IMG/VR virus record: IMGVR_UViG_3300016476_000412
Location: 1 to 58,839 of that record
DNA: 58,839 nt
Direction: 5' to 3' (one strand)
From: a virus
Taxonomy: Duplodnaviria; Caudoviricetes
In this document: piece by piece, positions 1 to 58,839 of the stretch
Numbering within the stretch: the first letter of the stretch is position 1
Layout: each line of letters starts with the position of its first letter
Position numbers and translations under genes: made by a program
Notes under the pieces: generated by a model
What the model was told of the DNA's origin: nothing
What the model saw: the letters and a program-made list of their open reading frames with translations, nothing else
Database searches by the model: none

Positions 1-18
1 GAGGTCAGTCAGTATCTG

Positions 19-210
19 ATGGCTGGCCCAGAGGGCTGGCCGGAACTTGTCCGTAGGATGTCCAAGCGGACTGAACTGGAGCGCGACCTCGCCTCTCTCC
101 GCCGGGCTGTCTACCAGTATCAGGGCTGTGTCGAGACCGACACGGTGCCCCACTTCACCTCTCACTACGAGATGACCTCGGCCCTTAACCGGATGCGGAA
201 GTATGGGTAA
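19..210 (+). CDS. Small early protein, possibly 5'-truncated by the window edge
   Basis: 63-aa ORF; the frame is open back to position 1; ends SALNRMRKYG (shared C-terminal motif). Confidence 0.6.
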   Translation: MAGPEGWPELVRRMSKRTELERDLASLRRAVYQYQGCVETDTVPHFTSHYEMTSALNRMRKYG

Positions 211-276
211 TGTCGAAACCGGGGATTGCTCCCCGGTCTGTCGTGGTTGGCTACCACGACACTGATGAGACAAGCC
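211..276 (+). ncRNA. Type II hammerhead ribozyme with loop I pseudoknot
   Basis: TGTC(211-214)/GACA(269-272) stem II; GAAA 215-218; stem III CCGGGGA/TCCCCGG; GUC cleavage triplet 236-238; stem I TGTCGTGGT/ACCACGACA; CTGATGA core 262-268; loop GGCT(249-252) complementary to AGCC(273-276). Confidence 0.93.
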
Positions 277-301
277 TCAACTTCAACACACAGGAAACAC
301 A

Positions 302-1294
302 ATGCGTCCTTCCCTTCTCTCTGACACCCTCATGTCCCTGATCCAGATCGGCCGTCCGGTCGTCATCGAGGGTGCACCGGGTGGTGGCAAGACCTCCCTT
401 GTCCGGTCCGTCGCTGCTGCCATGGGTCTGGGCTACATCGAGCGGCACTTGCCCACCATGCTGGTCGAGGACTTCGGCATCCCTGTCTTGGGGGGTGACA
501 CCCTGCGCTACGTCGTGCCGGACTGGTTCCCTGCCAAGGGGTCCAAGTATGACGACGGCATCGGTGGGGTGCTGTGCTTCGACGACCGGAACCAAGCCAA
601 CGCTGACCTCCAGAAGGTGCTGGCTAACATCCAAGAAGCCCGCAATCTCCACGGGGTGCCGATGGCTGATGGCTGGTCTGTCGTCTCCACTGGTAACAGG
701 CAGCAGGATCGTGCCGGGGCTAACCGTGTCCTGTCACACCTCGCTGACCGTGAGACCACCCTTGAGTGGGAGACCCACCTTGATGACTGGTCGTCGTGGG
801 CACTGACCAACGGGGTCCGACCCGAGGTCGTGGCCTTCATCCGCTTCCGTCCCGGTCTGCTCCATGACTTCGACCCGAACCGCAACAAGAACTCCACCCC
901 TCGTTCGTGGACCAACGGTGTCAGCGCCGTCCTTGGCACGGTCCCTGTCGAGGCTGAGTTCGACTGCTTCAAGGGTGCCGTCGGTGAGGGGGCTGCCGCG
1001 GAGTTCATCGGCTTCCTGAAAATCTACCGGAAGCTGCCCAACCCGGATGCTATCCTGATGACCCCTGACACGGCGGATGTCCCGACCGATCCGGCCACCC
1101 TCTATGCCCTGTCTGGTGCTATCGCCACCCGTATCTCCAACGCCAACATTGACCGGGCAATTACGTATCTTAAGCGTATACCAGCAGAGTTCTCTGTGCT
1201 ATGTATGAGCATGGCGGTGCGCCGCGACCCTATGGTGACGTCCACTAAGGGCTTCATCGACTGGAGCGTGGCCCACCAGAGCGTGTTGTTCTAA
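302..1294 (+). CDS. MoxR/CbbQ-like AAA+ ATPase
   Basis: Walker A GAPGGGKT, Walker B-like VLCFDDRNQ, sensor-1 STGN, LADR Arg finger, TPRSW sensor-2. Confidence 0.88.
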   Translation: MRPSLLSDTLMSLIQIGRPVVIEGAPGGGKTSLVRSVAAAMGLGYIERHLPTMLVEDFGIPVLGGDTLRYVVPDWFPAKGSKYDDGIGGVLCFDDRNQANADLQKVLANIQEARNLHGVPMADGWSVVSTGNRQQDRAGANRVLSHLADRETTLEWETHLDDWSSWALTNGVRPEVVAFIRFRPGLLHDFDPNRNKNSTPRSWTNGVSAVLGTVPVEAEFDCFKGAVGEGAAAEFIGFLKIYRKLPNPDAILMTPDTADVPTDPATLYALSGAIATRISNANIDRAITYLKRIPAEFSVLCMSMAVRRDPMVTSTKGFIDWSVAHQSVLF

Positions 1295-1305
1295 GAGGAA
1301 CTGAT

Positions 1306-1917
1306 ATGACCAGACGCATCGACATTTCCGGCCAGCGGTTCGGGAGGTTCACAGTATTAGGCCACGACACTGGCAAGAAGTGGCGGTGCGTCTGTGACTG
1401 CGGCACGGAAGTGGTTGTGGATAAGCAATCCTTACTGTCAGGGAGGAGTAAGTCCTGTGGCTGCTACCGAAGGGAGCACACAATCTCCGTGAGCACCAAG
1501 CATGGCATGACTGGCAAACCCGTGCACCATACGTGGAAGGGTATGCACCAGCGGTGCTACAACCCCAACGCCGGTAGTTACAAAGACTACGGAGCGAAGG
1601 GTGTGACTGTCTGTGAGCGGTGGCATAAATTCGAGAACTTCTACGCTGACATGGGCGACAAGCCCGATGGTTATTCCATAGACCGCATCGACCCGACTGG
1701 TAACTACGAGCCGAGTAACTGCCGGTGGGCCAGCAAGAAGGTGCAGTCCCGGAATAAGCGCAACAGTATACTGATCGACGGGGTGGCGCTCCGCTACCTC
1801 GCCGAAGAACTGAACATACCCTACACCACACTCTACGGCCGCATATGGAGGGCGAAGCAGCGGGCCGAAGAGGAAGGGACTAGGCTACCCACAACCACAC
1901 AGGGGGCGAAGGGATGA
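1306..1917 (+). CDS. Free-standing HNH (homing-type) endonuclease
   Basis: N-terminal GQRFGRFTV..WRCVCDCG..SKSCGC; RCYNPN..YG..GVTVCERW..F..F..DMG; SIDRIDPTGNYEPSNCRWA..Q.RN; C-terminal HTH-like segment. Confidence 0.85.
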   Translation: MTRRIDISGQRFGRFTVLGHDTGKKWRCVCDCGTEVVVDKQSLLSGRSKSCGCYRREHTISVSTKHGMTGKPVHHTWKGMHQRCYNPNAGSYKDYGAKGVTVCERWHKFENFYADMGDKPDGYSIDRIDPTGNYEPSNCRWASKKVQSRNKRNSILIDGVALRYLAEELNIPYTTLYGRIWRAKQRAEEEGTRLPTTTQGAKG

Positions 1918-2141
1918 CAGGCACCTTTGCCGGGTATCTAATCAAGATCAAGACCATCGACGGTTTTGGCGAGTTGGGCCGTCTGTCGAAGGAGTGGACG
2001 GAGTATCGGGACAGTCGTGACTGGACTGCCAAGATGCTCTCGTTCACGGACTATCTCAAACACAAGTTCCCTGAGCAGGCGATGGTCTACAAAACCTACT
2101 GTCGCCTGACTTCCTACCAACCAACCAACAAGGACACATGA
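1914..2141 (+). CDS. Hypothetical small early protein
   Basis: 75 aa, ATGA overlap with the HNH gene; contains VYKTYCRLTS motif. Confidence 0.7.
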   Translation: MTGTFAGYLIKIKTIDGFGELGRLSKEWTEYRDSRDWTAKMLSFTDYLKHKFPEQAMVYKTYCRLTSYQPTNKDT

Positions 2142-2142
2142 C

Positions 2143-3000
2143 ATGACCACACATCTCTCCGACCGCGCCCTGCTGGTGCAACTCAACATCTCCCAGTGGA
2201 CAGCCCGCAAGCTGGACAAGAAGGCCACCAAGGAGGTGGCTTACAGCAACGGCGCTGCCCGTGAGGCAGGGAACTACAACAAGAAGCTGTTGCCCATGTC
2301 GGACAGCCTCGCCAACATCCACACCATGACGGGCGACATCCGTCGGGAGTTCTATGCCAACACCCTGCCGTGGGGACTGGAGAACACCCACATGCTGCCG
2401 ACCGCGAACTACCTCAACTTCATGACCACCTTCCGCAAGCGGAAGTCGGAGTGGCAGGCTGTGGTGAACAAGTTCCTCACTGACTATCCCTACCTCCAGA
2501 CCAACGCTCAGCGGTTCCTCGGCAAGCTCTACGATCCGGCCGACTATCCCGATGTCAACGACCTGCGGCACAAGTTCAACATGGACCTCGTGGTCATGCC
2601 CGTCCCGACCAATGACTTCCGTGTCCAGCTTGCCGATGATGAACTGTCCACCATCCACGCTGACATCCAGCGCCGGGTCGAACAGTCGTCCGGTCTGGCT
2701 ATGAAAGAGGCTTGGCAGCGCCTTTACGACCATGTTAAGTTGATGTCCGAGCGGCTGGGTAACATGGAGGGTCGGCTCTATGACAGCCTGTTCGACAACG
2801 CCATCGAACTGTGCCGCATCCTGCCGCGCCTCAACTTCACCGATGACCCCCACCTTGAAGCGATGCGGACCGAGGTGGAGACCAAGCTGGTGGGTCACAG
2901 CAAGGAAGCTATCAAGGGCAGCCCGGTGCTTCGCAAACAGGTGGCTGACGAGGCTGCCGACATCATGGCCCGTATGGGTGCTTTCATGGGAGGGGTGTGA
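2143..3000 (+). CDS. Conserved helical phage protein (DUF3150-like)
   Basis: 285 aa with SD and strong codon bias; resembles proteins usually found beside MoxR AAA/VWA pairs; family call from memory. Confidence 0.55.
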   Translation: MTTHLSDRALLVQLNISQWTARKLDKKATKEVAYSNGAAREAGNYNKKLLPMSDSLANIHTMTGDIRREFYANTLPWGLENTHMLPTANYLNFMTTFRKRKSEWQAVVNKFLTDYPYLQTNAQRFLGKLYDPADYPDVNDLRHKFNMDLVVMPVPTNDFRVQLADDELSTIHADIQRRVEQSSGLAMKEAWQRLYDHVKLMSERLGNMEGRLYDSLFDNAIELCRILPRLNFTDDPHLEAMRTEVETKLVGHSKEAIKGSPVLRKQVADEAADIMARMGAFMGGV

Positions 3001-3001
3001 G

Positions 3002-3445
3002 ATGGGGTATCGCAGCGACGTGGCCATCGGCATGTCGTTCAAGAACAGGGAGGCGCTCGTCGCCTTCCTGTCGGCTGTCCGGTTGGGTGACGCTATACCG
3101 TCTGAGGAACTCGATCAATACGAGGTGACCGATGCGGGGGAGTTGGGTGTCCTGCTTCACGCCAACTTCTTGGGTGTCAAGTGGTATGACAGCTACCCCG
3201 ATGTGAAGTGTCACCATAACCTGTTGGACATGGCGAGGGAGCGCGGTGCAGGCACGGCGTTCATCCGCATCGGGGAGGAATATAACGACATCACCTATGA
3301 GATCGACATGGCCGACGTTGACCTCGATCTATATGACTTCTTCGGTGTCAGCCGTCAGGTTACCTATCCCGAGGATGGCACCGCTATCGCAGACTACATG
3401 AAGGACACGACATGTCAGACATCTACAGCAACATCGACGAGATGA
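3002..3445 (+). CDS. Hypothetical protein (MGYRSDV... type)
   Basis: ATG at 3002 just after the previous stop, GGAGG SD; KWYDSYPDV and FIRIGEE motifs. Confidence 0.75.
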   Translation: MGYRSDVAIGMSFKNREALVAFLSAVRLGDAIPSEELDQYEVTDAGELGVLLHANFLGVKWYDSYPDVKCHHNLLDMARERGAGTAFIRIGEEYNDITYEIDMADVDLDLYDFFGVSRQVTYPEDGTAIADYMKDTTCQTSTATSTR

Positions 3446-3741
3446 TCGACCTGTGTGGTCGCAAGATCGAGTTGCTCCGGCAACTAAAGAAGGGACTGAT
3501 GCTGGCAGAGATGATCGGCATCCCTGCCAAGGACATCAAGGGGAAGCTGTCGCATGGTGTCACCAGCTACGGCACCCCGCTATACGCCAGACCATGGAAG
3601 ACGGAGGAGTTCGTTGTCCGTCTCGATGGTGAGGAGGTGTATAGGAAGAAGTTGATCGACGTGCCGCAGGATTTCTGGCCCGTCGAAGTGCTTGCCGAGT
3701 ATAAGCGTTACGTTAAGCGCACTCAGAAACCCAAGGAGTAA
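3412..3741 (+). CDS. Hypothetical protein
   Basis: 109 aa, AAGGA SD, fills operon gap. Confidence 0.7.
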   Translation: MSDIYSNIDEMIDLCGRKIELLRQLKKGLMLAEMIGIPAKDIKGKLSHGVTSYGTPLYARPWKTEEFVVRLDGEEVYRKKLIDVPQDFWPVEVLAEYKRYVKRTQKPKE

Positions 3742-3746
3742 CACAC

Positions 3747-4874
3747 ATGCAGTCCATGGAAACCCTCAAGACCCGCCTCGCCAAGGCCAAGACCAGCCTC
3801 GTGCTGGAGCACCCCTTCGTCGGCACCATCGCTCTGGGTATGCCGCACACCTACTCCGACGCCGTGCCCACCGCTGCCACCAATGGCAAACGTGTGCTCT
3901 ACAATCCCAAGTTCGTGTCCGATCTGACCGACGAGGAACTCAAGTTCCTTGTGGCCCACGAGTGTATGCACCCCATGCTGGAGCATAACTTCCGCCGTCA
4001 GTCCCGCGAACCCAAGAAGTGGAACATGGCTGCCGACTATGTCATCAACCAGCTTCTGACTGACGAGGGCATCGGCAAGTTCATCGAAGGCGGCTGCCTC
4101 AACAAGGCGCTCTACGACGCCGGACAGGGTGTGTCCGAGCAAATCTACACCCTGCTGCCCGATCAGGACGGCGACGGTGAGGGCAACGGTCCCGGCGGCA
4201 CTGGTCAGGACCTTGAGGACGGCGAAGGCACCGCCTCTGAGCAGGCTGCACAGGCTGCCGAGTGGAAGGTCAAGGTGGCGCAGGCTGCACAGGCTGCCAA
4301 GATGATGGGTAAACTGTCGGCTGGCATGGCCCGCCTTGTCGATGACATCCTCAACCCCACCGTGGACTGGCGTGATGTGCTCATGCGCTTCGTCGTCAAG
4401 CACAAGACCGATGACCGCAGCTTCTCCCGCCCCAACCGTCGCTTCCTGTCGCAGGGCCTCTACATGCCGAGCCGCAGCGGGGAACGGATGGGTCCGATTG
4501 CCTTCCTCGTGGACTGCTCCGGCTCTGTCGATGACGAGCAGCTTGCCCAGATGGCAGCCGAGGTTCGCATGGTGCACGAGGACTTGCATCCTGAGAAGTT
4601 GCACGTCGTATACTTCGACGCCGAGGTCACGCACTACGACTGCTTCCTGCCGGATGACACTGTGCAGATCAGCTTCCACGGTGGCGGTGGCACCGATGTC
4701 CGTGCTGCCTTCGACTACCTCGATGCGCAGGGTATCTCCGAGACGCTGGCTTGCACCATCGTGCTGACCGACGGCTACACCCCCTACCCCGACGGGTTCA
4801 ACACCCCGGTGATCTGGGCCATGACCACTGACATGAACGCCCCGTTCGGTGAGCACTGCCGGGTCAAGGTGTGA
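3747..4874 (+). CDS. Putative metallopeptidase plus VWA-like domain protein (DUF2201-like)
   Basis: TAATNG, HExxH (AHECMH), WNMAADYVIN; C-terminal MIDAS DCSGS, GGGGTD, VLTDGY. Confidence 0.88.
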   Translation: MQSMETLKTRLAKAKTSLVLEHPFVGTIALGMPHTYSDAVPTAATNGKRVLYNPKFVSDLTDEELKFLVAHECMHPMLEHNFRRQSREPKKWNMAADYVINQLLTDEGIGKFIEGGCLNKALYDAGQGVSEQIYTLLPDQDGDGEGNGPGGTGQDLEDGEGTASEQAAQAAEWKVKVAQAAQAAKMMGKLSAGMARLVDDILNPTVDWRDVLMRFVVKHKTDDRSFSRPNRRFLSQGLYMPSRSGERMGPIAFLVDCSGSVDDEQLAQMAAEVRMVHEDLHPEKLHVVYFDAEVTHYDCFLPDDTVQISFHGGGGTDVRAAFDYLDAQGISETLACTIVLTDGYTPYPDGFNTPVIWAMTTDMNAPFGEHCRVKV

Positions 4875-4875
4875 C

Positions 4876-5136
4876 ATGGAGGATCAGCGCACAGTTCCCT
4901 TCGCAGGCACCCCGCTCAAGGCGGGGTGCGCCCTTGTCGCCCAAGACTGGGAGAACACCGCCAACGTCTGGGTTGTCGATGCGGTGGGTGAGAACGGCAC
5001 GGTCATGTGCCACTGTCCCTTCGATACCACTCGCGCCGATACCTTTATATTCACCCCGTCCGACAAAGAGTGGATCGGTCCCGATGTGCAGTCGGTGCTG
5101 TCCTACCTCAAGCTGATGGGGATCAGAGCACGATGA
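4876..5136 (+). CDS. Hypothetical small early protein
   Basis: ATG 4876 right after the VWA gene stop; ends VLSYLKLMGIRAR. Confidence 0.65.
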   Translation: MEDQRTVPFAGTPLKAGCALVAQDWENTANVWVVDAVGENGTVMCHCPFDTTRADTFIFTPSDKEWIGPDVQSVLSYLKLMGIRAR

Positions 5137-5444
5137 CACGCAACGCAAGACGGACCGCCACCCCGTGGCGGCGGCGCTACATGGTGCAGACATGGCCGCA
5201 TCGGCACAGATTTGAGGTCGTGCTTGTCAGGGGTCGGGCGAAGCGGACACCCGATGGCAACCACAAGATCATGGTCAAGACCAACGCCCAGAAGTGGGAG
5301 TGGTATACCGTGTCTGGCTATGCGGACTTCGATCATCCACGGCGCAAGTTCTACAAAGCGGAGGAACAGGGCGAGATGCTGGCTTACATCGCCGCCCTTC
5401 GGATGCAGGGTCACACCCTTATCGGAACGGTGCCGTCATGGTAG
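5133..5444 (+). CDS. Hypothetical small early protein
   Basis: ATGA overlap at 5133-5136; contains LAYIAALRMQG. Confidence 0.65.
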   Translation: MTRNARRTATPWRRRYMVQTWPHRHRFEVVLVRGRAKRTPDGNHKIMVKTNAQKWEWYTVSGYADFDHPRRKFYKAEEQGEMLAYIAALRMQGHTLIGTVPSW

Positions 5445-5734
5445 ACTTCCCTGAGGGCTATGGCTTTGCGCCGGGACAGAAGGCGAGGGTCATGCAGGAC
5501 AGCTTCGCCGCTCTCGTCGGTGTGTTCACCGTCGAGAGTCACTTCCCATACAACAAGCGGCGCAGTCGTTCGCCCTACACATTCAAGGAGATAGGGGCGG
5601 TGCAGAAGGAGGCCGGGAACCCCACGATCCGTGGTATCCTGCTTGGTAAGGACGACACGCCCGTCATCGAAGGCACATTGCAGCAAGTCGTGACTGCCTT
5701 GTGCACATTACATCGCATCAGAGGAGGTAAGTAG
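5438..5734 (+). CDS. Hypothetical small early protein
   Basis: ATG 5438 overlaps the previous stop; ends TALCTLHRIRGGK. Confidence 0.65.
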   Translation: MVDFPEGYGFAPGQKARVMQDSFAALVGVFTVESHFPYNKRRSRSPYTFKEIGAVQKEAGNPTIRGILLGKDDTPVIEGTLQQVVTALCTLHRIRGGK

Positions 5735-5991
5735 TGGACCCGTCTATCGTCGTAGCTATGCTTGCACTGATCGTAGCCGGTTGTTATATTGTGTTCCTAC
5801 ATCATCAGTTGGTGGATGCGGAGCAAGCCTGCGAAGAAGCAGAGGAAGCACTTGAGGCAGCGGATAACGCTGTCACTATGTATCAACAAGTTCTCACCGA
5901 CGTAGCATACAAACAAGCAACTCTTGAGGTTCTCCCCAATGGACAGATCGTCGCAACAAAACTCGCTGATCGAGAAGTATCGCTACATTAA
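5734..5991 (+). CDS. Membrane-anchored coiled-coil protein
   Basis: GGAGGT SD, GTG start; hydrophobic N-terminal helix followed by an acidic Ala/Glu coiled coil. Confidence 0.65.
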   Translation: MDPSIVVAMLALIVAGCYIVFLHHQLVDAEQACEEAEEALEAADNAVTMYQQVLTDVAYKQATLEVLPNGQIVATKLADREVSLH

Positions 5992-6547
5992 CGTCGAGTT
6001 CCACGACTGGTGGCAAGACGTATACTCCGAGTTCACGGAGGACATGAAGGAAGTCGGCATTGCTGTAGAGCGCATGTATTTCTCCGGCTTCTGTTCGCAG
6101 GGTGACGGTGCCTGCTTTGTCGGGTGCTTCGGTAACACCCGCACCTACCTTGACAAGCACCACGTCGATCAGTTCCCCATGATCCGCAAGCTGTTGGATC
6201 ACGGCGGCGATGTGTATGCGACCAGCAGACATAGCGGGCACTACTACCACAGCCACAGCACCACCATCATACTAGAGGGTGACGCCTTCTACAACTGCAT
6301 CGAGTCCAAGTCCGAGTTGCAGGACAAGGTCATCGAACAGTGGGACGAGTTGCTTCTCAAGGAGATGTCTGACCTTGAGACTGCCGTCACCGACCAGTGG
6401 CGGGCATACATGGACGAACTCTATGACAGGCTGGAGAAGGAGTATGAATACCTGACGAGTGACGATGCGGTGTGGGCAACCATCGAAGCAAACGAACTGG
6501 AGGAAGAAGTGGATGATGACGAGGATGATTATGATCGAGCCGCCTAA
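5939..6547 (+). CDS. Highly acidic conserved phage protein
   Basis: GAGGT SD; DWW..VY..F, FSGFCSQGDGACF, LY..LEKEYEYLTSD motifs; D/E-rich tail. Confidence 0.75.
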   Translation: MDRSSQQNSLIEKYRYINVEFHDWWQDVYSEFTEDMKEVGIAVERMYFSGFCSQGDGACFVGCFGNTRTYLDKHHVDQFPMIRKLLDHGGDVYATSRHSGHYYHSHSTTIILEGDAFYNCIESKSELQDKVIEQWDELLLKEMSDLETAVTDQWRAYMDELYDRLEKEYEYLTSDDAVWATIEANELEEEVDDDEDDYDRAA

Positions 6548-6806
6548 GATACTGGCAGTATGCGACATGTGCTGGGAACATAACCAAGAGGCGTCGTGTT
6601 TCCCAATCAAGGACATCATGTGGTCCAACATGCACAGCAAGTGGCTCTGTGATTGTTGTTGGGAGGAGCATGACTACGATGATGCTGAGGTGGTAAATGA
6701 TCTGCCACCACGGGTTGATGCCTATGCCAGTGATGTCGTGGACAACTACGAAACTATGAAGCAACGGCTGATCGTTGCCATGACAGCAAGGCGTTTGGGA
6801 GTATAA
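6531..6806 (+). CDS. Small Cys-rich (zinc-finger-like) protein
   Basis: GAGG SD; CDMC...CDCC; ends VAMTARRLGV. Confidence 0.65.
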   Translation: MIEPPKILAVCDMCWEHNQEASCFPIKDIMWSNMHSKWLCDCCWEEHDYDDAEVVNDLPPRVDAYASDVVDNYETMKQRLIVAMTARRLGV

Positions 6807-6809
6807 CAC

Positions 6810-7595
6810 ATGACACAGATCACTACCTACAAGCAGGCCGAGGAGTTCTTTGCCAAGGCCCGCAAGAAGGACGCAGGTCGTCCGCTCGGTGTCGTCGGAT
6901 GGCGGTTGTTCTGCAACGACGATATCTACAGCATCAACTACAACGACAAGACGTTCGCCACCATCCACCCCAACAACCACCTCGTGTTGACGGGTGTCGA
7001 TGTGTCTAACGGCATGGTCATCGGCGCGTCCAAGGTGCTGCCCATCATGGTCGTGTATCGTTCGACCGACAACTATCGGGTGCATATCCGTAGGGCAGGT
7101 AAGGCGAAGAACACATACGGTGCCTATGGTCTCACCAGCTTTCGTGACTGGCGCACTGGCGGGCTGCGCTACATCAAGAACCTGACCATCAACCTGACCA
7201 ACCGTCAGTCGGTGGACTATGTGGAACCTGTGCGGACGGTGGACACCGACGCCCGCAAGCAGTGGCTGCGTGACAGCGACCGTGTGAAGAAGCACCTCAA
7301 GACCATCGTCAAGTTGGGTGGGTTTGTCCCCCTGCTGGAGGCGCTGCCCAACCTCCGCTGGCAATACCGCACCATTAACTGCCAGCCGGACTCGCCTGAC
7401 CTGAACATCATGCTGACCGCCCTTGCTGGCGGTGACATGCAGCCCCTTGTGCAGCGGGTGGCAGAGCACATGCGCCGTTCGTCCTACACCAACCCCCCCG
7501 ACACCGAGTTCCAGCTTGGTGTCATCGACGCCATCTTCACCAACAATAGCGTTGCCCTGCGCCGTGCGCTGGGCGTCATCACTTCGGAAGTATGA
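6810..7595 (+). CDS. Hypothetical protein
   Basis: 261 aa, GGAG SD, genome-typical codon usage. Confidence 0.75.
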   Translation: MTQITTYKQAEEFFAKARKKDAGRPLGVVGWRLFCNDDIYSINYNDKTFATIHPNNHLVLTGVDVSNGMVIGASKVLPIMVVYRSTDNYRVHIRRAGKAKNTYGAYGLTSFRDWRTGGLRYIKNLTINLTNRQSVDYVEPVRTVDTDARKQWLRDSDRVKKHLKTIVKLGGFVPLLEALPNLRWQYRTINCQPDSPDLNIMLTALAGGDMQPLVQRVAEHMRRSSYTNPPDTEFQLGVIDAIFTNNSVALRRALGVITSEV

Positions 7596-8158
7596 GGACC
7601 ATCATGCAACAGACCCTTGCCGTGCCGACCGAGGCGCGGATCATCGTCGCCAATGTCCTGTCCTCCGGCGCAGCTTTCGCTGCTCGGATGGACAATGGGG
7701 AGAACTGCTACGTCCCTGTGGCAGTGTCCCAATCTGTGGGTGCCAAGATCGGCGACGAGTTGACCGCCAAGATCGTGCCCAACCGCTACACCGACAAGGT
7801 CGAGCGGACCCCGTGGCTTGTCGTGCACCTCGTTGTCCCTGCACAGGCGGCGCTGCCGATGGCTGCTGTCCCCCAACCTGTGCGTCAGACCATGCCGATC
7901 TACGACCGGGTCCATGCCGTGCTGCAAGGCGGCGGTGTGTGGACCGTGGCTACCGTGTTCGAGGAACTGTTCCCCGGCGAGAGCCGGATGGGCGGGGCCG
8001 ACGACTACAGCGCCGTGAACAACGCGCTGCGGAAGCTGTTTAACGAGGGCAAGTGTTCGAAGTTCAACCTGTGGCGCAACGTCACGCAACTGAAAGCCAG
8101 CAAGGAATGGTTCACCTGCTTCCCCGAGAGGGCAGACGTGGACGAATGGGAGGAATGA
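7592..8158 (+). CDS. Hypothetical protein (possible OB-like plus winged-helix domains)
   Basis: 188 aa, ATGA overlap. Confidence 0.65.
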   Translation: MRTIMQQTLAVPTEARIIVANVLSSGAAFAARMDNGENCYVPVAVSQSVGAKIGDELTAKIVPNRYTDKVERTPWLVVHLVVPAQAALPMAAVPQPVRQTMPIYDRVHAVLQGGGVWTVATVFEELFPGESRMGGADDYSAVNNALRKLFNEGKCSKFNLWRNVTQLKASKEWFTCFPERADVDEWEE

Positions 8159-8159
8159 C

Positions 8160-8375
8160 ATGGAATACTGGACCATCATGTGGATCACGGTGCTGAGCGG
8201 GTATCTGGACGGCTCCATCGTGGCCGTGCCGTATGAGACCTTGGCGCAGTGCGAGGCTGCGTTGCAGTCTGTCAGCAACACGCTGCCCTATGACCACAAC
8301 ATGATCTGCGAGGAGACACCGACGCCGTCCAAGTCGATGCGTCCGAAGCCCCGGCCGGAGGGACTAGGCGAATGA
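8160..8375 (+). CDS. Small exported or membrane protein
   Basis: Hydrophobic N-terminus, two Cys, C-terminal SMRPKPRP. Confidence 0.65.
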   Translation: MEYWTIMWITVLSGYLDGSIVAVPYETLAQCEAALQSVSNTLPYDHNMICEETPTPSKSMRPKPRPEGLGE

Positions 8376-9025
8376 TAAGGGCGGCACCAAAGGCGGCGAA
8401 CAAGACAGCACATGTCATCGCAGGATGCGACATGTGCGACACAATAACGGAGGTAAAGACAGCATACGAGCGGAAGAACGGAACCTTCCGCCCGAACGAA
8501 GGGCAGGTCATCCAGAAGCTGACGCATAACGGATGGTCATACATCAAGGGGCGTTTGCTCTGCCCCACCTGTGAAGAACAACGCCGTGCAACAACCAACG
8601 TAAACATAGAGGTAGACATCATGACCACCACCGAAGAACCGAAGCAGCCGTCCAGAGAACAGAAGCGTCAGATCGTGGCGCTGTTGACCGAAGTGTATGA
8701 CACCAAGACCGGGTGCTATACCGGGGGCGAGACTGACAAGACCGTGGCCGACACCATCGGCGGTGGTGTCATGCTGGGGTGGGTGTCCCAGATCAGGGAG
8801 GATTTGTTCGGACCGGACGGCAACGACGAACTCAACGACCTGAAAGAGGAAGTCGCTGCCCTCACCAAGGCGACCGCCGATGTGGCGAAGAAGTGCAGCG
8901 AAGATATTCAGAGCGCACTGTCTGCGCTGCGGGAATACAACGGGCTGCGCCAGACGCTGGCTGACCTTGAGACCCGGGTCAACAAGTTGAAGAAGGCCAT
9001 CGGCCCTCGCGCTGAGAAGGTGTAA
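8372..9025 (+). CDS. Zn-ribbon plus coiled-coil protein
   Basis: CDMC...CPTC followed by a helical/coiled-coil C-terminus. Confidence 0.65.
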   Translation: MIRAAPKAANKTAHVIAGCDMCDTITEVKTAYERKNGTFRPNEGQVIQKLTHNGWSYIKGRLLCPTCEEQRRATTNVNIEVDIMTTTEEPKQPSREQKRQIVALLTEVYDTKTGCYTGGETDKTVADTIGGGVMLGWVSQIREDLFGPDGNDELNDLKEEVAALTKATADVAKKCSEDIQSALSALREYNGLRQTLADLETRVNKLKKAIGPRAEKV

Positions 9026-9339
9026 TGACCAACGGGTCGGAATTGAAATCACCCGGTGCCATGGCACTGAGGGCGGCAGGGTTCAAACCCTGCCCCCGAT
9101 GGTGGCTGACTGAGGAACAGCTGGAACTGGTGGAATACATGGCCCGGCAGAACGAGACCGAGGTCAATCGGATCAGAGGTGAGGCGAACAGGTATGGACG
9201 ACGCATGGAAGGGCGAGGGGTTGATCCGCGGGCAGAAACCCAACGGCAACCGGAAGGAGGCAACCAAGCTGGTGAACGTGATCTACCACGCCCAGCGCAG
9301 GAAGGAGGGGGTTCCCACGGCAGGGGCGAAGAAGCATAA
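9025..9339 (+). CDS. Hypothetical protein
   Basis: TAATG coupling; the 3' third overlaps the next ORF. Confidence 0.55.
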   Translation: MTNGSELKSPGAMALRAAGFKPCPRWWLTEEQLELVEYMARQNETEVNRIRGEANRYGRRMEGRGVDPRAETQRQPEGGNQAGERDLPRPAQEGGGSHGRGEEA

Positions 9340-9382
9340 TGGCATGATGAAGGGCGTGTTCGCCGAGGTCAGCAAGCCGTGA
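9194..9382 (+). CDS. Small basic hypothetical protein
   Basis: ATG 9194, 62 aa, GTGA coupling with the next ORF. Confidence 0.45.
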   Translation: MDDAWKGEGLIRGQKPNGNRKEATKLVNVIYHAQRRKEGVPTAGAKKHNGMMKGVFAEVSKP

Positions 9383-9606
9383 AGCGCGTAGTTCTCAAAC
9401 CCCTGCACACCAAGGTGACGGGCGACTTGCCACGCATGATGCGCGTGTCCCTGCCCTGCGAACCGTGGGAGAAGGCGGATGAACCAGAACCTGATCCTAC
9501 TCTTGAACCTAAGGAAAAGATTGCGGGAACGGATAAGGACAAGCGGCGTGGGCACCGCTCACCCCGACATCTCGGCCCTTATACTCGCCGTAGAACAGAC
9601 GACTGA
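9379..9606 (+). CDS. Hypothetical protein
   Basis: GAGGT SD, GTG start, 75 aa. Confidence 0.5.
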   Translation: MKRVVLKPLHTKVTGDLPRMMRVSLPCEPWEKADEPEPDPTLEPKEKIAGTDKDKRRGHRSPRHLGPYTRRRTDD

Positions 9607-9617
9607 TAGGCTGCTAC

Positions 9618-9920
9618 ATGAAACCGACACCCCGCGAACAGCACCTCCGCAACGAGGTGGGCCAACTGACCCACCGCATCCATGAGATGATCGCCGAACG
9701 GAAGGCGATGCACTCCGACCTTGTCGCCCAACGTGCGGACATGACCACCGCACTGCACCTGCTGGAGATTGGCACGGTGAGGGACGCCATCCAAGTTCTC
9801 AGAGACGCACTCGCACACAGGGAGAGGAACCGTGAGAAGCGCAAGTCCCGCACTGGAGAAGGCGCTGGCCCGCATGTCGGACCGGCACCTGCAAGCCCTG
9901 CACCGGATCGCCAAGGATAA
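9618..9920 (+). CDS. Coiled-coil hypothetical protein
   Basis: 100 aa helical ORF. Confidence 0.5.
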   Translation: MKPTPREQHLRNEVGQLTHRIHEMIAERKAMHSDLVAQRADMTTALHLLEIGTVRDAIQVLRDALAHRERNREKRKSRTGEGAGPHVGPAPASPAPDRQG

Positions 9921-9999
9921 GGAGAAGGGGCTGCGCCCCTTCTTCACCGACGTCCACAACATGATCGCCTTGCGGAAGGCAGCGGAGAAGAAGGCATGA
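9832..9999 (+). CDS. Small basic protein not in the ORF track (55 aa)
   Basis: GGAGAGG SD, GTG start, MRSASPALEKALARMSDRHLQ...KAAEKKA, ATGA coupling to the 9996 gene. Confidence 0.55.
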   Translation: MRSASPALEKALARMSDRHLQALHRIAKDKEKGLRPFFTDVHNMIALRKAAEKKA

Positions 10000-10334
10000 C
10001 CAAGGACCTGACCGAGGGTGTGAAGTTCGACGGCGACAAGCTGCGCTACGACCTGATCCCGCCCGAACTGCTGGAGCAGACCGCCCTCGTGCTGACCTAT
10101 GGTGCGCACAAGTATAGCGCACGCAACTGGGAGAAGGGCATGAAGTGGGGGCGCTGCTTCGGCGCACTCATGCGTCACATGTGGGCGTGGTGGTGGGGCG
10201 AGGACCGTGACCCGGAGACTGGCTACTCCCACCTGTCCCATGCTGCCTGCTGCATTGCGTTCTTGATTGCATATGAACATCGTTGTATAGGTGAGGATGA
10301 TCGCAACAAGCTGGGAGGCAGCAGTGATGGATGA
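9996..10334 (+). CDS. dATP/dGTP diphosphohydrolase-domain protein (DUF5664-like)
   Basis: GVKFDGDKLRYDLIP..VLTYGA.KY..RNWEKG..ALMRH..W..GED.DPETG.SHL.HAACC. Confidence 0.85.
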   Translation: MTKDLTEGVKFDGDKLRYDLIPPELLEQTALVLTYGAHKYSARNWEKGMKWGRCFGALMRHMWAWWWGEDRDPETGYSHLSHAACCIAFLIAYEHRCIGEDDRNKLGGSSDG

Positions 10335-10635
10335 CCACTACGGTGCTACGGATGCGTTTGTGAAAGCATACGCATCGCGCAGTGTAGGGATGGAGGAAAT
10401 CCGTAAGAGTTCTTACATGGATAGCGCCACTTACGCCATGAAGGTAGCTGCGGAGATGGACTCGCGTGTCGTGGGTGAGGTGACGCACCAAGCTATACGC
10501 CATCTTGCAAACAAGTGCAGCATGGCAGAGACCGAACTGTTGGACTTCATCAAGTTCTTGCGCAACGACCCCGAAATCGCCGACCGCTATACTGCATACA
10601 AAACAGCGCGCCGTCTGCGCGGGGAGAGTGTATAA
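10327..10635 (+). CDS. Hypothetical small protein
   Basis: GGAGG SD; ends YTAYKTARRLRGESV. Confidence 0.7.
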   Translation: MDDHYGATDAFVKAYASRSVGMEEIRKSSYMDSATYAMKVAAEMDSRVVGEVTHQAIRHLANKCSMAETELLDFIKFLRNDPEIADRYTAYKTARRLRGESV

Positions 10636-12512
10636 TGGACATCGTTACTATCGACTTCGAGACCTACTACGACAAGGACTACTCCCTGTCGAAGATCACA
10701 ACCGAAGCATACATCCGTGACCCTCGCTTCGAAGTGATCGGTGTGGGTGTCAAGGTGAACGACGGACCCGTCGATACCTACAGCGGGGATGATGCTGGCA
10801 AGTTCCTCAAGTCGCTGGACTACAGCGACAAGGCCATCCTCTGCCACAACACCGTGTTCGACGGGGCCATCCTGTCGTGGAAGTACAAGATCAAACCGCG
10901 CTTCTGGCTGGACACCCTGTCCATGGCCCGCCCCCTCCATCAGTCCACCGTGGGCGGCAGCCTCAAGGCGCTGGCCCAGCACTACGGGCTGGGGGAGAAG
11001 GGCGAGGAAGTGGTGGCTGCACTGGGCAAGCGGCGCAGGGACTTCACCCCGGCCGACCTTGCCCAGTACATGCGCTACTGTGCGAACGACATCGAACTGA
11101 CCTATGCCCTGTTCAAGAAGTTGAAGAAGGGTTTCCCGCTCGACGAGTTGCGGATCATCGACACCACGCTGCGGATGTATACCGAGCCGATGGTGGAACT
11201 GGACGAGGAACTGCTGGAGGATCACCTCGCCCGTGTCGTTGCGTCCAAGCTGGCGCTGCTGGACAGTCTCGGTGGCAAGGGCAAGGACATCCTCATGTCC
11301 AACGACAAGTTCGCCAAGCTGCTCAAGCGGCGGGGTGTGGACGTGCCGATGAAGGTCAGCCCCGCCACGGGTAAGGAGACCTATGCCTTTGCCAAGACGG
11401 ACCTGCCCTTCCTCGCCCTGCAAGAACACCCCGACCCTGTGGTGCAGACGCTCGTGGCTGCGCGGCTGGGCCTCAAGTCCACGCTGGAAGAAACCCGCAC
11501 CAAGGCGCTGATCGGTGTGTCCCAGCGGGGGCGGTTGCCCATCATGCTGAATTACTACGGGGCGCACACCGGGCGCTTCTCTGGGGGCGACAAGCTGAAC
11601 CTCCAGAACCTGCCCAGCCGTGGTGACAACACCATCCGTCGCGCCCTCTGCGCCCCGCCGGGGTATAAGATCATCAGCTGCGACAGCAGTCAGATCGAAG
11701 CCCGCATGGTGGCCTACCTCGCTGGTCAGTCTGATCTGGTGCAGCAGTTCCGTGAGAACCGGGACGTGTATTCGGAGTTCGCCTCCGATGTCTACAACCG
11801 CAAGATCACCAAGGCCGACAAGGTGGAGCGCTTCGTCGGCAAGACCTGCATCCTCGGGCTGGGCTACATGACTGGCGCACCGAAGCTGCGGGACACCCTC
11901 AAGCGGGGGCAGGGTGACATCTCTGTGGACCTGACGCCGGAGGAAGCCACCGACATCGTGAACATCTACCGCCGCAAGAACCACAACATCGTCAAGCTGT
12001 GGGCCGAGTGCGGCTACGCCCTGTCCAACATGATCGCTGGACGCAAGGGGCAGATCGGCACCCTGCTGACCTATGACCCCGATGGTATCCTGCTGCCCAA
12101 CGGGATGAAGCTGCGCTACCACGGGCTGTCGGCCAACGACCGCAAGTTCTTCTACATCTCTGACAAGCGCATGTTTGACAGAGCGATGAAGGCGCGGCTG
12201 GAGGGCAGCAAGGCGAACGTGGGTGAGGGTCTGGTCCCCGGCCAGTCCCACCTCTACGGTGGCAAGGTGACGGAGAACGTGGTGCAGGCGCTGGCCCGCA
12301 TCGTGGTGGCTGGGCAGATGCTGGCTATCCATGACGCTGGCTACCACGTCGCCTTCCAAGTGCACGACGAGAACGTCTGCATCGTGCCCGAAGATCAGGC
12401 CGAGCAGGCACAGAAGGACATCGTGGCCATCATGTCCACCGCACCGTCGTGGGCACCCGACCTGCCCGTCGCCTGTGAGGCTGGCATGGCCGACACCTAT
12501 GGAGATGCGTGA
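10635..12512 (+). CDS. Family A DNA polymerase with 3'-5' exonuclease domain
   Basis: ExoI DFETYY, ExoII HN..FD, ExoIII YCAND; TGRFSG, NLQNLP, motif A DSSQIEAR, motif B KTCILGLGY, motif C QVHDE; TAATG start at 10635. Confidence 0.95.
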   Translation: MDIVTIDFETYYDKDYSLSKITTEAYIRDPRFEVIGVGVKVNDGPVDTYSGDDAGKFLKSLDYSDKAILCHNTVFDGAILSWKYKIKPRFWLDTLSMARPLHQSTVGGSLKALAQHYGLGEKGEEVVAALGKRRRDFTPADLAQYMRYCANDIELTYALFKKLKKGFPLDELRIIDTTLRMYTEPMVELDEELLEDHLARVVASKLALLDSLGGKGKDILMSNDKFAKLLKRRGVDVPMKVSPATGKETYAFAKTDLPFLALQEHPDPVVQTLVAARLGLKSTLEETRTKALIGVSQRGRLPIMLNYYGAHTGRFSGGDKLNLQNLPSRGDNTIRRALCAPPGYKIISCDSSQIEARMVAYLAGQSDLVQQFRENRDVYSEFASDVYNRKITKADKVERFVGKTCILGLGYMTGAPKLRDTLKRGQGDISVDLTPEEATDIVNIYRRKNHNIVKLWAECGYALSNMIAGRKGQIGTLLTYDPDGILLPNGMKLRYHGLSANDRKFFYISDKRMFDRAMKARLEGSKANVGEGLVPGQSHLYGGKVTENVVQALARIVVAGQMLAIHDAGYHVAFQVHDENVCIVPEDQAEQAQKDIVAIMSTAPSWAPDLPVACEAGMADTYGDA

Positions 12513-13183
12513 TGACCGTTAAACTCGCCCACTCGTACACCGCCCTCAAGATGTACGAGAACTGCCCGAAGCGCTACTACCACCAGCGCATCACCAAGGA
12601 AGTCGTGGACCAGCCGGGGACGGCGACGGTCTACGGTGAGCGGGTGCACAAGCAGTTGGAGGAATACCTCAAGGCCCCGGCGACGGGGCTGCCCGCCGAG
12701 ACGGCGGCGCTCCAGCCCCTGTGCGACAGCGTGATGAAGGGTGTCGATGGTGGCGGGATGCTGCTGATCGAGCAGGAGTACACCCTGACCAGCGACCTCA
12801 AGCCGACCACATGGTTCGCGCCGGACGCATGGCTGCGCTTCAAGCTGGACGTGCTGGCCATCCGGGGGAACAACACGGCCATGGTCGTGGACTGGAAAAC
12901 TGGGAAGCGCCGCCCCGACTTCGATCAGTTGGAGATGTTCGCCCTTGCGGTGTTCAGCTTCTGGCCGTCGATCCGCAAGGTCTCGTCCATGTTCGTCTGG
13001 ACCAAGGAGAACGCCATCGACAAGGAGACCTACCGGGTCGAGCACAAGGACGAGATGTGGACCCGGCTGCTGACCCGCATCCACCGGGTGGAGAAGTCCT
13101 TGGAGACGGACAACTGGCCTGCCAAACCCAGCGGGCTGTGCAAGTTCTGCCCGTGCCGGGAGTTCTGTGAGTTCGCCGCTTGA
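12512..13183 (+). CDS. PD-(D/E)XK Cas4/RecB-like exonuclease
   Basis: SYT..YENCPKRY, G..VH..LE, KLD..VVDWKTGK, QL..F, C-terminal CKFCPC..C (four-Cys cluster). Confidence 0.88.
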   Translation: MTVKLAHSYTALKMYENCPKRYYHQRITKEVVDQPGTATVYGERVHKQLEEYLKAPATGLPAETAALQPLCDSVMKGVDGGGMLLIEQEYTLTSDLKPTTWFAPDAWLRFKLDVLAIRGNNTAMVVDWKTGKRRPDFDQLEMFALAVFSFWPSIRKVSSMFVWTKENAIDKETYRVEHKDEMWTRLLTRIHRVEKSLETDNWPAKPSGLCKFCPCREFCEFAA

Positions 13184-13206
13184 CCGGCAACGAGTGAGGT
13201 GACACG

Positions 13207-13527
13207 ATGGCTACTCCAGAGGGCCGCATCAAAGCGGGGCTGGACCGGATGTTGAAGGCAGAGCGGGTGTGGTTTTACCCCCCGCAGGCCGGACCATTTG
13301 GTAGTGCTGGCATCCCTGACCGGGTTGCCATCGTGTCAGGCATCTTCGTCGGCATCGAATGTAAAGCTGACGCCACCAAGAAACCGACCGCCTTGCAGCT
13401 AAAGTGCATGGCGGACATCGAGGCTGCGGGTGGCAAGTGTTTCGTCGTCTACGACAAGGCAACCATCGAGCATGTGAGGGAGTGGATACATGCTTGTCGT
13501 CGAGTCCGCGAGGGCAGTAGCCCTTAA
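13207..13527 (+). CDS. VRR-NUC domain nuclease
   Basis: TPEGRIK, GIPD, FVGIECKA, PTALQ, AAGG..FVV. Confidence 0.88.
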   Translation: MATPEGRIKAGLDRMLKAERVWFYPPQAGPFGSAGIPDRVAIVSGIFVGIECKADATKKPTALQLKCMADIEAAGGKCFVVYDKATIEHVREWIHACRRVREGSSP

Positions 13528-15040
13528 ACTGAACGACCCCAACCGGGTCTTGGAGTGTATCCCCAAGGCGCGGCAGCTTCCGTCTGACCCTCGTATCGTC
13601 GTCGTGCCCCACCGGGTGCGTGAGATGCAGCGACTCAAGGAACTGGGGTTCAATCCGCCGTCGCCCATCGGCTACCAGTATGACTGGCCCGGGCGCTTCA
13701 CGCCGTTCGATCACCAGAAAACGACGGCCGACTTCCTTACTCTGCACAAGCGCTGCCTTGTGCTGAACTCCATCGGCACGGGCAAGACCGTCAGTTCCCT
13801 GTGGGCTGCGGACTACCTGATGAACGCCGGGCTGGTGAAGAAGGTGCTGATCCTGTCGCCCCTGTCCACACTGGAGCGGGTGTGGGGTGACGCCATCTTC
13901 AAGGAGTTCTACCACCGCAAGTCCGTCACCCTCTATGGCGATGCGAAGCGCAGGCTCAAGCTGCTCAAGACCGAGGCCGACTTCTACATCATCAACCACG
14001 ATGGCTTCCCGATCATCGCCAAGGAAGCGCTGGACATGTTCGACCTTGTCATCATCGACGAGGCGGCAGTCTACCGGAACCCATCGACCAAGAGGTTCAA
14101 GCAGTTCTACCGCTGGCTCCAAGTCCAGCCCAACCTGCGCCTGTGGCTGATGACCGGGACGCCGACCCCCAACGAGCCGACCGACGCATGGGCGCTGGCG
14201 AAGCTGGTGGACAGCCCGCACATGGCCAAGACCTACACCGCCTTCCGCGAACAGGTCATGACCAAGATCGGCCAGTGGAAGTTCGTGCCCCGACCGGACA
14301 GCGTGGACATCGTGAAGCATGTGCTCCAGCCCTCCATCCGCTTCACCCGGGAGGAATGTCTGGACCTACCGGACACCATCACGCAGACCCGCAAGGTGGA
14401 GATGACGCCGGAGCAGTCGAAGCACTTCAAGCAGATGGTCAAACAGCTTGTGACCGAGGCTGCGGGCGGCACGATCACCGCCGTGAACGAGGCGGTGAAG
14501 GCGCAGAAGCTGATCCAGATTGCCCTTGGCGTGGCCTATGGCGAGAACGGGGAACTGATCGAACTGGACTGCGCACCCCGCATCACCGCCGTGAAGGAGG
14601 TGATCGAGGAAGCGGGCGAGAAGGTGATCCTGTTCGTCCCCCTGACTGGCACCCTGCGGATGCTGGAGCGTGAACTGTCGAAGCACTGGACGGTGGGTGT
14701 GGTGAACGGTGAGGTGTCGTCTGCGAAGCGCAATGACATCTTCCATAACTTCCAGAACGCGCGTGACCCGCACATCCTGCTTGCACATCCTGCGACGATG
14801 GCGCACGGTTTGACCTTGACAGCAGCGTCAACCGTCGTATGGTATGGTCCTATCACCAGTAACGAACAGTATGTTCAGGCCAATGGTCGTGTAGAACGTA
14901 TCGGCAAGAAGCATGTGTCGAACGTCGTACACATTGAAGCAACCGAGGTTGAGCATCGCATCTACGAACGTCTGCGTAACAAGCAGAAGCTGCAAGGTGT
15001 GTTGCTTGATCTGATAGCCCAGATGGGAAGGGTAAGATGA
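13490..15040 (+). CDS. SNF2-like superfamily 2 helicase
   Basis: PFDHQ, GTGKT, DEAA, MTGTP, HGLTL, QANGRVERIG. Confidence 0.92.
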   Translation: MLVVESARAVALKLNDPNRVLECIPKARQLPSDPRIVVVPHRVREMQRLKELGFNPPSPIGYQYDWPGRFTPFDHQKTTADFLTLHKRCLVLNSIGTGKTVSSLWAADYLMNAGLVKKVLILSPLSTLERVWGDAIFKEFYHRKSVTLYGDAKRRLKLLKTEADFYIINHDGFPIIAKEALDMFDLVIIDEAAVYRNPSTKRFKQFYRWLQVQPNLRLWLMTGTPTPNEPTDAWALAKLVDSPHMAKTYTAFREQVMTKIGQWKFVPRPDSVDIVKHVLQPSIRFTREECLDLPDTITQTRKVEMTPEQSKHFKQMVKQLVTEAAGGTITAVNEAVKAQKLIQIALGVAYGENGELIELDCAPRITAVKEVIEEAGEKVILFVPLTGTLRMLERELSKHWTVGVVNGEVSSAKRNDIFHNFQNARDPHILLAHPATMAHGLTLTAASTVVWYGPITSNEQYVQANGRVERIGKKHVSNVVHIEATEVEHRIYERLRNKQKLQGVLLDLIAQMGRVR

Positions 15041-15264
15041 CGTTTGTGATCGAGAAGAACGTGCCGCTGCCGGAGAAGAACATCCGGTGGAAGTACCCGT
15101 TCGATCAGATGGAAGTTGGTGACAGCTTCTTCGTTGCGAACAAGGAGAGCACCCAGATGTCGGCGCTGTGCAAGCGCGCTGGCAAACGGCTGGAAGCCCG
15201 CTTCGTGACGGCGAAGGCTGAGACCAACGACGCCAAGGGCGTCCGGGTCTGGAGGGTCGAATGA
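15037..15264 (+). CDS. Small conserved putative DNA-binding protein
   Basis: IEKNVPLP..KYPF..MEVGDSFFV..GVRVWRV. Confidence 0.7.
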   Translation: MTFVIEKNVPLPEKNIRWKYPFDQMEVGDSFFVANKESTQMSALCKRAGKRLEARFVTAKAETNDAKGVRVWRVE

Positions 15265-15662
15265 GCCTCACAGTCGAGCAGGTGGTAGGCACCTACATGA
15301 AACTTCGCCGCAAGAAGGAAGCGGTGGAACAGCAGGTCAAGGACGAGGTCGCCGACATCAAGGCGAAGATGACCAAGCTGGAGTCGTGGCTGATGCAGAA
15401 AGCGGACGAGGATGGCGTCACGTCGTTCAAGACCGCCGCCGGTACGGCCTTCATCACCACGACCGACTTCGCCAACGTGGCTGACTGGGACGCTGTGCTG
15501 AACTTCATCAAGGAGAACGAGGCGTTCGACATGCTGGAGAAGCGGGTGTCCAAGTCCGCGGTCAAGGCGCTGCTGGACGAGACGGGCGAGGTTCCGCCCG
15601 GCATCACCTACGGCACCAAGATCGGGATCAACGTGCGCAAGCCGACTGGCGGTGACGAATGA
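15261..15662 (+). CDS. Conserved coiled-coil replication-module protein (Gam-like, tentative)
   Basis: N-terminal coiled coil, DWD, LEKRVSK, PPGI motifs. Confidence 0.6.
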   Translation: MSLTVEQVVGTYMKLRRKKEAVEQQVKDEVADIKAKMTKLESWLMQKADEDGVTSFKTAAGTAFITTTDFANVADWDAVLNFIKENEAFDMLEKRVSKSAVKALLDETGEVPPGITYGTKIGINVRKPTGGDE

Positions 15663-15955
15663 GCAACATCTTCCGTCGCCTGTTCACTTCCGTGGTGCAC
15701 GTCAAGAACGGTCAGGTCAGTGTGGAGACTGCCCCCTCGGGTGAGGGTAGCGCCAACCAAGTTCTGAACATGCTCTCGCACTGGGAGAACAAGCAGAACC
15801 TGTCGGTCGTGCCGATCAACAACGGCTTCCTGATCTGCACCCGGGTCTACAACCCGAACGGGCCGGACTACGTCGAGGCGACCCATGTCGCCGATGTCGA
15901 GACCCTCGGTACTACCATCGTTGCCCAACTGGCTGCGATGCGCCTCAAGAAATAA
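15659..15955 (+). CDS. Hypothetical protein
   Basis: ATGA coupling; ends AQLAAMRLKK. Confidence 0.7.
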   Translation: MSNIFRRLFTSVVHVKNGQVSVETAPSGEGSANQVLNMLSHWENKQNLSVVPINNGFLICTRVYNPNGPDYVEATHVADVETLGTTIVAQLAAMRLKK

Positions 15956-15976
15956 CCGCAACCACAGGAGACCCCT

Positions 15977-16210
15977 ATGACCAAAGGTGAATACCGCGTT
16001 GGTATCAACTTCAACCCGTCGGCTGACGACATGGTTGGCAAGATCAAGCGGGCTGCCGCCGATCTGATCGACCTGATCGACGGCATCAAGGCCAGCACCG
16101 ACGGACACGACACGGTCGTGGAAGTCCTGCGCCTCAAGGCGCTGGCTCAGACCCACGTCGAAGACGCCGCAATGTGGGCAGTGAAAGCTGCCACGAAACC
16201 CGCTCTGTAA
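15977..16210 (+). CDS. Helical-hairpin protein, candidate Acb2/Tad1-like nucleotide sponge
   Basis: FNPS..V..IK..A.LID...R..ALAQT..E.AAMWAVKAATK. Confidence 0.55.
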   Translation: MTKGEYRVGINFNPSADDMVGKIKRAAADLIDLIDGIKASTDGHDTVVEVLRLKALAQTHVEDAAMWAVKAATKPAL

Positions 16211-16219
16211 GAGGACACC

Positions 16220-17239
16220 ATGAGCAACATCGTTCCCAGCAACATCCAAATCCCGGCCCACCTCGCGCGTGTGGTCGGTCAGCCTTCGGCCCTGTCGGCT
16301 GCACTGGCTGGCGGTCTGTCCGGCGGCGCGAACTATCCCCGCATCTCCATCAAGGGTGCGCGGTTCCGCATCGTGGAAGACGGCACGGAGACCGTGCTCG
16401 AAGACACGAAGCTGTCGGTCGTGATCGTGGGTGCCAACCCCCGTCTGTCGAAGACGTACTACGCAAAGCAGTGGACCCCGGACAGCGAACCGTCGTCGCC
16501 GGATTGCTACTCGCTGGACGGTATCCGCCCGGCTGGTGACAGCACCGACCCGCAGCATGACACCTGCGCTGGGTGCCCGATGAACGCATGGGGTTCCAAG
16601 GTCACGCCGATGGGCCAGCAGATCAAAGCCTGCGCCGACCAGAAGCGTCTGGCCGTGGTCGCTTCGAACGACCCGACTGGTCCGACCTACCTGCTCCAGA
16701 TCACGCCCGCTGCACTCAAGGGGCTGGCCTCCTACCAGAAGGAACTGTCCCACCGGGGCATCCCGGTCGAGGCGGTCAAGACCGTCGTGACCTTCGACAC
16801 CGACGCCAGCTTCCCGAAGCTGATGTTCAAGTTCGGCGGCTTCCTTGATGAGGACGAGTACGCAGCAGTGGAAGAACTGTTCGGCTCGGACAAGGTCATG
16901 GAAATCACGGGCGAGAAGACCGAGGCCCCGGCCGAGGAAGAAACCCCGGCACCCAAGCCGAAGGCTGCCGCCAAGCCCGCCGTGAAGGCCAAGCCTGCGC
17001 CGGAACCCGAGCCGGAGCCGGAAGCGCCGAAGCGTGGGTTCGGTGCCAAGGCTGCGCCCAAGCCTGCCGTGGTCGAGGATGACGAGGAAGAAGCCCCGCC
17101 GCCGAAGGCCAAGGCTGCTGCCAAGCCCGCCGCTGCGAAGGCTGCGCCGAAGGCCGCGCCCAAGGTCGAAGCCAAGGGCACCTCGTCGCTGGCCGACGAG
17201 ATTGCTGCCCTGATGGAGGACATGGACGAAGATGACTGA
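16220..17239 (+). CDS. Putative single-stranded DNA-binding protein
   Basis: Cys-containing N-terminal domain, Ala/Pro/Lys linker, acidic tail EDMDEDD, located next to the primase. Confidence 0.6.
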   Translation: MSNIVPSNIQIPAHLARVVGQPSALSAALAGGLSGGANYPRISIKGARFRIVEDGTETVLEDTKLSVVIVGANPRLSKTYYAKQWTPDSEPSSPDCYSLDGIRPAGDSTDPQHDTCAGCPMNAWGSKVTPMGQQIKACADQKRLAVVASNDPTGPTYLLQITPAALKGLASYQKELSHRGIPVEAVKTVVTFDTDASFPKLMFKFGGFLDEDEYAAVEELFGSDKVMEITGEKTEAPAEEETPAPKPKAAAKPAVKAKPAPEPEPEPEAPKRGFGAKAAPKPAVVEDDEEEAPPPKAKAAAKPAAAKAAPKAAPKVEAKGTSSLADEIAALMEDMDEDD

Positions 17240-17516
17240 TGCACGGTCGATCCCGTTCGACCGGATCGACTCGCTGCGGCGTCACATGATGCTCACTCGT
17301 GGGCAGATGGCACGGTTACTCGGGGTCTCCCGAGTAACCTACTACAACTGGCAGGCGGCAGGACAACCGGCAGCACGAAATATAGTGTACGTCAGGAAGG
17401 TGCTGAAAGAACTACTCAGGATCGTGGTGGATCATGAGTGGCCTTCGCCCCGGGTCATCGCCATGGACAGCGACGAACGACTGGTGGAACTACAAAAACT
17501 GATCCACATAGTATAA
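17232..17516 (+). CDS. XRE-like helix-turn-helix regulator
   Basis: LRRHMMLTRGQMARLLGVSRVTYYNW. Confidence 0.8.
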   Translation: MTDARSIPFDRIDSLRRHMMLTRGQMARLLGVSRVTYYNWQAAGQPAARNIVYVRKVLKELLRIVVDHEWPSPRVIAMDSDERLVELQKLIHIV

Positions 17517-17518
17517 GG

Positions 17519-17538
17519 ATGGGGGTTCGCACCCCCAT
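17519..17538 (+). promoter_or_regulatory. Intergenic hairpin before the primase gene
   Basis: ATGGGGGT-TCGC-ACCCCCAT, no U-tract. Confidence 0.5.
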
Positions 17539-17559
17539 TCATCCGAGCAGGGTAGGGAC

Positions 17560-20433
17560 ATGGATACAGCAGAATTTCTGGGTAGGGTTCTGCCCGACGA
17601 TGGGCATTATGTAGCAACTGTTATCAACCCGGATCGTCGCGCACAGAAATTTTATAACAGCATCGAGGCTCTGGCCAACGCTGTTATACGGATCGACATC
17701 GCAGGTGGTAACGTCTACTACGCAATGTCGTCGTTCCGCGACACGTCAAGTCGCAAACAGATCAACGTCCACAGGACCAAGGCCCTATTCATCGACGTGG
17801 ACTGCGGTGAGGACAAGCCCTTCGCCGACCAGAAGGAGGGAGCCAAGGCCCTCCGCGCCTTCCTCAAAACCAGTGGTATGCCCGCCCCGATGATCGTGTC
17901 GTCCGGTCGCGGCCTTCACGTCTACTGGCCGATGACCGAAGCGCTGGAGCCTGCGGACTGGCAGCCTCTGGCCGACGCCCTCAAGACTTGCGCCAAGCAC
18001 CACGGGTTCCAGATCGACCCCAGCGTGACGGCAGACAGCGCCCGTGTGCTGCGCCCGGTCGGCACCCACAACCCCAAGAACGGGGCCGAGGTCGCGCTTC
18101 TCAAGGACAGCCCTGACTACGACCCCGACCACCTGCGTGACGTGCTGACCAGCTTCATCGGTGCGGCCCCCTCGGTGCCCTCGGCTGCGCCCCGGGGTTT
18201 CGCCGCGCAGGCGGGTGTGTCCCGGGTCACAGCGGCCCTGTCGTCGGGACAGGAGTACGCCCCGGCCAATGGCGTGAACATCGTCAACGGGTGCAACCAG
18301 ATCGCGTGGGGTGTGAACAACCAAGGCGAGGTCGAGGAACCCTTCTGGTACGCCATGCTGGGTGTCGCCGCCTTCTGCGATGACCCGGAGGGGACCGCGG
18401 TCATGTGGTCCGACCAGCACCCCGAGTATGATTACTCCCGCACTGTCGTGAAGATGGAGCAGTGGCGGCGGCAGTCGACCGGACCCTCTACCTGCAAGCG
18501 CTTCAAGGACCTGCGCAGCAATGGATGCCGTGGCTGCATCTTTCACAACAAGATCACCAGCCCGGCCCAGATCGGGCGGCAGTTCGCTGCGGCAGAGGGT
18601 CCGGCCGAGGATGTGCTGGACGAGGTCGGTAAGGAAGTGCCGGTCCCTGCTGGGTACAAGCGCATGGCAAAGGGCGGCATCGCGCAGGATGTGGAAGGCA
18701 CCGACATCGAGGTGTCTCCGTTCGACCTCTACCCCGTGGGCTATGGGCGCGACGAAGCGCTGGGCTACGAGGTGGTGCGCTACCACTGGAAGCGCCCGCA
18801 CAAGGGCTGGCAGGAACTCAAGTTCCGGCAGGCGTATCTCGCCGACGGCAACCGGGAGTTCCCCACCGCAATCGCCGACCAAGGGATCGTCCTTCACCAC
18901 AAGGTCATGACCGAGAGGTTTCAGATGATGCTCCGCTCCTACATGGATGAACTCCGCAAACTCAAGACCACCACGAACCTCTACACCGCCCTCGGGTGGA
19001 AGGAGAACAACACCATCTTCGTCATCGGCGATAAGCAGGTGCGCAAGGATGAGACTGGCAAGGTCGTGACTGAGGATGTGGTGCTGTCGTCGGCGGTCCA
19101 GCGCCTCGGCTCCCACATGCACGGGGTCAAGGGCAGCCACGAGAAGTGGCTCAAGATCACCAAGCTGATGGAACTGGCCGGGCTGAACGCCCACAAGTTC
19201 GCGCTGGGTGTGGCTATGTCCGCGCCGCTCTACCAGTTCACCGGCCTCAAGGGTGCGGTGCTGTCGCTCTACGGACCGACCGGCAGTGGCAAGACCCTCG
19301 CGCAGTTGGCGATGCAGTCCATCTGGGGCGACCCGACCGAGTTGCACTTCCAGTCGAAGTATACCCAGAACGCCCTGTTCACCCGCTTGGCCTTCTACAA
19401 CAACCTCCCCATGACCATCGACGAGACGACCATGATGCCCGACAAGGAGGTCGGGGACTTCATCTATGGCGTCACGCAGGGCCGGGACAAGAGCCGCCTC
19501 AACGCGAAGATCGAGGAACGCGACCCCCGGACATGGGCGGCACCTGTCACCCTGTCCACGAACCGGCCGATGGGCGGCAAGCTGCTGGCCGCATCCTTCG
19601 AGACCGATGCGCAGATGGCGCGGATGCTGGAACTGTCACTCGAAGCGTCGGACATCTTCTCCAAGAACACTGACACCGGACGCAGGTTCTACGATACCGT
19701 CACCCGCAACTACGGTCACGTCGGCAGCTTCATCCTGCCGTGGCTGGTGGACATGGGCGAGGATGCCATCAACAAGATGATCGCCGACCACCGGGCGGCG
19801 TTCGAGAAGCGGTATAACATCCGCTTCACCGGGGAGGAACGCTACTGGGAGAACCTCATCATCCTCGCTGACCTGATGAACAAGGTCGCCACGCAGAGCG
19901 GGTGGGTGGACTACAAGTACCGTGAGGCGACGGAGTTCGCACTGGCCCATGCCGGGATGACGCGCCGCAGCATCGCCACCACCAAGGTGGATGAGTTCGA
20001 CATCCTGTCGGAATACCTGAACGAGATGTCGGATGCGACCGTGGTGATGATGCACACCGACAATGGCAACGACCATTACGAGCCGACCCGTCTGCCACGG
20101 GGTGAGGTGCGGGTGCGCTTCGATCTGTACCGCAAGACCATCCGTGATGACTTCGACCGTGGTATCCTGCTGGTGGATCGGACCCACCTGCGCCGCTGGA
20201 TGTCCAGCAAAGGCGGCGACTTCAAGCGGTTCTCCGACATACTTGCGCACGACAACGCCGACGCCACGCCCTCATCGAAGAAGGCCATGCTCGGGCGGGG
20301 GACAGAACTGCGCCTGCCGCAGGTCTATGTGCTGGGCATCAACCTCAACCACGAGCGCCTCAGAGACCTGCTCAACAACCGGGATGACCGGGTGGAAAGC
20401 CTGACTCTGGGGCAACTCAAGGCCGTGCGCTAG
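17560..20433 (+). CDS. Primase-helicase (AEP-like primase plus DUF927-type P-loop helicase)
   Basis: FIDVD, SGRGLHVYW, RVLRPVGT; Cys cluster; Walker A GPTGSGKT, Walker B TIDE. Confidence 0.88.
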   Translation: MDTAEFLGRVLPDDGHYVATVINPDRRAQKFYNSIEALANAVIRIDIAGGNVYYAMSSFRDTSSRKQINVHRTKALFIDVDCGEDKPFADQKEGAKALRAFLKTSGMPAPMIVSSGRGLHVYWPMTEALEPADWQPLADALKTCAKHHGFQIDPSVTADSARVLRPVGTHNPKNGAEVALLKDSPDYDPDHLRDVLTSFIGAAPSVPSAAPRGFAAQAGVSRVTAALSSGQEYAPANGVNIVNGCNQIAWGVNNQGEVEEPFWYAMLGVAAFCDDPEGTAVMWSDQHPEYDYSRTVVKMEQWRRQSTGPSTCKRFKDLRSNGCRGCIFHNKITSPAQIGRQFAAAEGPAEDVLDEVGKEVPVPAGYKRMAKGGIAQDVEGTDIEVSPFDLYPVGYGRDEALGYEVVRYHWKRPHKGWQELKFRQAYLADGNREFPTAIADQGIVLHHKVMTERFQMMLRSYMDELRKLKTTTNLYTALGWKENNTIFVIGDKQVRKDETGKVVTEDVVLSSAVQRLGSHMHGVKGSHEKWLKITKLMELAGLNAHKFALGVAMSAPLYQFTGLKGAVLSLYGPTGSGKTLAQLAMQSIWGDPTELHFQSKYTQNALFTRLAFYNNLPMTIDETTMMPDKEVGDFIYGVTQGRDKSRLNAKIEERDPRTWAAPVTLSTNRPMGGKLLAASFETDAQMARMLELSLEASDIFSKNTDTGRRFYDTVTRNYGHVGSFILPWLVDMGEDAINKMIADHRAAFEKRYNIRFTGEERYWENLIILADLMNKVATQSGWVDYKYREATEFALAHAGMTRRSIATTKVDEFDILSEYLNEMSDATVVMMHTDNGNDHYEPTRLPRGEVRVRFDLYRKTIRDDFDRGILLVDRTHLRRWMSSKGGDFKRFSDILAHDNADATPSSKKAMLGRGTELRLPQVYVLGINLNHERLRDLLNNRDDRVESLTLGQLKAVR

Positions 20434-23400
20434 TTCGAGGTCAACAGGTCGACCATCGTTTGCAGATCGCGCTCGGCGGCATCGGGGGCGGACTTCAAGG
20501 TCCGCTCAATCGCCGGGCGGCGGGCTTCCTTGAGCGCTCTCTGGGAGTTCTTCACGAAGTTCCGCACCTCCAGCGCCGTGCCCGCCGACGCAGCGTTCCA
20601 GTCCTCCACGGCTGCCTCAATCTCCCGGGCACGGGCGCGGTCGTTGCGCATCATCGCTTTGATCCACGCCGTGCGGAACCCGGTCGACACCTCTCGCTGG
20701 TAGTCCGTCATCCGCTTGGCTGACCGGATCATCTCGTACTGCTTGGCAGCCTCGGCCGGATAGAAGCCCAGCGCCCGGGCCAGCACAGTACCCGCCGTCA
20801 TCTGATCGGACACGACATAACCGCGTCGGTCCACGACGGCCCCGTTCTGGAGGTAGGCGTAGGTGTCACCGACGGCGCGGGCCATCGTGATCGGCGCTTC
20901 CCGCAGCACATCTTCCATGGAAGTCGTGGTGGAGAACGGCGCAGCGGCAAGGTCCGCAGCGAACTTGGCAGTGCCGATCAGCATCGACGGCGCGGGGCCG
21001 AAGATTTGTCCCAGCGACCGGGCCGGGTCGGACCCAGCCAGCAGGATGTCGGTGCCCGGCAGCAGATCACCCAGCGAGGTGCGCCCTGCCACGTCGGCGG
21101 GGACGTACTCGTTCACCAGACCCTTGAGCAGCGTGGGCGACATGCCCGGCAGGACGCTGTCGATGAACTTCGCGGTCTCGTAGCGCGCACCCTGCCACCC
21201 GGCGATCTTGAGGCGCTGCGCCAGCGTGTCGGCCAAGTCCTCCAAGTCCTCGGCGAAGGGCAGACCAGCGATGCCACTGAGCAGGACGATCCCGGCGATC
21301 ATGCCGATCTTCCCGTTGCGCGACAGGTTGGCGAACATCTGCACAGAGGTGGTCGGGAACACCTTGTACATGTACATGAAGGACTGGATGCCCGAGCGCC
21401 ACGCAGGCGGGCGGTTCAGGACCGAGTATTCCCCCATGGTGTACTGCAGCGCCTTGACCGCGAAGGCCCGGGCGGCGGCGTCAGCCTCAGCCTCAGAGGC
21501 ACCAGCGGCCACCTTGCGCGCGAACTCCAGTCGGTAGGAGGCGAGGCCCAGCGTCCGGCGGCTGGCCTGCTCCGTGACGTTGAAGGTCCACATCCACCCG
21601 TCGAGGAACTTCTGCTGCCATCCCTGCGTGGTGCGGCCCCGGGCGGTGCCCACCAGTGCGTTGGACTGCGCCGGGATCATGGCCCCGTCACGGATTTCCT
21701 GCGCGATGAAGGCAGCCTCGCGGGCATTGATCCCGAAGCGCTTCTGCATGGCAGGGTCAGCCGCGATCTGGTCGTAGAACTCGGCGGTGTTGGCCTCACG
21801 GCTGGTGATCCCCGGTGCACCGACGTGTTTACCTGCAAGGGACATCTCTGCCACAACGCTGCCGACCGAGAACCCGCCACCGAAGGCGGTCTTGGGGTTG
21901 TAGCTGGCGAGGTAGGGCACCCCGTTCGTGACCAGCGACAGCAGGTTCAGCGCACCCGTGGCGATGGAGCCGCCCAGTTGCATCATGGAGGTGGCAGCAC
22001 GGATGCGCGACACCAGCGGGCCAGACCCGAAGTCCGACTCGTCCACGTTCTTGTTCCCGTCGAGGAACGCCACGGTGCTGGCTGCCTCGTTGTAGAACTG
22101 GTTGCCCCGGCGCGGCTGACCATTGCCCGGGTTGGTCTGGTTGTACATGTAGGCGTACTGCTCGTAGGCCCTCTGCGCGTCGGCCACCTTCTCGCGGGTT
22201 GCGGTCGGGTCAGCAGCCAGCTTTTCGGCGCGCTCTTTCAGTTTGCGCAGTGCCTCGGCGTCACCGTTCCACAGCCGGTTGGTCGACTCCATGCTGCGGT
22301 CCATCAGTTCCGCCAGTCGCGGGCGCATCAGCACCTTGGCGATGGTAGAGGCCCGGCTCTCGATATGGCGCATGGTCGCCATGACGCCATCCATCTTCGC
22401 ACCGGGGGTGAAGGAACGCTCCAGCCGGTTGCGGGCGTTGCTGTTCTGCCGGGTCAGGGCGACGATCACGTCCTCCATCTTCTCCGGCGTCAGCGTGATG
22501 TCGAACTGGCGAAGGCCACGGATGAACTCATTGAGGTTCAGTTCCGGCGGCGCGGCAATGGCGTCGAGGGCGCGCTCGGACACGGCGCGCAGTTGCACCT
22601 TCTGCAGCCGGTACTGCCCGGCGTCTTGGTCATAGGCCATGACCTCGAACTCGGTGTTCCCGAACATGTCGTTCGTCTTCTGCACAGCTTCCATGGATTC
22701 GGAGGCGCTGTCGAACTGGGAGTAGACCAACTGCTCCCGGTAGCTGTCCTGCAGCCGGACGATCTTGTTCCCGACGAAGGCTTCCACCCGCATCTGGAAC
22801 TTCCCCTCGCGGAGGATCGGGGTGTAGCCCGTGGCGATGGTGCGCTTGGTGAACTTGTCAGCGTCCTTGCTGGCGAGTTCTGACAGGATGACCTGCTTGA
22901 CCTTGTTCTGAACCACATAGCGGTCCTCGCCCAGCCGCATCCGCGACTTGAACGCCTCCAGCTTGGCGATCAGGTCGTCAGCCATCTGGGCTTCCATGGC
23001 GGCGGGCAGAGTCCGGCGCGTCTTGCCGTCCTTGGTCAGGAACACCCGCTCGTCGACCAGCAGTTGACGCAGGGTGTCGAAGCGGTCCGACTTCTCCCCG
23101 ATCAGCGCAGCGTTGGCGGTGCGCAGGATGTCGTTGGCGTAGGTCTGGTAGTCGTTGTCGAGCACTGCGCGACCGGTCGCGTCCTGCGTGACGTTCGAGG
23201 TGTAGAGGCTGCCATAGGTCTGCGAGAGCGTGGTCATCGCCTCGCGCTCGGCCTCGCTCAACTCCCCGTCCGGCACCGTGGCTGCGATCTGGCGGAACGC
23301 AAGGTCGCGCTCCTGCAGTGCACCTTCGTAGCGGGCGCGCAGGAGTTCGAGTTCGATGTCATCCATCGCCTCGCGGATTTTGACGTAACCCTTCCACTCG

Positions 23401-26400
23401 ATGCTGTCCTCGGTCAGGCCCTTGATACCGGCGAACTTCTCCTTCTTCGTGACGGTCTGCCCCGCCTCGTCGAAGGTCACGTCGTATTCGAACCCGTCGC
23501 GCATCTCCTCGAAGCTGCGCTGTCCAATCTGCCGCAGGCGCGTGATCTCGGCGGTGTTCTTGACCAGCTTGCCGTCCACCATGGTGAACAGTGGGACGTT
23601 GCCGAGGTCATCCATGGTGCGTGTCTTAGCCACCGCCGCGCGCTGCCCAGCGTAGAGCATCTCGTTGATCGTGGCCGTCTGCTTGTCCGAGATGCCGCCG
23701 ACCTCACCCGCGATGGCGCGGTTCAGCACAAGGCGCAGCCGCTCGTTGTAGCTGACCTTGAGGGACATGGAGATGTTGCGGGTCTCGTCGATCAGTTCTT
23801 CCAGCGCAGCAAGGCCCGGGTTCTGCCGGGCGCGGAAGTTGGCGAGACTGAGGAACTTCGACTTGAACTCGTCCCACGTCGTGGTGGAGTTCACACCCTG
23901 CCCGCGCAGGTACTTCCATCCTTCCTCGATGCTCATCGGCAGTCCACCGATGGAGTCCCGCAGCAGCCCAGCCGCCGTGTTCACGTCGCGGAAGGACTGC
24001 GGGGTAGAGAAGCGCCCCGTGTCGCCCAGCGACTCCACAGCATGGAGCCGGGCACCGATGGCCTGCGCGTCAAAGGTGACGCCACCTTTTCCCCGCGCGT
24101 AGCGCCGTGCCTGATCCAGCAGGTAGCGGGTCATCTCGTCACCAGTGCGGATACCCAGCGCGTTGACGAAGCCCTTGATGGCGTTCCAGACCTTGGCGAC
24201 GACGCTGGTCTCCAGCGCGGCGGCATAGTCAGACAGGTATTCTTCCACGGCTTCTGCGCGCCCGAGGCGCGGGTTGGCAGCCATGGCAGCATCGACCGCC
24301 CGCTGGATGCGGGACTCGCCTTTGTAGAGCGTCTCCATCAGAGCGTCGAACTTCGGACCGGGCATGATGCCACGCAGGCCGAAGTGACCCAGCGTTTCGT
24401 GGGCGAGGACGAAGCGCAGCTGCTGCTCCGTCACGATGCGGTCAGTGAAGATCACGACCTGATCGCCGTCGAAGGCGTAGCCCATGGCCGGTGCCGTGTC
24501 GAAGTCGCCCTGTGGACGGGCTGCCACAGCCCGGGCATAGAGGTCCGGGTAGCGCGCCTTGAGGTCCGCTTGGCTGCGGACGACGGTGATCTTGGGGGCA
24601 CGGGCCAACTTTGTCGCAAACGTGCGCACCAGAAGCTGGATGCGGCCGGGTGCGATGGGCGAGACCGGGTTGCCGTCCAGATCGACGACGTTCGACACGG
24701 TGTTCGGATCAGCCAGTGCGAAGGCACCACGGGGGGTAAGCGTACCACGCTGCCAGTTCGGCTCATTGCGCTCGTTGACGTAGGACAGCAGGGGGGCGTT
24801 ACCGCGCACTGCGGTCTTGCCCTCATCACCGAGGCGCTTCACCTCGATGGCAGTCTCGCGGAACTTGGTCATGAACCCAGACGGCAGGTTGTCGCGGTTG
24901 GCGGCGTACTCGTCGAGCATAGCGTTCAAGCGGGTGATGGCGCTCTCGCCACCCACCTCGCTGTTCAGTTCGTCGGCGGCGTCCGTCACTTCTTCGACGG
25001 TGCCTGCGTCCTTGAATTTCAGGTACAGTTCGTCGGCCAGCGCACGATCTTCCTCGGGCAGGCTCTCCATGTACTTGACTGCGGCGCGGCGCTGGGCGCG
25101 CATCGCGGCTGCCAGTTCTGGGTCGGTGTCGCGCAGGCCGGTAGCACGCTGGCGCGACATGCGCGCGAGTTCAAACAACGCCGAGTCGCGGGCGAAGGTA
25201 TCCCCGTCTGCCACGGCCTGCTGCACATCAGCCACGAGTTCATCGACCTCGGCCACCATCGTGGTGGTCAGGTCAACTTTGGCCGCAGCCACGCGCTGGG
25301 CTTCGGTCTCAGCGCGTTTGATCGCGTCTTCCCGGGTGACGACCTCCCGGGTCTGCGCCGCCGTCGGCGCGGCGCGTTCTGCTGCCTGCTGGGCAGCGAC
25401 CTCCTCGGGGGACCGGCGCGCGGTCTTGGCGCGGGTGCCGCCCTCGGTCGTATCCAGTGCGGCTTCGGTCATAGCCTGACGGGCGGCAGCCACTTCGCCC
25501 GTCGCGGTACGGGCACCAGTGACCTCGGGCACCCCCTCGGCCCGAGGCTGTCCCTTGCCGCGCTGGACCTTGGCCTGCTGCGGTGCGGGGGCTTTCGTTG
25601 TGCCCTTGGTCTGGACCTTGGCCTTACCCGCTGGCGTGGTCGGCGCAGGCTCCGGCGCGATCAGCGCGCTGAATTTGGTCAGACGCTCCTGTACCTGCGC
25701 CGGGTCCTGCAGAGCAGAGCCGTTGAGGTAGGGGTTGTCCGCTTTGCGGAACGCCTTCCCGATTTTCGTCCACTCCTCATCAGTGCGGGCACCAAGCCAG
25801 TCAGTGTAGTCGGCAATGGTATCGCCCAGCCCAGACCGCAGGTCGGTGCTGCCGCCACGGGTGTACGCCTCCAAGAACGACCGCACCTCCGGGAGCTTGC
25901 TGGCTTCCGGGTAAGGTGCCAGCCGCCGCTCGACTTCCGCCTGCTGCTCTTGCTGGTAAGCCTCCTGTTCCGCTTTCTTCGCGGCTTCCGCGGCAGCCTT
26001 CTTCTGCGCCTTGGTGAGAGGCTTCGGCTTGGGGGCTGTCACGTCAGCCACGTTGGGCAGCGGCCCGGTGGGGGTCTGCGGTGCCGGAGCGGTCGGCACA
26101 GGAGCGGGCGGCTGAGTAACGACTTGCTCGATAGGGCGCGGAGCCGCAGGGCCACGGCGCAACGGCGCAGCCGCAGGTGCAACGGGTGCAGCAGGGGCAG
26201 CCACGGGTGCCGGGGCAACAGCAGCGGGAGCAGGAGCGGCAGGAGCGGCAGGAGCGGCAGGAGCGGCAGGAGCGGCAGGAGCCGCCTCGGGCGCGGGGGC
26301 GCGCTGATCTGCACGCAGCAGCATTGCCCCGGGCCGAGCCTCAACCACGGGAGCCATCTGTGCAACAGTGGGCACTTCCCCGACGCGCTGGCGCTGGGTC

Positions 26401-28019
26401 AGCAGCAGTTGCCCGGGGCGACCACGAGCGGCTTCGCCCGCCGGGTTCCGCATCTCGGGGGTCAGCAGCAGCTGTCCCATGGGTGTGGTGGCTGCAGGAG
26501 CGGCAGGAGCGGCAGGCGCAGCCGGAGCCACGCGCTGATCGGGGCGAAGCTGCATCGGACCGAGTGCCGTTTCCCATCCGGTGGCAAGACCAGCTTCCGA
26601 CGGGTTGAGTTGCGGCACTGCCGGACCGAGTGCGTTGTTCGCACGCCAGTTGGCCTCCAGTGCAGCTTCTTCGGGCGACAGGTTGGCGACGACCGGCCCG
26701 AGTCCGATGTCTGTGGGGGCTGCCTTCTCGGCGACCTGCGTGGCCGCAGTGTCGGTCAGGTCCACCGGCTTCGTGGTATCCACCGGGGGCTTTGCCTTCG
26801 GCGTGCCGGGGGTGGACTGGAAGTTGGCAGCCGTGCCCATACCGCCGCCGAGGATCGCGCCGACACCGGCTGCGATCAGGTACTGCTCACCATAGGTCTC
26901 GGCCAGATAGGGGGCCAGCGCCTTCCAATCCTCCGCAGAGAACTGCTCGCGTGCCGTCGGATCGAACAGCGCAGTCTCGCCCAGCGTCTGCATGGTCTCG
27001 GTCAGGGCTTCACCAAAGCCCGTCTTGATCCCGCCGGTCAGCCCGTTGCGCAGCGCGCTGCGCGCCGCCTTCTTGCCCGCTTCTTCCACAGTGGTGCGCA
27101 GGGCGCGCGAGATGATTTTGCCCGACGCTGCCGAGATACCGAAGGCATCCAGTGCTGTGTTGGCGAGTGCGCCACCGAGAATCTCGGTCTTGGTCTCGGG
27201 GTCGTTGGGATCGAAGCCGTTCCGCACCGCAGCGTCGTAGTAGCTGCTGACGTGCATCGGGAACGTGGAGACTGCGCCGCCAGCCGTGGCAGCAGCGCGG
27301 ACCCCAGCCGCACCTGCGCCGAGTGCGCGTGCCCCCAGACCGGCGACACCGCCGGACAGGACAACTGAGGCAACAGTCGGCACCGCCTGCCACGCGCCGT
27401 CGATGATCTTCTCCATCAGCGTGCTGTTCTGGGCGATCAGGGACGAGCGCACCTGCTCATCTTCGGTCTGCCCGAACACACCCTTGGCGAAGTCGCGGAC
27501 TGCGGGTCCAGCCTCCGACGCCCCGGCAAATTCCATGAGCGTGCCGACACCACCGATGGTGCCCTCGGCCACTTGCCGGACACCAAGACCCAGCAGTTCA
27601 CCCACGCCGCGCCGCGCCGACAGCGACCTGATGTAGTTGCCGTAGGACGAAGCGGGAAGCGGTACCCACCCAGACCCTTCCGGGGCTTTGGTGTTCGGGG
27701 TCTGTAGGGTCTCAATCGCAGAGCGCGCGTCAGTGGCGGCGAAGATGCGGTCGCCCGCATACATCTCGTTGGTGGCCTGATTGAAGTAAGCCGGTGCCGT
27801 CCAAGTGTCAGCCTGCGGTGCCTTGAGTCGCTGCGCCGCTTCCATGGCGTACTGACCGGGAACGTACTCCGTCCCGCCCACCAAGGGATCGGCCTGCGTG
27901 CTCTGCAGTGCGCCAAGACCCATGCGCGTGGCCGGGTTCCCCGCAACCGGAGAACCGGGGACGGTCAGACCAAGACCCATCGAGCGGCCAATGGTGCTTT
28001 CGGGGAAGCCGTCAGCCAT
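20430..28019 (-). CDS. Giant internal virion/ejection (polyvalent) protein with zincin-like domain
   Basis: 2529 aa, last gene of the structural arm; HETLGH..EAVEE motif; hydrophobic Gly/Ala segments; Ala/Pro linkers. Confidence 0.78.
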   Translation of the reverse strand: MADGFPESTIGRSMGLGLTVPGSPVAGNPATRMGLGALQSTQADPLVGGTEYVPGQYAMEAAQRLKAPQADTWTAPAYFNQATNEMYAGDRIFAATDARSAIETLQTPNTKAPEGSGWVPLPASSYGNYIRSLSARRGVGELLGLGVRQVAEGTIGGVGTLMEFAGASEAGPAVRDFAKGVFGQTEDEQVRSSLIAQNSTLMEKIIDGAWQAVPTVASVVLSGGVAGLGARALGAGAAGVRAAATAGGAVSTFPMHVSSYYDAAVRNGFDPNDPETKTEILGGALANTALDAFGISAASGKIISRALRTTVEEAGKKAARSALRNGLTGGIKTGFGEALTETMQTLGETALFDPTAREQFSAEDWKALAPYLAETYGEQYLIAAGVGAILGGGMGTAANFQSTPGTPKAKPPVDTTKPVDLTDTAATQVAEKAAPTDIGLGPVVANLSPEEAALEANWRANNALGPAVPQLNPSEAGLATGWETALGPMQLRPDQRVAPAAPAAPAAPAATTPMGQLLLTPEMRNPAGEAARGRPGQLLLTQRQRVGEVPTVAQMAPVVEARPGAMLLRADQRAPAPEAAPAAPAAPAAPAAPAAPAPAAVAPAPVAAPAAPVAPAAAPLRRGPAAPRPIEQVVTQPPAPVPTAPAPQTPTGPLPNVADVTAPKPKPLTKAQKKAAAEAAKKAEQEAYQQEQQAEVERRLAPYPEASKLPEVRSFLEAYTRGGSTDLRSGLGDTIADYTDWLGARTDEEWTKIGKAFRKADNPYLNGSALQDPAQVQERLTKFSALIAPEPAPTTPAGKAKVQTKGTTKAPAPQQAKVQRGKGQPRAEGVPEVTGARTATGEVAAARQAMTEAALDTTEGGTRAKTARRSPEEVAAQQAAERAAPTAAQTREVVTREDAIKRAETEAQRVAAAKVDLTTTMVAEVDELVADVQQAVADGDTFARDSALFELARMSRQRATGLRDTDPELAAAMRAQRRAAVKYMESLPEEDRALADELYLKFKDAGTVEEVTDAADELNSEVGGESAITRLNAMLDEYAANRDNLPSGFMTKFRETAIEVKRLGDEGKTAVRGNAPLLSYVNERNEPNWQRGTLTPRGAFALADPNTVSNVVDLDGNPVSPIAPGRIQLLVRTFATKLARAPKITVVRSQADLKARYPDLYARAVAARPQGDFDTAPAMGYAFDGDQVVIFTDRIVTEQQLRFVLAHETLGHFGLRGIMPGPKFDALMETLYKGESRIQRAVDAAMAANPRLGRAEAVEEYLSDYAAALETSVVAKVWNAIKGFVNALGIRTGDEMTRYLLDQARRYARGKGGVTFDAQAIGARLHAVESLGDTGRFSTPQSFRDVNTAAGLLRDSIGGLPMSIEEGWKYLRGQGVNSTTTWDEFKSKFLSLANFRARQNPGLAALEELIDETRNISMSLKVSYNERLRLVLNRAIAGEVGGISDKQTATINEMLYAGQRAAVAKTRTMDDLGNVPLFTMVDGKLVKNTAEITRLRQIGQRSFEEMRDGFEYDVTFDEAGQTVTKKEKFAGIKGLTEDSIEWKGYVKIREAMDDIELELLRARYEGALQERDLAFRQIAATVPDGELSEAEREAMTTLSQTYGSLYTSNVTQDATGRAVLDNDYQTYANDILRTANAALIGEKSDRFDTLRQLLVDERVFLTKDGKTRRTLPAAMEAQMADDLIAKLEAFKSRMRLGEDRYVVQNKVKQVILSELASKDADKFTKRTIATGYTPILREGKFQMRVEAFVGNKIVRLQDSYREQLVYSQFDSASESMEAVQKTNDMFGNTEFEVMAYDQDAGQYRLQKVQLRAVSERALDAIAAPPELNLNEFIRGLRQFDITLTPEKMEDVIVALTRQNSNARNRLERSFTPGAKMDGVMATMRHIESRASTIAKVLMRPRLAELMDRSMESTNRLWNGDAEALRKLKERAEKLAADPTATREKVADAQRAYEQYAYMYNQTNPGNGQPRRGNQFYNEAASTVAFLDGNKNVDESDFGSGPLVSRIRAATSMMQLGGSIATGALNLLSLVTNGVPYLASYNPKTAFGGGFSVGSVVAEMSLAGKHVGAPGITSREANTAEFYDQIAADPAMQKRFGINAREAAFIAQEIRDGAMIPAQSNALVGTARGRTTQGWQQKFLDGWMWTFNVTEQASRRTLGLASYRLEFARKVAAGASEAEADAAARAFAVKALQYTMGEYSVLNRPPAWRSGIQSFMYMYKVFPTTSVQMFANLSRNGKIGMIAGIVLLSGIAGLPFAEDLEDLADTLAQRLKIAGWQGARYETAKFIDSVLPGMSPTLLKGLVNEYVPADVAGRTSLGDLLPGTDILLAGSDPARSLGQIFGPAPSMLIGTAKFAADLAAAPFSTTTSMEDVLREAPITMARAVGDTYAYLQNGAVVDRRGYVVSDQMTAGTVLARALGFYPAEAAKQYEMIRSAKRMTDYQREVSTGFRTAWIKAMMRNDRARAREIEAAVEDWNAASAGTALEVRNFVKNSQRALKEARRPAIERTLKSAPDAAERDLQTMVDLLTSN
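26230..26283. repeat. 9-bp minisatellite (GCAGGAGCG) x5 plus one variant, encoding (APA)n
   Basis: Perfect tandem copies read directly; a shorter array lies at about 26494-26520. Confidence 0.9.
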
Positions 28020-28030
28020 GGATGTCTCCT

Positions 28031-30022
28031 TTATTGGACGCGCTCGTAGGTGGTGGTCTCGACGCCAGTGGTTTCGTCGACGACAGTCGTTGGCATATAC
28101 TGCGCCGACAGTGCGCCGTTCTTGAACACCAGCACGATACCGGTGTTGTCGTCCTTCTGGAAGTCGATCTTGTCAGCTTCGCCAAAGCCGAGTTCGCGCT
28201 TCATCGCCATCAAGTCGATCTCAGTCAGCCCTGCCTGCAGTGCTTTCTCTGCGTCAATCGCTGCTTTCTGCTGGTACTCGTAGACGTTGGCCTCGGCCTT
28301 GCCCATCGCCTTTACCCGCTCCTGCGCGGTGAGCGATGCGAGTTCGGCCTGCTGCGCTGCGTAGGCTTGGTCGGTCATCGACAGCGTGTTCTGCGTGATG
28401 ACATCCATCGACAGCCCTTGATCCATCAAGTCGCCGTTGACGTAGACATCGAGACCGCCGTTTGCTGCAGGCTGGAACTCGTACTGCTGTCCCGTGAAGT
28501 CAGACCACACGGCACTCAGACGCTGCGGCGCGTTGAACATCGTGGCTTCGTTCAGTGCCAGACGGGCGACGGCAGCCTCCAACTTGGTGTCGATGCCCAT
28601 GATCTCGGCCTGCGCGGCGCGGGCGTCTTCATACTTCCCGGCAGCGATGAGGGCCTGCGTCCACTGGACCTGCTGGTCGCGCTGCTCCATCAGGCGCGTG
28701 ATGGCGCGGTTGGGCTGACCGGGCTGACCCATGCGCGGCGGTGCCGGGGCGTTCAGGTCCACACCCGTGCGGGCGACGAACTCGTCGACCATAATGTCTT
28801 CCTGCGTCTGGGGCGTGGACCCCAGCTTCGGACCGAACGACAGTTGCTGCGGTTGTGCAGCCTCCGTGGTGCCCAGCGAGAGCGGCAGCTTCGACCCATC
28901 CGGCATGGTGACGGACACCGTGTTGGTCGGCGCGGCGGGAGTCGCCGTCGGAGATGCAGGTGCGGCAGGTGCGGCAGGTGCGGCAGGTGCGGCAGGTGCG
29001 GCAGATGTAGCGGCAACAGGTGCAGCGGGCGCGGCGGGCGCAGTCGCGTAGGGGTCGAAGAAGGGGATGTCGGCCCCGTACTGTCGGCGCACAGCGTTGG
29101 TCAGGACTTCGTCCTGCTGTCCGCGCGACCCGCGCACCAGTTGCTGGTATTCGTACTCGTTGATCCATCCATCGCGGAGCAGCGTTTCGGCTTCCGCCGC
29201 GCCGGGCAAGCTGCCCATGGCGTTGGACCACAACCCCGGCGCGTCCACATAGGACGGGATCGGCCCCGTGGTACTCGGCAGTGCAACACCGACCTGACCG
29301 GCGGCGGGGGAGACAGGCGCAGGCGAGGGCGCAACCCGCGAACTCACGCCATAGGTGGCGAGGTTGTTCAGCCGGACCGGAGCGGTACCGTCAACAGGCT
29401 GCCGGTCGCGCGGTGCTGCGACAGCAGGAGCACCCACACGCGCGGGGGCAACAACGTCAATGGGCTGACGGTCGCGCGGTGCAGTCATAGCGCCGAGGCG
29501 GTCCGCCCCCGTCCCACCCGCAAGCGCAGGCGTCCCGGTACCGCCGGAAACCACGCTGCCAGCCGCTGGGCCGAACCCCAGCTTGGGTGACGGGGCAACC
29601 CGCACGCCAGCCGGGCGCGCAGCGACCGGTGCAGCAGCCGGACCTTGGCGGTCCCGTGCCATAGCGGGAGTGGCAGTAGACGGAGCCGCAGGCACGGACA
29701 ACCCGGGCACGCGCGGGGCGGCAGACGCACCACCAGTGCCGTAGATTTTCATCCACGCATCGTTGAGGGCAGCAGCCTTGGCTTTGGCAGCAGATGCAGC
29801 GGCGGCAGCGGCGGCGCGCTGTTGGGCGGCAATCTTACGATCCTCCTCCTTCCACGCCAGTTCCTGCCGCTGGATCGCCATGTTCTGGGCGTTCACATCC
29901 ATGGCCTGCCGGTTCGCCCGGTTGGTGATCGACGTGTTGACCCCAGCGCCAAACGCCTCGGCCATCTGACCGCCCGGGGCACCGATACCGCCGAGGATGC
30001 GGTTGCCGAATACTTGCGCCAT
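28031..30022 (-). CDS. Internal virion (ejection) protein
   Basis: 663 aa, AGGAG SD, Ala/Pro-rich plus coiled coil, directly upstream of the giant protein. Confidence 0.65.
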   Translation of the reverse strand: MAQVFGNRILGGIGAPGGQMAEAFGAGVNTSITNRANRQAMDVNAQNMAIQRQELAWKEEDRKIAAQQRAAAAAAASAAKAKAAALNDAWMKIYGTGGASAAPRVPGLSVPAAPSTATPAMARDRQGPAAAPVAARPAGVRVAPSPKLGFGPAAGSVVSGGTGTPALAGGTGADRLGAMTAPRDRQPIDVVAPARVGAPAVAAPRDRQPVDGTAPVRLNNLATYGVSSRVAPSPAPVSPAAGQVGVALPSTTGPIPSYVDAPGLWSNAMGSLPGAAEAETLLRDGWINEYEYQQLVRGSRGQQDEVLTNAVRRQYGADIPFFDPYATAPAAPAAPVAATSAAPAAPAAPAAPAAPASPTATPAAPTNTVSVTMPDGSKLPLSLGTTEAAQPQQLSFGPKLGSTPQTQEDIMVDEFVARTGVDLNAPAPPRMGQPGQPNRAITRLMEQRDQQVQWTQALIAAGKYEDARAAQAEIMGIDTKLEAAVARLALNEATMFNAPQRLSAVWSDFTGQQYEFQPAANGGLDVYVNGDLMDQGLSMDVITQNTLSMTDQAYAAQQAELASLTAQERVKAMGKAEANVYEYQQKAAIDAEKALQAGLTEIDLMAMKRELGFGEADKIDFQKDDNTGIVLVFKNGALSAQYMPTTVVDETTGVETTTYERVQ
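28956..29000. repeat. 9-bp minisatellite (GCAGGTGCG) x5 encoding (APA)n
   Basis: Perfect tandem copies read directly. Confidence 0.9.
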
Positions 30023-30034
30023 GGATGTCTCCTA

Positions 30035-30964
30035 TCAGACGAGGTTGCCGTACATTTGACCGGCTGCGCCCGCCAAGTCACGACCGAAGTCGCTGCGCCG
30101 CTTGTACAGGTCTTCGTATACCGTCTTGTTCAGTTCCGACGCAGTGGTCGGTACATTGGTCGGCAGCATCTGCAGACCCGCCGCCGTGGTCTGGGCGGCG
30201 CGGACGTTCTCGCCGGTCACAGCAGCAGTCCCGATCCGCGAACCTTCAATGGCGGCGCGACGACGGTTGGCGTCCTGCAGTCCAGCACGTTCGGACACAC
30301 CCGCCACACGATCAGCCTCGCGCAGACCGCGCTGCACGCCCAGTTGGGCCGTGGCATAGGCTTGCTCGGGGTTGGCCTGTCCCTGCTGCAGCACCGACCG
30401 AGCAGCGTCCAGACGCTGGTTGAAGACACCACGCTCGGTGGCGGCGGTCTCAGCGTTGGCGATGAGGTTCTGCTTCTCCACTTCGGTCAGGTCTTGCGGA
30501 GCGCGACCGTAGAGCGCGAACGCCAAGGGGGCCAGCTGACCCAGCGTGACACCGGTACCGAGCAGACCGCCGCCAGCAGTGGCGAGACCAGCCGCTGCCG
30601 GAGCAGCAGCCGCAGCGGCTTTGCCCGTGGTGCCAAGGATCGACGCGGTGGACCCGGGCGCGGCCCCAGAGAACAGACTGCCAAGACTGCCGCTTGCCGC
30701 GGTGCCCCCCGCACCGGCTGCCGCTGGTGCCCCCATCCCGACAGCAAGACTGCCAAGCCCGCCGACGGCCATCCCGATGCGCGGGTCGACCCCCGCTGCT
30801 GATGCACCCAGTCCGCCGATGGCTGCGCCGGTCAGCGCCGTCCCGATGGTCCCAGAGACGCCGATGGCACCGGCAATCGGCGCAGCGACGAAGGGGGCCG
30901 CGATCATCGCGGCAATCCCGGCGACCTTCTTGATACCCTTCCAGATATTGGATGCCCAACCCAT
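30035..30964 (-). CDS. DNA transfer/pilot-like internal virion protein
   Basis: Amphipathic N-terminus then Gly/Ala hydrophobic segments, helical C-terminus. Confidence 0.6.
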   Translation of the reverse strand: MGWASNIWKGIKKVAGIAAMIAAPFVAAPIAGAIGVSGTIGTALTGAAIGGLGASAAGVDPRIGMAVGGLGSLAVGMGAPAAAGAGGTAASGSLGSLFSGAAPGSTASILGTTGKAAAAAAPAAAGLATAGGGLLGTGVTLGQLAPLAFALYGRAPQDLTEVEKQNLIANAETAATERGVFNQRLDAARSVLQQGQANPEQAYATAQLGVQRGLREADRVAGVSERAGLQDANRRRAAIEGSRIGTAAVTGENVRAAQTTAAGLQMLPTNVPTTASELNKTVYEDLYKRRSDFGRDLAGAAGQMYGNLV

Positions 30965-32673
30965 CACTGCTCTCCTTTTCCGTCCATGCCACGCGCCTTG
31001 GCGATCATCTTATCGAAGTGATCCGTGCCGAGTTTGCGCGTGACATCGGCCGGGATGACGTACTCGCCCTCATGGGCGTTGATCGGGATCGACCCGTCGG
31101 GGTTCTCGCTCTTGGCGGGCAGCGGCCCACCCTTGGACATCGACATCTCGGGAGCCTGCCCCGCCGACATCGGCGCAGCTTCACCCTCCATGGTGGGCAT
31201 ACCACCCGCCGGGCCGGGCGTCGTCATCTGACCGGTGCCCATGGTCTTGCCGATGATGTAGAGGATGATGAGGAAGCCCTGATCGTACTCCTCGCCGATG
31301 TCCTCGGCGTCCAGCATCCCCTGCCGGATCAAAACCTGCCGCAGCTGCGGCCACATCTCCGGGTTCTGCAGCGCCGTGGTGGCGACCTGCACGAACATAT
31401 TCAGCCCCTGCGCGTCGATCTCGCCCTCAGCCATGGACTTCTCGACCTCGGCCTTGATCTGCGCGACCTGCTGCGGGTTCTTCTGCATGAACTGCTGCGC
31501 CTGCTGGTCAATGGCTGCGAAGTTCAGCGGACGGCCCTGACCGCCGGGCGGGGCCATACCAACCACGGGGGCACCGCCTTGCTGACCAACACCCATCGCC
31601 ATCGGCGACGTCATCGGGCGCTGCGGGATACCGCCGGGGCCGACCATGCCGCCCTCGGCATAGGACTGCATCGGCATATTCAGCAGTCGCGCCAGCGACG
31701 GCGGGAGGTCCAGCGTTGCGGTCGACGGGCGCTGCGGCACACCGTTCGGACCAACCATACCACCCTGCTCATACTGCGGCACCTGCGACCGCTTTGCGTT
31801 CATCGCGCTCACGGCAGCACCATCCTCTCCCTGCGAATTTCCGTTTCCACCGGCAGTGGTGGAGTCGATCTGGTTGGTCGGCGCAGCGGCCTCGGGCGCA
31901 GGACCGGACAGCGCGCCCATCAGTCCGGCTTCTGCGAACCCACCAGTGTCACTCTCGCGCGGCTTGCCCGGCGCACCGAGACCCGGAAACTCATTCGGAC
32001 CGGGCGACGGCGACTGGCGGATAGCCGACACGCTGGCATCAGCGGCTTGGATGCGGCGGGTGTAATCGTTCCATGCGGCATCACCACCAAGGAACAACTG
32101 ACCGTCGGCCAACCGGGTACCCGTCCCGGCGGGGGCCATGGGTTTCAGCCCGACGGCATTGGCGACACCAGACAGCGGCCCACCCTCAAAGGTCGCGCCG
32201 GACCGACCAGCGCCGCCACCGTCGAACATATCCCGCAGACCGGTGTAGCCACCGATGGTCTGGGCAGGTTGCGGTCCCGACTTGGGTACGCCGGGCATCG
32301 TGCCACTGGCGATGATCTGGTTGACCTCGTCGCGCAGGTTCGACGGGATGGGCGTGCCTTGGCTCTGATAGTCCTGAATGGCGTACCGGGCGGCAGCCTG
32401 CTGATTGCGCGCGACGTTGGCCGGGTCAGTCGAGGTCAGACCGCGCAGTGAGAACGCCGAGTAGTCCGGTGCGGGTGGCGCAGCATTGCTACCCGTGGTG
32501 CCGGTGTTCGACCCACCGCCCGTCCCCGTGTTGATCTTGGTGCCCGCGCCGCCACCCGTGACCTTGTCGTTGTAGGTCTTGTAACCCCTGCTGGCCATGT
32601 CGGCCTTCGCCGCCTCGGGGCTGGCGTAGGACTTCTTCTCACCACCGGAGTAGGTTACGGTAACTCTTGCCAT
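30964..32673 (-). CDS. Low-complexity virion-associated protein
   Basis: 569 aa; Y(E/A)xGGMVGP repeats; C-terminal HEGEYVIPADV..LG motif. Confidence 0.6.
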   Translation of the reverse strand: MARVTVTYSGGEKKSYASPEAAKADMASRGYKTYNDKVTGGGAGTKINTGTGGGSNTGTTGSNAAPPAPDYSAFSLRGLTSTDPANVARNQQAAARYAIQDYQSQGTPIPSNLRDEVNQIIASGTMPGVPKSGPQPAQTIGGYTGLRDMFDGGGAGRSGATFEGGPLSGVANAVGLKPMAPAGTGTRLADGQLFLGGDAAWNDYTRRIQAADASVSAIRQSPSPGPNEFPGLGAPGKPRESDTGGFAEAGLMGALSGPAPEAAAPTNQIDSTTAGGNGNSQGEDGAAVSAMNAKRSQVPQYEQGGMVGPNGVPQRPSTATLDLPPSLARLLNMPMQSYAEGGMVGPGGIPQRPMTSPMAMGVGQQGGAPVVGMAPPGGQGRPLNFAAIDQQAQQFMQKNPQQVAQIKAEVEKSMAEGEIDAQGLNMFVQVATTALQNPEMWPQLRQVLIRQGMLDAEDIGEEYDQGFLIILYIIGKTMGTGQMTTPGPAGGMPTMEGEAAPMSAGQAPEMSMSKGGPLPAKSENPDGSIPINAHEGEYVIPADVTRKLGTDHFDKMIAKARGMDGKGEQ

Positions 32674-32675
32674 AC

Positions 32676-33023
32676 TTAGCTCCTCAGCTGCGCGATCAGC
32701 GTGTTCACTGCTTGCCGCAGCGCGGCGACGTCATTGGTGAGAAGCTGCACGTCGCGGACAAGGGTCTGGTAGTCCGACAGCGAAGCAACCTGTGCACCTG
32801 AAATTGATACCCCAGAACCTACCGCGGAAACCGCGCGAAGTGAAGGCTCTGGTGCGGATGCGATGCGCACCGTTGAACGCAGTATAGCACGACTCGACAA
32901 GTCCTGCTCGCCCCGCGTACCGATCAGCAGTTCGACGTTCTGCTTCATCGCAGTCAGGAAGCGGTACTGCCACTCGTCGACGCCGACCTGTGGCAGGCTG
33001 GGTATACCCGTGAAGCGCGCCAT
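32676..33023 (-). CDS. Small structural protein
   Basis: 115 aa, TAATG coupling, C-terminal coiled coil. Confidence 0.65.
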   Translation of the reverse strand: MARFTGIPSLPQVGVDEWQYRFLTAMKQNVELLIGTRGEQDLSSRAILRSTVRIASAPEPSLRAVSAVGSGVSISGAQVASLSDYQTLVRDVQLLTNDVAALRQAVNTLIAQLRS

Positions 33024-35461
33024 TACGACCTCGCCAGCGATGCGGGCGTCTCGCCCAGATGGATTGCCCTGATGCGCGCAGTGCCAGTGATACCGACCTC
33101 ATAGGTGTCGGTCTTATAGCCAGACGGCAGACGGAACACGTCCTTGTTCGTGCGCGTCGTAGTGAACACCAGCTGCTTGTCTGCGTATAGACTGAACGTG
33201 ATCGGCTCCTTGACCGACCAAGCGAACTCGGCGTTCTCCCATGCGACGTTGTATGTCCCCCAGATCGGCGCGACCGCGGTATCGTCGTAGTCGGCCACGA
33301 CACGGGCAGCCCCCATATTGAACGGGGTCTGCGACACGAAGACCTTGGAGCGCCACTCGTAGTCCGCGTTGGGCTGCGACGGGTCGTCCCAACGGACGAT
33401 GTCCCCGTTGGTGCCGGTGACGTAGTAGAGGTAGCCATCCACGGTGTCGAACCACGTCGCGGTGAAGGTCACGTCATGGTCGATGAAGTCGCCGACGGCA
33501 GCCGGGTCCTGCCCGCGCCGGAAGAAGAACGACCCCGCGGTGTAGGACCCGAAGTACATGCTGTCGTAGAAAGCCGCGACGATTGTGGCCGGATCGAGTT
33601 TGAGCTTCCATGTGTCGGGGCTGTGGGCACCGGCCGACGCGATCTGCACGCCACCAGTGAACGAGGCAACCGCCAGCCCTTCATGGGTGGCGTACATCAC
33701 GCCGACGTCTGTCTGGGCGATGCTGCGCTTGCTGAGGCATGGATAGTTGGTCGAGTACCGACTGATCGACAGAACCGCCGGGTCGGAACCAGAGATCGCG
33801 TAGGGGTAGCCAGTGGTGAGGACCAACAAGTCGCTGCCAAGGGCGACCATTCCGACGACGTCGTATTCGAGCGAGATTTTGTACTTCTCCGGCCAAGCAT
33901 GGAACGTGCCCGGCTCGGTGAAGTAGACGTCGTTGCCGACGAAGCCGACCATGATGTTGTTCTGCAGCACGGTCAGTCCCTGCAGGTCGTCCGGCGGCGG
34001 GTCATAGTCGCTCGACGGCAGCACCTCGGTCAGGCTGCGATAGCTGAAATTGTCCACGAAGGCGAACGTGACCCAGCCCCAATAGTTCGCAGCATCGGTG
34101 GCCGGGTTCTCGGCGATGTCGTAGTAGACGATGCCATAGGCAGTGGTCTCGGCGACATCCGCACCCGCGTGCGCATAGGTCAGCGTGAAGCGGTCCGGCA
34201 CGGATGCGACCTTGACGTCAGCGACGTCGAAGCCTGCAACCGTGGTGCCCGCCAGTCGCAGCCGGTCGTCAACGATGTACTTGTGCGCCTCAGCGAACTT
34301 CAAGGTGACGACGCCGGACTCGCGCTTCACTGACTTGATCGCCTGCGGGAACCACAGGGTCGCCAACCGGAAGTAATCCGCCTCACCGGTATCCGCCGTG
34401 GTCGAGAGCGTGCGGTACAACCGGATGCCCCGGATGTAGTTCACCCCTGCGGGCGGCGCGGACGGCAGATCAGAGACCGTGACGACCTGACCCTCCTTGA
34501 TGAACAACGTCGACGATGGCTCCGAGCCAATCGACTCCTCATCCCACGGGGTGTACCAAGTGTAGAGGTAGTTCCGCGACTGGACGAGACCGCCGAGGTC
34601 CAGCTTGCCATCCGTGTTCGCCGTGGTGCCTACCTGCGCACCGGGCGAATAGTAGGACAGCGTCGTGCTGTTGATGACCGTCACCTCGGTCGTGGTGTTC
34701 AGATCGCGGATGTCCCACCGGCAGTCACCGGAGGTTGCGCCAGACACGGTGTCCGTCAGCGTGATGGTGTTGGTGCCGGTGACAGTGACGGTATAGGCCC
34801 CGGTCGTCGCGGTGCCCGAGGTGAACTCGATATAGATGCGCGTGCCGGTCACGAGGCCGTGGTTGGCGATGGTGACGGTGATCGCGTTCCCTGTACGGGA
34901 ATAGGTGCCCGTCCGATAGGAGAAGCCCGAGATCGTCGCCAGCGCGCCGTCTTTGAGGTTGTGCGGGGCACCGGTCACGAGCGTGACGTTACCACCGCCG
35001 TCGCGGGCGAAGCTGGCAGAGGTCACGGTGGAGAAACTAGTCGCCGCCACGGTCGGCTTGACCGTGGGTAGCGGCAGCCCGAGTTCGTAATACCCGCCTG
35101 CGGTAGGATACGGCGAGGCACCGGCAGTCGCCAGTGCGTAGGTGCTGACCTTGGGCACGCCGTCGCCCGTGTAATAGAAGCGCTGCTCGTCGAGCGCGTC
35201 GGCAGCAGGGGTGGCGATGTCCACCTCCTGCGCCCACGTCAGCCACTTCTTCTCCCCCGTGTCGGGGTCACGCAGCGCGTACAGCGTGCGGATCGTGCCG
35301 GTGCGACCGGCGGCAGCGGCGACCACCGGAGTCGGGATCGGGATCAGGTCCCCGGAGTACAACTTCACGTCGCTCGCAACTTGAGCAGCGGTCCCCGGGA
35401 GCAACTCCGGGGACACGCGCGGAAGCGTCCCTTTGAACTCAGCGAGCTTGGTGGTCGTCAC
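33023..35461 (-). CDS. Tail hub / packaged-DNA stabilization protein (P22 gp10-like)
   Basis: 812 aa beta-rich; F.G..PR..P.LLP..AQ.A N-terminus, YFTEP..HAWP, WRSK.F; typical position. Confidence 0.7.
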   Translation of the reverse strand: MTTTKLAEFKGTLPRVSPELLPGTAAQVASDVKLYSGDLIPIPTPVVAAAAGRTGTIRTLYALRDPDTGEKKWLTWAQEVDIATPAADALDEQRFYYTGDGVPKVSTYALATAGASPYPTAGGYYELGLPLPTVKPTVAATSFSTVTSASFARDGGGNVTLVTGAPHNLKDGALATISGFSYRTGTYSRTGNAITVTIANHGLVTGTRIYIEFTSGTATTGAYTVTVTGTNTITLTDTVSGATSGDCRWDIRDLNTTTEVTVINSTTLSYYSPGAQVGTTANTDGKLDLGGLVQSRNYLYTWYTPWDEESIGSEPSSTLFIKEGQVVTVSDLPSAPPAGVNYIRGIRLYRTLSTTADTGEADYFRLATLWFPQAIKSVKRESGVVTLKFAEAHKYIVDDRLRLAGTTVAGFDVADVKVASVPDRFTLTYAHAGADVAETTAYGIVYYDIAENPATDAANYWGWVTFAFVDNFSYRSLTEVLPSSDYDPPPDDLQGLTVLQNNIMVGFVGNDVYFTEPGTFHAWPEKYKISLEYDVVGMVALGSDLLVLTTGYPYAISGSDPAVLSISRYSTNYPCLSKRSIAQTDVGVMYATHEGLAVASFTGGVQIASAGAHSPDTWKLKLDPATIVAAFYDSMYFGSYTAGSFFFRRGQDPAAVGDFIDHDVTFTATWFDTVDGYLYYVTGTNGDIVRWDDPSQPNADYEWRSKVFVSQTPFNMGAARVVADYDDTAVAPIWGTYNVAWENAEFAWSVKEPITFSLYADKQLVFTTTRTNKDVFRLPSGYKTDTYEVGITGTARIRAIHLGETPASLARS

Positions 35462-35471
35462 GCCTGTGCCC

Positions 35472-35654
35472 TCAGTACTTCTTGCCGATGGGCGACGTGG
35501 TGATGGCCCGCAGCCCGATGTTGATCGCAGCCACGATACCCATGGCCCACGTCGGCCCGACGGTCTCGATCCAGTTGATGTTGGCTGCAGCCTGCAGCCC
35601 GCCGGTCACAGCGGCGAGGCCGACGTTCACTGCGATGGTTCTCCAACCCTTCAT
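35472..35654 (-). CDS. Putative holin
   Basis: 60 aa, GGAGG SD, two hydrophobic helices, LRAITTSPIG plus basic C-terminus, directly after the endolysin. Confidence 0.65.
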   Translation of the reverse strand: MKGWRTIAVNVGLAAVTGGLQAAANINWIETVGPTWAMGIVAAINIGLRAITTSPIGKKY

Positions 35655-35662
35655 GCTTCCTC

Positions 35663-36070
35663 CTATGCCGGGTAGACCCGGCGGTCCAACTCGAAGTGGG
35701 GCATGTCCTTGAAGGTCTTCCAGTCGCCGCCCCACACGATGGCAACCATCTCCCGTCCCGCCGCGACCTTGATGGCGTCGGCGATCTGTTTCAGTAGGCG
35801 CGGGTTCGACATCTCGACGAACTCGACCTTACCATCGACATCGAGGTCGACCCATGCGTAAAGGTCCACGGCGTGCCCAGTGATGTGCCGCGAGTTCATC
35901 GTGGTCGACGCGCCCTTGGCAAGCAGTTGCCGCTGGCGCTCCACGGTGCGCAGCCCCTCAGTGACGACGAAGTCGTGCGGGCTTTCCTGCAGCGCACGAT
36001 CCAAGACCCGGCGTAGGGCCGGGTTAATACCCTGCAGGTTCTTGAGGCTCCGCTCAGACCACGTTCTCAT
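35663..36070 (-). CDS. Endolysin, peptidase M15 (L-Ala-D-Glu peptidase-like)
   Basis: EGLRT.ERQ, SRHITGHAVD, WGGDW..D.PHFEL. Confidence 0.9.
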   Translation of the reverse strand: MRTWSERSLKNLQGINPALRRVLDRALQESPHDFVVTEGLRTVERQRQLLAKGASTTMNSRHITGHAVDLYAWVDLDVDGKVEFVEMSNPRLLKQIADAIKVAAGREMVAIVWGGDWKTFKDMPHFELDRRVYPA

Positions 36071-36077
36071 GTCGCCC

Positions 36078-36398
36078 TCACGCGATGTCGTCGATGACTT
36101 TGACCTTGAGGTAGGTGGCGTTCGGGAACGTCTCGACCGTGTCGTCGACATACGTCACCTCGAACTCCGCCTGATAGGTTCCGACAGTGTCAGTATTCGC
36201 GGAGGTCCAGTTATACCGGACGATACCGCCGACATCATCCACGATGGTCGCGGCGGCGTCTACCTTCGCTGTGGTCGAACCCTGCTTGCGCATATGAAAC
36301 CGCACAGTTGCGCCGGACAGATCGACGACATTGCCGTCGACATCCTTGAGCGTGGCTTGGATCGCCGGGCTGGTGTCATTCTGCTTGATATAGAACAT
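36078..36398 (-). CDS. BppU-like Ig-fold tail-associated protein
   Basis: IKQNDT.P....L.D..G..VDL.GATV.F; G.Y.AEFEVTY..ETFP. Confidence 0.65.
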   Translation of the reverse strand: MFYIKQNDTSPAIQATLKDVDGNVVDLSGATVRFHMRKQGSTTAKVDAAATIVDDVGGIVRYNWTSANTDTVGTYQAEFEVTYVDDTVETFPNATYLKVKVIDDIA

Positions 36399-36401
36399 CT
36401 C

Positions 36402-37235
36402 TCATCCCGCCTTCGTCTGTCCCACATAGGCACCCGTCGCCGAGTTGGCATTATCCGCCGCGACGATGTTGGCACCATCATACACTTCGAGGGTCGTGCC
36501 GTCGACCTCTATCACCACGGTGTTGGCGCTGGCCACGACGTCTACCTCGGTCAGCAGATCGCGCACCGGCTGGATGTCATCCGACAGGTTGACCGAAACG
36601 TGTCGCCGCCGGGCTGCATAGAACTCCACGAGGCCCACAGGCTGGAGCACCGGCTGCCCGGCGACAAGGGTCGCCGCCGTCAGCGCCCAGCGGTTCCGCA
36701 GGCGCGGTCCCGGGGGCAAGAAGGCGACGGCTGCGCCGGTTAGCGTGGTCGACAGCAGCGCATGGCGCTGGCCGATCTGTGCGGCGGCCACGACCGCTGC
36801 CCCAGCAGTCACACCCATGGGGGCGAGCACATGGGTCTGGGCGATCTGCGAGTCCCCGACCGTTACGGTGGCGCTGACATCCACCGTGCTGAGCACATGC
36901 CCCTGCCGAAGCTGCGGCGTGCTGATGGTGATCGTAGCTTCCACAGCGGTGGAGGACAGCGCGTGGGTCTGGGCGATAGCCGGACTTCCAACAGCTGGTG
37001 CTGCGCCGGTCAGTCCCGATGCTGCGAGGTTGACGATGCGGACGAGTACAGGCGTGCCGAGGGTTACAATCGACGTAACCGACGCTGCACCCAGCGCGTG
37101 GACCTGCGCAACCGTAGCTGCTCCGACGGCAGTCGCGCTAGAAATGATGCTAGCGGCGTAAAGGACGTCGCCACTACCAGCCGCTCCTCCATCATCGCCG
37201 AGCGGTGCAGCGGCGAGGGGGGAGAAGCCGAGCAT
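36402..37235 (-). CDS. Repetitive tail/structural protein
   Basis: MLGFSPLAAAPLG N-terminus; repeated Q-x-H-x-L units. Confidence 0.6.
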   Translation of the reverse strand: MLGFSPLAAAPLGDDGGAAGSGDVLYAASIISSATAVGAATVAQVHALGAASVTSIVTLGTPVLVRIVNLAASGLTGAAPAVGSPAIAQTHALSSTAVEATITISTPQLRQGHVLSTVDVSATVTVGDSQIAQTHVLAPMGVTAGAAVVAAAQIGQRHALLSTTLTGAAVAFLPPGPRLRNRWALTAATLVAGQPVLQPVGLVEFYAARRRHVSVNLSDDIQPVRDLLTEVDVVASANTVVIEVDGTTLEVYDGANIVAADNANSATGAYVGQTKAG

Positions 37236-37240
37236 CTATG

Positions 37241-37414
37241 TTACTCCTGCGCAGGCGGCGGGGTAAAGACTGCACCGTCGTAGCGCCAGCCGGGGCCAAC
37301 CTCGACCGGAGCCGTTACCCACGACGCAAGGTGGTCAGGGATGTCCCAGACGAGGTATGCCTCTACGACAACGCCGCCCTCGATACGGACTTTCACTACG
37401 GGGGAATTTGTCAT
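37241..37414 (-). CDS. Small tail-fibre assembly-like protein not in the ORF track (57 aa)
   Basis: ATGA coupling; [17 protein letters not shown]...[19 protein letters not shown]. Confidence 0.75.
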
Positions 37415-38202
37415 GTCCACTGTCCATAGAAGCTGTCTGCGATAAGGCTAGACCGACGCTTGACCGAAATGAACGAGCCGATTGAGACTACCGCGGCAGC
37501 GGCGTTCGTCAAGCCGACAGATGGGATGATCGTCCCAGCCGCGGTCACACGGAACATCCCATGAATACGCGCCACAAGGTCCGTAGCCGTTGTTGCCGTA
37601 ACCAACGGTGCCGCCACCGAGTCCCCAAAAAATGCTTTACCCTGAGTTGTTGCTGGGCTTGTGGTGACGTTGTCCTGCCCTATGATGTAGCTGAGACTGT
37701 CAGCAGAGATTGTGGCGGTTCCGGCACCACGGATGCTGAACGAACAGTTCCCAGAAGTAGCCGACATACTGGACAGGCGAAAAAACGTCTCGTACCCATA
37801 GATTCCGGGGTCTAGATACAGTGCGCCATTTGTCGTTGCGTTGAACAGCTTCTGAACGGCGGTGGTGCTGGTCAGGGTGTACCCGGCAAAAAGCCGCACC
37901 CAGTATTCTGGACCGGAGAAATCATCGGCAGTCGGACTGATGTATACAACTGCTGCTCCCGTTAGGTTCAGCAGAGAGCCAGTGCTCGACTGCACCAAGT
38001 TGCGCGTCAGGGTCGTAGCAGCCGTACCATAGACCCCGACACCAATCTCCCAATCCACCCCGTCTTCAATGACGTAGCGAACAGACTCGCCGTCCACCAC
38101 GCCAGCCGACGCGAAAGACTGAAAACCCACCGCCGGGGAACCGAGGGTAATCGTCCCGGTCCCGGTCGTAGCTGTGGCCATCTTGGCGCGGTTAGCCAGC
38201 AT
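37411..38202 (-). CDS. Tail fibre / receptor-binding protein
   Basis: Conserved [31 protein letters not shown]-terminal domain; beta-rich C-terminus. Confidence 0.65.
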
Positions 38203-38213
38203 GTCGGTAGTCC

Positions 38214-38594
38214 TTACGCCGGGTCAGGGAAGCGAATGACCGCCGAAGTCAGGGTGAAGCTGTTGCCGCTGGTCACAACCTGCGTAGCGCTGAGAGAACC
38301 CACGGCCAGCAGGCGCGAGTTCACCGTGTCGGTGATGGCATAGAAGGCAGCCGTACCGTTGGCGGTCACAGAACCGTTTGTCACAGCGTTGACCGTGACC
38401 TGCCGCCCGTTGGGCGTGCCGTCAGCCGGTGATCCGATGCCCGGGTAGTTCGCGCCGCTGGCGTAGCCGAGCGAATACGTCACCGTCGCCTGCGTGAAGG
38501 TCGTGGGTTCGGTCGAGCAGATGTCGATGCGGTTGGCTTCGGTGTCGAGGACGGTCAGGCCGTTGTCGAACACGCGGTCTCCAATGGATGCCAT
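38214..38594 (-). CDS. Small beta-rich structural protein
   Basis: 126 aa; D.GL.., GTA.FYA, VTSGN.FTL motifs. Confidence 0.65.
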
Positions 38595-38622
38595 GGTCAG
38601 GTCCTCATCTGGTTATGGGAGG

Positions 38623-38877
38623 TCATTTGCGCAGAGCCTCCTCGATGCTGTCGAGCTTCGACATGACAGCCTTGAAACTGTCCCGAAGCTCCTTGAACTC
38701 CCGGTCATGGGCCTGCTTGTTGGCGACAGCCTCGGCCTTGAGCACTGCGAGATCGGTGCGGTGATCCTGCTGCGTCCGGTGAAGCATCCACAGTACCCCC
38801 GCCATCGGCGCGACCAGCCACTTGAGTAGCACATCGGCCATGCGCATCACATCGAGCAGCATCCCACTGTCCTGCAT
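38623..38877 (-). CDS. Single-TM plus coiled-coil protein (possible holin/antiholin)
   Basis: GGAG SD; LLKWLVAPMAGVLWML then heptads ending KLDSIEEALRK. Confidence 0.55.
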   Translation of the reverse strand: MQDSGMLLDVMRMADVLLKWLVAPMAGVLWMLHRTQQDHRTDLAVLKAEAVANKQAHDREFKELRDSFKAVMSKLDSIEEALRK

Positions 38878-38887
38878 CACCGTCTCC

Positions 38888-39658
38888 TTATGCGAACTTC
38901 GGCGCGCGGGCGATGAGCGTCCCGCGTGCGTTACCGAGATTTGCCCGCGCCCGACGTTCGGTAAGACCGTGCAATGCCTGCTTTGCGTGATAGGCTGCAG
39001 CTTGCCGGTCAGCCCACGCCACGTTCGGCATGACCAGCAGGTTTTGGAGCGCGAGGTGGAAGATCGCGTCTTCCAGTTCGTTGAAGATCACCTCATCCAT
39101 CCCGACCGCATCGCGGGACGGTTTCAGTGCATAGAACATGCGCACCGTATAGGTCTGCGCGTCGTCCGGCATAGGCAGGACGATAAACTTGTCGGGGCTG
39201 ACCTGCGTGATGCTTTGCGGCTGGGAGGCCATCTCGATGAACTCGGGCGGCGTGACCAGCGGGTAGCTCTCGTTGAACTCCTGCTGGTTATACTCATCCG
39301 TGTTGATCGTGCCGGAGGGCGTGATGCTCCACAGGGTGTCGGGGTCCAGCCCGCCGAACATGTCAGCCCAGAGCGGGTGCTGCTCGATGGCCTGCTCCAG
39401 CGTCAGTACCGGCAGCGGGAAACCGTTCATCTGCACGCCAAAGAGGGCGTGCACGTCGCTGCCCGCGGGCTTGATGAAGTCGTACTCGTGGATGCCCGCG
39501 GTCAGGTTGAACTGCGACTGCGCCATCCTCCACGCCAGTGTGCGCTCACACACCCGGATCGCGGCCTCGCGGATATGCGAGATCAGGACCGGTGCCGGGC
39601 AGCCGGGAGTGTAGGCGTTCACCCGGTTCACAAGGGTCGTGAAGTTGCGCGTTGCCAT
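38888..39658 (-). CDS. Head-tail adaptor / tail tubular protein
   Basis: PGCP..IREAAI..CE.T.AW; ALKPSR; typical position. Confidence 0.65.
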   Translation of the reverse strand: MATRNFTTLVNRVNAYTPGCPAPVLISHIREAAIRVCERTLAWRMAQSQFNLTAGIHEYDFIKPAGSDVHALFGVQMNGFPLPVLTLEQAIEQHPLWADMFGGLDPDTLWSITPSGTINTDEYNQQEFNESYPLVTPPEFIEMASQPQSITQVSPDKFIVLPMPDDAQTYTVRMFYALKPSRDAVGMDEVIFNELEDAIFHLALQNLLVMPNVAWADRQAAAYHAKQALHGLTERRARANLGNARGTLIARAPKFA

Positions 39659-39659
39659 G

Positions 39660-40304
39660 TCAGATCACCTGCTTCTGATCGAGACCGGCCGACGCGGTGT
39701 CGGTCACAGTCCGCACCTTGAGGGACAGGTCGAGTTGCTGGAGCATCGCATCATAGAACAGCTTGGCGCGACCGGAGTTAATGTGCTCGTCGTCGATGGA
39801 CTGCGACAAGAACACAGTCCCGTCGACCACGGCGGGCATGTAGGCGGCGGGCGGATGCGTGATCTCATCCGTCAGCGCATAGTCCTCCGGCACCCGGGCA
39901 TACTCAGCGATCAGGACAATACCCGTAGCAGGGCGCGGGTACAGGAAGAACTGGTTGGCGTTCTTCGGGTGGCGCATGAAGTTGATGGGGTTGCCAGCGG
40001 CTTCACTCATCCACCCGGGGTAGCTGCGGCTCATTGTTTCGCGGTTGACCTCGACGATGACATCGCCGTCTTTGATCTGGAAGACATCGAGCAGTCGGAT
40101 AGCATCATCGGGCAGCGTCTGCACCGCTGACCCCTGCACAGTCTCGACTTCCATGATTGTCGAGAACAGATCGGGTCGCAGTGCAGCGATGCGCTTGAGC
40201 GTTTGGTTGACATAACCGAGCAACACCGCATCGCTATAGCGATACGGTGCCACCTGATCCTGAACGAGGCGTCGGACCTCGGTTATGACATCCGCTGGTG
40301 TCAT
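39660..40304 (-). CDS. Head-tail adaptor protein (DUF6682-like)
   Basis: VRRLVQD..RYSD..LL.YVN..RPD.F; F.LYP.P. Confidence 0.65.
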   Translation of the reverse strand: MTPADVITEVRRLVQDQVAPYRYSDAVLLGYVNQTLKRIAALRPDLFSTIMEVETVQGSAVQTLPDDAIRLLDVFQIKDGDVIVEVNRETMSRSYPGWMSEAAGNPINFMRHPKNANQFFLYPRPATGIVLIAEYARVPEDYALTDEITHPPAAYMPAVVDGTVFLSQSIDDEHINSGRAKLFYDAMLQQLDLSLKVRTVTDTASAGLDQKQVI

Positions 40305-40546
40305 TCAGGCAAACCCCTCGTCGCATCTGCTGCCAGTTCCGGCGGAGTATACGGCGGTTCTTGCCCGGTGTCATCAGTCGTCAGGTCAATCTTCTTGGTG
40401 CGCCGCTTCGCCTTCTCGACTGCAGGCGTGACAAAGCGTTCGGGGAAGGCTTCTTCCTCGGTCACTTCCTCACACTTCGGGTTCTTGGCGAGCACGGGGT
40501 GCCATTCGTAGATGAACCCGTCGGCCTTGTTGCGCAGATACCGCAT
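40301..40546 (-). CDS. Hypothetical protein
   Basis: Translationally coupled at both ends. Confidence 0.65.
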   Translation of the reverse strand: MRYLRNKADGFIYEWHPVLAKNPKCEEVTEEEAFPERFVTPAVEKAKRRTKKIDLTTDDTGQEPPYTPPELAADATRGLPE

Positions 40547-40722
40547 CACTTCTTCCTCTGCTTGATGCCTGCCTCGCTCAACGCAATGGCTATAGCTTGC
40601 TTCCGATTCTTCACGATGGGTGCCTTCTTCGGTCCTTTCGGATCGACGCCCCCATGCAGAGTACCCGTCTTGTACTCGTGCATGACCTTACCAACTTTGG
40701 CCTTCTGTGCTTTGGTCGGCAT
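40546..40722 (-). CDS. Small basic protein (DUF6496-like)
   Basis: KV.KVMHEYK.GTLH.G...VKNRKQAIAIALSEAG. Confidence 0.75.
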   Translation of the reverse strand: MPTKAQKAKVGKVMHEYKTGTLHGGVDPKGPKKAPIVKNRKQAIAIALSEAGIKQRKK

Positions 40723-40723
40723 G

Positions 40724-41080
40724 TCAGTCCTCCTCACCCTCTGGGGGATAATAGTCCTTCCGTTCCCACGCTTGGCATGTGCGCAGGTTGTGACAGACGA
40801 ACTCAAATTTGTGACACCATCCGCGCCCTCCACCGTCACGGTCGAGCGCGTTGATAGGAATCGACTCCATATCTTTCAGTGCCTCCGGCGTGTTGTCGAA
40901 GTACTCGCAGTTGGCGCAGAACCTCCGCCGCGCCTCATCCTCGGGGATACCCCACGCCTTGGCGATACCGGACCAGTACGCCTTGTTGGCGTACTTATCG
41001 ACCGAGGTAGTCGTCGGGCCGAGCCGCCACTCTTGGACCAGCCGCTGCACGACCGCGTTGTTTTGCTTCTCAGTAATCAT
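40724..41080 (-). CDS. Cys-rich small protein
   Basis: CANCEYF...GWCHKFEFVC...TCQAW. Confidence 0.65.
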   Translation of the reverse strand: MITEKQNNAVVQRLVQEWRLGPTTTSVDKYANKAYWSGIAKAWGIPEDEARRRFCANCEYFDNTPEALKDMESIPINALDRDGGGRGWCHKFEFVCHNLRTCQAWERKDYYPPEGEED

Positions 41081-41340
41081 CACCACTTCACCTTGTCTGC
41101 CCAGTAGGCCGCGGACATCTTGCCCTTGGCGATGTTCTTCGCGTGCCGGGCTTTGAACGCCTCATTGCGCTTCGACCCATCGGGCGAGCCGGTCACGCCC
41201 TGCTGTCCGAAGCGGATCGTCTTGACCTGATCGCCGGTCTTGGCGACGACCACATGGCTCTTGGTGGGGTGGCTGGGCGTGCGCTTCGGCTGGTTGTACG
41301 CGCTCACCCCGGCGCGTTCGAGGCGGGGGTCCTTGGCCAT
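41080..41340 (-). CDS. Small basic protein (DUF6321-like)
   Basis: NQPKRTP..K..V..K..IRFG...F.ARH...SAAYWA.K.KW. Confidence 0.7.
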   Translation of the reverse strand: MAKDPRLERAGVSAYNQPKRTPSHPTKSHVVVAKTGDQVKTIRFGQQGVTGSPDGSKRNEAFKARHAKNIAKGKMSAAYWADKVKW

Positions 41341-42365
41341 TACGACGTCGCTCCCTTGATGACGGCGAAGTTCAGGACCAGCTGCTCGTCGATCCCTGAG
41401 TTCCCGAGATTGTGGATTTGGATGCGACACGACCCTGCGGCCACAGCGGTCACGGTCACGTCGTAGGAGTCTGCTGTAGCGGCGGACGCGATGTTGATGA
41501 CGACGATGTCGGTCGCCGCGATGAAGCTGTTGGTCAGGGTGAAGCTGACCGCCGCACCGTTTGAGATGCTACCAGCAGCCAGCGTGATCTGGCCGGTCGG
41601 CTTGTTGAGCGTCACACCCGTGGTCTTGTTCGTGGTCTGGGTAACGGTGCCACCGGCCCCTGCGCTGGTCGCAAAACCCGTGCTACCCGTGGCGAGCATG
41701 TTTGTGGCTTGCACCAGCGTCATGCCCGAGAACGACCCGGAGAACGTGACGTTCGACACCGTGCCGCCTGTGATGTTGACGTTGTTCGCGTTCTGCGTGG
41801 CGATGGTCCCGAGACCAAGGTTGGTCCGCGCACCGGATGCGTCAGACGCACCGGTCCCGCCGTCGGCAACTGCGAGATCAGTGATACCAGTGATCGACCC
41901 ACCCGTGATGGTCACGCTACTGCTGGCCTGAGTGGAGATCGTGCCCAGCCCCAGCGCCGTGCGCCCTGCAGCGGCGTCGGCAGCTGTGAACAGAGCAACC
42001 CCCGTCACCGTGCCGCCAAGGCTTGTACGGGCCGCTGCTGCGGTCGTGGCCCCGGTGCCACCGTCGGCGATGGCCAGCGCCGTGATACCGCTGACGGAGC
42101 CGCCCGTAATCGCCGCCTTGGCGATGCTGACCGAACCGGTCCCGTTGGGCGCGAGGACGAGGTCGGCATTGGTATTGGTCGTGGAGATTGTCGCACCGTC
42201 GAGGCGGATGTTGTCCACCTCGACGTTGGCCGTGCCTACCTTGAGCGCGGTCGCCGTGCCAGTCGCACTGTACACGGTCTTGGGGGTAGCCTCGGGGCCA
42301 CCATCGACATGAAGCAGCTGAGGGAACGTGTCCTTGATCTTCAATGCGGTCAGGTTGGTAGCCAC
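41340..42365 (-). CDS. Head or tail fibre protein
   Basis: Repeats LA(I/V)ADGGTGA..A..ART.LG and LGTI.TQ....V.ITGG; GTG start after AAGGAGG. Confidence 0.7.
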   Translation of the reverse strand: MATNLTALKIKDTFPQLLHVDGGPEATPKTVYSATGTATALKVGTANVEVDNIRLDGATISTTNTNADLVLAPNGTGSVSIAKAAITGGSVSGITALAIADGGTGATTAAAARTSLGGTVTGVALFTAADAAAGRTALGLGTISTQASSSVTITGGSITGITDLAVADGGTGASDASGARTNLGLGTIATQNANNVNITGGTVSNVTFSGSFSGMTLVQATNMLATGSTGFATSAGAGGTVTQTTNKTTGVTLNKPTGQITLAAGSISNGAAVSFTLTNSFIAATDIVVINIASAATADSYDVTVTAVAAGSCRIQIHNLGNSGIDEQLVLNFAVIKGATS

Positions 42366-42384
42366 GGGGATGCCTCCTTTAGGG

Positions 42385-42406
42385 AGCGGGGGCCGCGAGG
42401 CCCCCG
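42385..42406. terminator. GC-rich hairpin downstream of the capsid genes
   Basis: GCGGGGGCC-GCGA-GGCCCCCGC; T-tract only on the + strand side. Confidence 0.5.
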
Positions 42407-42416
42407 CAGTTTTTCA

Positions 42417-42902
42417 TCAGTTGACGTCTGCGACGACGGCCCAGATGGTGATGACAGCAAGGTCCGCCGCGTTGTTAAGAACAACGTCGATGGTGTCTTC
42501 CGCGCCGTAGTACTTGCCGAACGGCATCGACGGGGACAGCGTATTCGGCGTGCCTTCGACGACCGTGACCTGCGTGCAGGAATAGCCCGCCACGGTGTTG
42601 GCGTTGACGCCATCGAGGTAGCCGTCGGTGTCGGTGCCGTCACCCACGTCGATGGTGAGCGTGCCGCCCTCGGCCTTGGTCACGTCCGCGCCGACGGCAA
42701 GGACCTGCGTCTTGGCCGGGATGCGCAGAACCTGCAGGATGTCGCCCGAGGTCAGCGCCGTGGCACCGGCTGCCGCGCGAGCGGCAGCGATGGCGGCGAA
42801 GTCCAGCGTAACGGCCAAACGCGTCACATGGTAGCGGCCAGCATCGGGGTACGCCGCAGCGGTCCCTTTGTTGAAGCCGAGCGAGTCGGTGTAGGTTGCC
42901 AT
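42417..42902 (-). CDS. Capsid decoration/cement protein
   Basis: 161 aa beta-rich, directly after the major capsid gene; T.DVGD..D.DGY.DG motif. Confidence 0.65.
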   Translation of the reverse strand: MATYTDSLGFNKGTAAAYPDAGRYHVTRLAVTLDFAAIAAARAAAGATALTSGDILQVLRIPAKTQVLAVGADVTKAEGGTLTIDVGDGTDTDGYLDGVNANTVAGYSCTQVTVVEGTPNTLSPSMPFGKYYGAEDTIDVVLNNAADLAVITIWAVVADVN

Positions 42903-42915
42903 GGATCAGTGCTCC

Positions 42916-43842
42916 TCAAGCGAAGGTGACAACGGCTTGCGCCAGCGCCTGCGGCTTCACGACCTTGTAGCCGTACACCTGCAGGCCGCGCACGATGTTC
43001 CCGAAGGTCGACTCGGCGCGCAGGGATTCCATCTCCGTCATCTGCGATGCGAAGGTGAAGCCCATCTTGTGACCCGCGATCAGCGAGGTCTTGCCGGACG
43101 AGACGTTCAGGTTGTGCGACACATACAGGGTGAAGCGGTCGATCATGCCCAGACGGCCGTTGCGCAGCGGGGTGGTGCCGTCGCCGGTCAGCGAAGCGTC
43201 CTTGAGTTCGGACTTCTTGATGAGACCAGCCATCTTGGCCGGGATCACGAGGAAGCGGTCGTTCTCGGGGACGTTGGCTTCGTCCAGCACGGTGCCCATG
43301 TCGACGATCAGGTCGATGACCGGGGTGGTGGTCGACGCGCCATCCTTGGTCACGGTCAGCGGCGAACCGGTCGTACCGAGGTTGAACGAGGCCGACTGTT
43401 CGCCAGCGGTCGCGCCTTTGTTGGTCGAGGCGATGTCCGGCAGGATGTCGGTCAAGACGCGCTGGTCGATCTTGATCTTCATCTGCTCGGAAGCGTCCTT
43501 CGACCACATGTCCATCATCTTGATGTCGGACTGAACGCGGTCAACGTCGTCTTCGACGCAAGCGAAGTACTCGCCCTTGTCGATCAGAAGCTGCAGCTTC
43601 GGTGCTTCCGGCTGTTCCACGGTCAGGGTCTGGCCCTTGACGTAGTCACGGATGGTGATGTTGGGCTGGGTACGGATGTTCACCGTATCGCCCATGCGGC
43701 GGATTTCGCCTTCGTAGTCGGTGTTCGAGATCGCTGCGAGCACGGTGGCGTCGTAGAAGTTCTCGATCAGTTTGCCCGACCAGATTTCGGGGATGAAGGT
43801 CCCCGAGAAGTTGGGACGACCGCCAGAGACGGGGTAAGCCAT
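42916..43842 (-). CDS. Major capsid protein (HK97 fold)
   Basis: FIPEIWS, YEGEI..GDTVNI, LDEANVP..RF.VI, G..G.I..F..Y.S.N, RGLQVYG.KV. Confidence 0.92.
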   Translation of the reverse strand: MAYPVSGGRPNFSGTFIPEIWSGKLIENFYDATVLAAISNTDYEGEIRRMGDTVNIRTQPNITIRDYVKGQTLTVEQPEAPKLQLLIDKGEYFACVEDDVDRVQSDIKMMDMWSKDASEQMKIKIDQRVLTDILPDIASTNKGATAGEQSASFNLGTTGSPLTVTKDGASTTTPVIDLIVDMGTVLDEANVPENDRFLVIPAKMAGLIKKSELKDASLTGDGTTPLRNGRLGMIDRFTLYVSHNLNVSSGKTSLIAGHKMGFTFASQMTEMESLRAESTFGNIVRGLQVYGYKVVKPQALAQAVVTFA

Positions 43843-43857
43843 TGGGTAAGCCTTTCC

Positions 43858-44874
43858 TTAGCTTGGTTCACGGATGCGACCTTCGCGCTGTGCGGCGAAG
43901 ATGTCGCGCTCGATCCGGTCACGCTCCTGCTCCCGACCCTTGTACACACCTTTCCGCACGTCGTCGAAGAACTTCGCAACGTCGACCCGGGTGTAGACTT
44001 TCGTGTCACCACCAGTGGTCATCGCTGCAGAGGTCCGCCCACGACCGGGAGCGATCTGCTTTTCGAGTTGGGACGCAGCTGCGTTCCGAGTTTGTTGAGC
44101 AACAGAATTGCCACTCAGGGACTGCCACGTCTTGAAGAACCCGGCCACACGGGCAGCATCCAACTGGGACTGGGCCGCATCGAGGAACGTCTGCCGCGGC
44201 ACACCGGCCAGCGGGTCGACCTCAAGGAGCCAGCTGTGGAACTGCTGGTCAGCGTTGATCTCCCGCCAGTCAGGGACCTGCGCCGACAAGTCGGACCAGA
44301 ACATCTGCTCCGCGTTGAGGGCTTGGCGCTGGGCAACACTCTCGACCTTCGGGACGATATTGGCCTGCAGCTGCGCGATCACCCTCTTGAGTTCGGCGAT
44401 CTCGCGGTTGGCAGTGGTGACTTCCTCGCGTGCGGCACGCCGCATCACTTCGATGGAGTCGCCGTATTCCTCGACGTCCTTGTCGGTAATCAGCCGTTCC
44501 GCCGCGACCTGTGCAGACTGGGTCTGCTGGGGAGCGGACAGCGATGCGATCAGCTGTTCAAGCTGCGTCACACGCTGGTTCAGCTGGGTGTTCTCCGCGC
44601 GCAGGCGGGTGGTATCGGCGTTGTACATCCCTTGTAGGGAACGCCAACGCTGTTCGAAAGTGGGGTCTTCATCAGTGGTGCCGACTCGCCTTTGCTCGGC
44701 AGGCGACGGCGCAGCAGCAGCCGGTGCGGTACCGTCGGCAGGCGCAGCGGTCGAGTCCGTGTCCCCTCCTTCCAATACCGGGTCTTCCCCGGCAGTGGTC
44801 TGGTCGGAGTTCAGGTCTTCGTACAGCTTCGCAACAGCCTCGGACTGTTTACGGACTTGCTCTGGGATGGCCAT
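43858..44874 (-). CDS. Capsid scaffolding protein
   Basis: Acidic coiled coil (LQGMYNA), VPDWR.IN, C-terminal AQREGRI, upstream of the major capsid gene. Confidence 0.8.
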   Translation of the reverse strand: MAIPEQVRKQSEAVAKLYEDLNSDQTTAGEDPVLEGGDTDSTAAPADGTAPAAAAPSPAEQRRVGTTDEDPTFEQRWRSLQGMYNADTTRLRAENTQLNQRVTQLEQLIASLSAPQQTQSAQVAAERLITDKDVEEYGDSIEVMRRAAREEVTTANREIAELKRVIAQLQANIVPKVESVAQRQALNAEQMFWSDLSAQVPDWREINADQQFHSWLLEVDPLAGVPRQTFLDAAQSQLDAARVAGFFKTWQSLSGNSVAQQTRNAAASQLEKQIAPGRGRTSAAMTTGGDTKVYTRVDVAKFFDDVRKGVYKGREQERDRIERDIFAAQREGRIREPS

Positions 44875-44906
44875 TTTGAACGCTCCTCTCGGGTGTGCGT
44901 GTTGGA

Positions 44907-45137
44907 TCAGCTGCCCCTACGGGGCTGTGCTGCTAAGTCAGGGGACTCGGTGGCGAGCTTGAAAAGCTCCGCCAGAACCTGACACCGCCCCTGAGCAAGT
45001 GCCACGTTCTGTTGTCCCACGCTGGGCAAGCGTTCGAGTTCCGACATGCGCCACTCTCCCAGCCATTCGAGGATGACCGGGTGTTGACGCACGCTGCTCG
45101 CCAGCGCGTGGATTACGTCTGGGGTAGGCTGCTTCAC
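44907..45137 (-). CDS. Conserved small protein downstream of the portal
   Basis: GTGA coupling; AQGRCQVL motif. Confidence 0.7.
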   Translation of the reverse strand: MKQPTPDVIHALASSVRQHPVILEWLGEWRMSELERLPSVGQQNVALAQGRCQVLAELFKLATESPDLAAQPRRGS

Positions 45138-47161
45138 TGCGGCCCCCCGTTGATAAGATTGGTACCACCGGCCGGATTACCAGCCAGATCGGTGTTCTCC
45201 ATGGCGGGCTGACCGCCGCCCGGGGCGGGCATCTGACTCGCCGCTGCGGCTGCGCGGTTCGCGGTGGCCAGCTTCTCGCGCGACGGGACGACGTCGTCGA
45301 CCGGCATCTGCAGCCCCTTAGCGACTTCGCGCAGCAGCGCGGCGCGACCCTCGGTCCCGATGATGTTCATGTCGAACTCGTTCGCCGTGGCGTTCAGGAA
45401 CTCCACGCGGCGCACGTTGACCGTCTCCTTGACGGCGAGGTTAACCGCGCCTTTGGCGACGATCTGGGCATCGCCCTTGATCGACTCGTCCGCATCGTAG
45501 CGCATGTTGTAGACATACTGGCGGTAGACGATGGGCTTGATGACATCGCTGTCGATGTGCATCACTACCTGCCGGATACCCTTACCCGCCGACCCCATGA
45601 GCATGGACAGACCGGAAGCTGTCCGCCCCGCGCCCTGCACATTGGTGTCGCCGTAGATGTAGGACGGGATACCGCTGTGGTCGTCGGCGAGCCGCGAGAA
45701 CCGGTCGTAGACGCCCATCAGCGTGTTGGCATTGTCGTTCGGCTGGTTGAACCTGACGGCCGGAGCCGACGACCCGAGCGGGTCGTTGAGCACCTGCCAG
45801 ATTTTCCACGGCTGCAGCTGGGTGATGTCCTCGTTGGGCGGGATGCGCTCAAGGTTGACCTCGACCTGCGGGCCGGACGCGACAGCCATGTTGTTCACAA
45901 GCGCGCGAGCGGCGGCGTTGCAGACGTTCTGGATGTCCTCGATGATCTCAGGGATACCGCGGCCCCAGAACGAGCCGGGCTGCTTGATGAACGACGTCTT
46001 GGCGTAGGGCTTCTCGCCCAGCGGGTCGTAGTTCAGCACTGCCTTGATGACGAAGTTGCCGACGACCCAGACGTTGGCGTCGTACTCTTGATCCTCATCG
46101 GGGACCTCATTCTCGTCCATGCCCCACTCACGGAGCATCCGGCCGCTGACCTTACCCCAGAACTCCAACGCGTCGTAAACGTCGGTCGGGCGCAGTTCTG
46201 TGTGGAACTTGCGCTCCTCAACCTCACGCGCCGTCTTCTGCCACTCCTGCACCCACGACTGGGTGTTACCGATGCGAAGCACCTCGCGGATGGCAGCGTC
46301 GTCATAGCCCGGCACGCCAATCAGGTCAGCCAGTTGGGTACGGGTCATCTCGTGGTACTCGAACAGGTACCCGTCGTTGATCCGGGTGATGCCCGGCTCG
46401 GGGTAGATGTTGAACGGGCTGACACGCTCGTACTCCGGCGCGATGCGCTCACCCGGCTGGAGACTCTTGCCCTCCCACTTGAGGTAGCGCTGGCGTCGGA
46501 CAATCGGCCCCTTCACGAAGGCAGCCGGGAAGGTGACGACGTCGGTGATGAAGTCGTTGAAGGCGTCGGCCCAGCCGCCCTGCGCGAACTGGTCCTCGAT
46601 CTTGATCTTCATCCGGTCGGAGCGGTTCTGTGCCGCCTGTAGGATTTTGAAGCGGAACTCCTGCGCGACTGTCTCCTTGAGTTCAGCCATCTGCGCCTTG
46701 TTTGGCGCGGTGCCCGACATCTGGAGGATTTCCATCACACGCTCGGCGAACGCCATCTGCAGTTCACCAGCCTCGGTGGGCGACAGGTCAGGGATCGGCG
46801 ACGGTTGGATGTCCCACGGCGGCGAACCGTTATCGAGGAGGATGTCCCGCAGCCAGCTTTCGGCGGCGCGGCACTTCACCTCGGTCAGCATCATGTAGAC
46901 CTCGGAGCCGCCCTGCGACTTGATCGCCTGCAGCTTGTCAGCTTCGTACTCACCGTTCCGCTGGCGCATGGCTTTGAGCATGACATCGGTGATCGGGTCA
47001 CGCGCGATACGGGCAGCATCCCAGCACTGCTTCAAGTGCGCCGTGATGCCAAGCATCACCGGGCTGCTCTGACGCGAGGCAAGCTCCTGCGCAGCCTGTT
47101 CGCGCTCGGCGCGTACAAGCTCCTCGTTGCCGACTACACGCAGTATGGTAAGCCCTGCCAT
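45134..47161 (-). CDS. Portal protein
   Basis: 675 aa; VKGP, VSPF..YP.P, EFWG, FWG.G, SGP, RTASGLSMLM. Confidence 0.9.
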   Translation of the reverse strand: MAGLTILRVVGNEELVRAEREQAAQELASRQSSPVMLGITAHLKQCWDAARIARDPITDVMLKAMRQRNGEYEADKLQAIKSQGGSEVYMMLTEVKCRAAESWLRDILLDNGSPPWDIQPSPIPDLSPTEAGELQMAFAERVMEILQMSGTAPNKAQMAELKETVAQEFRFKILQAAQNRSDRMKIKIEDQFAQGGWADAFNDFITDVVTFPAAFVKGPIVRRQRYLKWEGKSLQPGERIAPEYERVSPFNIYPEPGITRINDGYLFEYHEMTRTQLADLIGVPGYDDAAIREVLRIGNTQSWVQEWQKTAREVEERKFHTELRPTDVYDALEFWGKVSGRMLREWGMDENEVPDEDQEYDANVWVVGNFVIKAVLNYDPLGEKPYAKTSFIKQPGSFWGRGIPEIIEDIQNVCNAAARALVNNMAVASGPQVEVNLERIPPNEDITQLQPWKIWQVLNDPLGSSAPAVRFNQPNDNANTLMGVYDRFSRLADDHSGIPSYIYGDTNVQGAGRTASGLSMLMGSAGKGIRQVVMHIDSDVIKPIVYRQYVYNMRYDADESIKGDAQIVAKGAVNLAVKETVNVRRVEFLNATANEFDMNIIGTEGRAALLREVAKGLQMPVDDVVPSREKLATANRAAAAASQMPAPGGGQPAMENTDLAGNPAGGTNLINGGPQ

Positions 47162-47178
47162 GTCTACTCCTGTTTGCG

Positions 47179-47210
47179 CGACTATACACTCTATAGTCGT
47201 TTCGCGTCAA
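47179..47210 (-). promoter_or_regulatory. Sigma70-like portal promoter with overlapping inverted repeat
   Basis: TTGACG-N18-TATAGT; CGACTATA-N5-TATAGTCG at 47179-47199. Confidence 0.7.
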
Positions 47211-47710
47211 CGGGACGCAAGTTCGTCCATGATCTCGATGATCGCCTTGAAGGCGGCAGTAGCACCGGCAGCAGCTTCTCGTATATCGCGCAGTGCCACG
47301 ATATAGTCGTTTGCCTCTTTCGCCTGCGTGAAACGCAGGTGGTTACACGGCAGCCCGACCGGCTCAAGACGCTTTCGGATCACCGCTCCACCACGCAGAT
47401 GCGCACCCATGAAGATGTAGGCCGCGCCGATGATCCGGTCGGGTTCGGTCAGGGTAAGCGCGAACCGGGAAGCTGCGGCGGCGCGGACGCCGCGGACAGG
47501 AAGTAGCAGACCGAGGTCGAGGAGTAGCTCTCCGCGACGGTCAAGGCTGGGTGGGAGGCTGGTGTCGAGCGCAGTGTGGACACAGCGCAGCGAAGCCACC
47601 CAGTCAGCCCATTCCACAGGCGTGACATCCCCACTCGACATCTTGGTGCCGAATGGGTGCTGTTCTGCTGCATGGTGCAATTCCCTTGTGAGTTCGCGCA
47701 GGTCCATCAT
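47207..47710 (-). CDS. Heme oxygenase-like protein
   Basis: LRELTRELHHAAE.HPF (proximal His); AAYIFMGAHLRGGAVIRKRL distal-helix motif. Confidence 0.72.
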   Translation of the reverse strand: MMDLRELTRELHHAAEQHPFGTKMSSGDVTPVEWADWVASLRCVHTALDTSLPPSLDRRGELLLDLGLLLPVRGVRAAAASRFALTLTEPDRIIGAAYIFMGAHLRGGAVIRKRLEPVGLPCNHLRFTQAKEANDYIVALRDIREAAAGATAAFKAIIEIMDELASR

Positions 47711-49371
47711 CACACCGTGCTATAGTTGGAAGTGCGGAGCGTCGACCAGTCGCTGTATTTGCCGTCGGCATCCTTATGGCGTGCGCGCCAATACATCGTG
47801 CCGGAGAACAGCGGGTAGCGGATCAGGACGATCCCGTCGCCGCCCTTGCCTGTGCTGGCCGCAGGCAGGCCGGAGGTATAGGAGACCCCGCCCGAGCCGC
47901 CGCCCGAGCCGTCTGATGCCGCCACCGAGGTGGTCCTATTCCCGGCCGTGCCGCCGCCCAGACCGCCGCTGACGGTGTCATAGCTGCGCGTGCCGCCGCC
48001 ACCGCCGCCACCGAAATACGCAGTTCCGGCGGGCAGGAAGGCCAGTGCTACCCCATCCCCGCCCTTGCCGGGGACAGAACCCGTTGCCGTGGTCCCGGCC
48101 TGTCCGGCCCCGCCACCGCCGCCGCCGTAATAGGGGCCGCCGGAACTGCGATAGCCTGCACCGCCGACATTACCTTGGCCGACGGTGCGGCCGCCTCCCG
48201 ACACGCTGTCCCCCGATGCGCCGCCGCCGGAGCCACCGGAGCCACCGGCGTCACTGGTGCCGCCCCCGCCGCGCCCACCGCCGACAGCAGTCAGCCCGCG
48301 GAACGTAGTGCTACTCCCAGCATTACCAAACGTCTGGGCCTCTGCGGGAGCAAGCCCCGCCCCGCCGACACCGATGGTGATCGGGTAGTTGCCCTGTGCC
48401 AGTGTGATACCCGCGCCGACGTTGTGGATCACGCCGCCTGCGCCGCCCCCACCGCCCGCAACGGAATCCCGACCGCCGGAACCACCACCGCCGATCATGA
48501 TGTATTCGAAGTTGTTCAGCGTACCAGCCGCCGTGAAAGTACCGTCATCGACGAAGACGTGGTAGCGGTAAACCGTACCATCAACTGCCGCGTCGAAGGT
48601 GTTGTTAGCCGTCAGGTCCAGCGCCGGATAGCGGACCATGACGATTCCATCGCCGCCCTTGCTACTGCTGCCAGTCTGCATACCGTTCGTACCGCCGCCG
48701 ATGCCGGTCGTGCCACCGCCGAGACCATCTATGTAGCCCCCGCCGCCTGCATAGGCCACCGGCGTGCCCGTGAACGTGAAATACGCCCCGTCGCCGCCAA
48801 CTTCCCCGCCGCTGGTACCACCACTTGCCCCCGCCGCAGCGTAGCCACCGCCGCCGCCGGGACGGCTCGCTGATGGCAACGTGCTGTTGTAACTTCCGAA
48901 ACCACCCGAGTTGCCTTGCCCCGCCGTCCCGGCCCCGGCCGCGGTACCGCCACTCAGCCCCGAGCCGCCCCCGCCGGAGCCGCCGCTGCGGTTGGTCGTC
49001 GAGGTCGAGCCGCCGCCCGCGCCGCCGCCCTGCGCGGTGATGCCGTTGAAGGTGGAGTTTGTACCCTTGTTGCCGTTGCCATTGACGGAGACCCCAGCCC
49101 CACCGAGGCCGACCACCACGGGGTAGCTGCCCGCCGCCAACGCGACGGGTGCACCGATGTTGTGGGTCAGACCACCCGCACCGCCGCCACCGCCGCCCAC
49201 GGTGGTAGAGGATCGACCACCGGAACCGCCACCGGCGACGAGAAAATACTCAACGTCAGAGCCGCCGGAGGTGACGGTCAGCGTGCCGTCCGACGTGAAG
49301 GTGTGGACCCGCCACAGCTTGCCAGCATCCCAGACGACCGAAACGGTTCCACCAGTCGCGTTGGTCATCAT
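47710..49371 (-). CDS. Glycine-rich tail fibre protein with two Gly-rich domains
   Basis: Two H.F..DGT...EY..(A/G)GGGSGG...GGDGIV..RYP units; FN3-type C-terminal strand pair. Confidence 0.75.
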   Translation of the reverse strand: MMTNATGGTVSVVWDAGKLWRVHTFTSDGTLTVTSGGSDVEYFLVAGGGSGGRSSTTVGGGGGGAGGLTHNIGAPVALAAGSYPVVVGLGGAGVSVNGNGNKGTNSTFNGITAQGGGAGGGSTSTTNRSGGSGGGGSGLSGGTAAGAGTAGQGNSGGFGSYNSTLPSASRPGGGGGYAAAGASGGTSGGEVGGDGAYFTFTGTPVAYAGGGGYIDGLGGGTTGIGGGTNGMQTGSSSKGGDGIVMVRYPALDLTANNTFDAAVDGTVYRYHVFVDDGTFTAAGTLNNFEYIMIGGGGSGGRDSVAGGGGGAGGVIHNVGAGITLAQGNYPITIGVGGAGLAPAEAQTFGNAGSSTTFRGLTAVGGGRGGGGTSDAGGSGGSGGGASGDSVSGGGRTVGQGNVGGAGYRSSGGPYYGGGGGGAGQAGTTATGSVPGKGGDGVALAFLPAGTAYFGGGGGGGTRSYDTVSGGLGGGTAGNRTTSVAASDGSGGGSGGVSYTSGLPAASTGKGGDGIVLIRYPLFSGTMYWRARHKDADGKYSDWSTLRTSNYSTV

Positions 49372-49568
49372 TCACCCTCTTGCGGCGGGGCCACGAAGCC
49401 ACCCTGCTCCGACCATGTCCAGCCAATGGCAGGGTAGGACTCCATGTCCGACACCTGCACCCACAGCCCGGGATAGAGTTCGGGATTGGCGTCCATATAG
49501 TCCTTGGCTACGCGGCGAATGTCGGTGACGACGCCGTCGGTGACTTGCGCATAATAGGGAGTGCTCAT
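49368..49568 (-). CDS. Small tail-fibre assembly-like protein
   Basis: YAQV.DGVV...YPAIGWTW....F.APP. Confidence 0.7.
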   Translation of the reverse strand: MSTPYYAQVTDGVVTDIRRVAKDYMDANPELYPGLWVQVSDMESYPAIGWTWSEQGGFVAPPQEGE

Positions 49569-49570
49569 CT

Positions 49571-51532
49571 CTAAACCTCCGTTATGACAGGCAGTGTTAT
49601 GTTGACACCCGACGTCGTCGCGGCCAACAGCGGCGTATCCCCATTGGTCGGACCGAGCGGGCTGTCATAGAACTGCCATTCGGTATTGGCATAGGCAACA
49701 GCGAAGTTGCTGGAGAAGGCGCTCACCGTGAAGACAGTGCCTTCGGTCGATGCGCCACCCTCGACCGGGGCGACATGCGTCGGGATCACGCTGTAGGGCG
49801 GGAAGGTCTGCACCGCAACCTCGGACCAGTCGGACCAGTCGTTGAAGTTGTCCTTGTAGCGCACGCGCCAATAGACCGTCGCCCCGGGCACATAGCCGCT
49901 GACCTGCGTCGGAACATAGGTGTTGCGCAGCGACCATGTGGTGACCGCGCCCGTGGTGACATCGACCGTCGGGGCGGAGAGAAGCTGCGCCGGGCTGACC
50001 ACGCTGGCTTGGAACTGGGTCGCCACATGGGTCGCGCCACGCACCGACTGGAAAGCGTCGGCCGTTAGTGAGGCCCGCCCCACATCCGTCGTCGGCACGA
50101 CCGGCACCGGCTTCTTAATGAGCGCCGGGTAGACGCGCTGCGACAGGTCGCTCCATGGACCGTAGAAGCCGCCCTGATCGCGGTATCGTGCCCGCCACCA
50201 CGTGATGTCGCCGGAGACCAGCCCGCGCCCTGAGAGCGAGGTGCTGACGCCGGTCAGGGTCTCGATAGTGTTGTCGAAGCGCAGGGTCACCATCGACTCG
50301 TCGACATAGGCTTGGAACTGGATGGCAGCTTGGTTGCGGCCGTAGTTGCTCACGAAGGGTGTGATCTGCAGCAGCAACTGCTCGGCCAGCGTGGTCGGCA
50401 CCACCGGGGTGGGCTTGACCGTCACCGGCGCGAAGGTGTGGCTGGCTGGCGCGGAATAGGCGCTCTCGACCAATGTGGCCCCGTTCAGCGCGCCGTATTT
50501 GACCCGCCAGTAGATGGTCTGCTCCGCCGCATAGGGCGTGTCCGCCAGCAGTGCCTCGGTCAGCGGACCGTTCAGCGTCTTGGTAAACAGACTGCCGTCA
50601 TTGGGTAACAGGATGCTGTTCGGGTGGCACTGGATCGTGGTCTGCAGGTGGGTCAGACCGAAGGCGGAGACATAGGCCGAAGCGCGCAGCTTGGCCGCCT
50701 CCAGCGCCGTCATCGGCGCAAGGATCGTCGGAGTCGAGACGAAGGGTGGGAAGCTGTGCTGGGCGATGTCCGAGTATTGCGACCAGACGAAGGATGAGTC
50801 CTGATACCGCACCCGCCAATAGACCGTGTCCCCCGCAGTGTAGGGCTGGCCGGGGATCGAGGTCAGGTTCAGCGAGGTCAACGGTACGCCGGAGGTATAG
50901 GTCACCCGCCCGGCATCGTCGGGGATCAGCGGGTTGGTGTGGATCAGGTATTCGGTGCGGTAATGCGCCCGGCCATAGATCGACAGGAAGGGGGTGGAGC
51001 GCAGGCTGATGGCCTCGATGTCGCTCGTTGGTGGAATTGCGGCGGGTTTGGCCACCTCACCGGGGAAGGTCTGGGCCAGCGGTGCGGACCAGCGGGAGAC
51101 GGCGTCCTGCTCGCCGAAGTAGCGCACGCGCCAGTAATAGGTCACGCCGGGCAGCAGGTCGCGACCCAAGAGCGACAGCGAGTTGATCGGGTTGCCGGTC
51201 ACGGTGACGTCGAGCAGCACCGATCCTGTGAAGTTGTTCTCCGTATGCAGTTGGAACTGCGCCCCGGTCTGGGCAAGCTGGTAGAGCGAGAGATATTCCG
51301 AGGCCAGCATGGTGGCCGCCTCGAACTCGCTGGTCGGCGGGATGCCCTCGGGGCGCTCGATGAGCGGCGCACGGATGGTGATCCACTCGTTGCCGTCCGA
51401 ATACTGCAGCTCACCGTCGTCGGTGTAGAGCACCGCGCCCTCATAGACCTCCGGGTCCAACGCGACCGGGAAGGTTTGAGGGAAGCCATGCCCGATAAGC
51501 GGGGACCTGCCCCGAACGGTCTTAAAGGACAT
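49571..51532 (-). CDS. Virion protein with tandem FN3/Ig-like repeats
   Basis: Five repeats with (Y/W)WR(V/A)(R/K)Y...S.(W/Y)S plus a truncated sixth. Confidence 0.75.
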   Translation of the reverse strand: MSFKTVRGRSPLIGHGFPQTFPVALDPEVYEGAVLYTDDGELQYSDGNEWITIRAPLIERPEGIPPTSEFEAATMLASEYLSLYQLAQTGAQFQLHTENNFTGSVLLDVTVTGNPINSLSLLGRDLLPGVTYYWRVRYFGEQDAVSRWSAPLAQTFPGEVAKPAAIPPTSDIEAISLRSTPFLSIYGRAHYRTEYLIHTNPLIPDDAGRVTYTSGVPLTSLNLTSIPGQPYTAGDTVYWRVRYQDSSFVWSQYSDIAQHSFPPFVSTPTILAPMTALEAAKLRASAYVSAFGLTHLQTTIQCHPNSILLPNDGSLFTKTLNGPLTEALLADTPYAAEQTIYWRVKYGALNGATLVESAYSAPASHTFAPVTVKPTPVVPTTLAEQLLLQITPFVSNYGRNQAAIQFQAYVDESMVTLRFDNTIETLTGVSTSLSGRGLVSGDITWWRARYRDQGGFYGPWSDLSQRVYPALIKKPVPVVPTTDVGRASLTADAFQSVRGATHVATQFQASVVSPAQLLSAPTVDVTTGAVTTWSLRNTYVPTQVSGYVPGATVYWRVRYKDNFNDWSDWSEVAVQTFPPYSVIPTHVAPVEGGASTEGTVFTVSAFSSNFAVAYANTEWQFYDSPLGPTNGDTPLLAATTSGVNITLPVITEV

Positions 51533-51944
51533 CGTCCTGCTCCGCTTGGCCGACGGTGTACGAGATGGTGATGTCGATGGCGTTGTTGGCCGACGCCTTG
51601 ATCTGCAGCACGTCGTCCGTCATCAGGAACTGACCGTTGAGTGGTAGGGCCAGCGCGTCGTTGGGCGGTACCGGCAGCGCGTTGGCGAGCAGCGCAGTGG
51701 TCCCGCCGTCGCGCACGATGCGTGCACTGATCGACGCCGTGGTGGTGCCAATGTTGGCGCACATCAGTGGCGTGATGATCTCTGCGACCCCGGGCACCAC
51801 CGCATCTCCGCTGCCGAAGTACCCGCTGGACGGGACCTGATACTGCGGCACCGTGATTATCGTGACCCACGACGTCGTCGCCGTGACGGAGACCGCCACT
51901 GGCTTGGCGTCGGGCGCTGCGCTGGTGATGATGGTCTCGGTCAT
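51522..51944 (-). CDS. Small beta-sandwich virion protein
   Basis: 140 aa, TAATG coupling; VPPND.L..L..DD.LQ..AS. Confidence 0.65.
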   Translation of the reverse strand: MTETIITSAAPDAKPVAVSVTATTSWVTIITVPQYQVPSSGYFGSGDAVVPGVAEIITPLMCANIGTTTASISARIVRDGGTTALLANALPVPPNDALALPLNGQFLMTDDVLQIKASANNAIDITISYTVGQAEQDDVL

Positions 51945-53950
51945 TAGAGCACCCTGCTATTTGCCGCCCGGCGGGCGTATCGACGGACTGACATGGTGAA
52001 GGGTCTGCCCTCCAGCCTGCCGGTGATGCCGTTGATGCGCAAGCCCCCGGCGAAGAAGACGTTGTTGAGTTCGTCCGACCCAGACCAGCGCACGCGACCA
52101 CCGTCCTCCTCCAGCACGGAGCCGTTGGCGGACACCGGCCGACCGGTCCGGCGGAAGTTGAGCGGCAAGGCGTTCTTGTTGACCCCCGAACCGGCGAGGT
52201 TGAACTGATGCGATATACTCTCGACGAGGCTGCCGAACCTGATCTTCTGTGGGTCTTCGAGGGTAGTGATGACGATGTCAACCAACGCGGCGAGCATGGC
52301 CTTGCCCTCGGCCGACGTGATGTACGGGTCCATCAGGTCCTGCAGGATTTCGAACGACCGGATGAATGCCCCGAACAGCTGGCTGTCCGTGCCGTTGAAG
52401 GCGTAGTTCCCCTGATAGTCGAAGAAGCCCGCGGCGAAGGCGCGGGTCACGCCCTGCCGCCCGGTCTTGAAGTCGTTGGCAATCGACTGGACGAAGTTCT
52501 GCGCGTCCCGCTTGGTCAGCGCCTCGAAACTGTCCGGCCACGAGGTGGTGTAGCCCTCGGAGACAAGCTGGTCCCACAGGTCGTTGGCGATGGCAGCCTT
52601 GTTGGTCTGCAGCGCCGCGGCGAATGTGTCGTTCTCGATCAGCGGGACCGTGGTCGTGGTCGGCTCAACCACCTCCATGTAGCCCTTGGCGCGCATCGAG
52701 ATGTCGCCGAACTGGGTGCCCGAGTTGTTGAGAGTAATCTGCCCGCCGTTCAGCGCGTAGAAGGCACAGCGCTGGAAGATCGTCATGGAGGAGATGCCGT
52801 TGATGCCTGCGCCGTTCTTGGCGACGTAGCCCAGCCCGTTGGGCGAGCGCGGCGTGGCGGCGAAGGCCAGCATGTAGGGGAAGATCGAGTCCTTATCGAG
52901 CACGGCCCGGTCCGCCAGCAGCACCCCACCACCACGGCCGACATCGGCGTTGGGCGGGTCGGCGAGCGGACTGAGCGGCGGCGCGATGGTCTCGGAATAG
53001 TAGTTCGACACCTGACTGATGTCGCGGATGTAGGGGCTGCGCCGGATCACGGCACCCGGCCGGAAGGCTACAGCGAAACCCTTGGTCGGATTGTCGAAGT
53101 CATCTACCCGCAGGTTGCGGAAGCCGAAGCCTTGGATGTAGCTGCCCGACCCTACGAGGAACATGTTCGTCTCCTCGTACCCCGGCGCGGCGTGCACCTC
53201 GCAGATGTACTGACCCCCGGTGCTGACGACGCCGCAGAGGTCGGGCACCTCAAGCTCGCCGTTCTCGACGTAGACCCCCGGGTAGACCGACACGAGGATC
53301 GGCGTGGTTGGGTAATCGACCCGGAAGTCCCGGGCGATCTGCAGCCCCCTTGAGATGGTGAGTACGGAGGTCTGCATAGATCGCCCGGTCCGCAGATCAT
53401 CTCCGTCCTTCGTCACATAGACCACATTGGCGACAGGCGCGTGCTCCGGGGTGGTGAAATCCGCGACCTGATTCCACTGGTCGTTTGCCCAGAGGTAGAG
53501 ACTGCTGCTGTAGGGCGGACCAACGACGTAGCCCTCCCCATTCTCCGCCGCCGGAGGTAGATCGAACTCCGTGGCGGCGAACCCCTTGATGTCGAGGTAG
53601 ACGTTCAGTCCCGGGTTGCCCCGCAGACCCTGCGGCCCGCGCTCCCCGGTGTTACCCGTGGCGAGGTTGGCCACCGTGATCCGCAACTCGACCAGCGACC
53701 CGGCCGTGAAGTTGCGGGCCGACGTGCCCTCCTGCGCGCGGATGACGGTGAAGGTGTCGTTGTACCGCGCCGTGACCCGGACAATCTCGAACATCCCGTT
53801 GGGATGCACGAGCGTGACGTTGAAGTGGTCGCCCGGGTAGATGACCGGAAACCGCGCACCGGTCCCGGCGTGAACCGTCAGCGTCGTCGCTGTCTGGTTG
53901 ATACCAGCAGCGAGCGTGGTGGCTGCGTTGTTCGCCAGTCGCAGTGTCAT
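51944..53950 (-). CDS. Tailspike / fibre protein with probable beta-helix domain
   Basis: Conserved N-terminus ANNA.TTLA...EIVRVTAR..DT.TV.RAQEGT; short collagen-like GxY run; VYV.KDGDD..G and VYPGVY.E motifs. Confidence 0.7.
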   Translation of the reverse strand: MTLRLANNAATTLAAGINQTATTLTVHAGTGARFPVIYPGDHFNVTLVHPNGMFEIVRVTARYNDTFTVIRAQEGTSARNFTAGSLVELRITVANLATGNTGERGPQGLRGNPGLNVYLDIKGFAATEFDLPPAAENGEGYVVGPPYSSSLYLWANDQWNQVADFTTPEHAPVANVVYVTKDGDDLRTGRSMQTSVLTISRGLQIARDFRVDYPTTPILVSVYPGVYVENGELEVPDLCGVVSTGGQYICEVHAAPGYEETNMFLVGSGSYIQGFGFRNLRVDDFDNPTKGFAVAFRPGAVIRRSPYIRDISQVSNYYSETIAPPLSPLADPPNADVGRGGGVLLADRAVLDKDSIFPYMLAFAATPRSPNGLGYVAKNGAGINGISSMTIFQRCAFYALNGGQITLNNSGTQFGDISMRAKGYMEVVEPTTTTVPLIENDTFAAALQTNKAAIANDLWDQLVSEGYTTSWPDSFEALTKRDAQNFVQSIANDFKTGRQGVTRAFAAGFFDYQGNYAFNGTDSQLFGAFIRSFEILQDLMDPYITSAEGKAMLAALVDIVITTLEDPQKIRFGSLVESISHQFNLAGSGVNKNALPLNFRRTGRPVSANGSVLEEDGGRVRWSGSDELNNVFFAGGLRINGITGRLEGRPFTMSVRRYARRAANSRVL

Positions 53951-53979
53951 GTGCCCTACACCTCAGTCTGTGCGCGTGC

Positions 53980-54008
53980 ATGATACACAGGACGCCGTAT
54001 AGCGGCAA
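53980..54008 (-). promoter_or_regulatory. Sigma70-like promoter for the tail cassette
   Basis: TTGCCG-N17-TATCAT with TG just upstream of -10. Confidence 0.7.
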
Positions 54009-54040
54009 GAGAAACCCCGCCGGGGGAGGACCGGCGGGGT
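54007..54040 (-). terminator. Intrinsic terminator after the large terminase gene
   Basis: ACCCCGCCGG-N7-CCGGCGGGGT followed by TTCTCTT on the - strand. Confidence 0.65.
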
Positions 54041-54094
54041 CAGCCGAGCAGTGCGTGAGTGGTGTTCAACGCGAGGGTAGGTGCGAATTATGTA

Positions 54095-55492
54095 TCACGA
54101 CCACCCTCGTGCGTCAACGCGCTTGATCTCACGACGTTGTTGTACCTGCGCACCAGTATCGAGCGTGCCTATGTGCAGCATCAAGTAGCTGATCGCGTCA
54201 CCGATGTGGCTATGTTTACCCGCGTCACCCGACTTCTCCAGCCCGTCGCCGTTCTTCTTGAACCGATACCCGCCCATCATGGCAGCCTTGAGTCGGGTGC
54301 AGCTGGGGTCCATGAGGAAGGCCGGGTCGCCGTCGACCTGTCGCATGAGGTAGTCGTCCACCGCGGAGATGCGTGCCGTGATGCTGTTGGTCCGTGCGGG
54401 CATGACCCGCAGCCCCTCGGCTTTGATGATGTCGACCGCGCTGCGCTCGTCTGTCTGCGCCCGCTGGATACCGGCCGGGTCGACCACCACGATGACCGGC
54501 GCTCCGGCGAAGCGCTCGAACAGCAGGGGCTTGAGGACCGTCTTGACGAACCGCTTGATCCCCATGTCGTAGCTGACCGCCTCGGCGAGGATAAGCGCCC
54601 GGCCCCGGGGGTCCTGCTGCCCGATCACGGCAGCCGGAGTAAGACCCAAGTCCATACCAACAATGACGGGACGAGTTCCATTGATGATGGGTCGAAGGGT
54701 CGCCCTTGCCATGTGATACTCGGGGCGAAAGTACTTGAACACTGGCGTACCCGCGAGGGAGTGTCCGTACTCACCGTCAATGAACACCCGGATGTACTCA
54801 TCCGAGCGACCTTGGGTGTCATAGTATCCCTCCGGTAGGTTCTCGATGTTCTCCGCATACGGACTCCTTCCCGACGGCTGCTTGAAGACATCCCACCCAT
54901 TCTCGTTGGGGCTGACCCCGTCCTTGGGGTCAATCTTCTCCATCTGGTAATACCACCATGTGTCCATGGTGGGCGGGTTGGTGTCGGCCCACATGCCGTG
55001 CCACGTCGCACCGCCGTCCTTGGCCGAAGGGAATCGGCCGATCCGCTTGGACATGGCGTCGACAATGTCGGGGTGGATGTCCCGGCACTCGTTGAACCAC
55101 GCGAAGGTCAATTCGAGGGAGTTCAGGTTGGCCACGTCGTCCGCGTCGTCGAGCGCGCGGAACATGATCTCGCACTCCACGTCGCCCACCTTGAAGAAGT
55201 AGGTCTTGGTGGTGCGCATGAAGTGCCCGCAGACACCCGGCGGGAACCAGTCGAGGAACGTCTTGATCGTCGTGTCGGACAGCTGGCGCACGGTCTCGCG
55301 GACGACGGCGCAGCGGGTCTTCCTGATACCTTGGGTATTGGGTTTCTGCTGACTGGCCCGGCGCACGATCTCGAAGCAGCACGCCACGCTCTTGCCGGAG
55401 CCGACCGGTCCCATGATGACGCGCATCTTCTTGTCGGAGCGCATGAACTGCTCGACCGTGGGCGAGGCTGTGTAGGCAATATCAAGCGCCAT
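54095..55492 (-). CDS. terL: Terminase large subunit
   Basis: Walker A GPVGSGKS, Walker B-like AWFNE, DTNPP, nuclease GMDLG, DPAG, SHIGDA. Confidence 0.92.
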   Translation of the reverse strand: MALDIAYTASPTVEQFMRSDKKMRVIMGPVGSGKSVACCFEIVRRASQQKPNTQGIRKTRCAVVRETVRQLSDTTIKTFLDWFPPGVCGHFMRTTKTYFFKVGDVECEIMFRALDDADDVANLNSLELTFAWFNECRDIHPDIVDAMSKRIGRFPSAKDGGATWHGMWADTNPPTMDTWWYYQMEKIDPKDGVSPNENGWDVFKQPSGRSPYAENIENLPEGYYDTQGRSDEYIRVFIDGEYGHSLAGTPVFKYFRPEYHMARATLRPIINGTRPVIVGMDLGLTPAAVIGQQDPRGRALILAEAVSYDMGIKRFVKTVLKPLLFERFAGAPVIVVVDPAGIQRAQTDERSAVDIIKAEGLRVMPARTNSITARISAVDDYLMRQVDGDPAFLMDPSCTRLKAAMMGGYRFKKNGDGLEKSGDAGKHSHIGDAISYLMLHIGTLDTGAQVQQRREIKRVDARGWS

Positions 55493-55898
55493 CGGGTACT
55501 CCCCTCGGAGCCATGAGCGGGAAGGACTCCACCATCCGGCGCTTCGCCCACTCGTGCTGCTCGGTCGTCTCGATGTTGCACCATACGTGAACGGAACCCC
55601 CCTCACGCAGCACGACCACCGCGACGACGTCCTCCTGCTGTGCCCGCTTGACCGTCAACGCGCGGACGAAGTCCGGGTCGCCATTTGCCCCGACCTGCCG
55701 GATCGGAGACAGCCGGTCGGCGTCCCAGTCGGGGTCGTTGTCCGTCCGGTGCCACCCGCCGTCCTCAGGCTGGGATTCACGGGGTACCGCGCACAGCGCA
55801 CAGCGTGCAGCGCCCGTATCTTCCAGTTCGAACGACGTGCAACCGCACTCGCAGACCCAGATGTACGTCTTTTTATGCAGTTCGACGACCTCAGTCAT
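55482..55898 (-). CDS. Zn-ribbon protein
   Basis: GAGGTG SD; WVCECGC..F...CALC. Confidence 0.65.
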   Translation of the reverse strand: MTEVVELHKKTYIWVCECGCTSFELEDTGAARCALCAVPRESQPEDGGWHRTDNDPDWDADRLSPIRQVGANGDPDFVRALTVKRAQQEDVVAVVVLREGGSVHVWCNIETTEQHEWAKRRMVESFPLMAPRGVPDGA

Positions 55899-56040
55899 AG
55901 ACAATCACCTCATAGAGCCACTTTCCGGGCTTCGGCCGGGCGTTTTTGGCTGTTTTGTAGGATTTTTTGGCGGATCGGAGGGCGGAAATGAACGCCTGCA
56001 GGTCTAAAAGCGACGTAAAGTGTCGGATTTCAATCTTCAT
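55891..56040 (-). CDS. Small basic protein not in the ORF track (49 aa)
   Basis: MKIEIRHFTSLLDLQAFISALRSAKKSYKTAKNARPKPGKWLYEVIVYD; fills the gap with short overlaps at both ends. Confidence 0.5.
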   Translation of the reverse strand: MKIEIRHFTSLLDLQAFISALRSAKKSYKTAKNARPKPGKWLYEVIVYD

Positions 56041-56506
56041 CGGCGTATTCCGCGTCTTCCACAGGCAGCGCGGGGGGTTTTGCGGTCACATCGAGGGTCT
56101 GTCCCCCCATATTGATGGTGATCGACACCCCACCGGAGGCGTTTTGACCATCTGCGGGGCTGGAAGTGTCCAGTCCGGCCCACTTCACGGTACTTTTGAT
56201 GAGGTCAGCCTTCACCGCGGGGGATACCACGGGGTCGTGGATCAGGGTCCAGCTGGTTTTGAGCAGTTCCTCGGCCTGCGCCCGGGCCTTGACCTTGAAC
56301 GTCAGCCCCTTGGTGCGGACTTCTTCCCTGTAAGCGTCGACCTTCTTGAGGAACGTGCCGTCCTGCTTGAAGATCAGCAGGTCTGAGGCGTCGTACTCGT
56401 GGCGATCAAGCAGTTCATCGACCTTCTCCCCGCTCCCCTCAAGGAGCAGAGCCAGATCGAAGGCAAAACGATCAGTCCAGCGGGATGATGCGGGTGTGGT
56501 GAACAT
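56030..56506 (-). CDS. Putative terminase small subunit
   Basis: First gene of the late arm, upstream of terL; helical, F.VKA..QAEELL, C-terminal ITINMG. Confidence 0.65.
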   Translation of the reverse strand: MFTTPASSRWTDRFAFDLALLLEGSGEKVDELLDRHEYDASDLLIFKQDGTFLKKVDAYREEVRTKGLTFKVKARAQAEELLKTSWTLIHDPVVSPAVKADLIKSTVKWAGLDTSSPADGQNASGGVSITINMGGQTLDVTAKPPALPVEDAEYADED

Positions 56507-56512
56507 GCGTGA

Positions 56513-56542
56513 AAGGTAACGCGCAGGGCGGGGTGACGTCAA
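56513..56542 (-). promoter_or_regulatory. Sigma70-like promoter, probably leaderless transcript
   Basis: TTGACG-N18-TACCTT, 6 nt before ATG 56506, no SD. Confidence 0.55.
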
Positions 56543-56692
56543 GTGTTATATCGCGGTGGTGTTTAAGTGTAAACATTTGGTTTTTTGGGGTCTTGTTATA
56601 TGGGGTTTAGTACAATACCGGGGGGCCGAAAAAGTTCAGTCCAACCCCCCCCTCCCCCCTCCCCCTGCTATAGGGCAGCATTTGCGCTTAAA

Positions 56693-56721
56693 TTGACGGA
56701 TTCGACGCCGTATGCCATAAA
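56693..56721 (+). promoter_or_regulatory. Candidate early promoter
   Basis: TTGACG-N17-CATAAA (weak -10). Confidence 0.4.
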
Positions 56722-56755
56722 GAAAGGGTGATGAGTGACCGGGTTAACAAGTAAA

Positions 56756-56813
56756 CGCTCTTTGACATCGTTAGAGACTGACATCTGAAACAGTGGTGTC
56801 GCGTCGACACCAC
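56756..56813 (+). promoter_or_regulatory. boxA-like antitermination element followed by a hairpin
   Basis: CGCTCTTTGACA 56756-56767; GTGGTGTCG-CGT-CGACACCAC 56793-56813. Confidence 0.55.
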
Positions 56814-56834
56814 ATATGCCACATGGAGACACAC

Positions 56835-57230
56835 ATGGCTATGTTTGCTATCGAACCCGTCGTTCTGACCGTCCGTCTGACCGTCAGCAAGGCGACCGAA
56901 GGCGGTCTGCTTGGCGGTATCACGTCGGTTGACGTGCTGACCGCGAACGGCGAAGCGGATGCACGCTTCTACGGCTTCGCCGACTATTCGGGCCGCATGG
57001 TCCTGAATTTCAAGGCGGACGGTCGCCCGGCTCAAAAGCCGAAGGCTGACAAGCCTGCGCCGAAGGCGCTGACCGCCAAGGACAAGACGGCGATCCCAGC
57101 CCCGGCGACCAAATCGCCGAAGGCCAAAGGTCACGGCAAGCCTGCGGCCGAAGCGCCCGCAGCACCTGCGGCGCAGCCCGACATGGCTGCCATCGTCGCC
57201 GCCGTCCTCGCAGCGATGCAGCAGAAGTAA
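56835..57230 (+). CDS. Early protein with Lys/Ala/Pro-rich (histone H1-like) tail
   Basis: GGAG SD, 131 aa, strong codon bias. Confidence 0.7.
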   Translation: MAMFAIEPVVLTVRLTVSKATEGGLLGGITSVDVLTANGEADARFYGFADYSGRMVLNFKADGRPAQKPKADKPAPKALTAKDKTAIPAPATKSPKAKGHGKPAAEAPAAPAAQPDMAAIVAAVLAAMQQK

Positions 57231-57236
57231 GAACCG

Positions 57237-57258
57237 GGCGGGCGCGCAAGCGCCCGCC
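57237..57258 (+). promoter_or_regulatory. GNRA-tetraloop hairpin
   Basis: GGCGGGCGC-GCAA-GCGCCCGCC directly after the stop codon. Confidence 0.5.
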
Positions 57259-57284
57259 TCACCTCTCACACAAGGAACCTTGAC

Positions 57285-57449
57285 ATGCAGAAGATCGACG
57301 ACATCCAGCGCGCATCCATCCGCCGCAGCGAAGCCTACCTGCGCAAGAAGGCGATGCAGCAGCCGACAGGCTACATCCGCGAGTTCATCTCGGGCGTCCT
57401 GTTTGCCATCTTAACAATCGCCGTCCTCATCATCGGCCTTGCACTGTAA
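57285..57449 (+). CDS. Tail-anchored small membrane protein not in the ORF track (54 aa)
   Basis: AAGGA SD; MQKIDDIQRASIRRSEAYLRKKAMQQPTGYIREFISGVLFAILTIAVLIIGLAL; followed by a terminator. Confidence 0.7.
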   Translation: MQKIDDIQRASIRRSEAYLRKKAMQQPTGYIREFISGVLFAILTIAVLIIGLAL

Positions 57450-57456
57450 ACCCATC

Positions 57457-57492
57457 AACCCGCCCGGTTCACCACCGGGCGGGTTTTTTCTT
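57457..57492 (+). terminator. Intrinsic terminator
   Basis: AACCCGCCCGGT-TCACC-ACCGGGCGGGTT then TTTTCTT. Confidence 0.88.
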
Positions 57493-57499
57493 GTCCGCT

Positions 57500-58065
57500 C
57501 GACAGAGTGTAAAGAAAGTCCCGCGCAGCGGAGGCATGTGCGTCAGGCTGCGCGCTTCGCTTGCCATACGTCGGGGGGCTGTAGCTCTTTACACGGAGTG
57601 GCCGGGACATATCACGCTCTACCTTTACAGTGTAAAGGGGGCAGGCTAAGTCATTGATATTGCACAGTATCTATTTTTGAGGGATAACACCTTTACACTT
57701 TCATACCGGGTTTTTGATGTAAAACTTTACAGTGTAAAGAAGCTAAGCCATTGATTTTCCACGAGATTCCACTGGGTGTGCGTGGCCTTCTTCATATAAA
57801 TAATATCAATTATCTAAAAAATACACGTTTTTTTTGTAATTTCGCGTAGGCGATGTTGAGCTGACCGAGGCGAGTTTTACACCTTTACATACAACCTGTA
57901 GTCCTGAACGATTTAGTAGCCCCTTTCCTAAAAAATCGCAGATAGTTGAGATACAAACTCACAACCCTTTGATTTCCCACAACTTTTACTATCTATTTTT
58001 CGTGTCCGAATTTGATACTTCGCCTTGACTCGCCCCGTTTTTTAGATACTGTGTGGTTTACATAC
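57500..58065. other. AT-rich non-coding region with iterated motifs, candidate replication origin
   Basis: Repeated TTTACA/TGTAAA, two CTTTACAGTGTAAAG palindromes, three WATCAA-N4-TTR boxes, TATCTA-A/T-tract repeats. Confidence 0.55.
58025..58052 (+). promoter_or_regulatory. Candidate sigma70-like promoter
   Basis: TTGACT-N16-TACTGT upstream of ORF 58082. Confidence 0.45.
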
Positions 58066-58081
58066 CACTAGGAGACGTCAC

Positions 58082-58399
58082 ATGACCCACTCTTACCTGT
58101 CCAAAGCCCTCGCCAACGCGGTGTCCCGTATCCCATACGAGTCCACATCCATGGATGTATTGGGTGTGTGTAAAGCATGGAGAGAGGACATCTCTGTCAT
58201 GGACAGGGATGTTGGTCCCGCTAAACCCGGTTTCCACCTTGTTCATATTGACAAGACGAAGTGGTATGGACCCGGTAATGTAAAGTGGATGCCTGCGCAT
58301 AAGGCACCTCAGTTCCGCAAGGATAACCCCGCGCTGCGCGCCTATTACGCGCGGACTCCCGTTGTCTACGGCACCCCGATCCCTAAGAGGTTTACATAA
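58082..58399 (+). CDS. Degenerate HNH-like protein
   Basis: AGGAG SD; DVGP.KPGFHLVHIDKTKWYGPGNVKW resembles the HNH core of ORF 1306. Confidence 0.55.
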   Translation: MTHSYLSKALANAVSRIPYESTSMDVLGVCKAWREDISVMDRDVGPAKPGFHLVHIDKTKWYGPGNVKWMPAHKAPQFRKDNPALRAYYARTPVVYGTPIPKRFT

Positions 58400-58419
58400 C
58401 CTCCCCCTTAGCCCCAAAC

Positions 58420-58448
58420 TTGACGCCGGATCGCCCTTCGGCTAGGTT
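58420..58448 (+). promoter_or_regulatory. Sigma70-like early promoter
   Basis: TTGACG-N17-TAGGTT. Confidence 0.6.
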
Positions 58449-58535
58449 GCTGGGGCTGGCCGAGGTCCGACCCAAACACCTCCGGTTCCCGCAAATCTCT
58501 CCATCTCCTTCTTAACACTCACCGGAGTATCCCAC

Positions 58536-58811
58536 ATGGCTAATCGCTGGTTCAAACTGGCCGACCTCGCCGAAGAACTTAACACCAAGACCTTGACGGT
58601 CCGTCCCCTTCTCCGTCCTTACATCTCTCAGGCTGATGCCGTGTATGACTACACCGTTGGTCATGAGTTCGTGGTTATCGACCAGTCGTCCCCTCTTAAC
58701 GACTGCCGTGTCACTGTCTGTGACCGTCACACCCTCAAGAACACCTATGGTGTTACCCACCTTGACATCCAGTTCAACCCCGGAATGTCCCCTGTTCAGG
58801 TGGTGCTGTGA
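58536..58811 (+). CDS. Hypothetical early protein
   Basis: GGAG SD, 91 aa; TGATG coupling to a further ORF running off the window end. Confidence 0.65.
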   Translation: MANRWFKLADLAEELNTKTLTVRPLLRPYISQADAVYDYTVGHEFVVIDQSSPLNDCRVTVCDRHTLKNTYGVTHLDIQFNPGMSPVQVVL

Positions 58812-58839
58812 TGCGTCTTGGTTTTGCACAGCCCGACTA

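Follow-up and report, generated by a model that had tools for sequence, protein, structure and literature searches.

A conserved C-terminal helix in small early proteins of a tailed phage: a candidate docking element for a MoxR-like AAA/VWA-peptidase machine

Introduction

Short C-terminal peptides that bring diverse cargo to one AAA+ partner are exemplified by SspB, which carries a C-terminal ClpX-binding peptide. In Midasin/Rea1, the MIDAS domain of an AAA protein binds UBL domains, with an acidic residue of the client placed on the MIDAS metal. Ubiquitin and ubiquitin-like proteins end in LRLRGG. For jumbo phages, a pair consisting of a MoxR AAA+ ATPase and a VWA protein with an N-terminal metallopeptidase has been described and was proposed to act in the assembly of virions, with proteolytic processing (Iyer et al., 2021, PMC7824862). 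The accessible sections of that article describe no client-docking motif for the pair.

The window analyzed here comprises 58,839 nt and represents IMG/VR record IMGVR_UViG_3300016476_000412 of the Caudoviricetes. Compared with the jumbo-phage pair as presented in those sections, it encodes the same pair of genes, an AAA_5 ATPase and a protein combining DUF2201_N (HExxH) with the VWA-like DUF2201 (Table 1). In contrast to the jumbo-phage pair, these genes are located among early and replication genes, with small early proteins instead of structural ones as candidate clients.

The arrangement resembles SspB-type docking in that a short C-terminal peptide or helix, a variable linker and diverse cargo domains would be combined with one AAA+ partner. 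It differs in that the partner belongs to the MoxR-like clade and not to Clp, the function is predicted only, the sequences show no likeness, and the modelled site is formed by the C-terminal helices of the ATPase and not by an N-domain. With Midasin/Rea1 it shares a dynein-related AAA_5 ATPase and a VWA/MIDAS module for holding clients, whereas the model places a basic helix on the ATPase C-terminus and not an acidic residue on the MIDAS.

Results and Discussion

The ATPase, the metallopeptidase-VWA protein and a conserved core protein

The predicted ATPase contains an AAA_5 domain at residues 19-150 (25.4 bits; Pfam cut-off 22) and a Walker A motif, G24-x-P26-G27-G28-G29-K30-T31, which is invariant in 28 ATPase sequences. 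Domain score and motif assign it to the AAA_5 class. The second predicted protein matches DUF2201_N (E = 2.7e-51, 175.2 bits) and DUF2201 (E = 1.8e-20, 73.7 bits), both above cut-off, and residues H71, E72 and H75 of its HExxH motif are invariant in 36 sequences, placing it in the DUF2201_N + DUF2201 class.

A third core protein of 285 aa is encoded between these two genes. An earlier reading of the DNA letters by a model (the sequence-only reading) had labelled it DUF3150-like, a label that falls short of the Pfam threshold, since the protein of the window gave no match to PF11348 (DUF3150) at E <= 0.1. What is left of it are weak matches in 15/34 members of the family, of which the best (E 0.0019) stays short of the curated level. 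The AF2 model of the protein (pLDDT 71.6) yielded no fold match. Its C-terminal helix is a near-match to the tail motif described below (A..IMARMG, with Ile at position -3) and is conserved across a family of 62.

Table 1. Coordinates of the core genes and of the tail-motif carriers in the window.
Feature	Coordinates (nt)	Strand	Length (aa)	Motif (nt)	Tail peptide	Remark
MoxR-like AAA+ ATPase	302-1294	+	330			modelled docking surface: residues 299-330, about nt 1196-1291
Conserved core protein	2143-3000	+	285			between AAA and VWA genes; weakly DUF3150-like
Metallopeptidase (HExxH) + VWA-like protein	3747-4874	+	375			modelled tail contacts: residues 20-21, 187 and 189
ORF19	1-210	+		166-201		gene truncated at the left end of the record, 3' end present; motif region (-8 to +3) as originally read
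ORF1914	1914-2141	+	75	2079-2114	VYKTYCRLTS	
ORF4876	4876-5136	+	86	5086-5121	VLSYLKLMG	
ORF5133	5133-5444	+	103	5376-5411	AYIAALRMQG	motif 13 residues before the end
ORF5438	5438-5734	+	98	5690-5725	ALCTLHRIRG	
ORF6531	6531-6806	+	91	6768-6803	VAMTARRLGV	Cys-rich N-terminus
ORF10327	10327-10635	+	102	10588-10623	AYKTARRLRG	
ORF15659	15659-15955	+	98	15917-15952	AQLAAMRLKK	

The shared tail motif within the window

The sequence-only reading had proposed that eight unrelated small early proteins share a C-terminal helix motif. All eight peptides were recovered at their positions, and its description of them was confirmed in part. Anchored on the R/K, position -3 is T/A/S and position +1 is L/M/I in 8/8 tails; Tyr occupies position -5 in three, and a Gly follows at +2 or +3 in five (ORF4876, ORF5133, ORF5438, ORF6531 and ORF10327). 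Six carriers lie within the first 7 kb, as had been noted. Codon usage differs between the sites of the eight genes compared, so the motif is not a DNA-level repeat, again in agreement with the earlier description. For seven of the proteins and for further families in relatives, a terminal helix of 14-18 residues can be summarised as h-h-x-A-h-x-[T/A]-[A]-x-[R/K]-[L/M/I]-x-[G/K], Ala being the commonest residue at -6 across families. The pattern occurs once per protein, in each case at the tail, with a distance of 3 to 13 residues to the C-terminus.

The term "unrelated" held up, as no homology between the carrier families was detected by hhalign in 28 pairs (top probability 4%). The carriers also differ in look: ORF6531 is Cys-rich, while ORF5438 is modelled as a sheet plus helix. 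ORF1914 and ORF10327 appear helical when judged by eye. ORF4876, ORF5133 and ORF5438 are arranged in tandem and are similar in size.

The exception to "small" is ORF19. From the first base of the window it aligns with a 269 aa homolog at residues 201-269 (homologs are 254-269 aa long), hence the gene is truncated at the left end of the record. Its anchor Arg is replaced in 3/3 orthologs (A, S, S), where MRK[YH]G, or KKRWG in one case, persists instead. The Gly is found at +5, and the family was negative for the pattern in the scan of related loci. ORF19 deviates from the description given by the sequence-only reading.

The pattern [TAS]xx[RK][LMI] was found in the last 17 aa of 8/32 early proteins compared to 1/34 others, with about 1.5 early tails expected (nominal p = 1e-4). 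The best three-position class motif was observed seven times with an expectation of 0.55 (p = 1e-6). It was equalled or surpassed in 7/60 shuffled and 6/60 internal-window sets; the median best p of the null sets was 8e-6, and about 10% of the control sets contained an equally extreme motif. Correction for the choice of motif results in a window-only p of about 0.1. A motif-blind test of pairwise tail similarity gave p = 0.04-0.10, and the late-gene tails scored the same as the early ones. From the window alone, the motif is unconvincing after this correction.

These weak statistics would fit the main competing explanation, ordinary C-terminal structural helices together with hidden paralogy and after-the-fact selection by the reader, which we consider unlikely but by no means negligible. 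The small residues would then face the protein's own core, Arg and Gly would cap the helix, some carriers would be old, unrecognisable paralogs, and the Gly/Arg ending would be imposed in part by the ribosome binding site of the next gene. Helix 81-94 of ORF5438, which folds confidently in the AF2 monomer (block pLDDT 83-89) next to a four-strand sheet, is consistent with this explanation. The same applies to the tandem position of three carriers of like size, to the overlap of Gly codons with a Shine-Dalgarno sequence in three to four of five cases, and to weak alignments including the tails between ORF15659 and ORF4876 (E = 0.076 over 58 aa) and between ORF15659 and ORF6531 (E = 0.46 over 75 aa). 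The hhalign result and the structural dissimilarity of the carriers argue against it.

Conservation and enrichment in related phages

Conservation of the motif positions in homologs, implied by the earlier proposal, was observed for seven of the eight families, all except ORF19. In these, orthologs of 33-66% identity retain the helix at the tail while the flanks diverge. The conserved forms are Y-x-[AT]-Y-x-R-[LV] for ORF1914, SVLTYLRLTG in the single ortholog of ORF4876, EM..Y...LRM[QD]G in five orthologs of ORF5133 (four distinct tails), A-x-[TA]-[AK]-[KR]-R-[LM]-G-V for ORF6531, TA[YWH][KR]TA[RK]RLRG for ORF10327 and [LI][VI]A[EQK][LM][AT]..R[LI][TK]K across eight distinct ortholog tails of ORF15659. 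Across the 86 homologs of ORF5438, conservation is highest at the N-terminus (information 4.09) and in the tail (3.89). In distant relatives, the slot after the AAA gene, occupied by ORF1914 in the window, holds proteins with similar tails (families f101, f185 and f186). In two relatives, the frame matching ORF10327 continues from an upstream dGTP_diPhyd_N-like gene.

Across 160 related phage loci, the pattern was present in at least half of the distinct tails in 31 of 255 families, compared to about 7 of 237 families of small phage proteins in an actinophage control (Fisher p = 8e-5; 0.0026 without the training families). Tail enrichment over background, doubtful in the window alone, is thus found in the related-phage group. 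A profile of the eight tails was also scored on 247 other families, the tail being defined as the last seven windows. It matched 6.2 times per 1000 positions at the tail and 0.79 times inside, a difference of about 8-fold. None of 100 column-permuted profiles attained the tail enrichment of the real profile, and the actinophage control group had no tail excess (2.3 tail hits vs 10.8). Both the permuted profiles and the 237 control families argue against ordinary structural helices.

Many of the positive other families occupy the same gene slots as the carriers of the window, which favours the competing explanation, and may be diverged orthologs and not independent cases. Against it stands family f6, whose 90 members of about 220 aa weakly resemble Nmad5. 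This family ends in [LM]TA.V...K[LI]T[KR] and is unrelated to the proteins of the window according to hhalign. As judged from sequence comparison, f6 is an independent example of the tail. A variable, indel-rich stretch precedes the conserved helix in f6 as well as in ORF5438 and ORF6531.

Modelled docking of ORF5438 on the ATPase and the VWA protein

The ATPase, the metallopeptidase-VWA protein and ORF5438, one of the eight carriers, were co-folded together with three controls. The score was 0.69 (runs 0.72, 0.69 and 0.67) compared to 0.01 for the best control, and passed a mark that 58/80 solved complexes attain, compared to 2/110 mismatched pairs; as the alignments were self-made, this calibration of the tool holds roughly. 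The runs share at least 96% of contacts, with a partner pLDDT of at least 77. The modelled interface of ORF5438 consists of residues 72, 74-79, 83-84, 86-87, 89-91 and 93-97. It corresponds to the motif helix, including positions -6, -3, 0 and +1, and is predicted to lie against residues 299-330 of the ATPase and residues 20-21, 187 and 189 of the VWA protein. The passing model, in which the tail forms the interface, is a further point against a purely structural role of the helix.

We estimate a probability of roughly 0.45, slightly below even, that the tail is a C-terminal helix by which the proteins dock on the phage's MoxR-like AAA/VWA-peptidase machine. According to this docking proposal, seven small early proteins of the window, plus further families in relatives, would end in a common helix that seats its carrier on the phage's own ATPase. 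In the model, the small-residue face (-7/-6 and -3/-2) rests against the two final helices of the ATPase, and the anchor Arg adjoins L329 and F330 of the ATPase and Leu20 of the metallopeptidase-VWA protein. N-terminal domains specific to each family would thereby be brought to one machine as clients, regulators or adaptors. We infer that the other tails use the site of ORF5438 and that the machine acts on them.

The control in which the VWA chain was swapped while ORF5438 and the ATPase were kept scored 0.00, and the partner pLDDT went down to 51, so that the model either needs the VWA chain or is fragile. Interface and non-interface positions of the helix are alike in cross-family information content (p = 0.44). 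All 28 ATPase sequences carry V299, S303, R307, F318, L329 and F330, which corresponds to 6/17 invariant residues at the interface compared to 95/330 overall; the interface is no better conserved than the remainder of the protein. A sequence search of the PDB found no solved complex of this kind, and the matches of the ATPase profile to PDB chains, with Midasin as the best, were confined to the surroundings of Walker A, which makes it unlikely that the model reproduces a memorised structure.

In a more specific version, which we regard as improbable, the small early proteins would be interchangeable adaptors whose N-terminal domain grabs a host target and whose tail plugs into the ATPase/VWA-metallopeptidase. 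The captured host protein, e.g., a defence component, would then be remodelled or cleaved by the machine. If true, this would represent a phage-encoded modular targeted-proteolysis system.

The trailing glycine and the downstream ribosome binding sites

In ORF5438, ORF6531 and ORF10327, Gly codons are clearly part of the Shine-Dalgarno sequence of the gene that follows; in ORF4876 this is marginal. In the 86 ORF5438 homologs, Gly was found at +3 in 85, followed by a short variable stub of usually three residues (72/86).

This ending could also be read as a recognition or cleavage signal of the HExxH peptidase, with cleavage after the Gly, or as a degron for turnover of early proteins with the ATPase acting as unfoldase. 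The invariant HExxH motif and the modelled tail position, flanked by the ATPase and the peptidase domain at the N-terminus of the VWA protein and in contact with VWA residues 20-21, are in line with such a function, as is the Gly followed by its stub. We nevertheless regard it as improbable, because ORF1914 and ORF15659 carry no Gly, that of ORF19 is displaced, the distance between the motif and the C-terminus varies, and the ribosome binding site downstream may be the reason why the Gly is retained.

The sequence-only reading had further pointed to the end of ubiquitin, which R-h-R-G-G in ORF5438 and R-L-R-G in ORF10327 resemble. This likeness is not conserved: GG follows the motif in 11/86 ORF5438 homologs, and none of the other seven tails has it. 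The RGGK codons of ORF5438 form the AGGAGG ribosome binding site of the next gene. No E1, E2 or JAB family was detected when 28 early proteins were scanned against Pfam. Conjugation via a C-terminal Gly-Gly is close to refuted, and a ubiquitin-like tag is very improbable.

Distribution of the motif and the AAA/VWA genes

The AAA gene is present in 22/22 related records searched. The distant Rhizobium phage RHph_TM3_14A encodes homologs of the ATPase (26% identity) and the VWA protein (32%) and has the motif in 2/51 tails. The proposal that diverse proteins dock on the AAA/VWA complex is partly supported, by the co-fold of ORF5438 and by the conservation and C-terminal enrichment of the motif, while the VWA-swapped control and this phage speak against it.

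A shared docking or oligomerisation helix with another partner, i.e., a host hub, another phage core protein or a self-dimer, would likewise be compatible with the conservation and enrichment of the motif. The Rhizobium phage would agree with such a partner, as would the location of ORF10327 and ORF15659 at 5-11 kb from the AAA/VWA genes. This alternative appears quite unlikely given that the single test of the ATPase with the VWA protein was passed with controls near zero. Under the improbable adaptor version of the docking proposal, other phages that encode this ATPase may have tags specific to their own lineages.

In line with such tags, different recurrent tails were observed in RHph_TM3_14A and in pVa5, an N4-like Vibrio phage.

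Genome organization and early genes

The window represents an entire virus record from IMG/VR with a length of 58,839 bp, which is rated linear and 100% complete. According to codon-position GC and a codon model, early and replication genes occupy the plus strand of bases 1-20433, and the remainder consists mostly of minus-strand late genes. For bases 1-16000 no nucleotide match was found in the phage collection, nor did the collection contain a close cultured relative. The DNA polymerase is 37-38% identical to the polymerases of Rhizobium phage RHph_TM3_14A and Pseudomonas phage KPP25, and the closest ATPase matches in the phage collection reach at most 32% identity.

Annotated features of the phage genome
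Feature	Coordinates	Strand	Basis or remark
AAA_5 (MoxR-like) ATPase	302-1294		
HNH endonuclease	1306-1917	+	PHROG 374, E = 1.5e-71; between ATPase and ORF1914
HExxH metallopeptidase and VWA-like protein	3747-4874		DUF2201_N, DUF2201
dGTP_diPhyd_N protein	9996-10334		
Family A DNA polymerase	10635-12512		
PD-(D/E)XK nuclease	12509-13183		
SNF2-type helicase	13490-15040		annotation of RHph homolog
Acb2/Tad1-hairpin protein, 77 aa	15977-16210	+	PF24729, E = 2.2e-13, 50.6 bits (cut-off 27)
Primase/helicase	17560-20433		
Single ORF of 2,529 aa	20430-28019	-	good coding statistics

The HNH endonuclease gene looks like a mobile insertion, and the Acb2/Tad1-hairpin protein might serve as a sponge that counters defence signals of the cyclic-nucleotide type. 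Coding is ambiguous on the plus strand of 9025-9830, where the ORFs 9025-9339, 9379-9606 and 9618-9920 overlap with a weak third-position GC of 0.58-0.68, compared to 0.84 for 9179-9382 and 9832-9999. The dGTP_diPhyd_N gene and ORF10327 together span window positions 9996-10635. In two related loci (L085 and L089), the frame matching ORF10327 opens with residues resembling the C-terminus encoded by the upstream dGTP_diPhyd_N gene, so that a fusion or a single reading frame may exist there.

A C-terminal motif in early proteins

The eight tail peptides listed by the sequence-only reading were all found in the window, in the ORFs (named by start coordinate) ORF19, ORF1914, ORF4876, ORF5133, ORF5438, ORF6531, ORF10327 and ORF15659. 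When the tails are anchored on R or K (position 0), position -3 is T, A or S and position +1 is L, M or I in all eight, a Gly follows at +2 or +3 in five and a Tyr is located at -5 in three. The resulting pattern [TAS]xx[RK][LMI] occurs once per protein, at the tail, in each of the eight, and an Ala at -6 is an additional frequent feature. Since codon use is not alike between the sites, a repeat at the DNA level was ruled out, as had been stated before. A search of the eight ORFs against Pfam and PHROGs resulted in no match at E < 0.004 and none above a curated cut-off.

ORF19 had been counted as a small protein but actually comprises only the C-terminal 63-69 residues encoded by a gene that is cut by the left end of the record; read from base 1, it aligns to residues 201-269 of homologs with a length of 254-269 aa. 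The set consists of seven small proteins and one truncated larger protein. The anchor Arg of ORF19 is substituted in three of three orthologs, in which MRK[YH]G/KKRWG alone persists. About 200 codons of the gene are missing and are also absent from the right end of the window; the record therefore lacks some sequence or was cut within a gene, despite its completeness rating.

Motif statistics within the window

Of 32 early tails, 8 contain the motif (1.5 expected), as does 1 of the 34 other tails, and the resulting nominal p of 1e-4 carries selection, since the motif was defined post hoc. Comparable motifs were also found in null sets. For this comparison, all three-position residue-class motifs of the same type were enumerated in real, shuffled and internal-window sets. 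The top motif of the real tails was [LM]xx[LIVM]R (7 seen, 0.55 expected, p = 1e-6), which was equalled or exceeded in 7 of 60 shuffled and 6 of 60 internal-window sets, and the median best p of the null sets (8e-6) is stronger than that of the proposed motif. A motif-blind test using the best ungapped BLOSUM window of all tail pairs gave p = 0.04-0.10, with equal scores for late-gene tails.

In a leave-one-family-out profile the sites ranked 7, 9, 12, 16, 33, 115, 166 and 578 among 17,212 positions and were top-ranked inside their own protein in seven of eight cases, a result given little weight because the eight tails were chosen for their likeness. Our own EM motif finder (p = 0-0.075 in comparison with shuffles and 0.075-0.45 in comparison with internal windows, 40 replicates each) was overfitted and uninformative, the fraction of sequences with an assigned site approaching 1. 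On its own, the window is not sufficient to establish the motif.

Conservation and enrichment in related phages

Two IMG/VR scans, one based on the VWA gene and the other on the helicase, yielded 160 related loci. Orthologs were obtained for all eight families, and the tail helix with positions -3, 0 and +1 is kept in seven of them, whose overall identity to their orthologs is 33-66%. The expected conservation in homologs held for these seven and failed for ORF19 with its replaced Arg. For ORF5438, 86 database homologs were found, in which the N-terminal 12 residues and the tail IEGTLQQVVTALCTLHRMRG are best conserved. For ORF15659, 3 database relatives only were found. Fused forms of ORF5438 were not found among longer proteins, an observation of little weight.

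Genes were called on the plus strand of each of the 160 loci, resulting in 2,213 proteins in 255 families. The caller missed 4 of 32 hand-listed window genes, which were added manually, and the window stretches 9025-9830, 36944-38214 and 57449-58536, where coding is ambiguous, gave no proteins to the gene sets. In 31 of the 255 families, seven of which belong to the initial eight, 50% or more of the distinct tails carried the pattern, compared to about 5.6% expected per tail from the internal density. In the 247 other families, a position matrix of the eight tails had a match rate of 6.2 per 1000 positions within the seven C-terminal windows and 0.79 per 1000 further inside. For 100 column-permuted matrices with equal internal counts, the mean tail count was 1.9 and the highest 6.4, in contrast to the observed 10.8.

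As an outside control, 55 loci around the L5-like actinophage polymerase were analyzed (1,742 proteins in 237 families with a median length of 70 aa). Here, about 7 of 237 families are positive for the pattern, and the tail hits of the matrix amount to 2.3. Fisher tests of the related group against this control gave p = 8e-5 for all families and p = 0.0026 without the eight training families. Judged from these sequences, a C-terminal helix of the motif pattern appears to be both conserved within this group of phages and specifically enriched there. Many additional positive families share gene slots with the initial ORFs, namely those following the ATPase gene, following the VWA gene and preceding the ORF6810 homolog; part of the group-wide enrichment is therefore probably due to the same proteins diverged beyond BLAST detection. 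All 22 related records that were searched contain the ATPase gene, and co-occurrence of motif and ATPase is therefore not discriminating within the group.

Relatedness of the motif carriers

The carriers had been described as otherwise unrelated, and hhalign detected no homology in the 28 pairs of the eight families (highest probability 4%). By coordinates, 10 of the 28 top alignments are in motif register, a number biased by the selection of the eight. Hidden paralogy may exist for some of them, because weak, long BLAST alignments reach into the tails (ORF15659-ORF4876, E = 0.076; ORF15659-ORF6531, E = 0.46). That the tails are ordinary structural helices of proteins with hidden paralogy would agree with these alignments and finds no counterpart in the hhalign results; it is considered rather unlikely.

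The motif is also carried by a family of about 220 aa from the related loci (f6; 90 members, 70 at or above the matrix threshold). Its tail consists of a variable linker rich in Lys and the subsequent sequence [LM]TA.V...K[LI]T[KR]; in f6 as well as in ORF5438 and ORF6531, the helix comes after a variable stretch with many indels. No relation between f6 and the window proteins was detected by hhalign, and f6 constitutes a clearly independent instance of the tail motif. It is located upstream of the ORF6810 homolog in more distant relatives (L134:221-913 and 89 other loci) and is not present in the window. The family is weakly Nmad5-like (25.5 bits, cut-off 27) and has no protein match in the phage collection. 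In Dhillonvirus nmad5, one Lys-to-Glu change is reported to cause phage escape from Tmn defence (PMC11846954); no link between f6 and the Dhillonvirus nmad5 product was found.

Near-matching tails were observed in three larger, conserved proteins encoded on the plus strand: 2143-3000 (A..IM.[KR]MG.FMGG, family of 62), 6810-7595 (S..LR..[FL]GV, family of 109) and 13207-13527 (HACRRVREG, within the VRR-NUC subgroup to which the window belongs). The predicted fold of ORF 2143-3000 (pLDDT 71.6, pTM 0.46) had no PDB match at E <= 0.001.

Overlap of the tails with ribosome binding sites

The Gly codons, together with the adjacent Arg codons, overlap the ribosome binding site of the next gene clearly in ORF5438, ORF6531 and ORF10327 and marginally in ORF4876. 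The tail codons of ORF5438 contain AGGAGG at a distance of 6 nt to the GTG start codon of the next gene. Because of this overlap, the RGG of ORF5438 is explained and the proposed resemblance to the ubiquitin C-terminus is removed. In the 86 ORF5438 homologs, a Gly at +3 is found in 85 and GG in only 11. Ubiquitin-like chemistry is highly improbable.

Predicted binding of ORF5438 to the ATPase and the VWA/peptidase

The AF2 monomer of ORF5438 (pLDDT 76.5) contains four strands and a helix at residues 81-94, and no PDB match was found at E <= 0.001 (best E = 1.1). ORF5438 was then used as the scored partner in a co-fold with the ATPase and the VWA/peptidase, based on alignments of 86, 28 and 36 sequences, respectively. 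The scores were 0.72, 0.69 and 0.67, compared to 0.01 for the best of three controls. The pass mark, which was attained for 58 of 80 solved complexes and for 2 of 110 mismatched pairs, is calibrated only approximately for this co-fold with its own alignments and three chains. The runs share at least 96% of contacts, with a partner pLDDT of at least 77.

Confident contacts of ORF5438 involve residues 5-6, 72, 74-79, 83-84, 86-87, 89-91 and 93-97, corresponding to the motif helix, and fall on ATPase residues 299-330 (the last two helices) and VWA residues 20-21, 187 and 189 in the model. The lowest-error pairs are ATPase S322 with T90 (-3), T86 and A87 (-7 and -6) and ATPase L329 with R93, the anchor. 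The model supports, rather than demonstrates, binding of ORF5438 to the ATPase and the VWA/peptidase. Since the ATPase profile matches solved structures around Walker A only (midasin, p97-type ATPases), it is unlikely that the co-fold passed by merely reproducing a complex already solved.

Docking on the AAA/VWA complex, as suggested by the sequence-only reading, thereby gained one co-fold with the motif helix as the interface, for a single carrier. In one of the controls, in which ORF5438 and the ATPase were kept and the VWA chain was swapped, the score was 0.00 and the partner pLDDT 51, which would mean either that the VWA chain is required or that the model is fragile. The interface is not more conserved than the rest of the ATPase (6 of 17 residues invariant, compared to 95 of 330 overall), and cross-family information did not differ between interface and non-interface helix positions (p = 0.44).

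In the VWA/peptidase itself, residues ~171-189 form an invariant Ala-rich helix resembling the tail motif (matrix score 7.6; invariant W173 ... A178 Q179 A180 Q182 A184 K185 M186 K189). Its residues 187 and 189 contact the ORF5438 tail in the model.

The docking result is one positive, well-controlled and purely computational finding, in which the predicted interface is exactly the motif. On this basis, the motif may represent a helix shared by its carriers for docking on the ATPase/VWA-peptidase machine, with a probability of somewhat less than one half (about 0.45). Binding to another partner, or a cleavage or turnover signal, would be alternatives; together with ubiquitin-like chemistry, these explanations share the remaining probability and are each doubtful. 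A membrane-targeting helix and helix capping were further readings that were considered for the tails.

A shared docking helix would identify the clients of the machine, and tail peptides together with Arg mutants would offer a direct handle on its function. It would also account for one short conserved end in fast-evolving small early proteins. If the tails are adaptors, they would represent a new phage means of directing one enzyme to many targets. If the co-fold is not general, the finding shrinks to a lineage-specific C-terminal helix habit of minor interest.

A description of such a C-terminal tag was not found in the literature at the level of titles and the opening parts of abstracts. 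Gene pairs of a MoxR-like ATPase and a VWA(-peptidase) are frequent in phages, and the ATPase alone matches 600 phage records; a tested phage function for these pairs was not found in the literature. The nearest statement found in print is on jumbo phages, where a MoxR-vWA pair with an N-terminal metallopeptidase has a proposed role in virion assembly (PMC7824862).

Tails in distant phages with the ATPase

In RHph_TM3_14A the gene order is retained, with homologs of the ATPase (26% identity) and the VWA protein (32%). The pattern was found in 2 of its 51 annotated plus-strand tails, which is chance level. Other look-alike tails were observed in the stretches 17349-19374 and 10107-10686 of this phage, where three ORFs end in ...LLRG, ...LLIG and ...LLGDE and two ORFs downstream of the ATPase finish with D.LLMA..[FW][VI]. 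RH17349 and RH18655 show a weak alignment of their ends (E = 0.029).

As a hint from RHph_TM3_14A and a second phage, shared tails specific to a lineage may be more widespread among these phages. Around the MoxR-like ATPase of the N4-like Vibrio phage pVa5 (NC_049379, 258-12853), about 7 of 21 annotated ORFs have an acidic LLED-like tail by eye (ALLDV, LILMED, ELLEDK, DLLSDD, MELME, DLLEDE and ALLEDV), and the [TAS]xx[RK][LMI] pattern was found in 2 of the 21. A KAK..F..[RK]M helix precedes the acidic tail in four of these seven ORFs.

Follow-up and report, generated by a model that had tools for sequence, protein, structure and literature searches.

What is a hammerhead ribozyme motif doing in the gap between two co-directional phage genes, directly ahead of an ATPase operon? 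The question is raised by positions 211–276 of a viral contig, where such a motif occupies the space between a stop codon at 208–210 and the ribosome-binding site of an ATPase gene, in a coding-strand intergenic position with both flanking genes on the + strand. The window, by which we mean the whole stretch of DNA analyzed (58,839 nucleotides), is record IMGVR_UViG_3300016476_000412, a 58.8-kb IMG/VR contig with the rating complete but described as 'linear'. Replication genes (DNA polymerase, helicase and primase) occupy the + strand as far as about 20 kb, and the structural genes, on the − strand, encode a portal-like protein, a tail fibre protein and a protein of 2529 aa. Judged by the portal protein, the nearest cultured phages are Rhizobium phage RHph_TM3_14A (36% identity) and, at 26–28%, Roseobacter phage CRP-2 and Pelagibacter phage HTVC103P. 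The Rfam family RF02276 matched none of these three phages at E ≤ 0.01, a result that leaves the absence of the ribozyme from them unproven. A megablast search of window positions 1–3000 against 50,697 phage records gave no match, and blastn with the 70-nt ribozyme returned just two partial matches of 23 nt (E = 0.5); these comparisons brought up no laboratory model. The genes around the motif are arranged as follows.

1–210, + strand: 3' end of the upstream gene (last 69 codons, with the stop codon TAA at 208–210).
277–301, + strand: leader of the ATPase gene, 25 nt, with a purine-rich ribosome-binding site AGGAA at 292–296.
302–1294, + strand: MoxR-like AAA+ ATPase gene (330 aa; Pfam AAA_5, E = 1.5e-5), the first gene downstream of the ribozyme.
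3747–4874, + strand: gene for a DUF2201_N metallopeptidase-like and VWA-like protein (E = 2.7e-51 and 1.8e-20, respectively).

The record begins inside the upstream gene, which is homologous to a gene of about 286–313 codons in related phages, and the fragment is 56% identical over 70 aa to the product of positions 2051..2911 of contig L002, in which the gene is complete; the fragment itself matched no Pfam family. A preliminary description of this DNA had named the frame ORF19 and placed the ribozyme directly after its stop. The position of the stop stands, but ORF19 is not a complete small gene; its 69 codons form the tail end of one that encodes about 286 aa. In L002, about 770 nt that are absent from the record separate the parts matching the end and the start of the window. 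Contig L016 ends no more than about 10 nt from the point at which the record starts. A real genome end and a repeat-induced break were considered for the record start, and both were rejected: the near-identical contigs L014 and L015 continue across the point, and L002 shows the gene that is cut there. Judging from these relatives, we treat the start of the record as a presumed assembly break.

Downstream of the motif, 25 nt (277–301) precede the ATG at 302, a spacing given in the preliminary description and confirmed on the sequence, and relatives have GGAG or GGAA at an equal distance from the ATPase start. The ATPase is about 30% identical to the products of phage genes annotated as 'MoxR-like ATPase'. 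The DUF2201_N/VWA-like gene belongs to the kind that usually partners MoxR ATPases, and lies within the same co-directional gene block. Window positions 1–1400 contain no promoter-like or terminator-like site and no T-run terminator, and the ATPase message must, therefore, start further upstream.

The motif itself is made up of the following parts.

211–214, + strand: 5' strand of stem II (UGUC), pairing with 269–272; C214 is C11.1.
215–217, + strand: core nucleotides G12, A13 and A14, invariant in alignments A1 and A2.
218–237, + strand: stem III hairpin (218–224 with 231–237, loop 225–230); A218–U237 is A15.1–U16.1.
238, + strand: C17, the cleavage-site nucleotide by its position in the Rfam alignment; the predicted cut lies between C238 and U239.
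239–261, + strand: stem I hairpin (239–246 with 254–261, loop 247–253, UUGGCUA).
249–252, + strand: loop I side of the pseudoknot (GGCU), pairing with AGCC at 273–276.
262–268, + strand: core nucleotides C3, U4, G5, A6, U7, G8 and A9 (CUGAUGA), invariant in A1 and A2.
269–272, + strand: 3' strand of stem II (GACA); G269 is G10.1.
273–276, + strand: 3'-tail side of the pseudoknot (AGCC), which is part of the Rfam consensus.

Every coordinate of the motif in the preliminary description holds on re-reading 211–276. Loops close off stems I and III and stem II is open, with G10.1–C11.1 as its closing pair, which is the type II permutation; the assignment of C238 as C17 follows the hammerhead numbering, which we take to be established. 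The conserved catalytic core is complete, and none of its positions varies among 13 ATPase-linked copies. Loop I and the 3' tail form a 4-bp pseudoknot (GGCU/AGCC) that is limited to this length by a U248/U277 mismatch, whereas a fifth pair is possible in many relatives. The type II class, with its pseudoknot between loop I and the tail and its intergenic context in phages and prophages, was published in 2011 (Perreault et al., PMC3088659), and in that report a pseudoknot of at least 4 bp is present in the majority of type II members.

The first issue to be settled is whether the motif is a ribozyme at all. The Rfam search for hammerheads that the preliminary description had called for gave an end-to-end match to Hammerhead_II (RF02276), with model positions 1–66 of 66 aligned. 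The E-value is 8.2e-6 in a local scan, 0.0025 when all 4227 families are compared with the whole window and 6e-7 when this family is taken alone; the same model gave no match in 14 control genomes. The score, 34.7 bits, is, however, 2.3 bits lower than the curated gathering cut-off of 37 bits, which is an operational and not a defining criterion, and a default Rfam scan consequently reports nothing. No other ribozyme was found in a permissive Rfam scan of the 58,839-base window, in which the sole other match was to a plant snoRNA model (E = 0.64).

The shortfall in the Rfam score might be taken to indicate that the motif is simply two hairpins, belonging to a terminator, an RNase site or a DNA element, with core-like words around them by chance. 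The core words do arise by chance: the core-only pattern occurs once in the window, but at least one match is also found in 18 of 100 window shuffles, and the pattern was ruled out as a significance test on this ground. Folding of the 70-nt RNA gives a minimum-energy structure of −32.4 kcal/mol (z = −4.87; equalled by 0 of 200 shuffles) that contains stems I and III and lacks stem II, another point that could be raised against a ribozyme. The same structure includes a UGAG/CUCA hairpin (266–269/276–279) whose formation would be at the expense of stem II and the pseudoknot. Thermodynamic folding is uninformative as a test of stem II, the absence of which is expected of a junction held by tertiary contacts. 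The full-length match at E = 6e-7 and the absence of a T-run terminator already argue against a pair of unrelated hairpins, and the comparison with relatives does so from several sides.

A total of 192 relatives of the ATPase were confirmed in IMG/VR and 80 loci were kept, in 23 of which a hammerhead lies directly ahead of the ATPase start. A covariance model built from 10 ATPase-linked copies was searched in the window and the 80 loci (540,865 bases). It returned 36 matches, the window copy and 35 others in 32 of the 80 loci, and all 36 are located on the ATPase strand, upstream of the ATPase gene. In L054, L055, L076, L044 and L048, whose ATPases are 64–66% identical, the ribozyme is followed by an ORF of 62–63 aa and then by the ATPase gene. 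Positional homologues of the window copy also exceed the Rfam cut-off: among 20 related loci, RF02276 identifies 7 copies in 6 loci at or above it (37.8–43.9 bits). Six of these just precede the ATPase gene or the small ORF before it, and the seventh is the second, upstream ribozyme of L031.

Because a MAFFT alignment (A1) misaligned stem III in 3 of 13 sequences, the pairing was analyzed in a model-based alignment (A3). In this alignment, which was fitted to the model structure and is biased toward it, 97.7% of the 515 cells of 24 distinct rows are paired, compared with 68.9% on average in shuffles (none of 500 came up to 97.7%) and with 34–42% when the partners are slid by 1–3 columns. Compensatory changes, in which both sides differ, are found in 17 of the 23 pairs in these rows. 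All 8 pairs of stem I (100% of cells paired) and 5 of the 7 pairs of stem III (99.4%) have changed on both sides. The three inner pairs of stem II are kept in all 24 rows and its outermost U–A pair in 13, and the G269–C214 closing pair is retained throughout (24 of 24). The pseudoknot pair C251–G274 covaries, occurring as CG in 14 cases and as UA in 4 (GGCU/AGCC versus GGUU/AACC). Of the 96 distinct ribozymes in a wider parsed set, 72 have in loop I an exact 4-nt complement of the tail, for which 11 different words occur. Finally, G–U or U–G pairs occupy 23 of the 515 cells; on the other strand they would be C–A mismatches, and the selected structure is therefore the RNA of the + strand.

The invariance of 13 out of 13 core positions among relatives, alongside stems that change by compensation, is not anticipated for hairpins that lie among core-like words by chance, and neither is the covariation of the pseudoknot; together with the G–U pairs that mark the + strand RNA, these data make that explanation hardly tenable. 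We conclude that 211–276 is almost certainly a genuine type II self-cutting hammerhead that is real, selected and, by the comparative evidence, presumably cleaving. The complete pseudoknotted type II hammerhead of the preliminary description is, thus, borne out by the full-length Rfam match, by the relatives' copies above the cut-off and by the covariation of stems and pseudoknot.

The subtype is not confined to the ATPase loci. Its exact pattern matched at least 120 IMG/VR stretches, with 107 distinct sequences among the matches listed, and the covariance model, in a search that left out L182–L201, found 155 ribozymes in 100 of the pattern-matched loci. Some of the ribozymes form arrays, with 10 copies in the 4.6-kb L160, 6 in L152 and 5 in L161. 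In the counts of gene context, which left out 5 of the 155 matches as falling outside the 150-row alignment, the 129 distinct downstream ORFs include 20 AAA_5 ATPases (from the ATPase-seeded loci and three others) and one ArdA homologue. Most of the 129 match no Pfam family, and the genes are very diverse.

The placement of the ribozyme relative to its neighbours is regular. All 36 ATPase-linked copies have the stop codon of a same-strand frame at −3 to +15 nt from the first ribozyme base. For a broader comparison, 186 matches were reduced to 136 by dropping rows that are identical within ±40 nt or that lie less than 200 nt from the end of their locus. A stop closing a frame of at least 50 codons falls within −8 to +5 nt in 109 of these 136 ribozymes, compared with 165 of 2720 random positions (6%) drawn from the same loci and strand. 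Downstream, an ORF of at least 50 aa starts within 120 nt in 132 of the 136, with a median gap of 21 nt to the start codon, although the longest-ORF rule may sometimes choose an in-frame ATG a few codons early.

Such tight spacing to the upstream stop could be read as the signature of a switch, in which cleavage is conditional and the ATPase operon is coupled to upstream translation, or in which an alternative pairing hides the core. A ribosome terminating at 208–210 would cover stem II and part of stem III, and 105 of the 129 copies with an upstream frame have the stop within −8 to +5 nt, 42 of them overlapping the ribozyme. The minimum-energy pairing 266–269/276–279 excludes stem II and the pseudoknot, and in a variant subgroup (L019, L029/L030 and L050) the 3' tail complements the core, CUGAUG or CUGACG, with a single change that is compensatory. 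Genome compaction alone would, however, yield the same spacing; no ligand- or protein-binding extension is present, and the type II examples described in PMC3088659 and PMC8782182 are constitutive. We, therefore, consider conditional cleavage to be quite improbable.

The genes on the two sides of the ribozyme behave differently across the relatives. Among 17 ATPase-adjacent ribozymes (16 loci and the window), 10 follow members of one protein family of about 290 aa, which are 25–56% identical to the window's fragment, and the remaining 7 follow five unrelated upstream groups. The upstream genes match no Pfam family, with the exception of a MarR-like protein in L029. The ATPase remains 66–86% identical across these loci while the upstream genes vary, and this indicates that the ribozyme travels with the downstream operon. 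A sister clade (L020–L027, about 70% ATPase identity) has no ribozyme at this junction. It has a gap of 288 nt that contains a sigma-70-like promoter, consisting of TTGACA, a 17-nt spacer and a TG-extended AATGAT (10 of 12 matches). In more distant relatives the upstream gene runs directly into the ATPase start, again with no ribozyme, and the ribozyme is, therefore, dispensable.

From this arrangement we favour, with a probability of roughly 0.6, an intercistronic hammerhead that gives the ATPase/VWA operon its own 5' end. The ribozyme most likely cuts a long message just ahead of the ATPase operon, and the chance that its main role is to uncouple the operon is, in our estimate, a little better than even. 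Cleavage after C238, leaving a 5'-OH mRNA that starts in stem I and perhaps altering stability or translation, was the inference of the preliminary description; it is what the mechanism of hammerheads and the topology of type II would lead one to expect, and it fits a context with a coding-strand position, no promoter or terminator nearby and a ribosome-binding site directly downstream. We infer self-cleavage, and any effect of it on mRNA stability or translation, from these features of the sequence.

The proposed course of events is as follows. A polycistronic message would span the upstream gene of about 290 aa and continue into the MoxR-like AAA ATPase/VWA block. Once 269–276 has left the polymerase, the RNA would fold and cut itself between C238 and U239. 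The RNA upstream of the cut would finish with the stem III hairpin plus UC and carry a 2',3'-cyclic phosphate; the RNA downstream of it would have a 5'-OH at its first base, U239, which is paired within the stem I hairpin. The two products are expected to separate, since they would be joined by only 3–4 bp of stem II. The predicted outcome is a defined, hairpin-capped 5' end 63 nt before the ATPase start codon, by which the stability and translation of the ATPase operon would become independent of the variable upstream genes; in the sister clade, the promoter would perform the equivalent job. Terminal hairpins protect bacterial mRNAs, and whether a 5'-OH end alters decay, and how, varies with the host. 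An additional effect, the unmasking of the ribosome-binding site by cleavage, was considered and rejected: folding does not predict that the site is masked before cleavage, and 293–296 pairs just with codons 3–4, downstream of the ribozyme and independently of cleavage. Three public RNA runs were found, each containing about 5% of the sampled words; over window positions 1–3000 they yielded relatives' contigs alone, none of them at least 99% alike, and positions 1–400 were uncovered.

Published work on the class bears on the individual steps. The hammerhead reaction yields a 2',3'-cyclic phosphate and a 5'-OH (PMC8782182). According to Perreault et al., fast cleavage depends on the pseudoknot, and gene-flanking hammerheads of prophage transcripts are active both in vitro and in E. 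coli. A point against the proposal comes from a construct in the same report, in which shortening the pseudoknot from 6 to 4 bp made cleavage about 20-fold slower, and an extra base pair in stem II lowered activity (PMC3088659). The provision of an own 5' end is the standard, unproven hypothesis for bacterial and phage hammerheads (PMC3088659 and PMC6765202), and the same two sources bear out the preliminary description's remark on the presence of such ribozymes in phages and bacteria and on how little is known of their role.

Recombination offers another account of why the ribozyme is there. It could be mainly a passenger or recombination substrate: short repeats of ribozyme plus leader, which phages share at gene boundaries, would spread and persist through recombination by which gene cassettes are gained, lost or exchanged, while mRNA cleavage is tolerated. 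L004 and L005 hold two ribozymes 498 nt apart, and a 25-nt direct repeat (24 of 25 nt identical), which comprises the ribozyme 3' end, the leader and the ATG, brackets a 535-nt insert in which the second ribozyme lies together with an ORF of 143 aa. L007 has one ribozyme, with stem III as in one L004 copy and stem I as in the other. The retention of the ribozyme while the upstream genes of relatives differ, its absence from some relatives and the occurrence of the subtype ahead of very diverse genes in at least 120 IMG/VR stretches would also be accounted for. A passenger is, however, difficult to reconcile with catalytic nucleotides and a pseudoknot that are kept through many compensatory changes, or with a regular placement after a stop, about 21 nt before a start and on the coding strand only. 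We regard a mere passenger as unlikely; moreover, a part in recombination is compatible with a role in the operon, and the two are not exclusive.

Both roles are combined in a wider reading that we put forward tentatively and consider doubtful as a whole. In this reading, the hammerhead and its ribosome-binding leader would form a portable module that substitutes for a promoter, the ends of the ribozyme would double as joints for cassette recombination, and type II would be preferred as the sole topology that leaves both cleavage products hairpin-capped. The ATPase junction, on the sequences compared, appears to be filled in three ways, by a ribozyme, by a sigma-70 promoter or by direct translational coupling. 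By analogy, the module might be the RNA-level counterpart of the PeSL of T4-type phages, the promoter-early stem-loop regulatory cassettes described by Arbiol et al. 2010 (PMC2839356). The likeness lies in short boundary repeats that set expression and also serve cassette recombination. PeSL, as described there, differ in that they consist of a promoter and a terminator that act on DNA and transcription, whereas the present element is a ribozyme with a leader that would act on RNA; mini-circles and frequent exchange belong to PeSL. Repeats of this type at the ends of an insert, together with a chimeric ribozyme, are found in one clear case, L004/L005 compared with L007, and are absent from the window itself.

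Among known hammerheads, the element is a clear-cut but unremarkable case, and its kind was described in 2011. It shares with RF02276 type II ribozymes the catalytic core, the topology, a short stem II, the pseudoknot and the intergenic phage or prophage context, and differs from typical members in its score 2.3 bits under the cut-off, its minimum-length 4-bp pseudoknot and its single copy. In an Agrobacterium tumefaciens prophage, a triple hammerhead arrangement surrounds ardA (PMC3088659). Like the ribozymes of such prophage clusters, as far as they are described in that report, the present one lies between cistrons, in the coding strand of a phage transcript that would be polycistronic, and some relatives (L004, L005 and L031) carry two copies that bracket one gene. 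In contrast to the clusters, the 58,839-base window has one copy, with the reservation that, compared with L002, about 770 nt of upstream sequence are absent from the record; also, the ribozyme of this clade is tied to a MoxR-like ATPase operon. No publication joining 'hammerhead ribozyme' with 'MoxR' was found in the literature outside the supplementary lists of PMC3088659, and searches on phage hammerheads brought up no works beyond those cited here.

Cleavage in vivo was detected by cyPhyRNA-seq for three type II hammerheads of Desulfovibrio vulgaris (PMC8782182). These ribozymes are of the same type and also adjoin hypothetical and phage-like genes, but they are chromosomal and come from a cultured bacterium, whereas the present copy is from an uncultured phage contig.

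A comparable arrangement at the level of protein enzymes is found in phage T7. There, RNase III cuts between the early genes at structured sites and generates gene-sized messages that end in hairpins. The proposed processing resembles that of T7 in that a long phage transcript would be cut between cistrons, with hairpins at the new ends. It differs in the agent and the termini, as a host enzyme leaves a 5'-phosphate and a 3'-OH in T7, and self-cutting would here leave a 5'-OH and a 2',3'-cyclic phosphate.

No purpose has yet been proven for bacterial and phage hammerheads, of which there are thousands (PMC6765202), and the locus leaves that question unchanged. What it adds is modest: a ribozyme linked across a clade to one operon, the promoter of the sister clade and one recombinant ribozyme in relatives. 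The locus constitutes, nonetheless, a well-controlled natural comparison, in which one and the same ATPase operon has a ribozyme at its head in one clade, a promoter in its sister and, in more distant relatives, direct coupling to the preceding gene. Owing to this comparison, and to the persistence of the ribozyme as the upstream genes change, the proposition that an operon owes a 5' end of its own to a ribozyme can be tested with simple reporters. The locus also illustrates that the default Rfam cut-off misses genuine phage copies.

In the minimum-energy fold of the hammerhead RNA at window 211-276, UGAG (266-269) pairs with CUCA (276-279), and this hairpin would compete with both stem II (211-214/269-272) and the pseudoknot between loop I and the 3' tail (249-252/273-276). 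It might, for example, serve as an off-state.

A variant hammerhead occupies the position before the same MoxR-like AAA+ ATPase gene in other phage loci:

L019:2915-2981, variant hammerhead upstream of the ATPase gene
L029:2905-2971 (identical in L030), variant hammerhead upstream of the ATPase gene
L050:2909-2980, variant hammerhead upstream of the ATPase gene

Its stem II is GGCC/GGCC, the loop I/tail pseudoknot is absent from all of these loci, and the sequence of the 3' tail complements that of the catalytic core. The matching core and tail words are CUGAUG and CAUCAG in L050 and CUGACG and CGUCAG in L019, which corresponds to one compensatory change between the two. Pairing of these words could produce an alternative hairpin masking the core, a case that is anecdotal because it is built on only three distinct examples.

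The ATPase relatives L004 and L005 each carry two hammerheads, which in L004 lie 498 nt apart (region 2389-3004). A 25-nt direct repeat (24/25 identical) at L004:2445-2469 and 2980-3004, comprising the 3' end of the ribozyme, the leader and the ATG, brackets an insert of 535 nt, within which lie an ORF of 143 aa and the second of the two ribozymes; L005 shows the same arrangement. L007 has just one ribozyme (2915-2980), whose stem III is that of the first L004 copy and whose stem I is that of the second copy. The sequence pattern in L004 and L007 provides evidence for recombination of the ribozyme copies with each other.

Throughout the sister clade L020-L027 (approximately 70% ATPase identity to the window), a non-coding gap, of 288 nt in L026 (2713-3000), lies upstream of the ATPase gene, and in L026 it includes:

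L026:2931-2959, strong sigma-70-like promoter (TTGACA, 17 nt, TG-extended AATGAT)

A gap with a sigma-70-like promoter of this type takes the place of the ribozyme in this clade.

Dense same-strand arrays of the same ribozyme subtype as the window's were found in other phage contigs, L160 (10 matches in 4611 bases), L152 (6) and L161 (5), with roughly one ribozyme ahead of each small gene.

Comparison with L002:1483-2911 places the record ends (window 1 and 58839) within a gene; window 1-210 corresponds to the C-terminal 69 codons of a gene of about 286 aa. Window 58391-58839 matches L002 1483-1928, and the approximately 770 nt of L002 between its two window-matching parts, which span an ORF of 68 aa together with the N-terminal two-thirds portion of that ~286-aa gene, are missing from the window. 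By this comparison the contig is incomplete at its end/start junction, despite a completeness estimate of 100%, because these 770 nt are absent. A second ribozyme may have been present upstream of the ~286-aa gene, as it is in L031.

An HNH endonuclease gene lies directly 3' of the ATPase gene:

window 1306-1917, HNH endonuclease gene (phrog_374, E 1.5e-71)
window 1914-2141, small ORF accompanying the HNH gene

Window ~1296-2127 has no counterpart in L002, in which the homologue of window 2143-3000 comes immediately after the ATPase gene. This segment resembles an insertion of a free-standing homing endonuclease. Runs from aquatic and wastewater sources include contigs approximately 92% alike to window 1298-1876.

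The structural module includes one large ORF:

window 20430-28019, minus strand, 2529-aa ORF

Its PHROG match is limited to the C-terminal 500 residues (phrog_11358, E 4.5e-33), a family of ~3400-residue proteins without known function.
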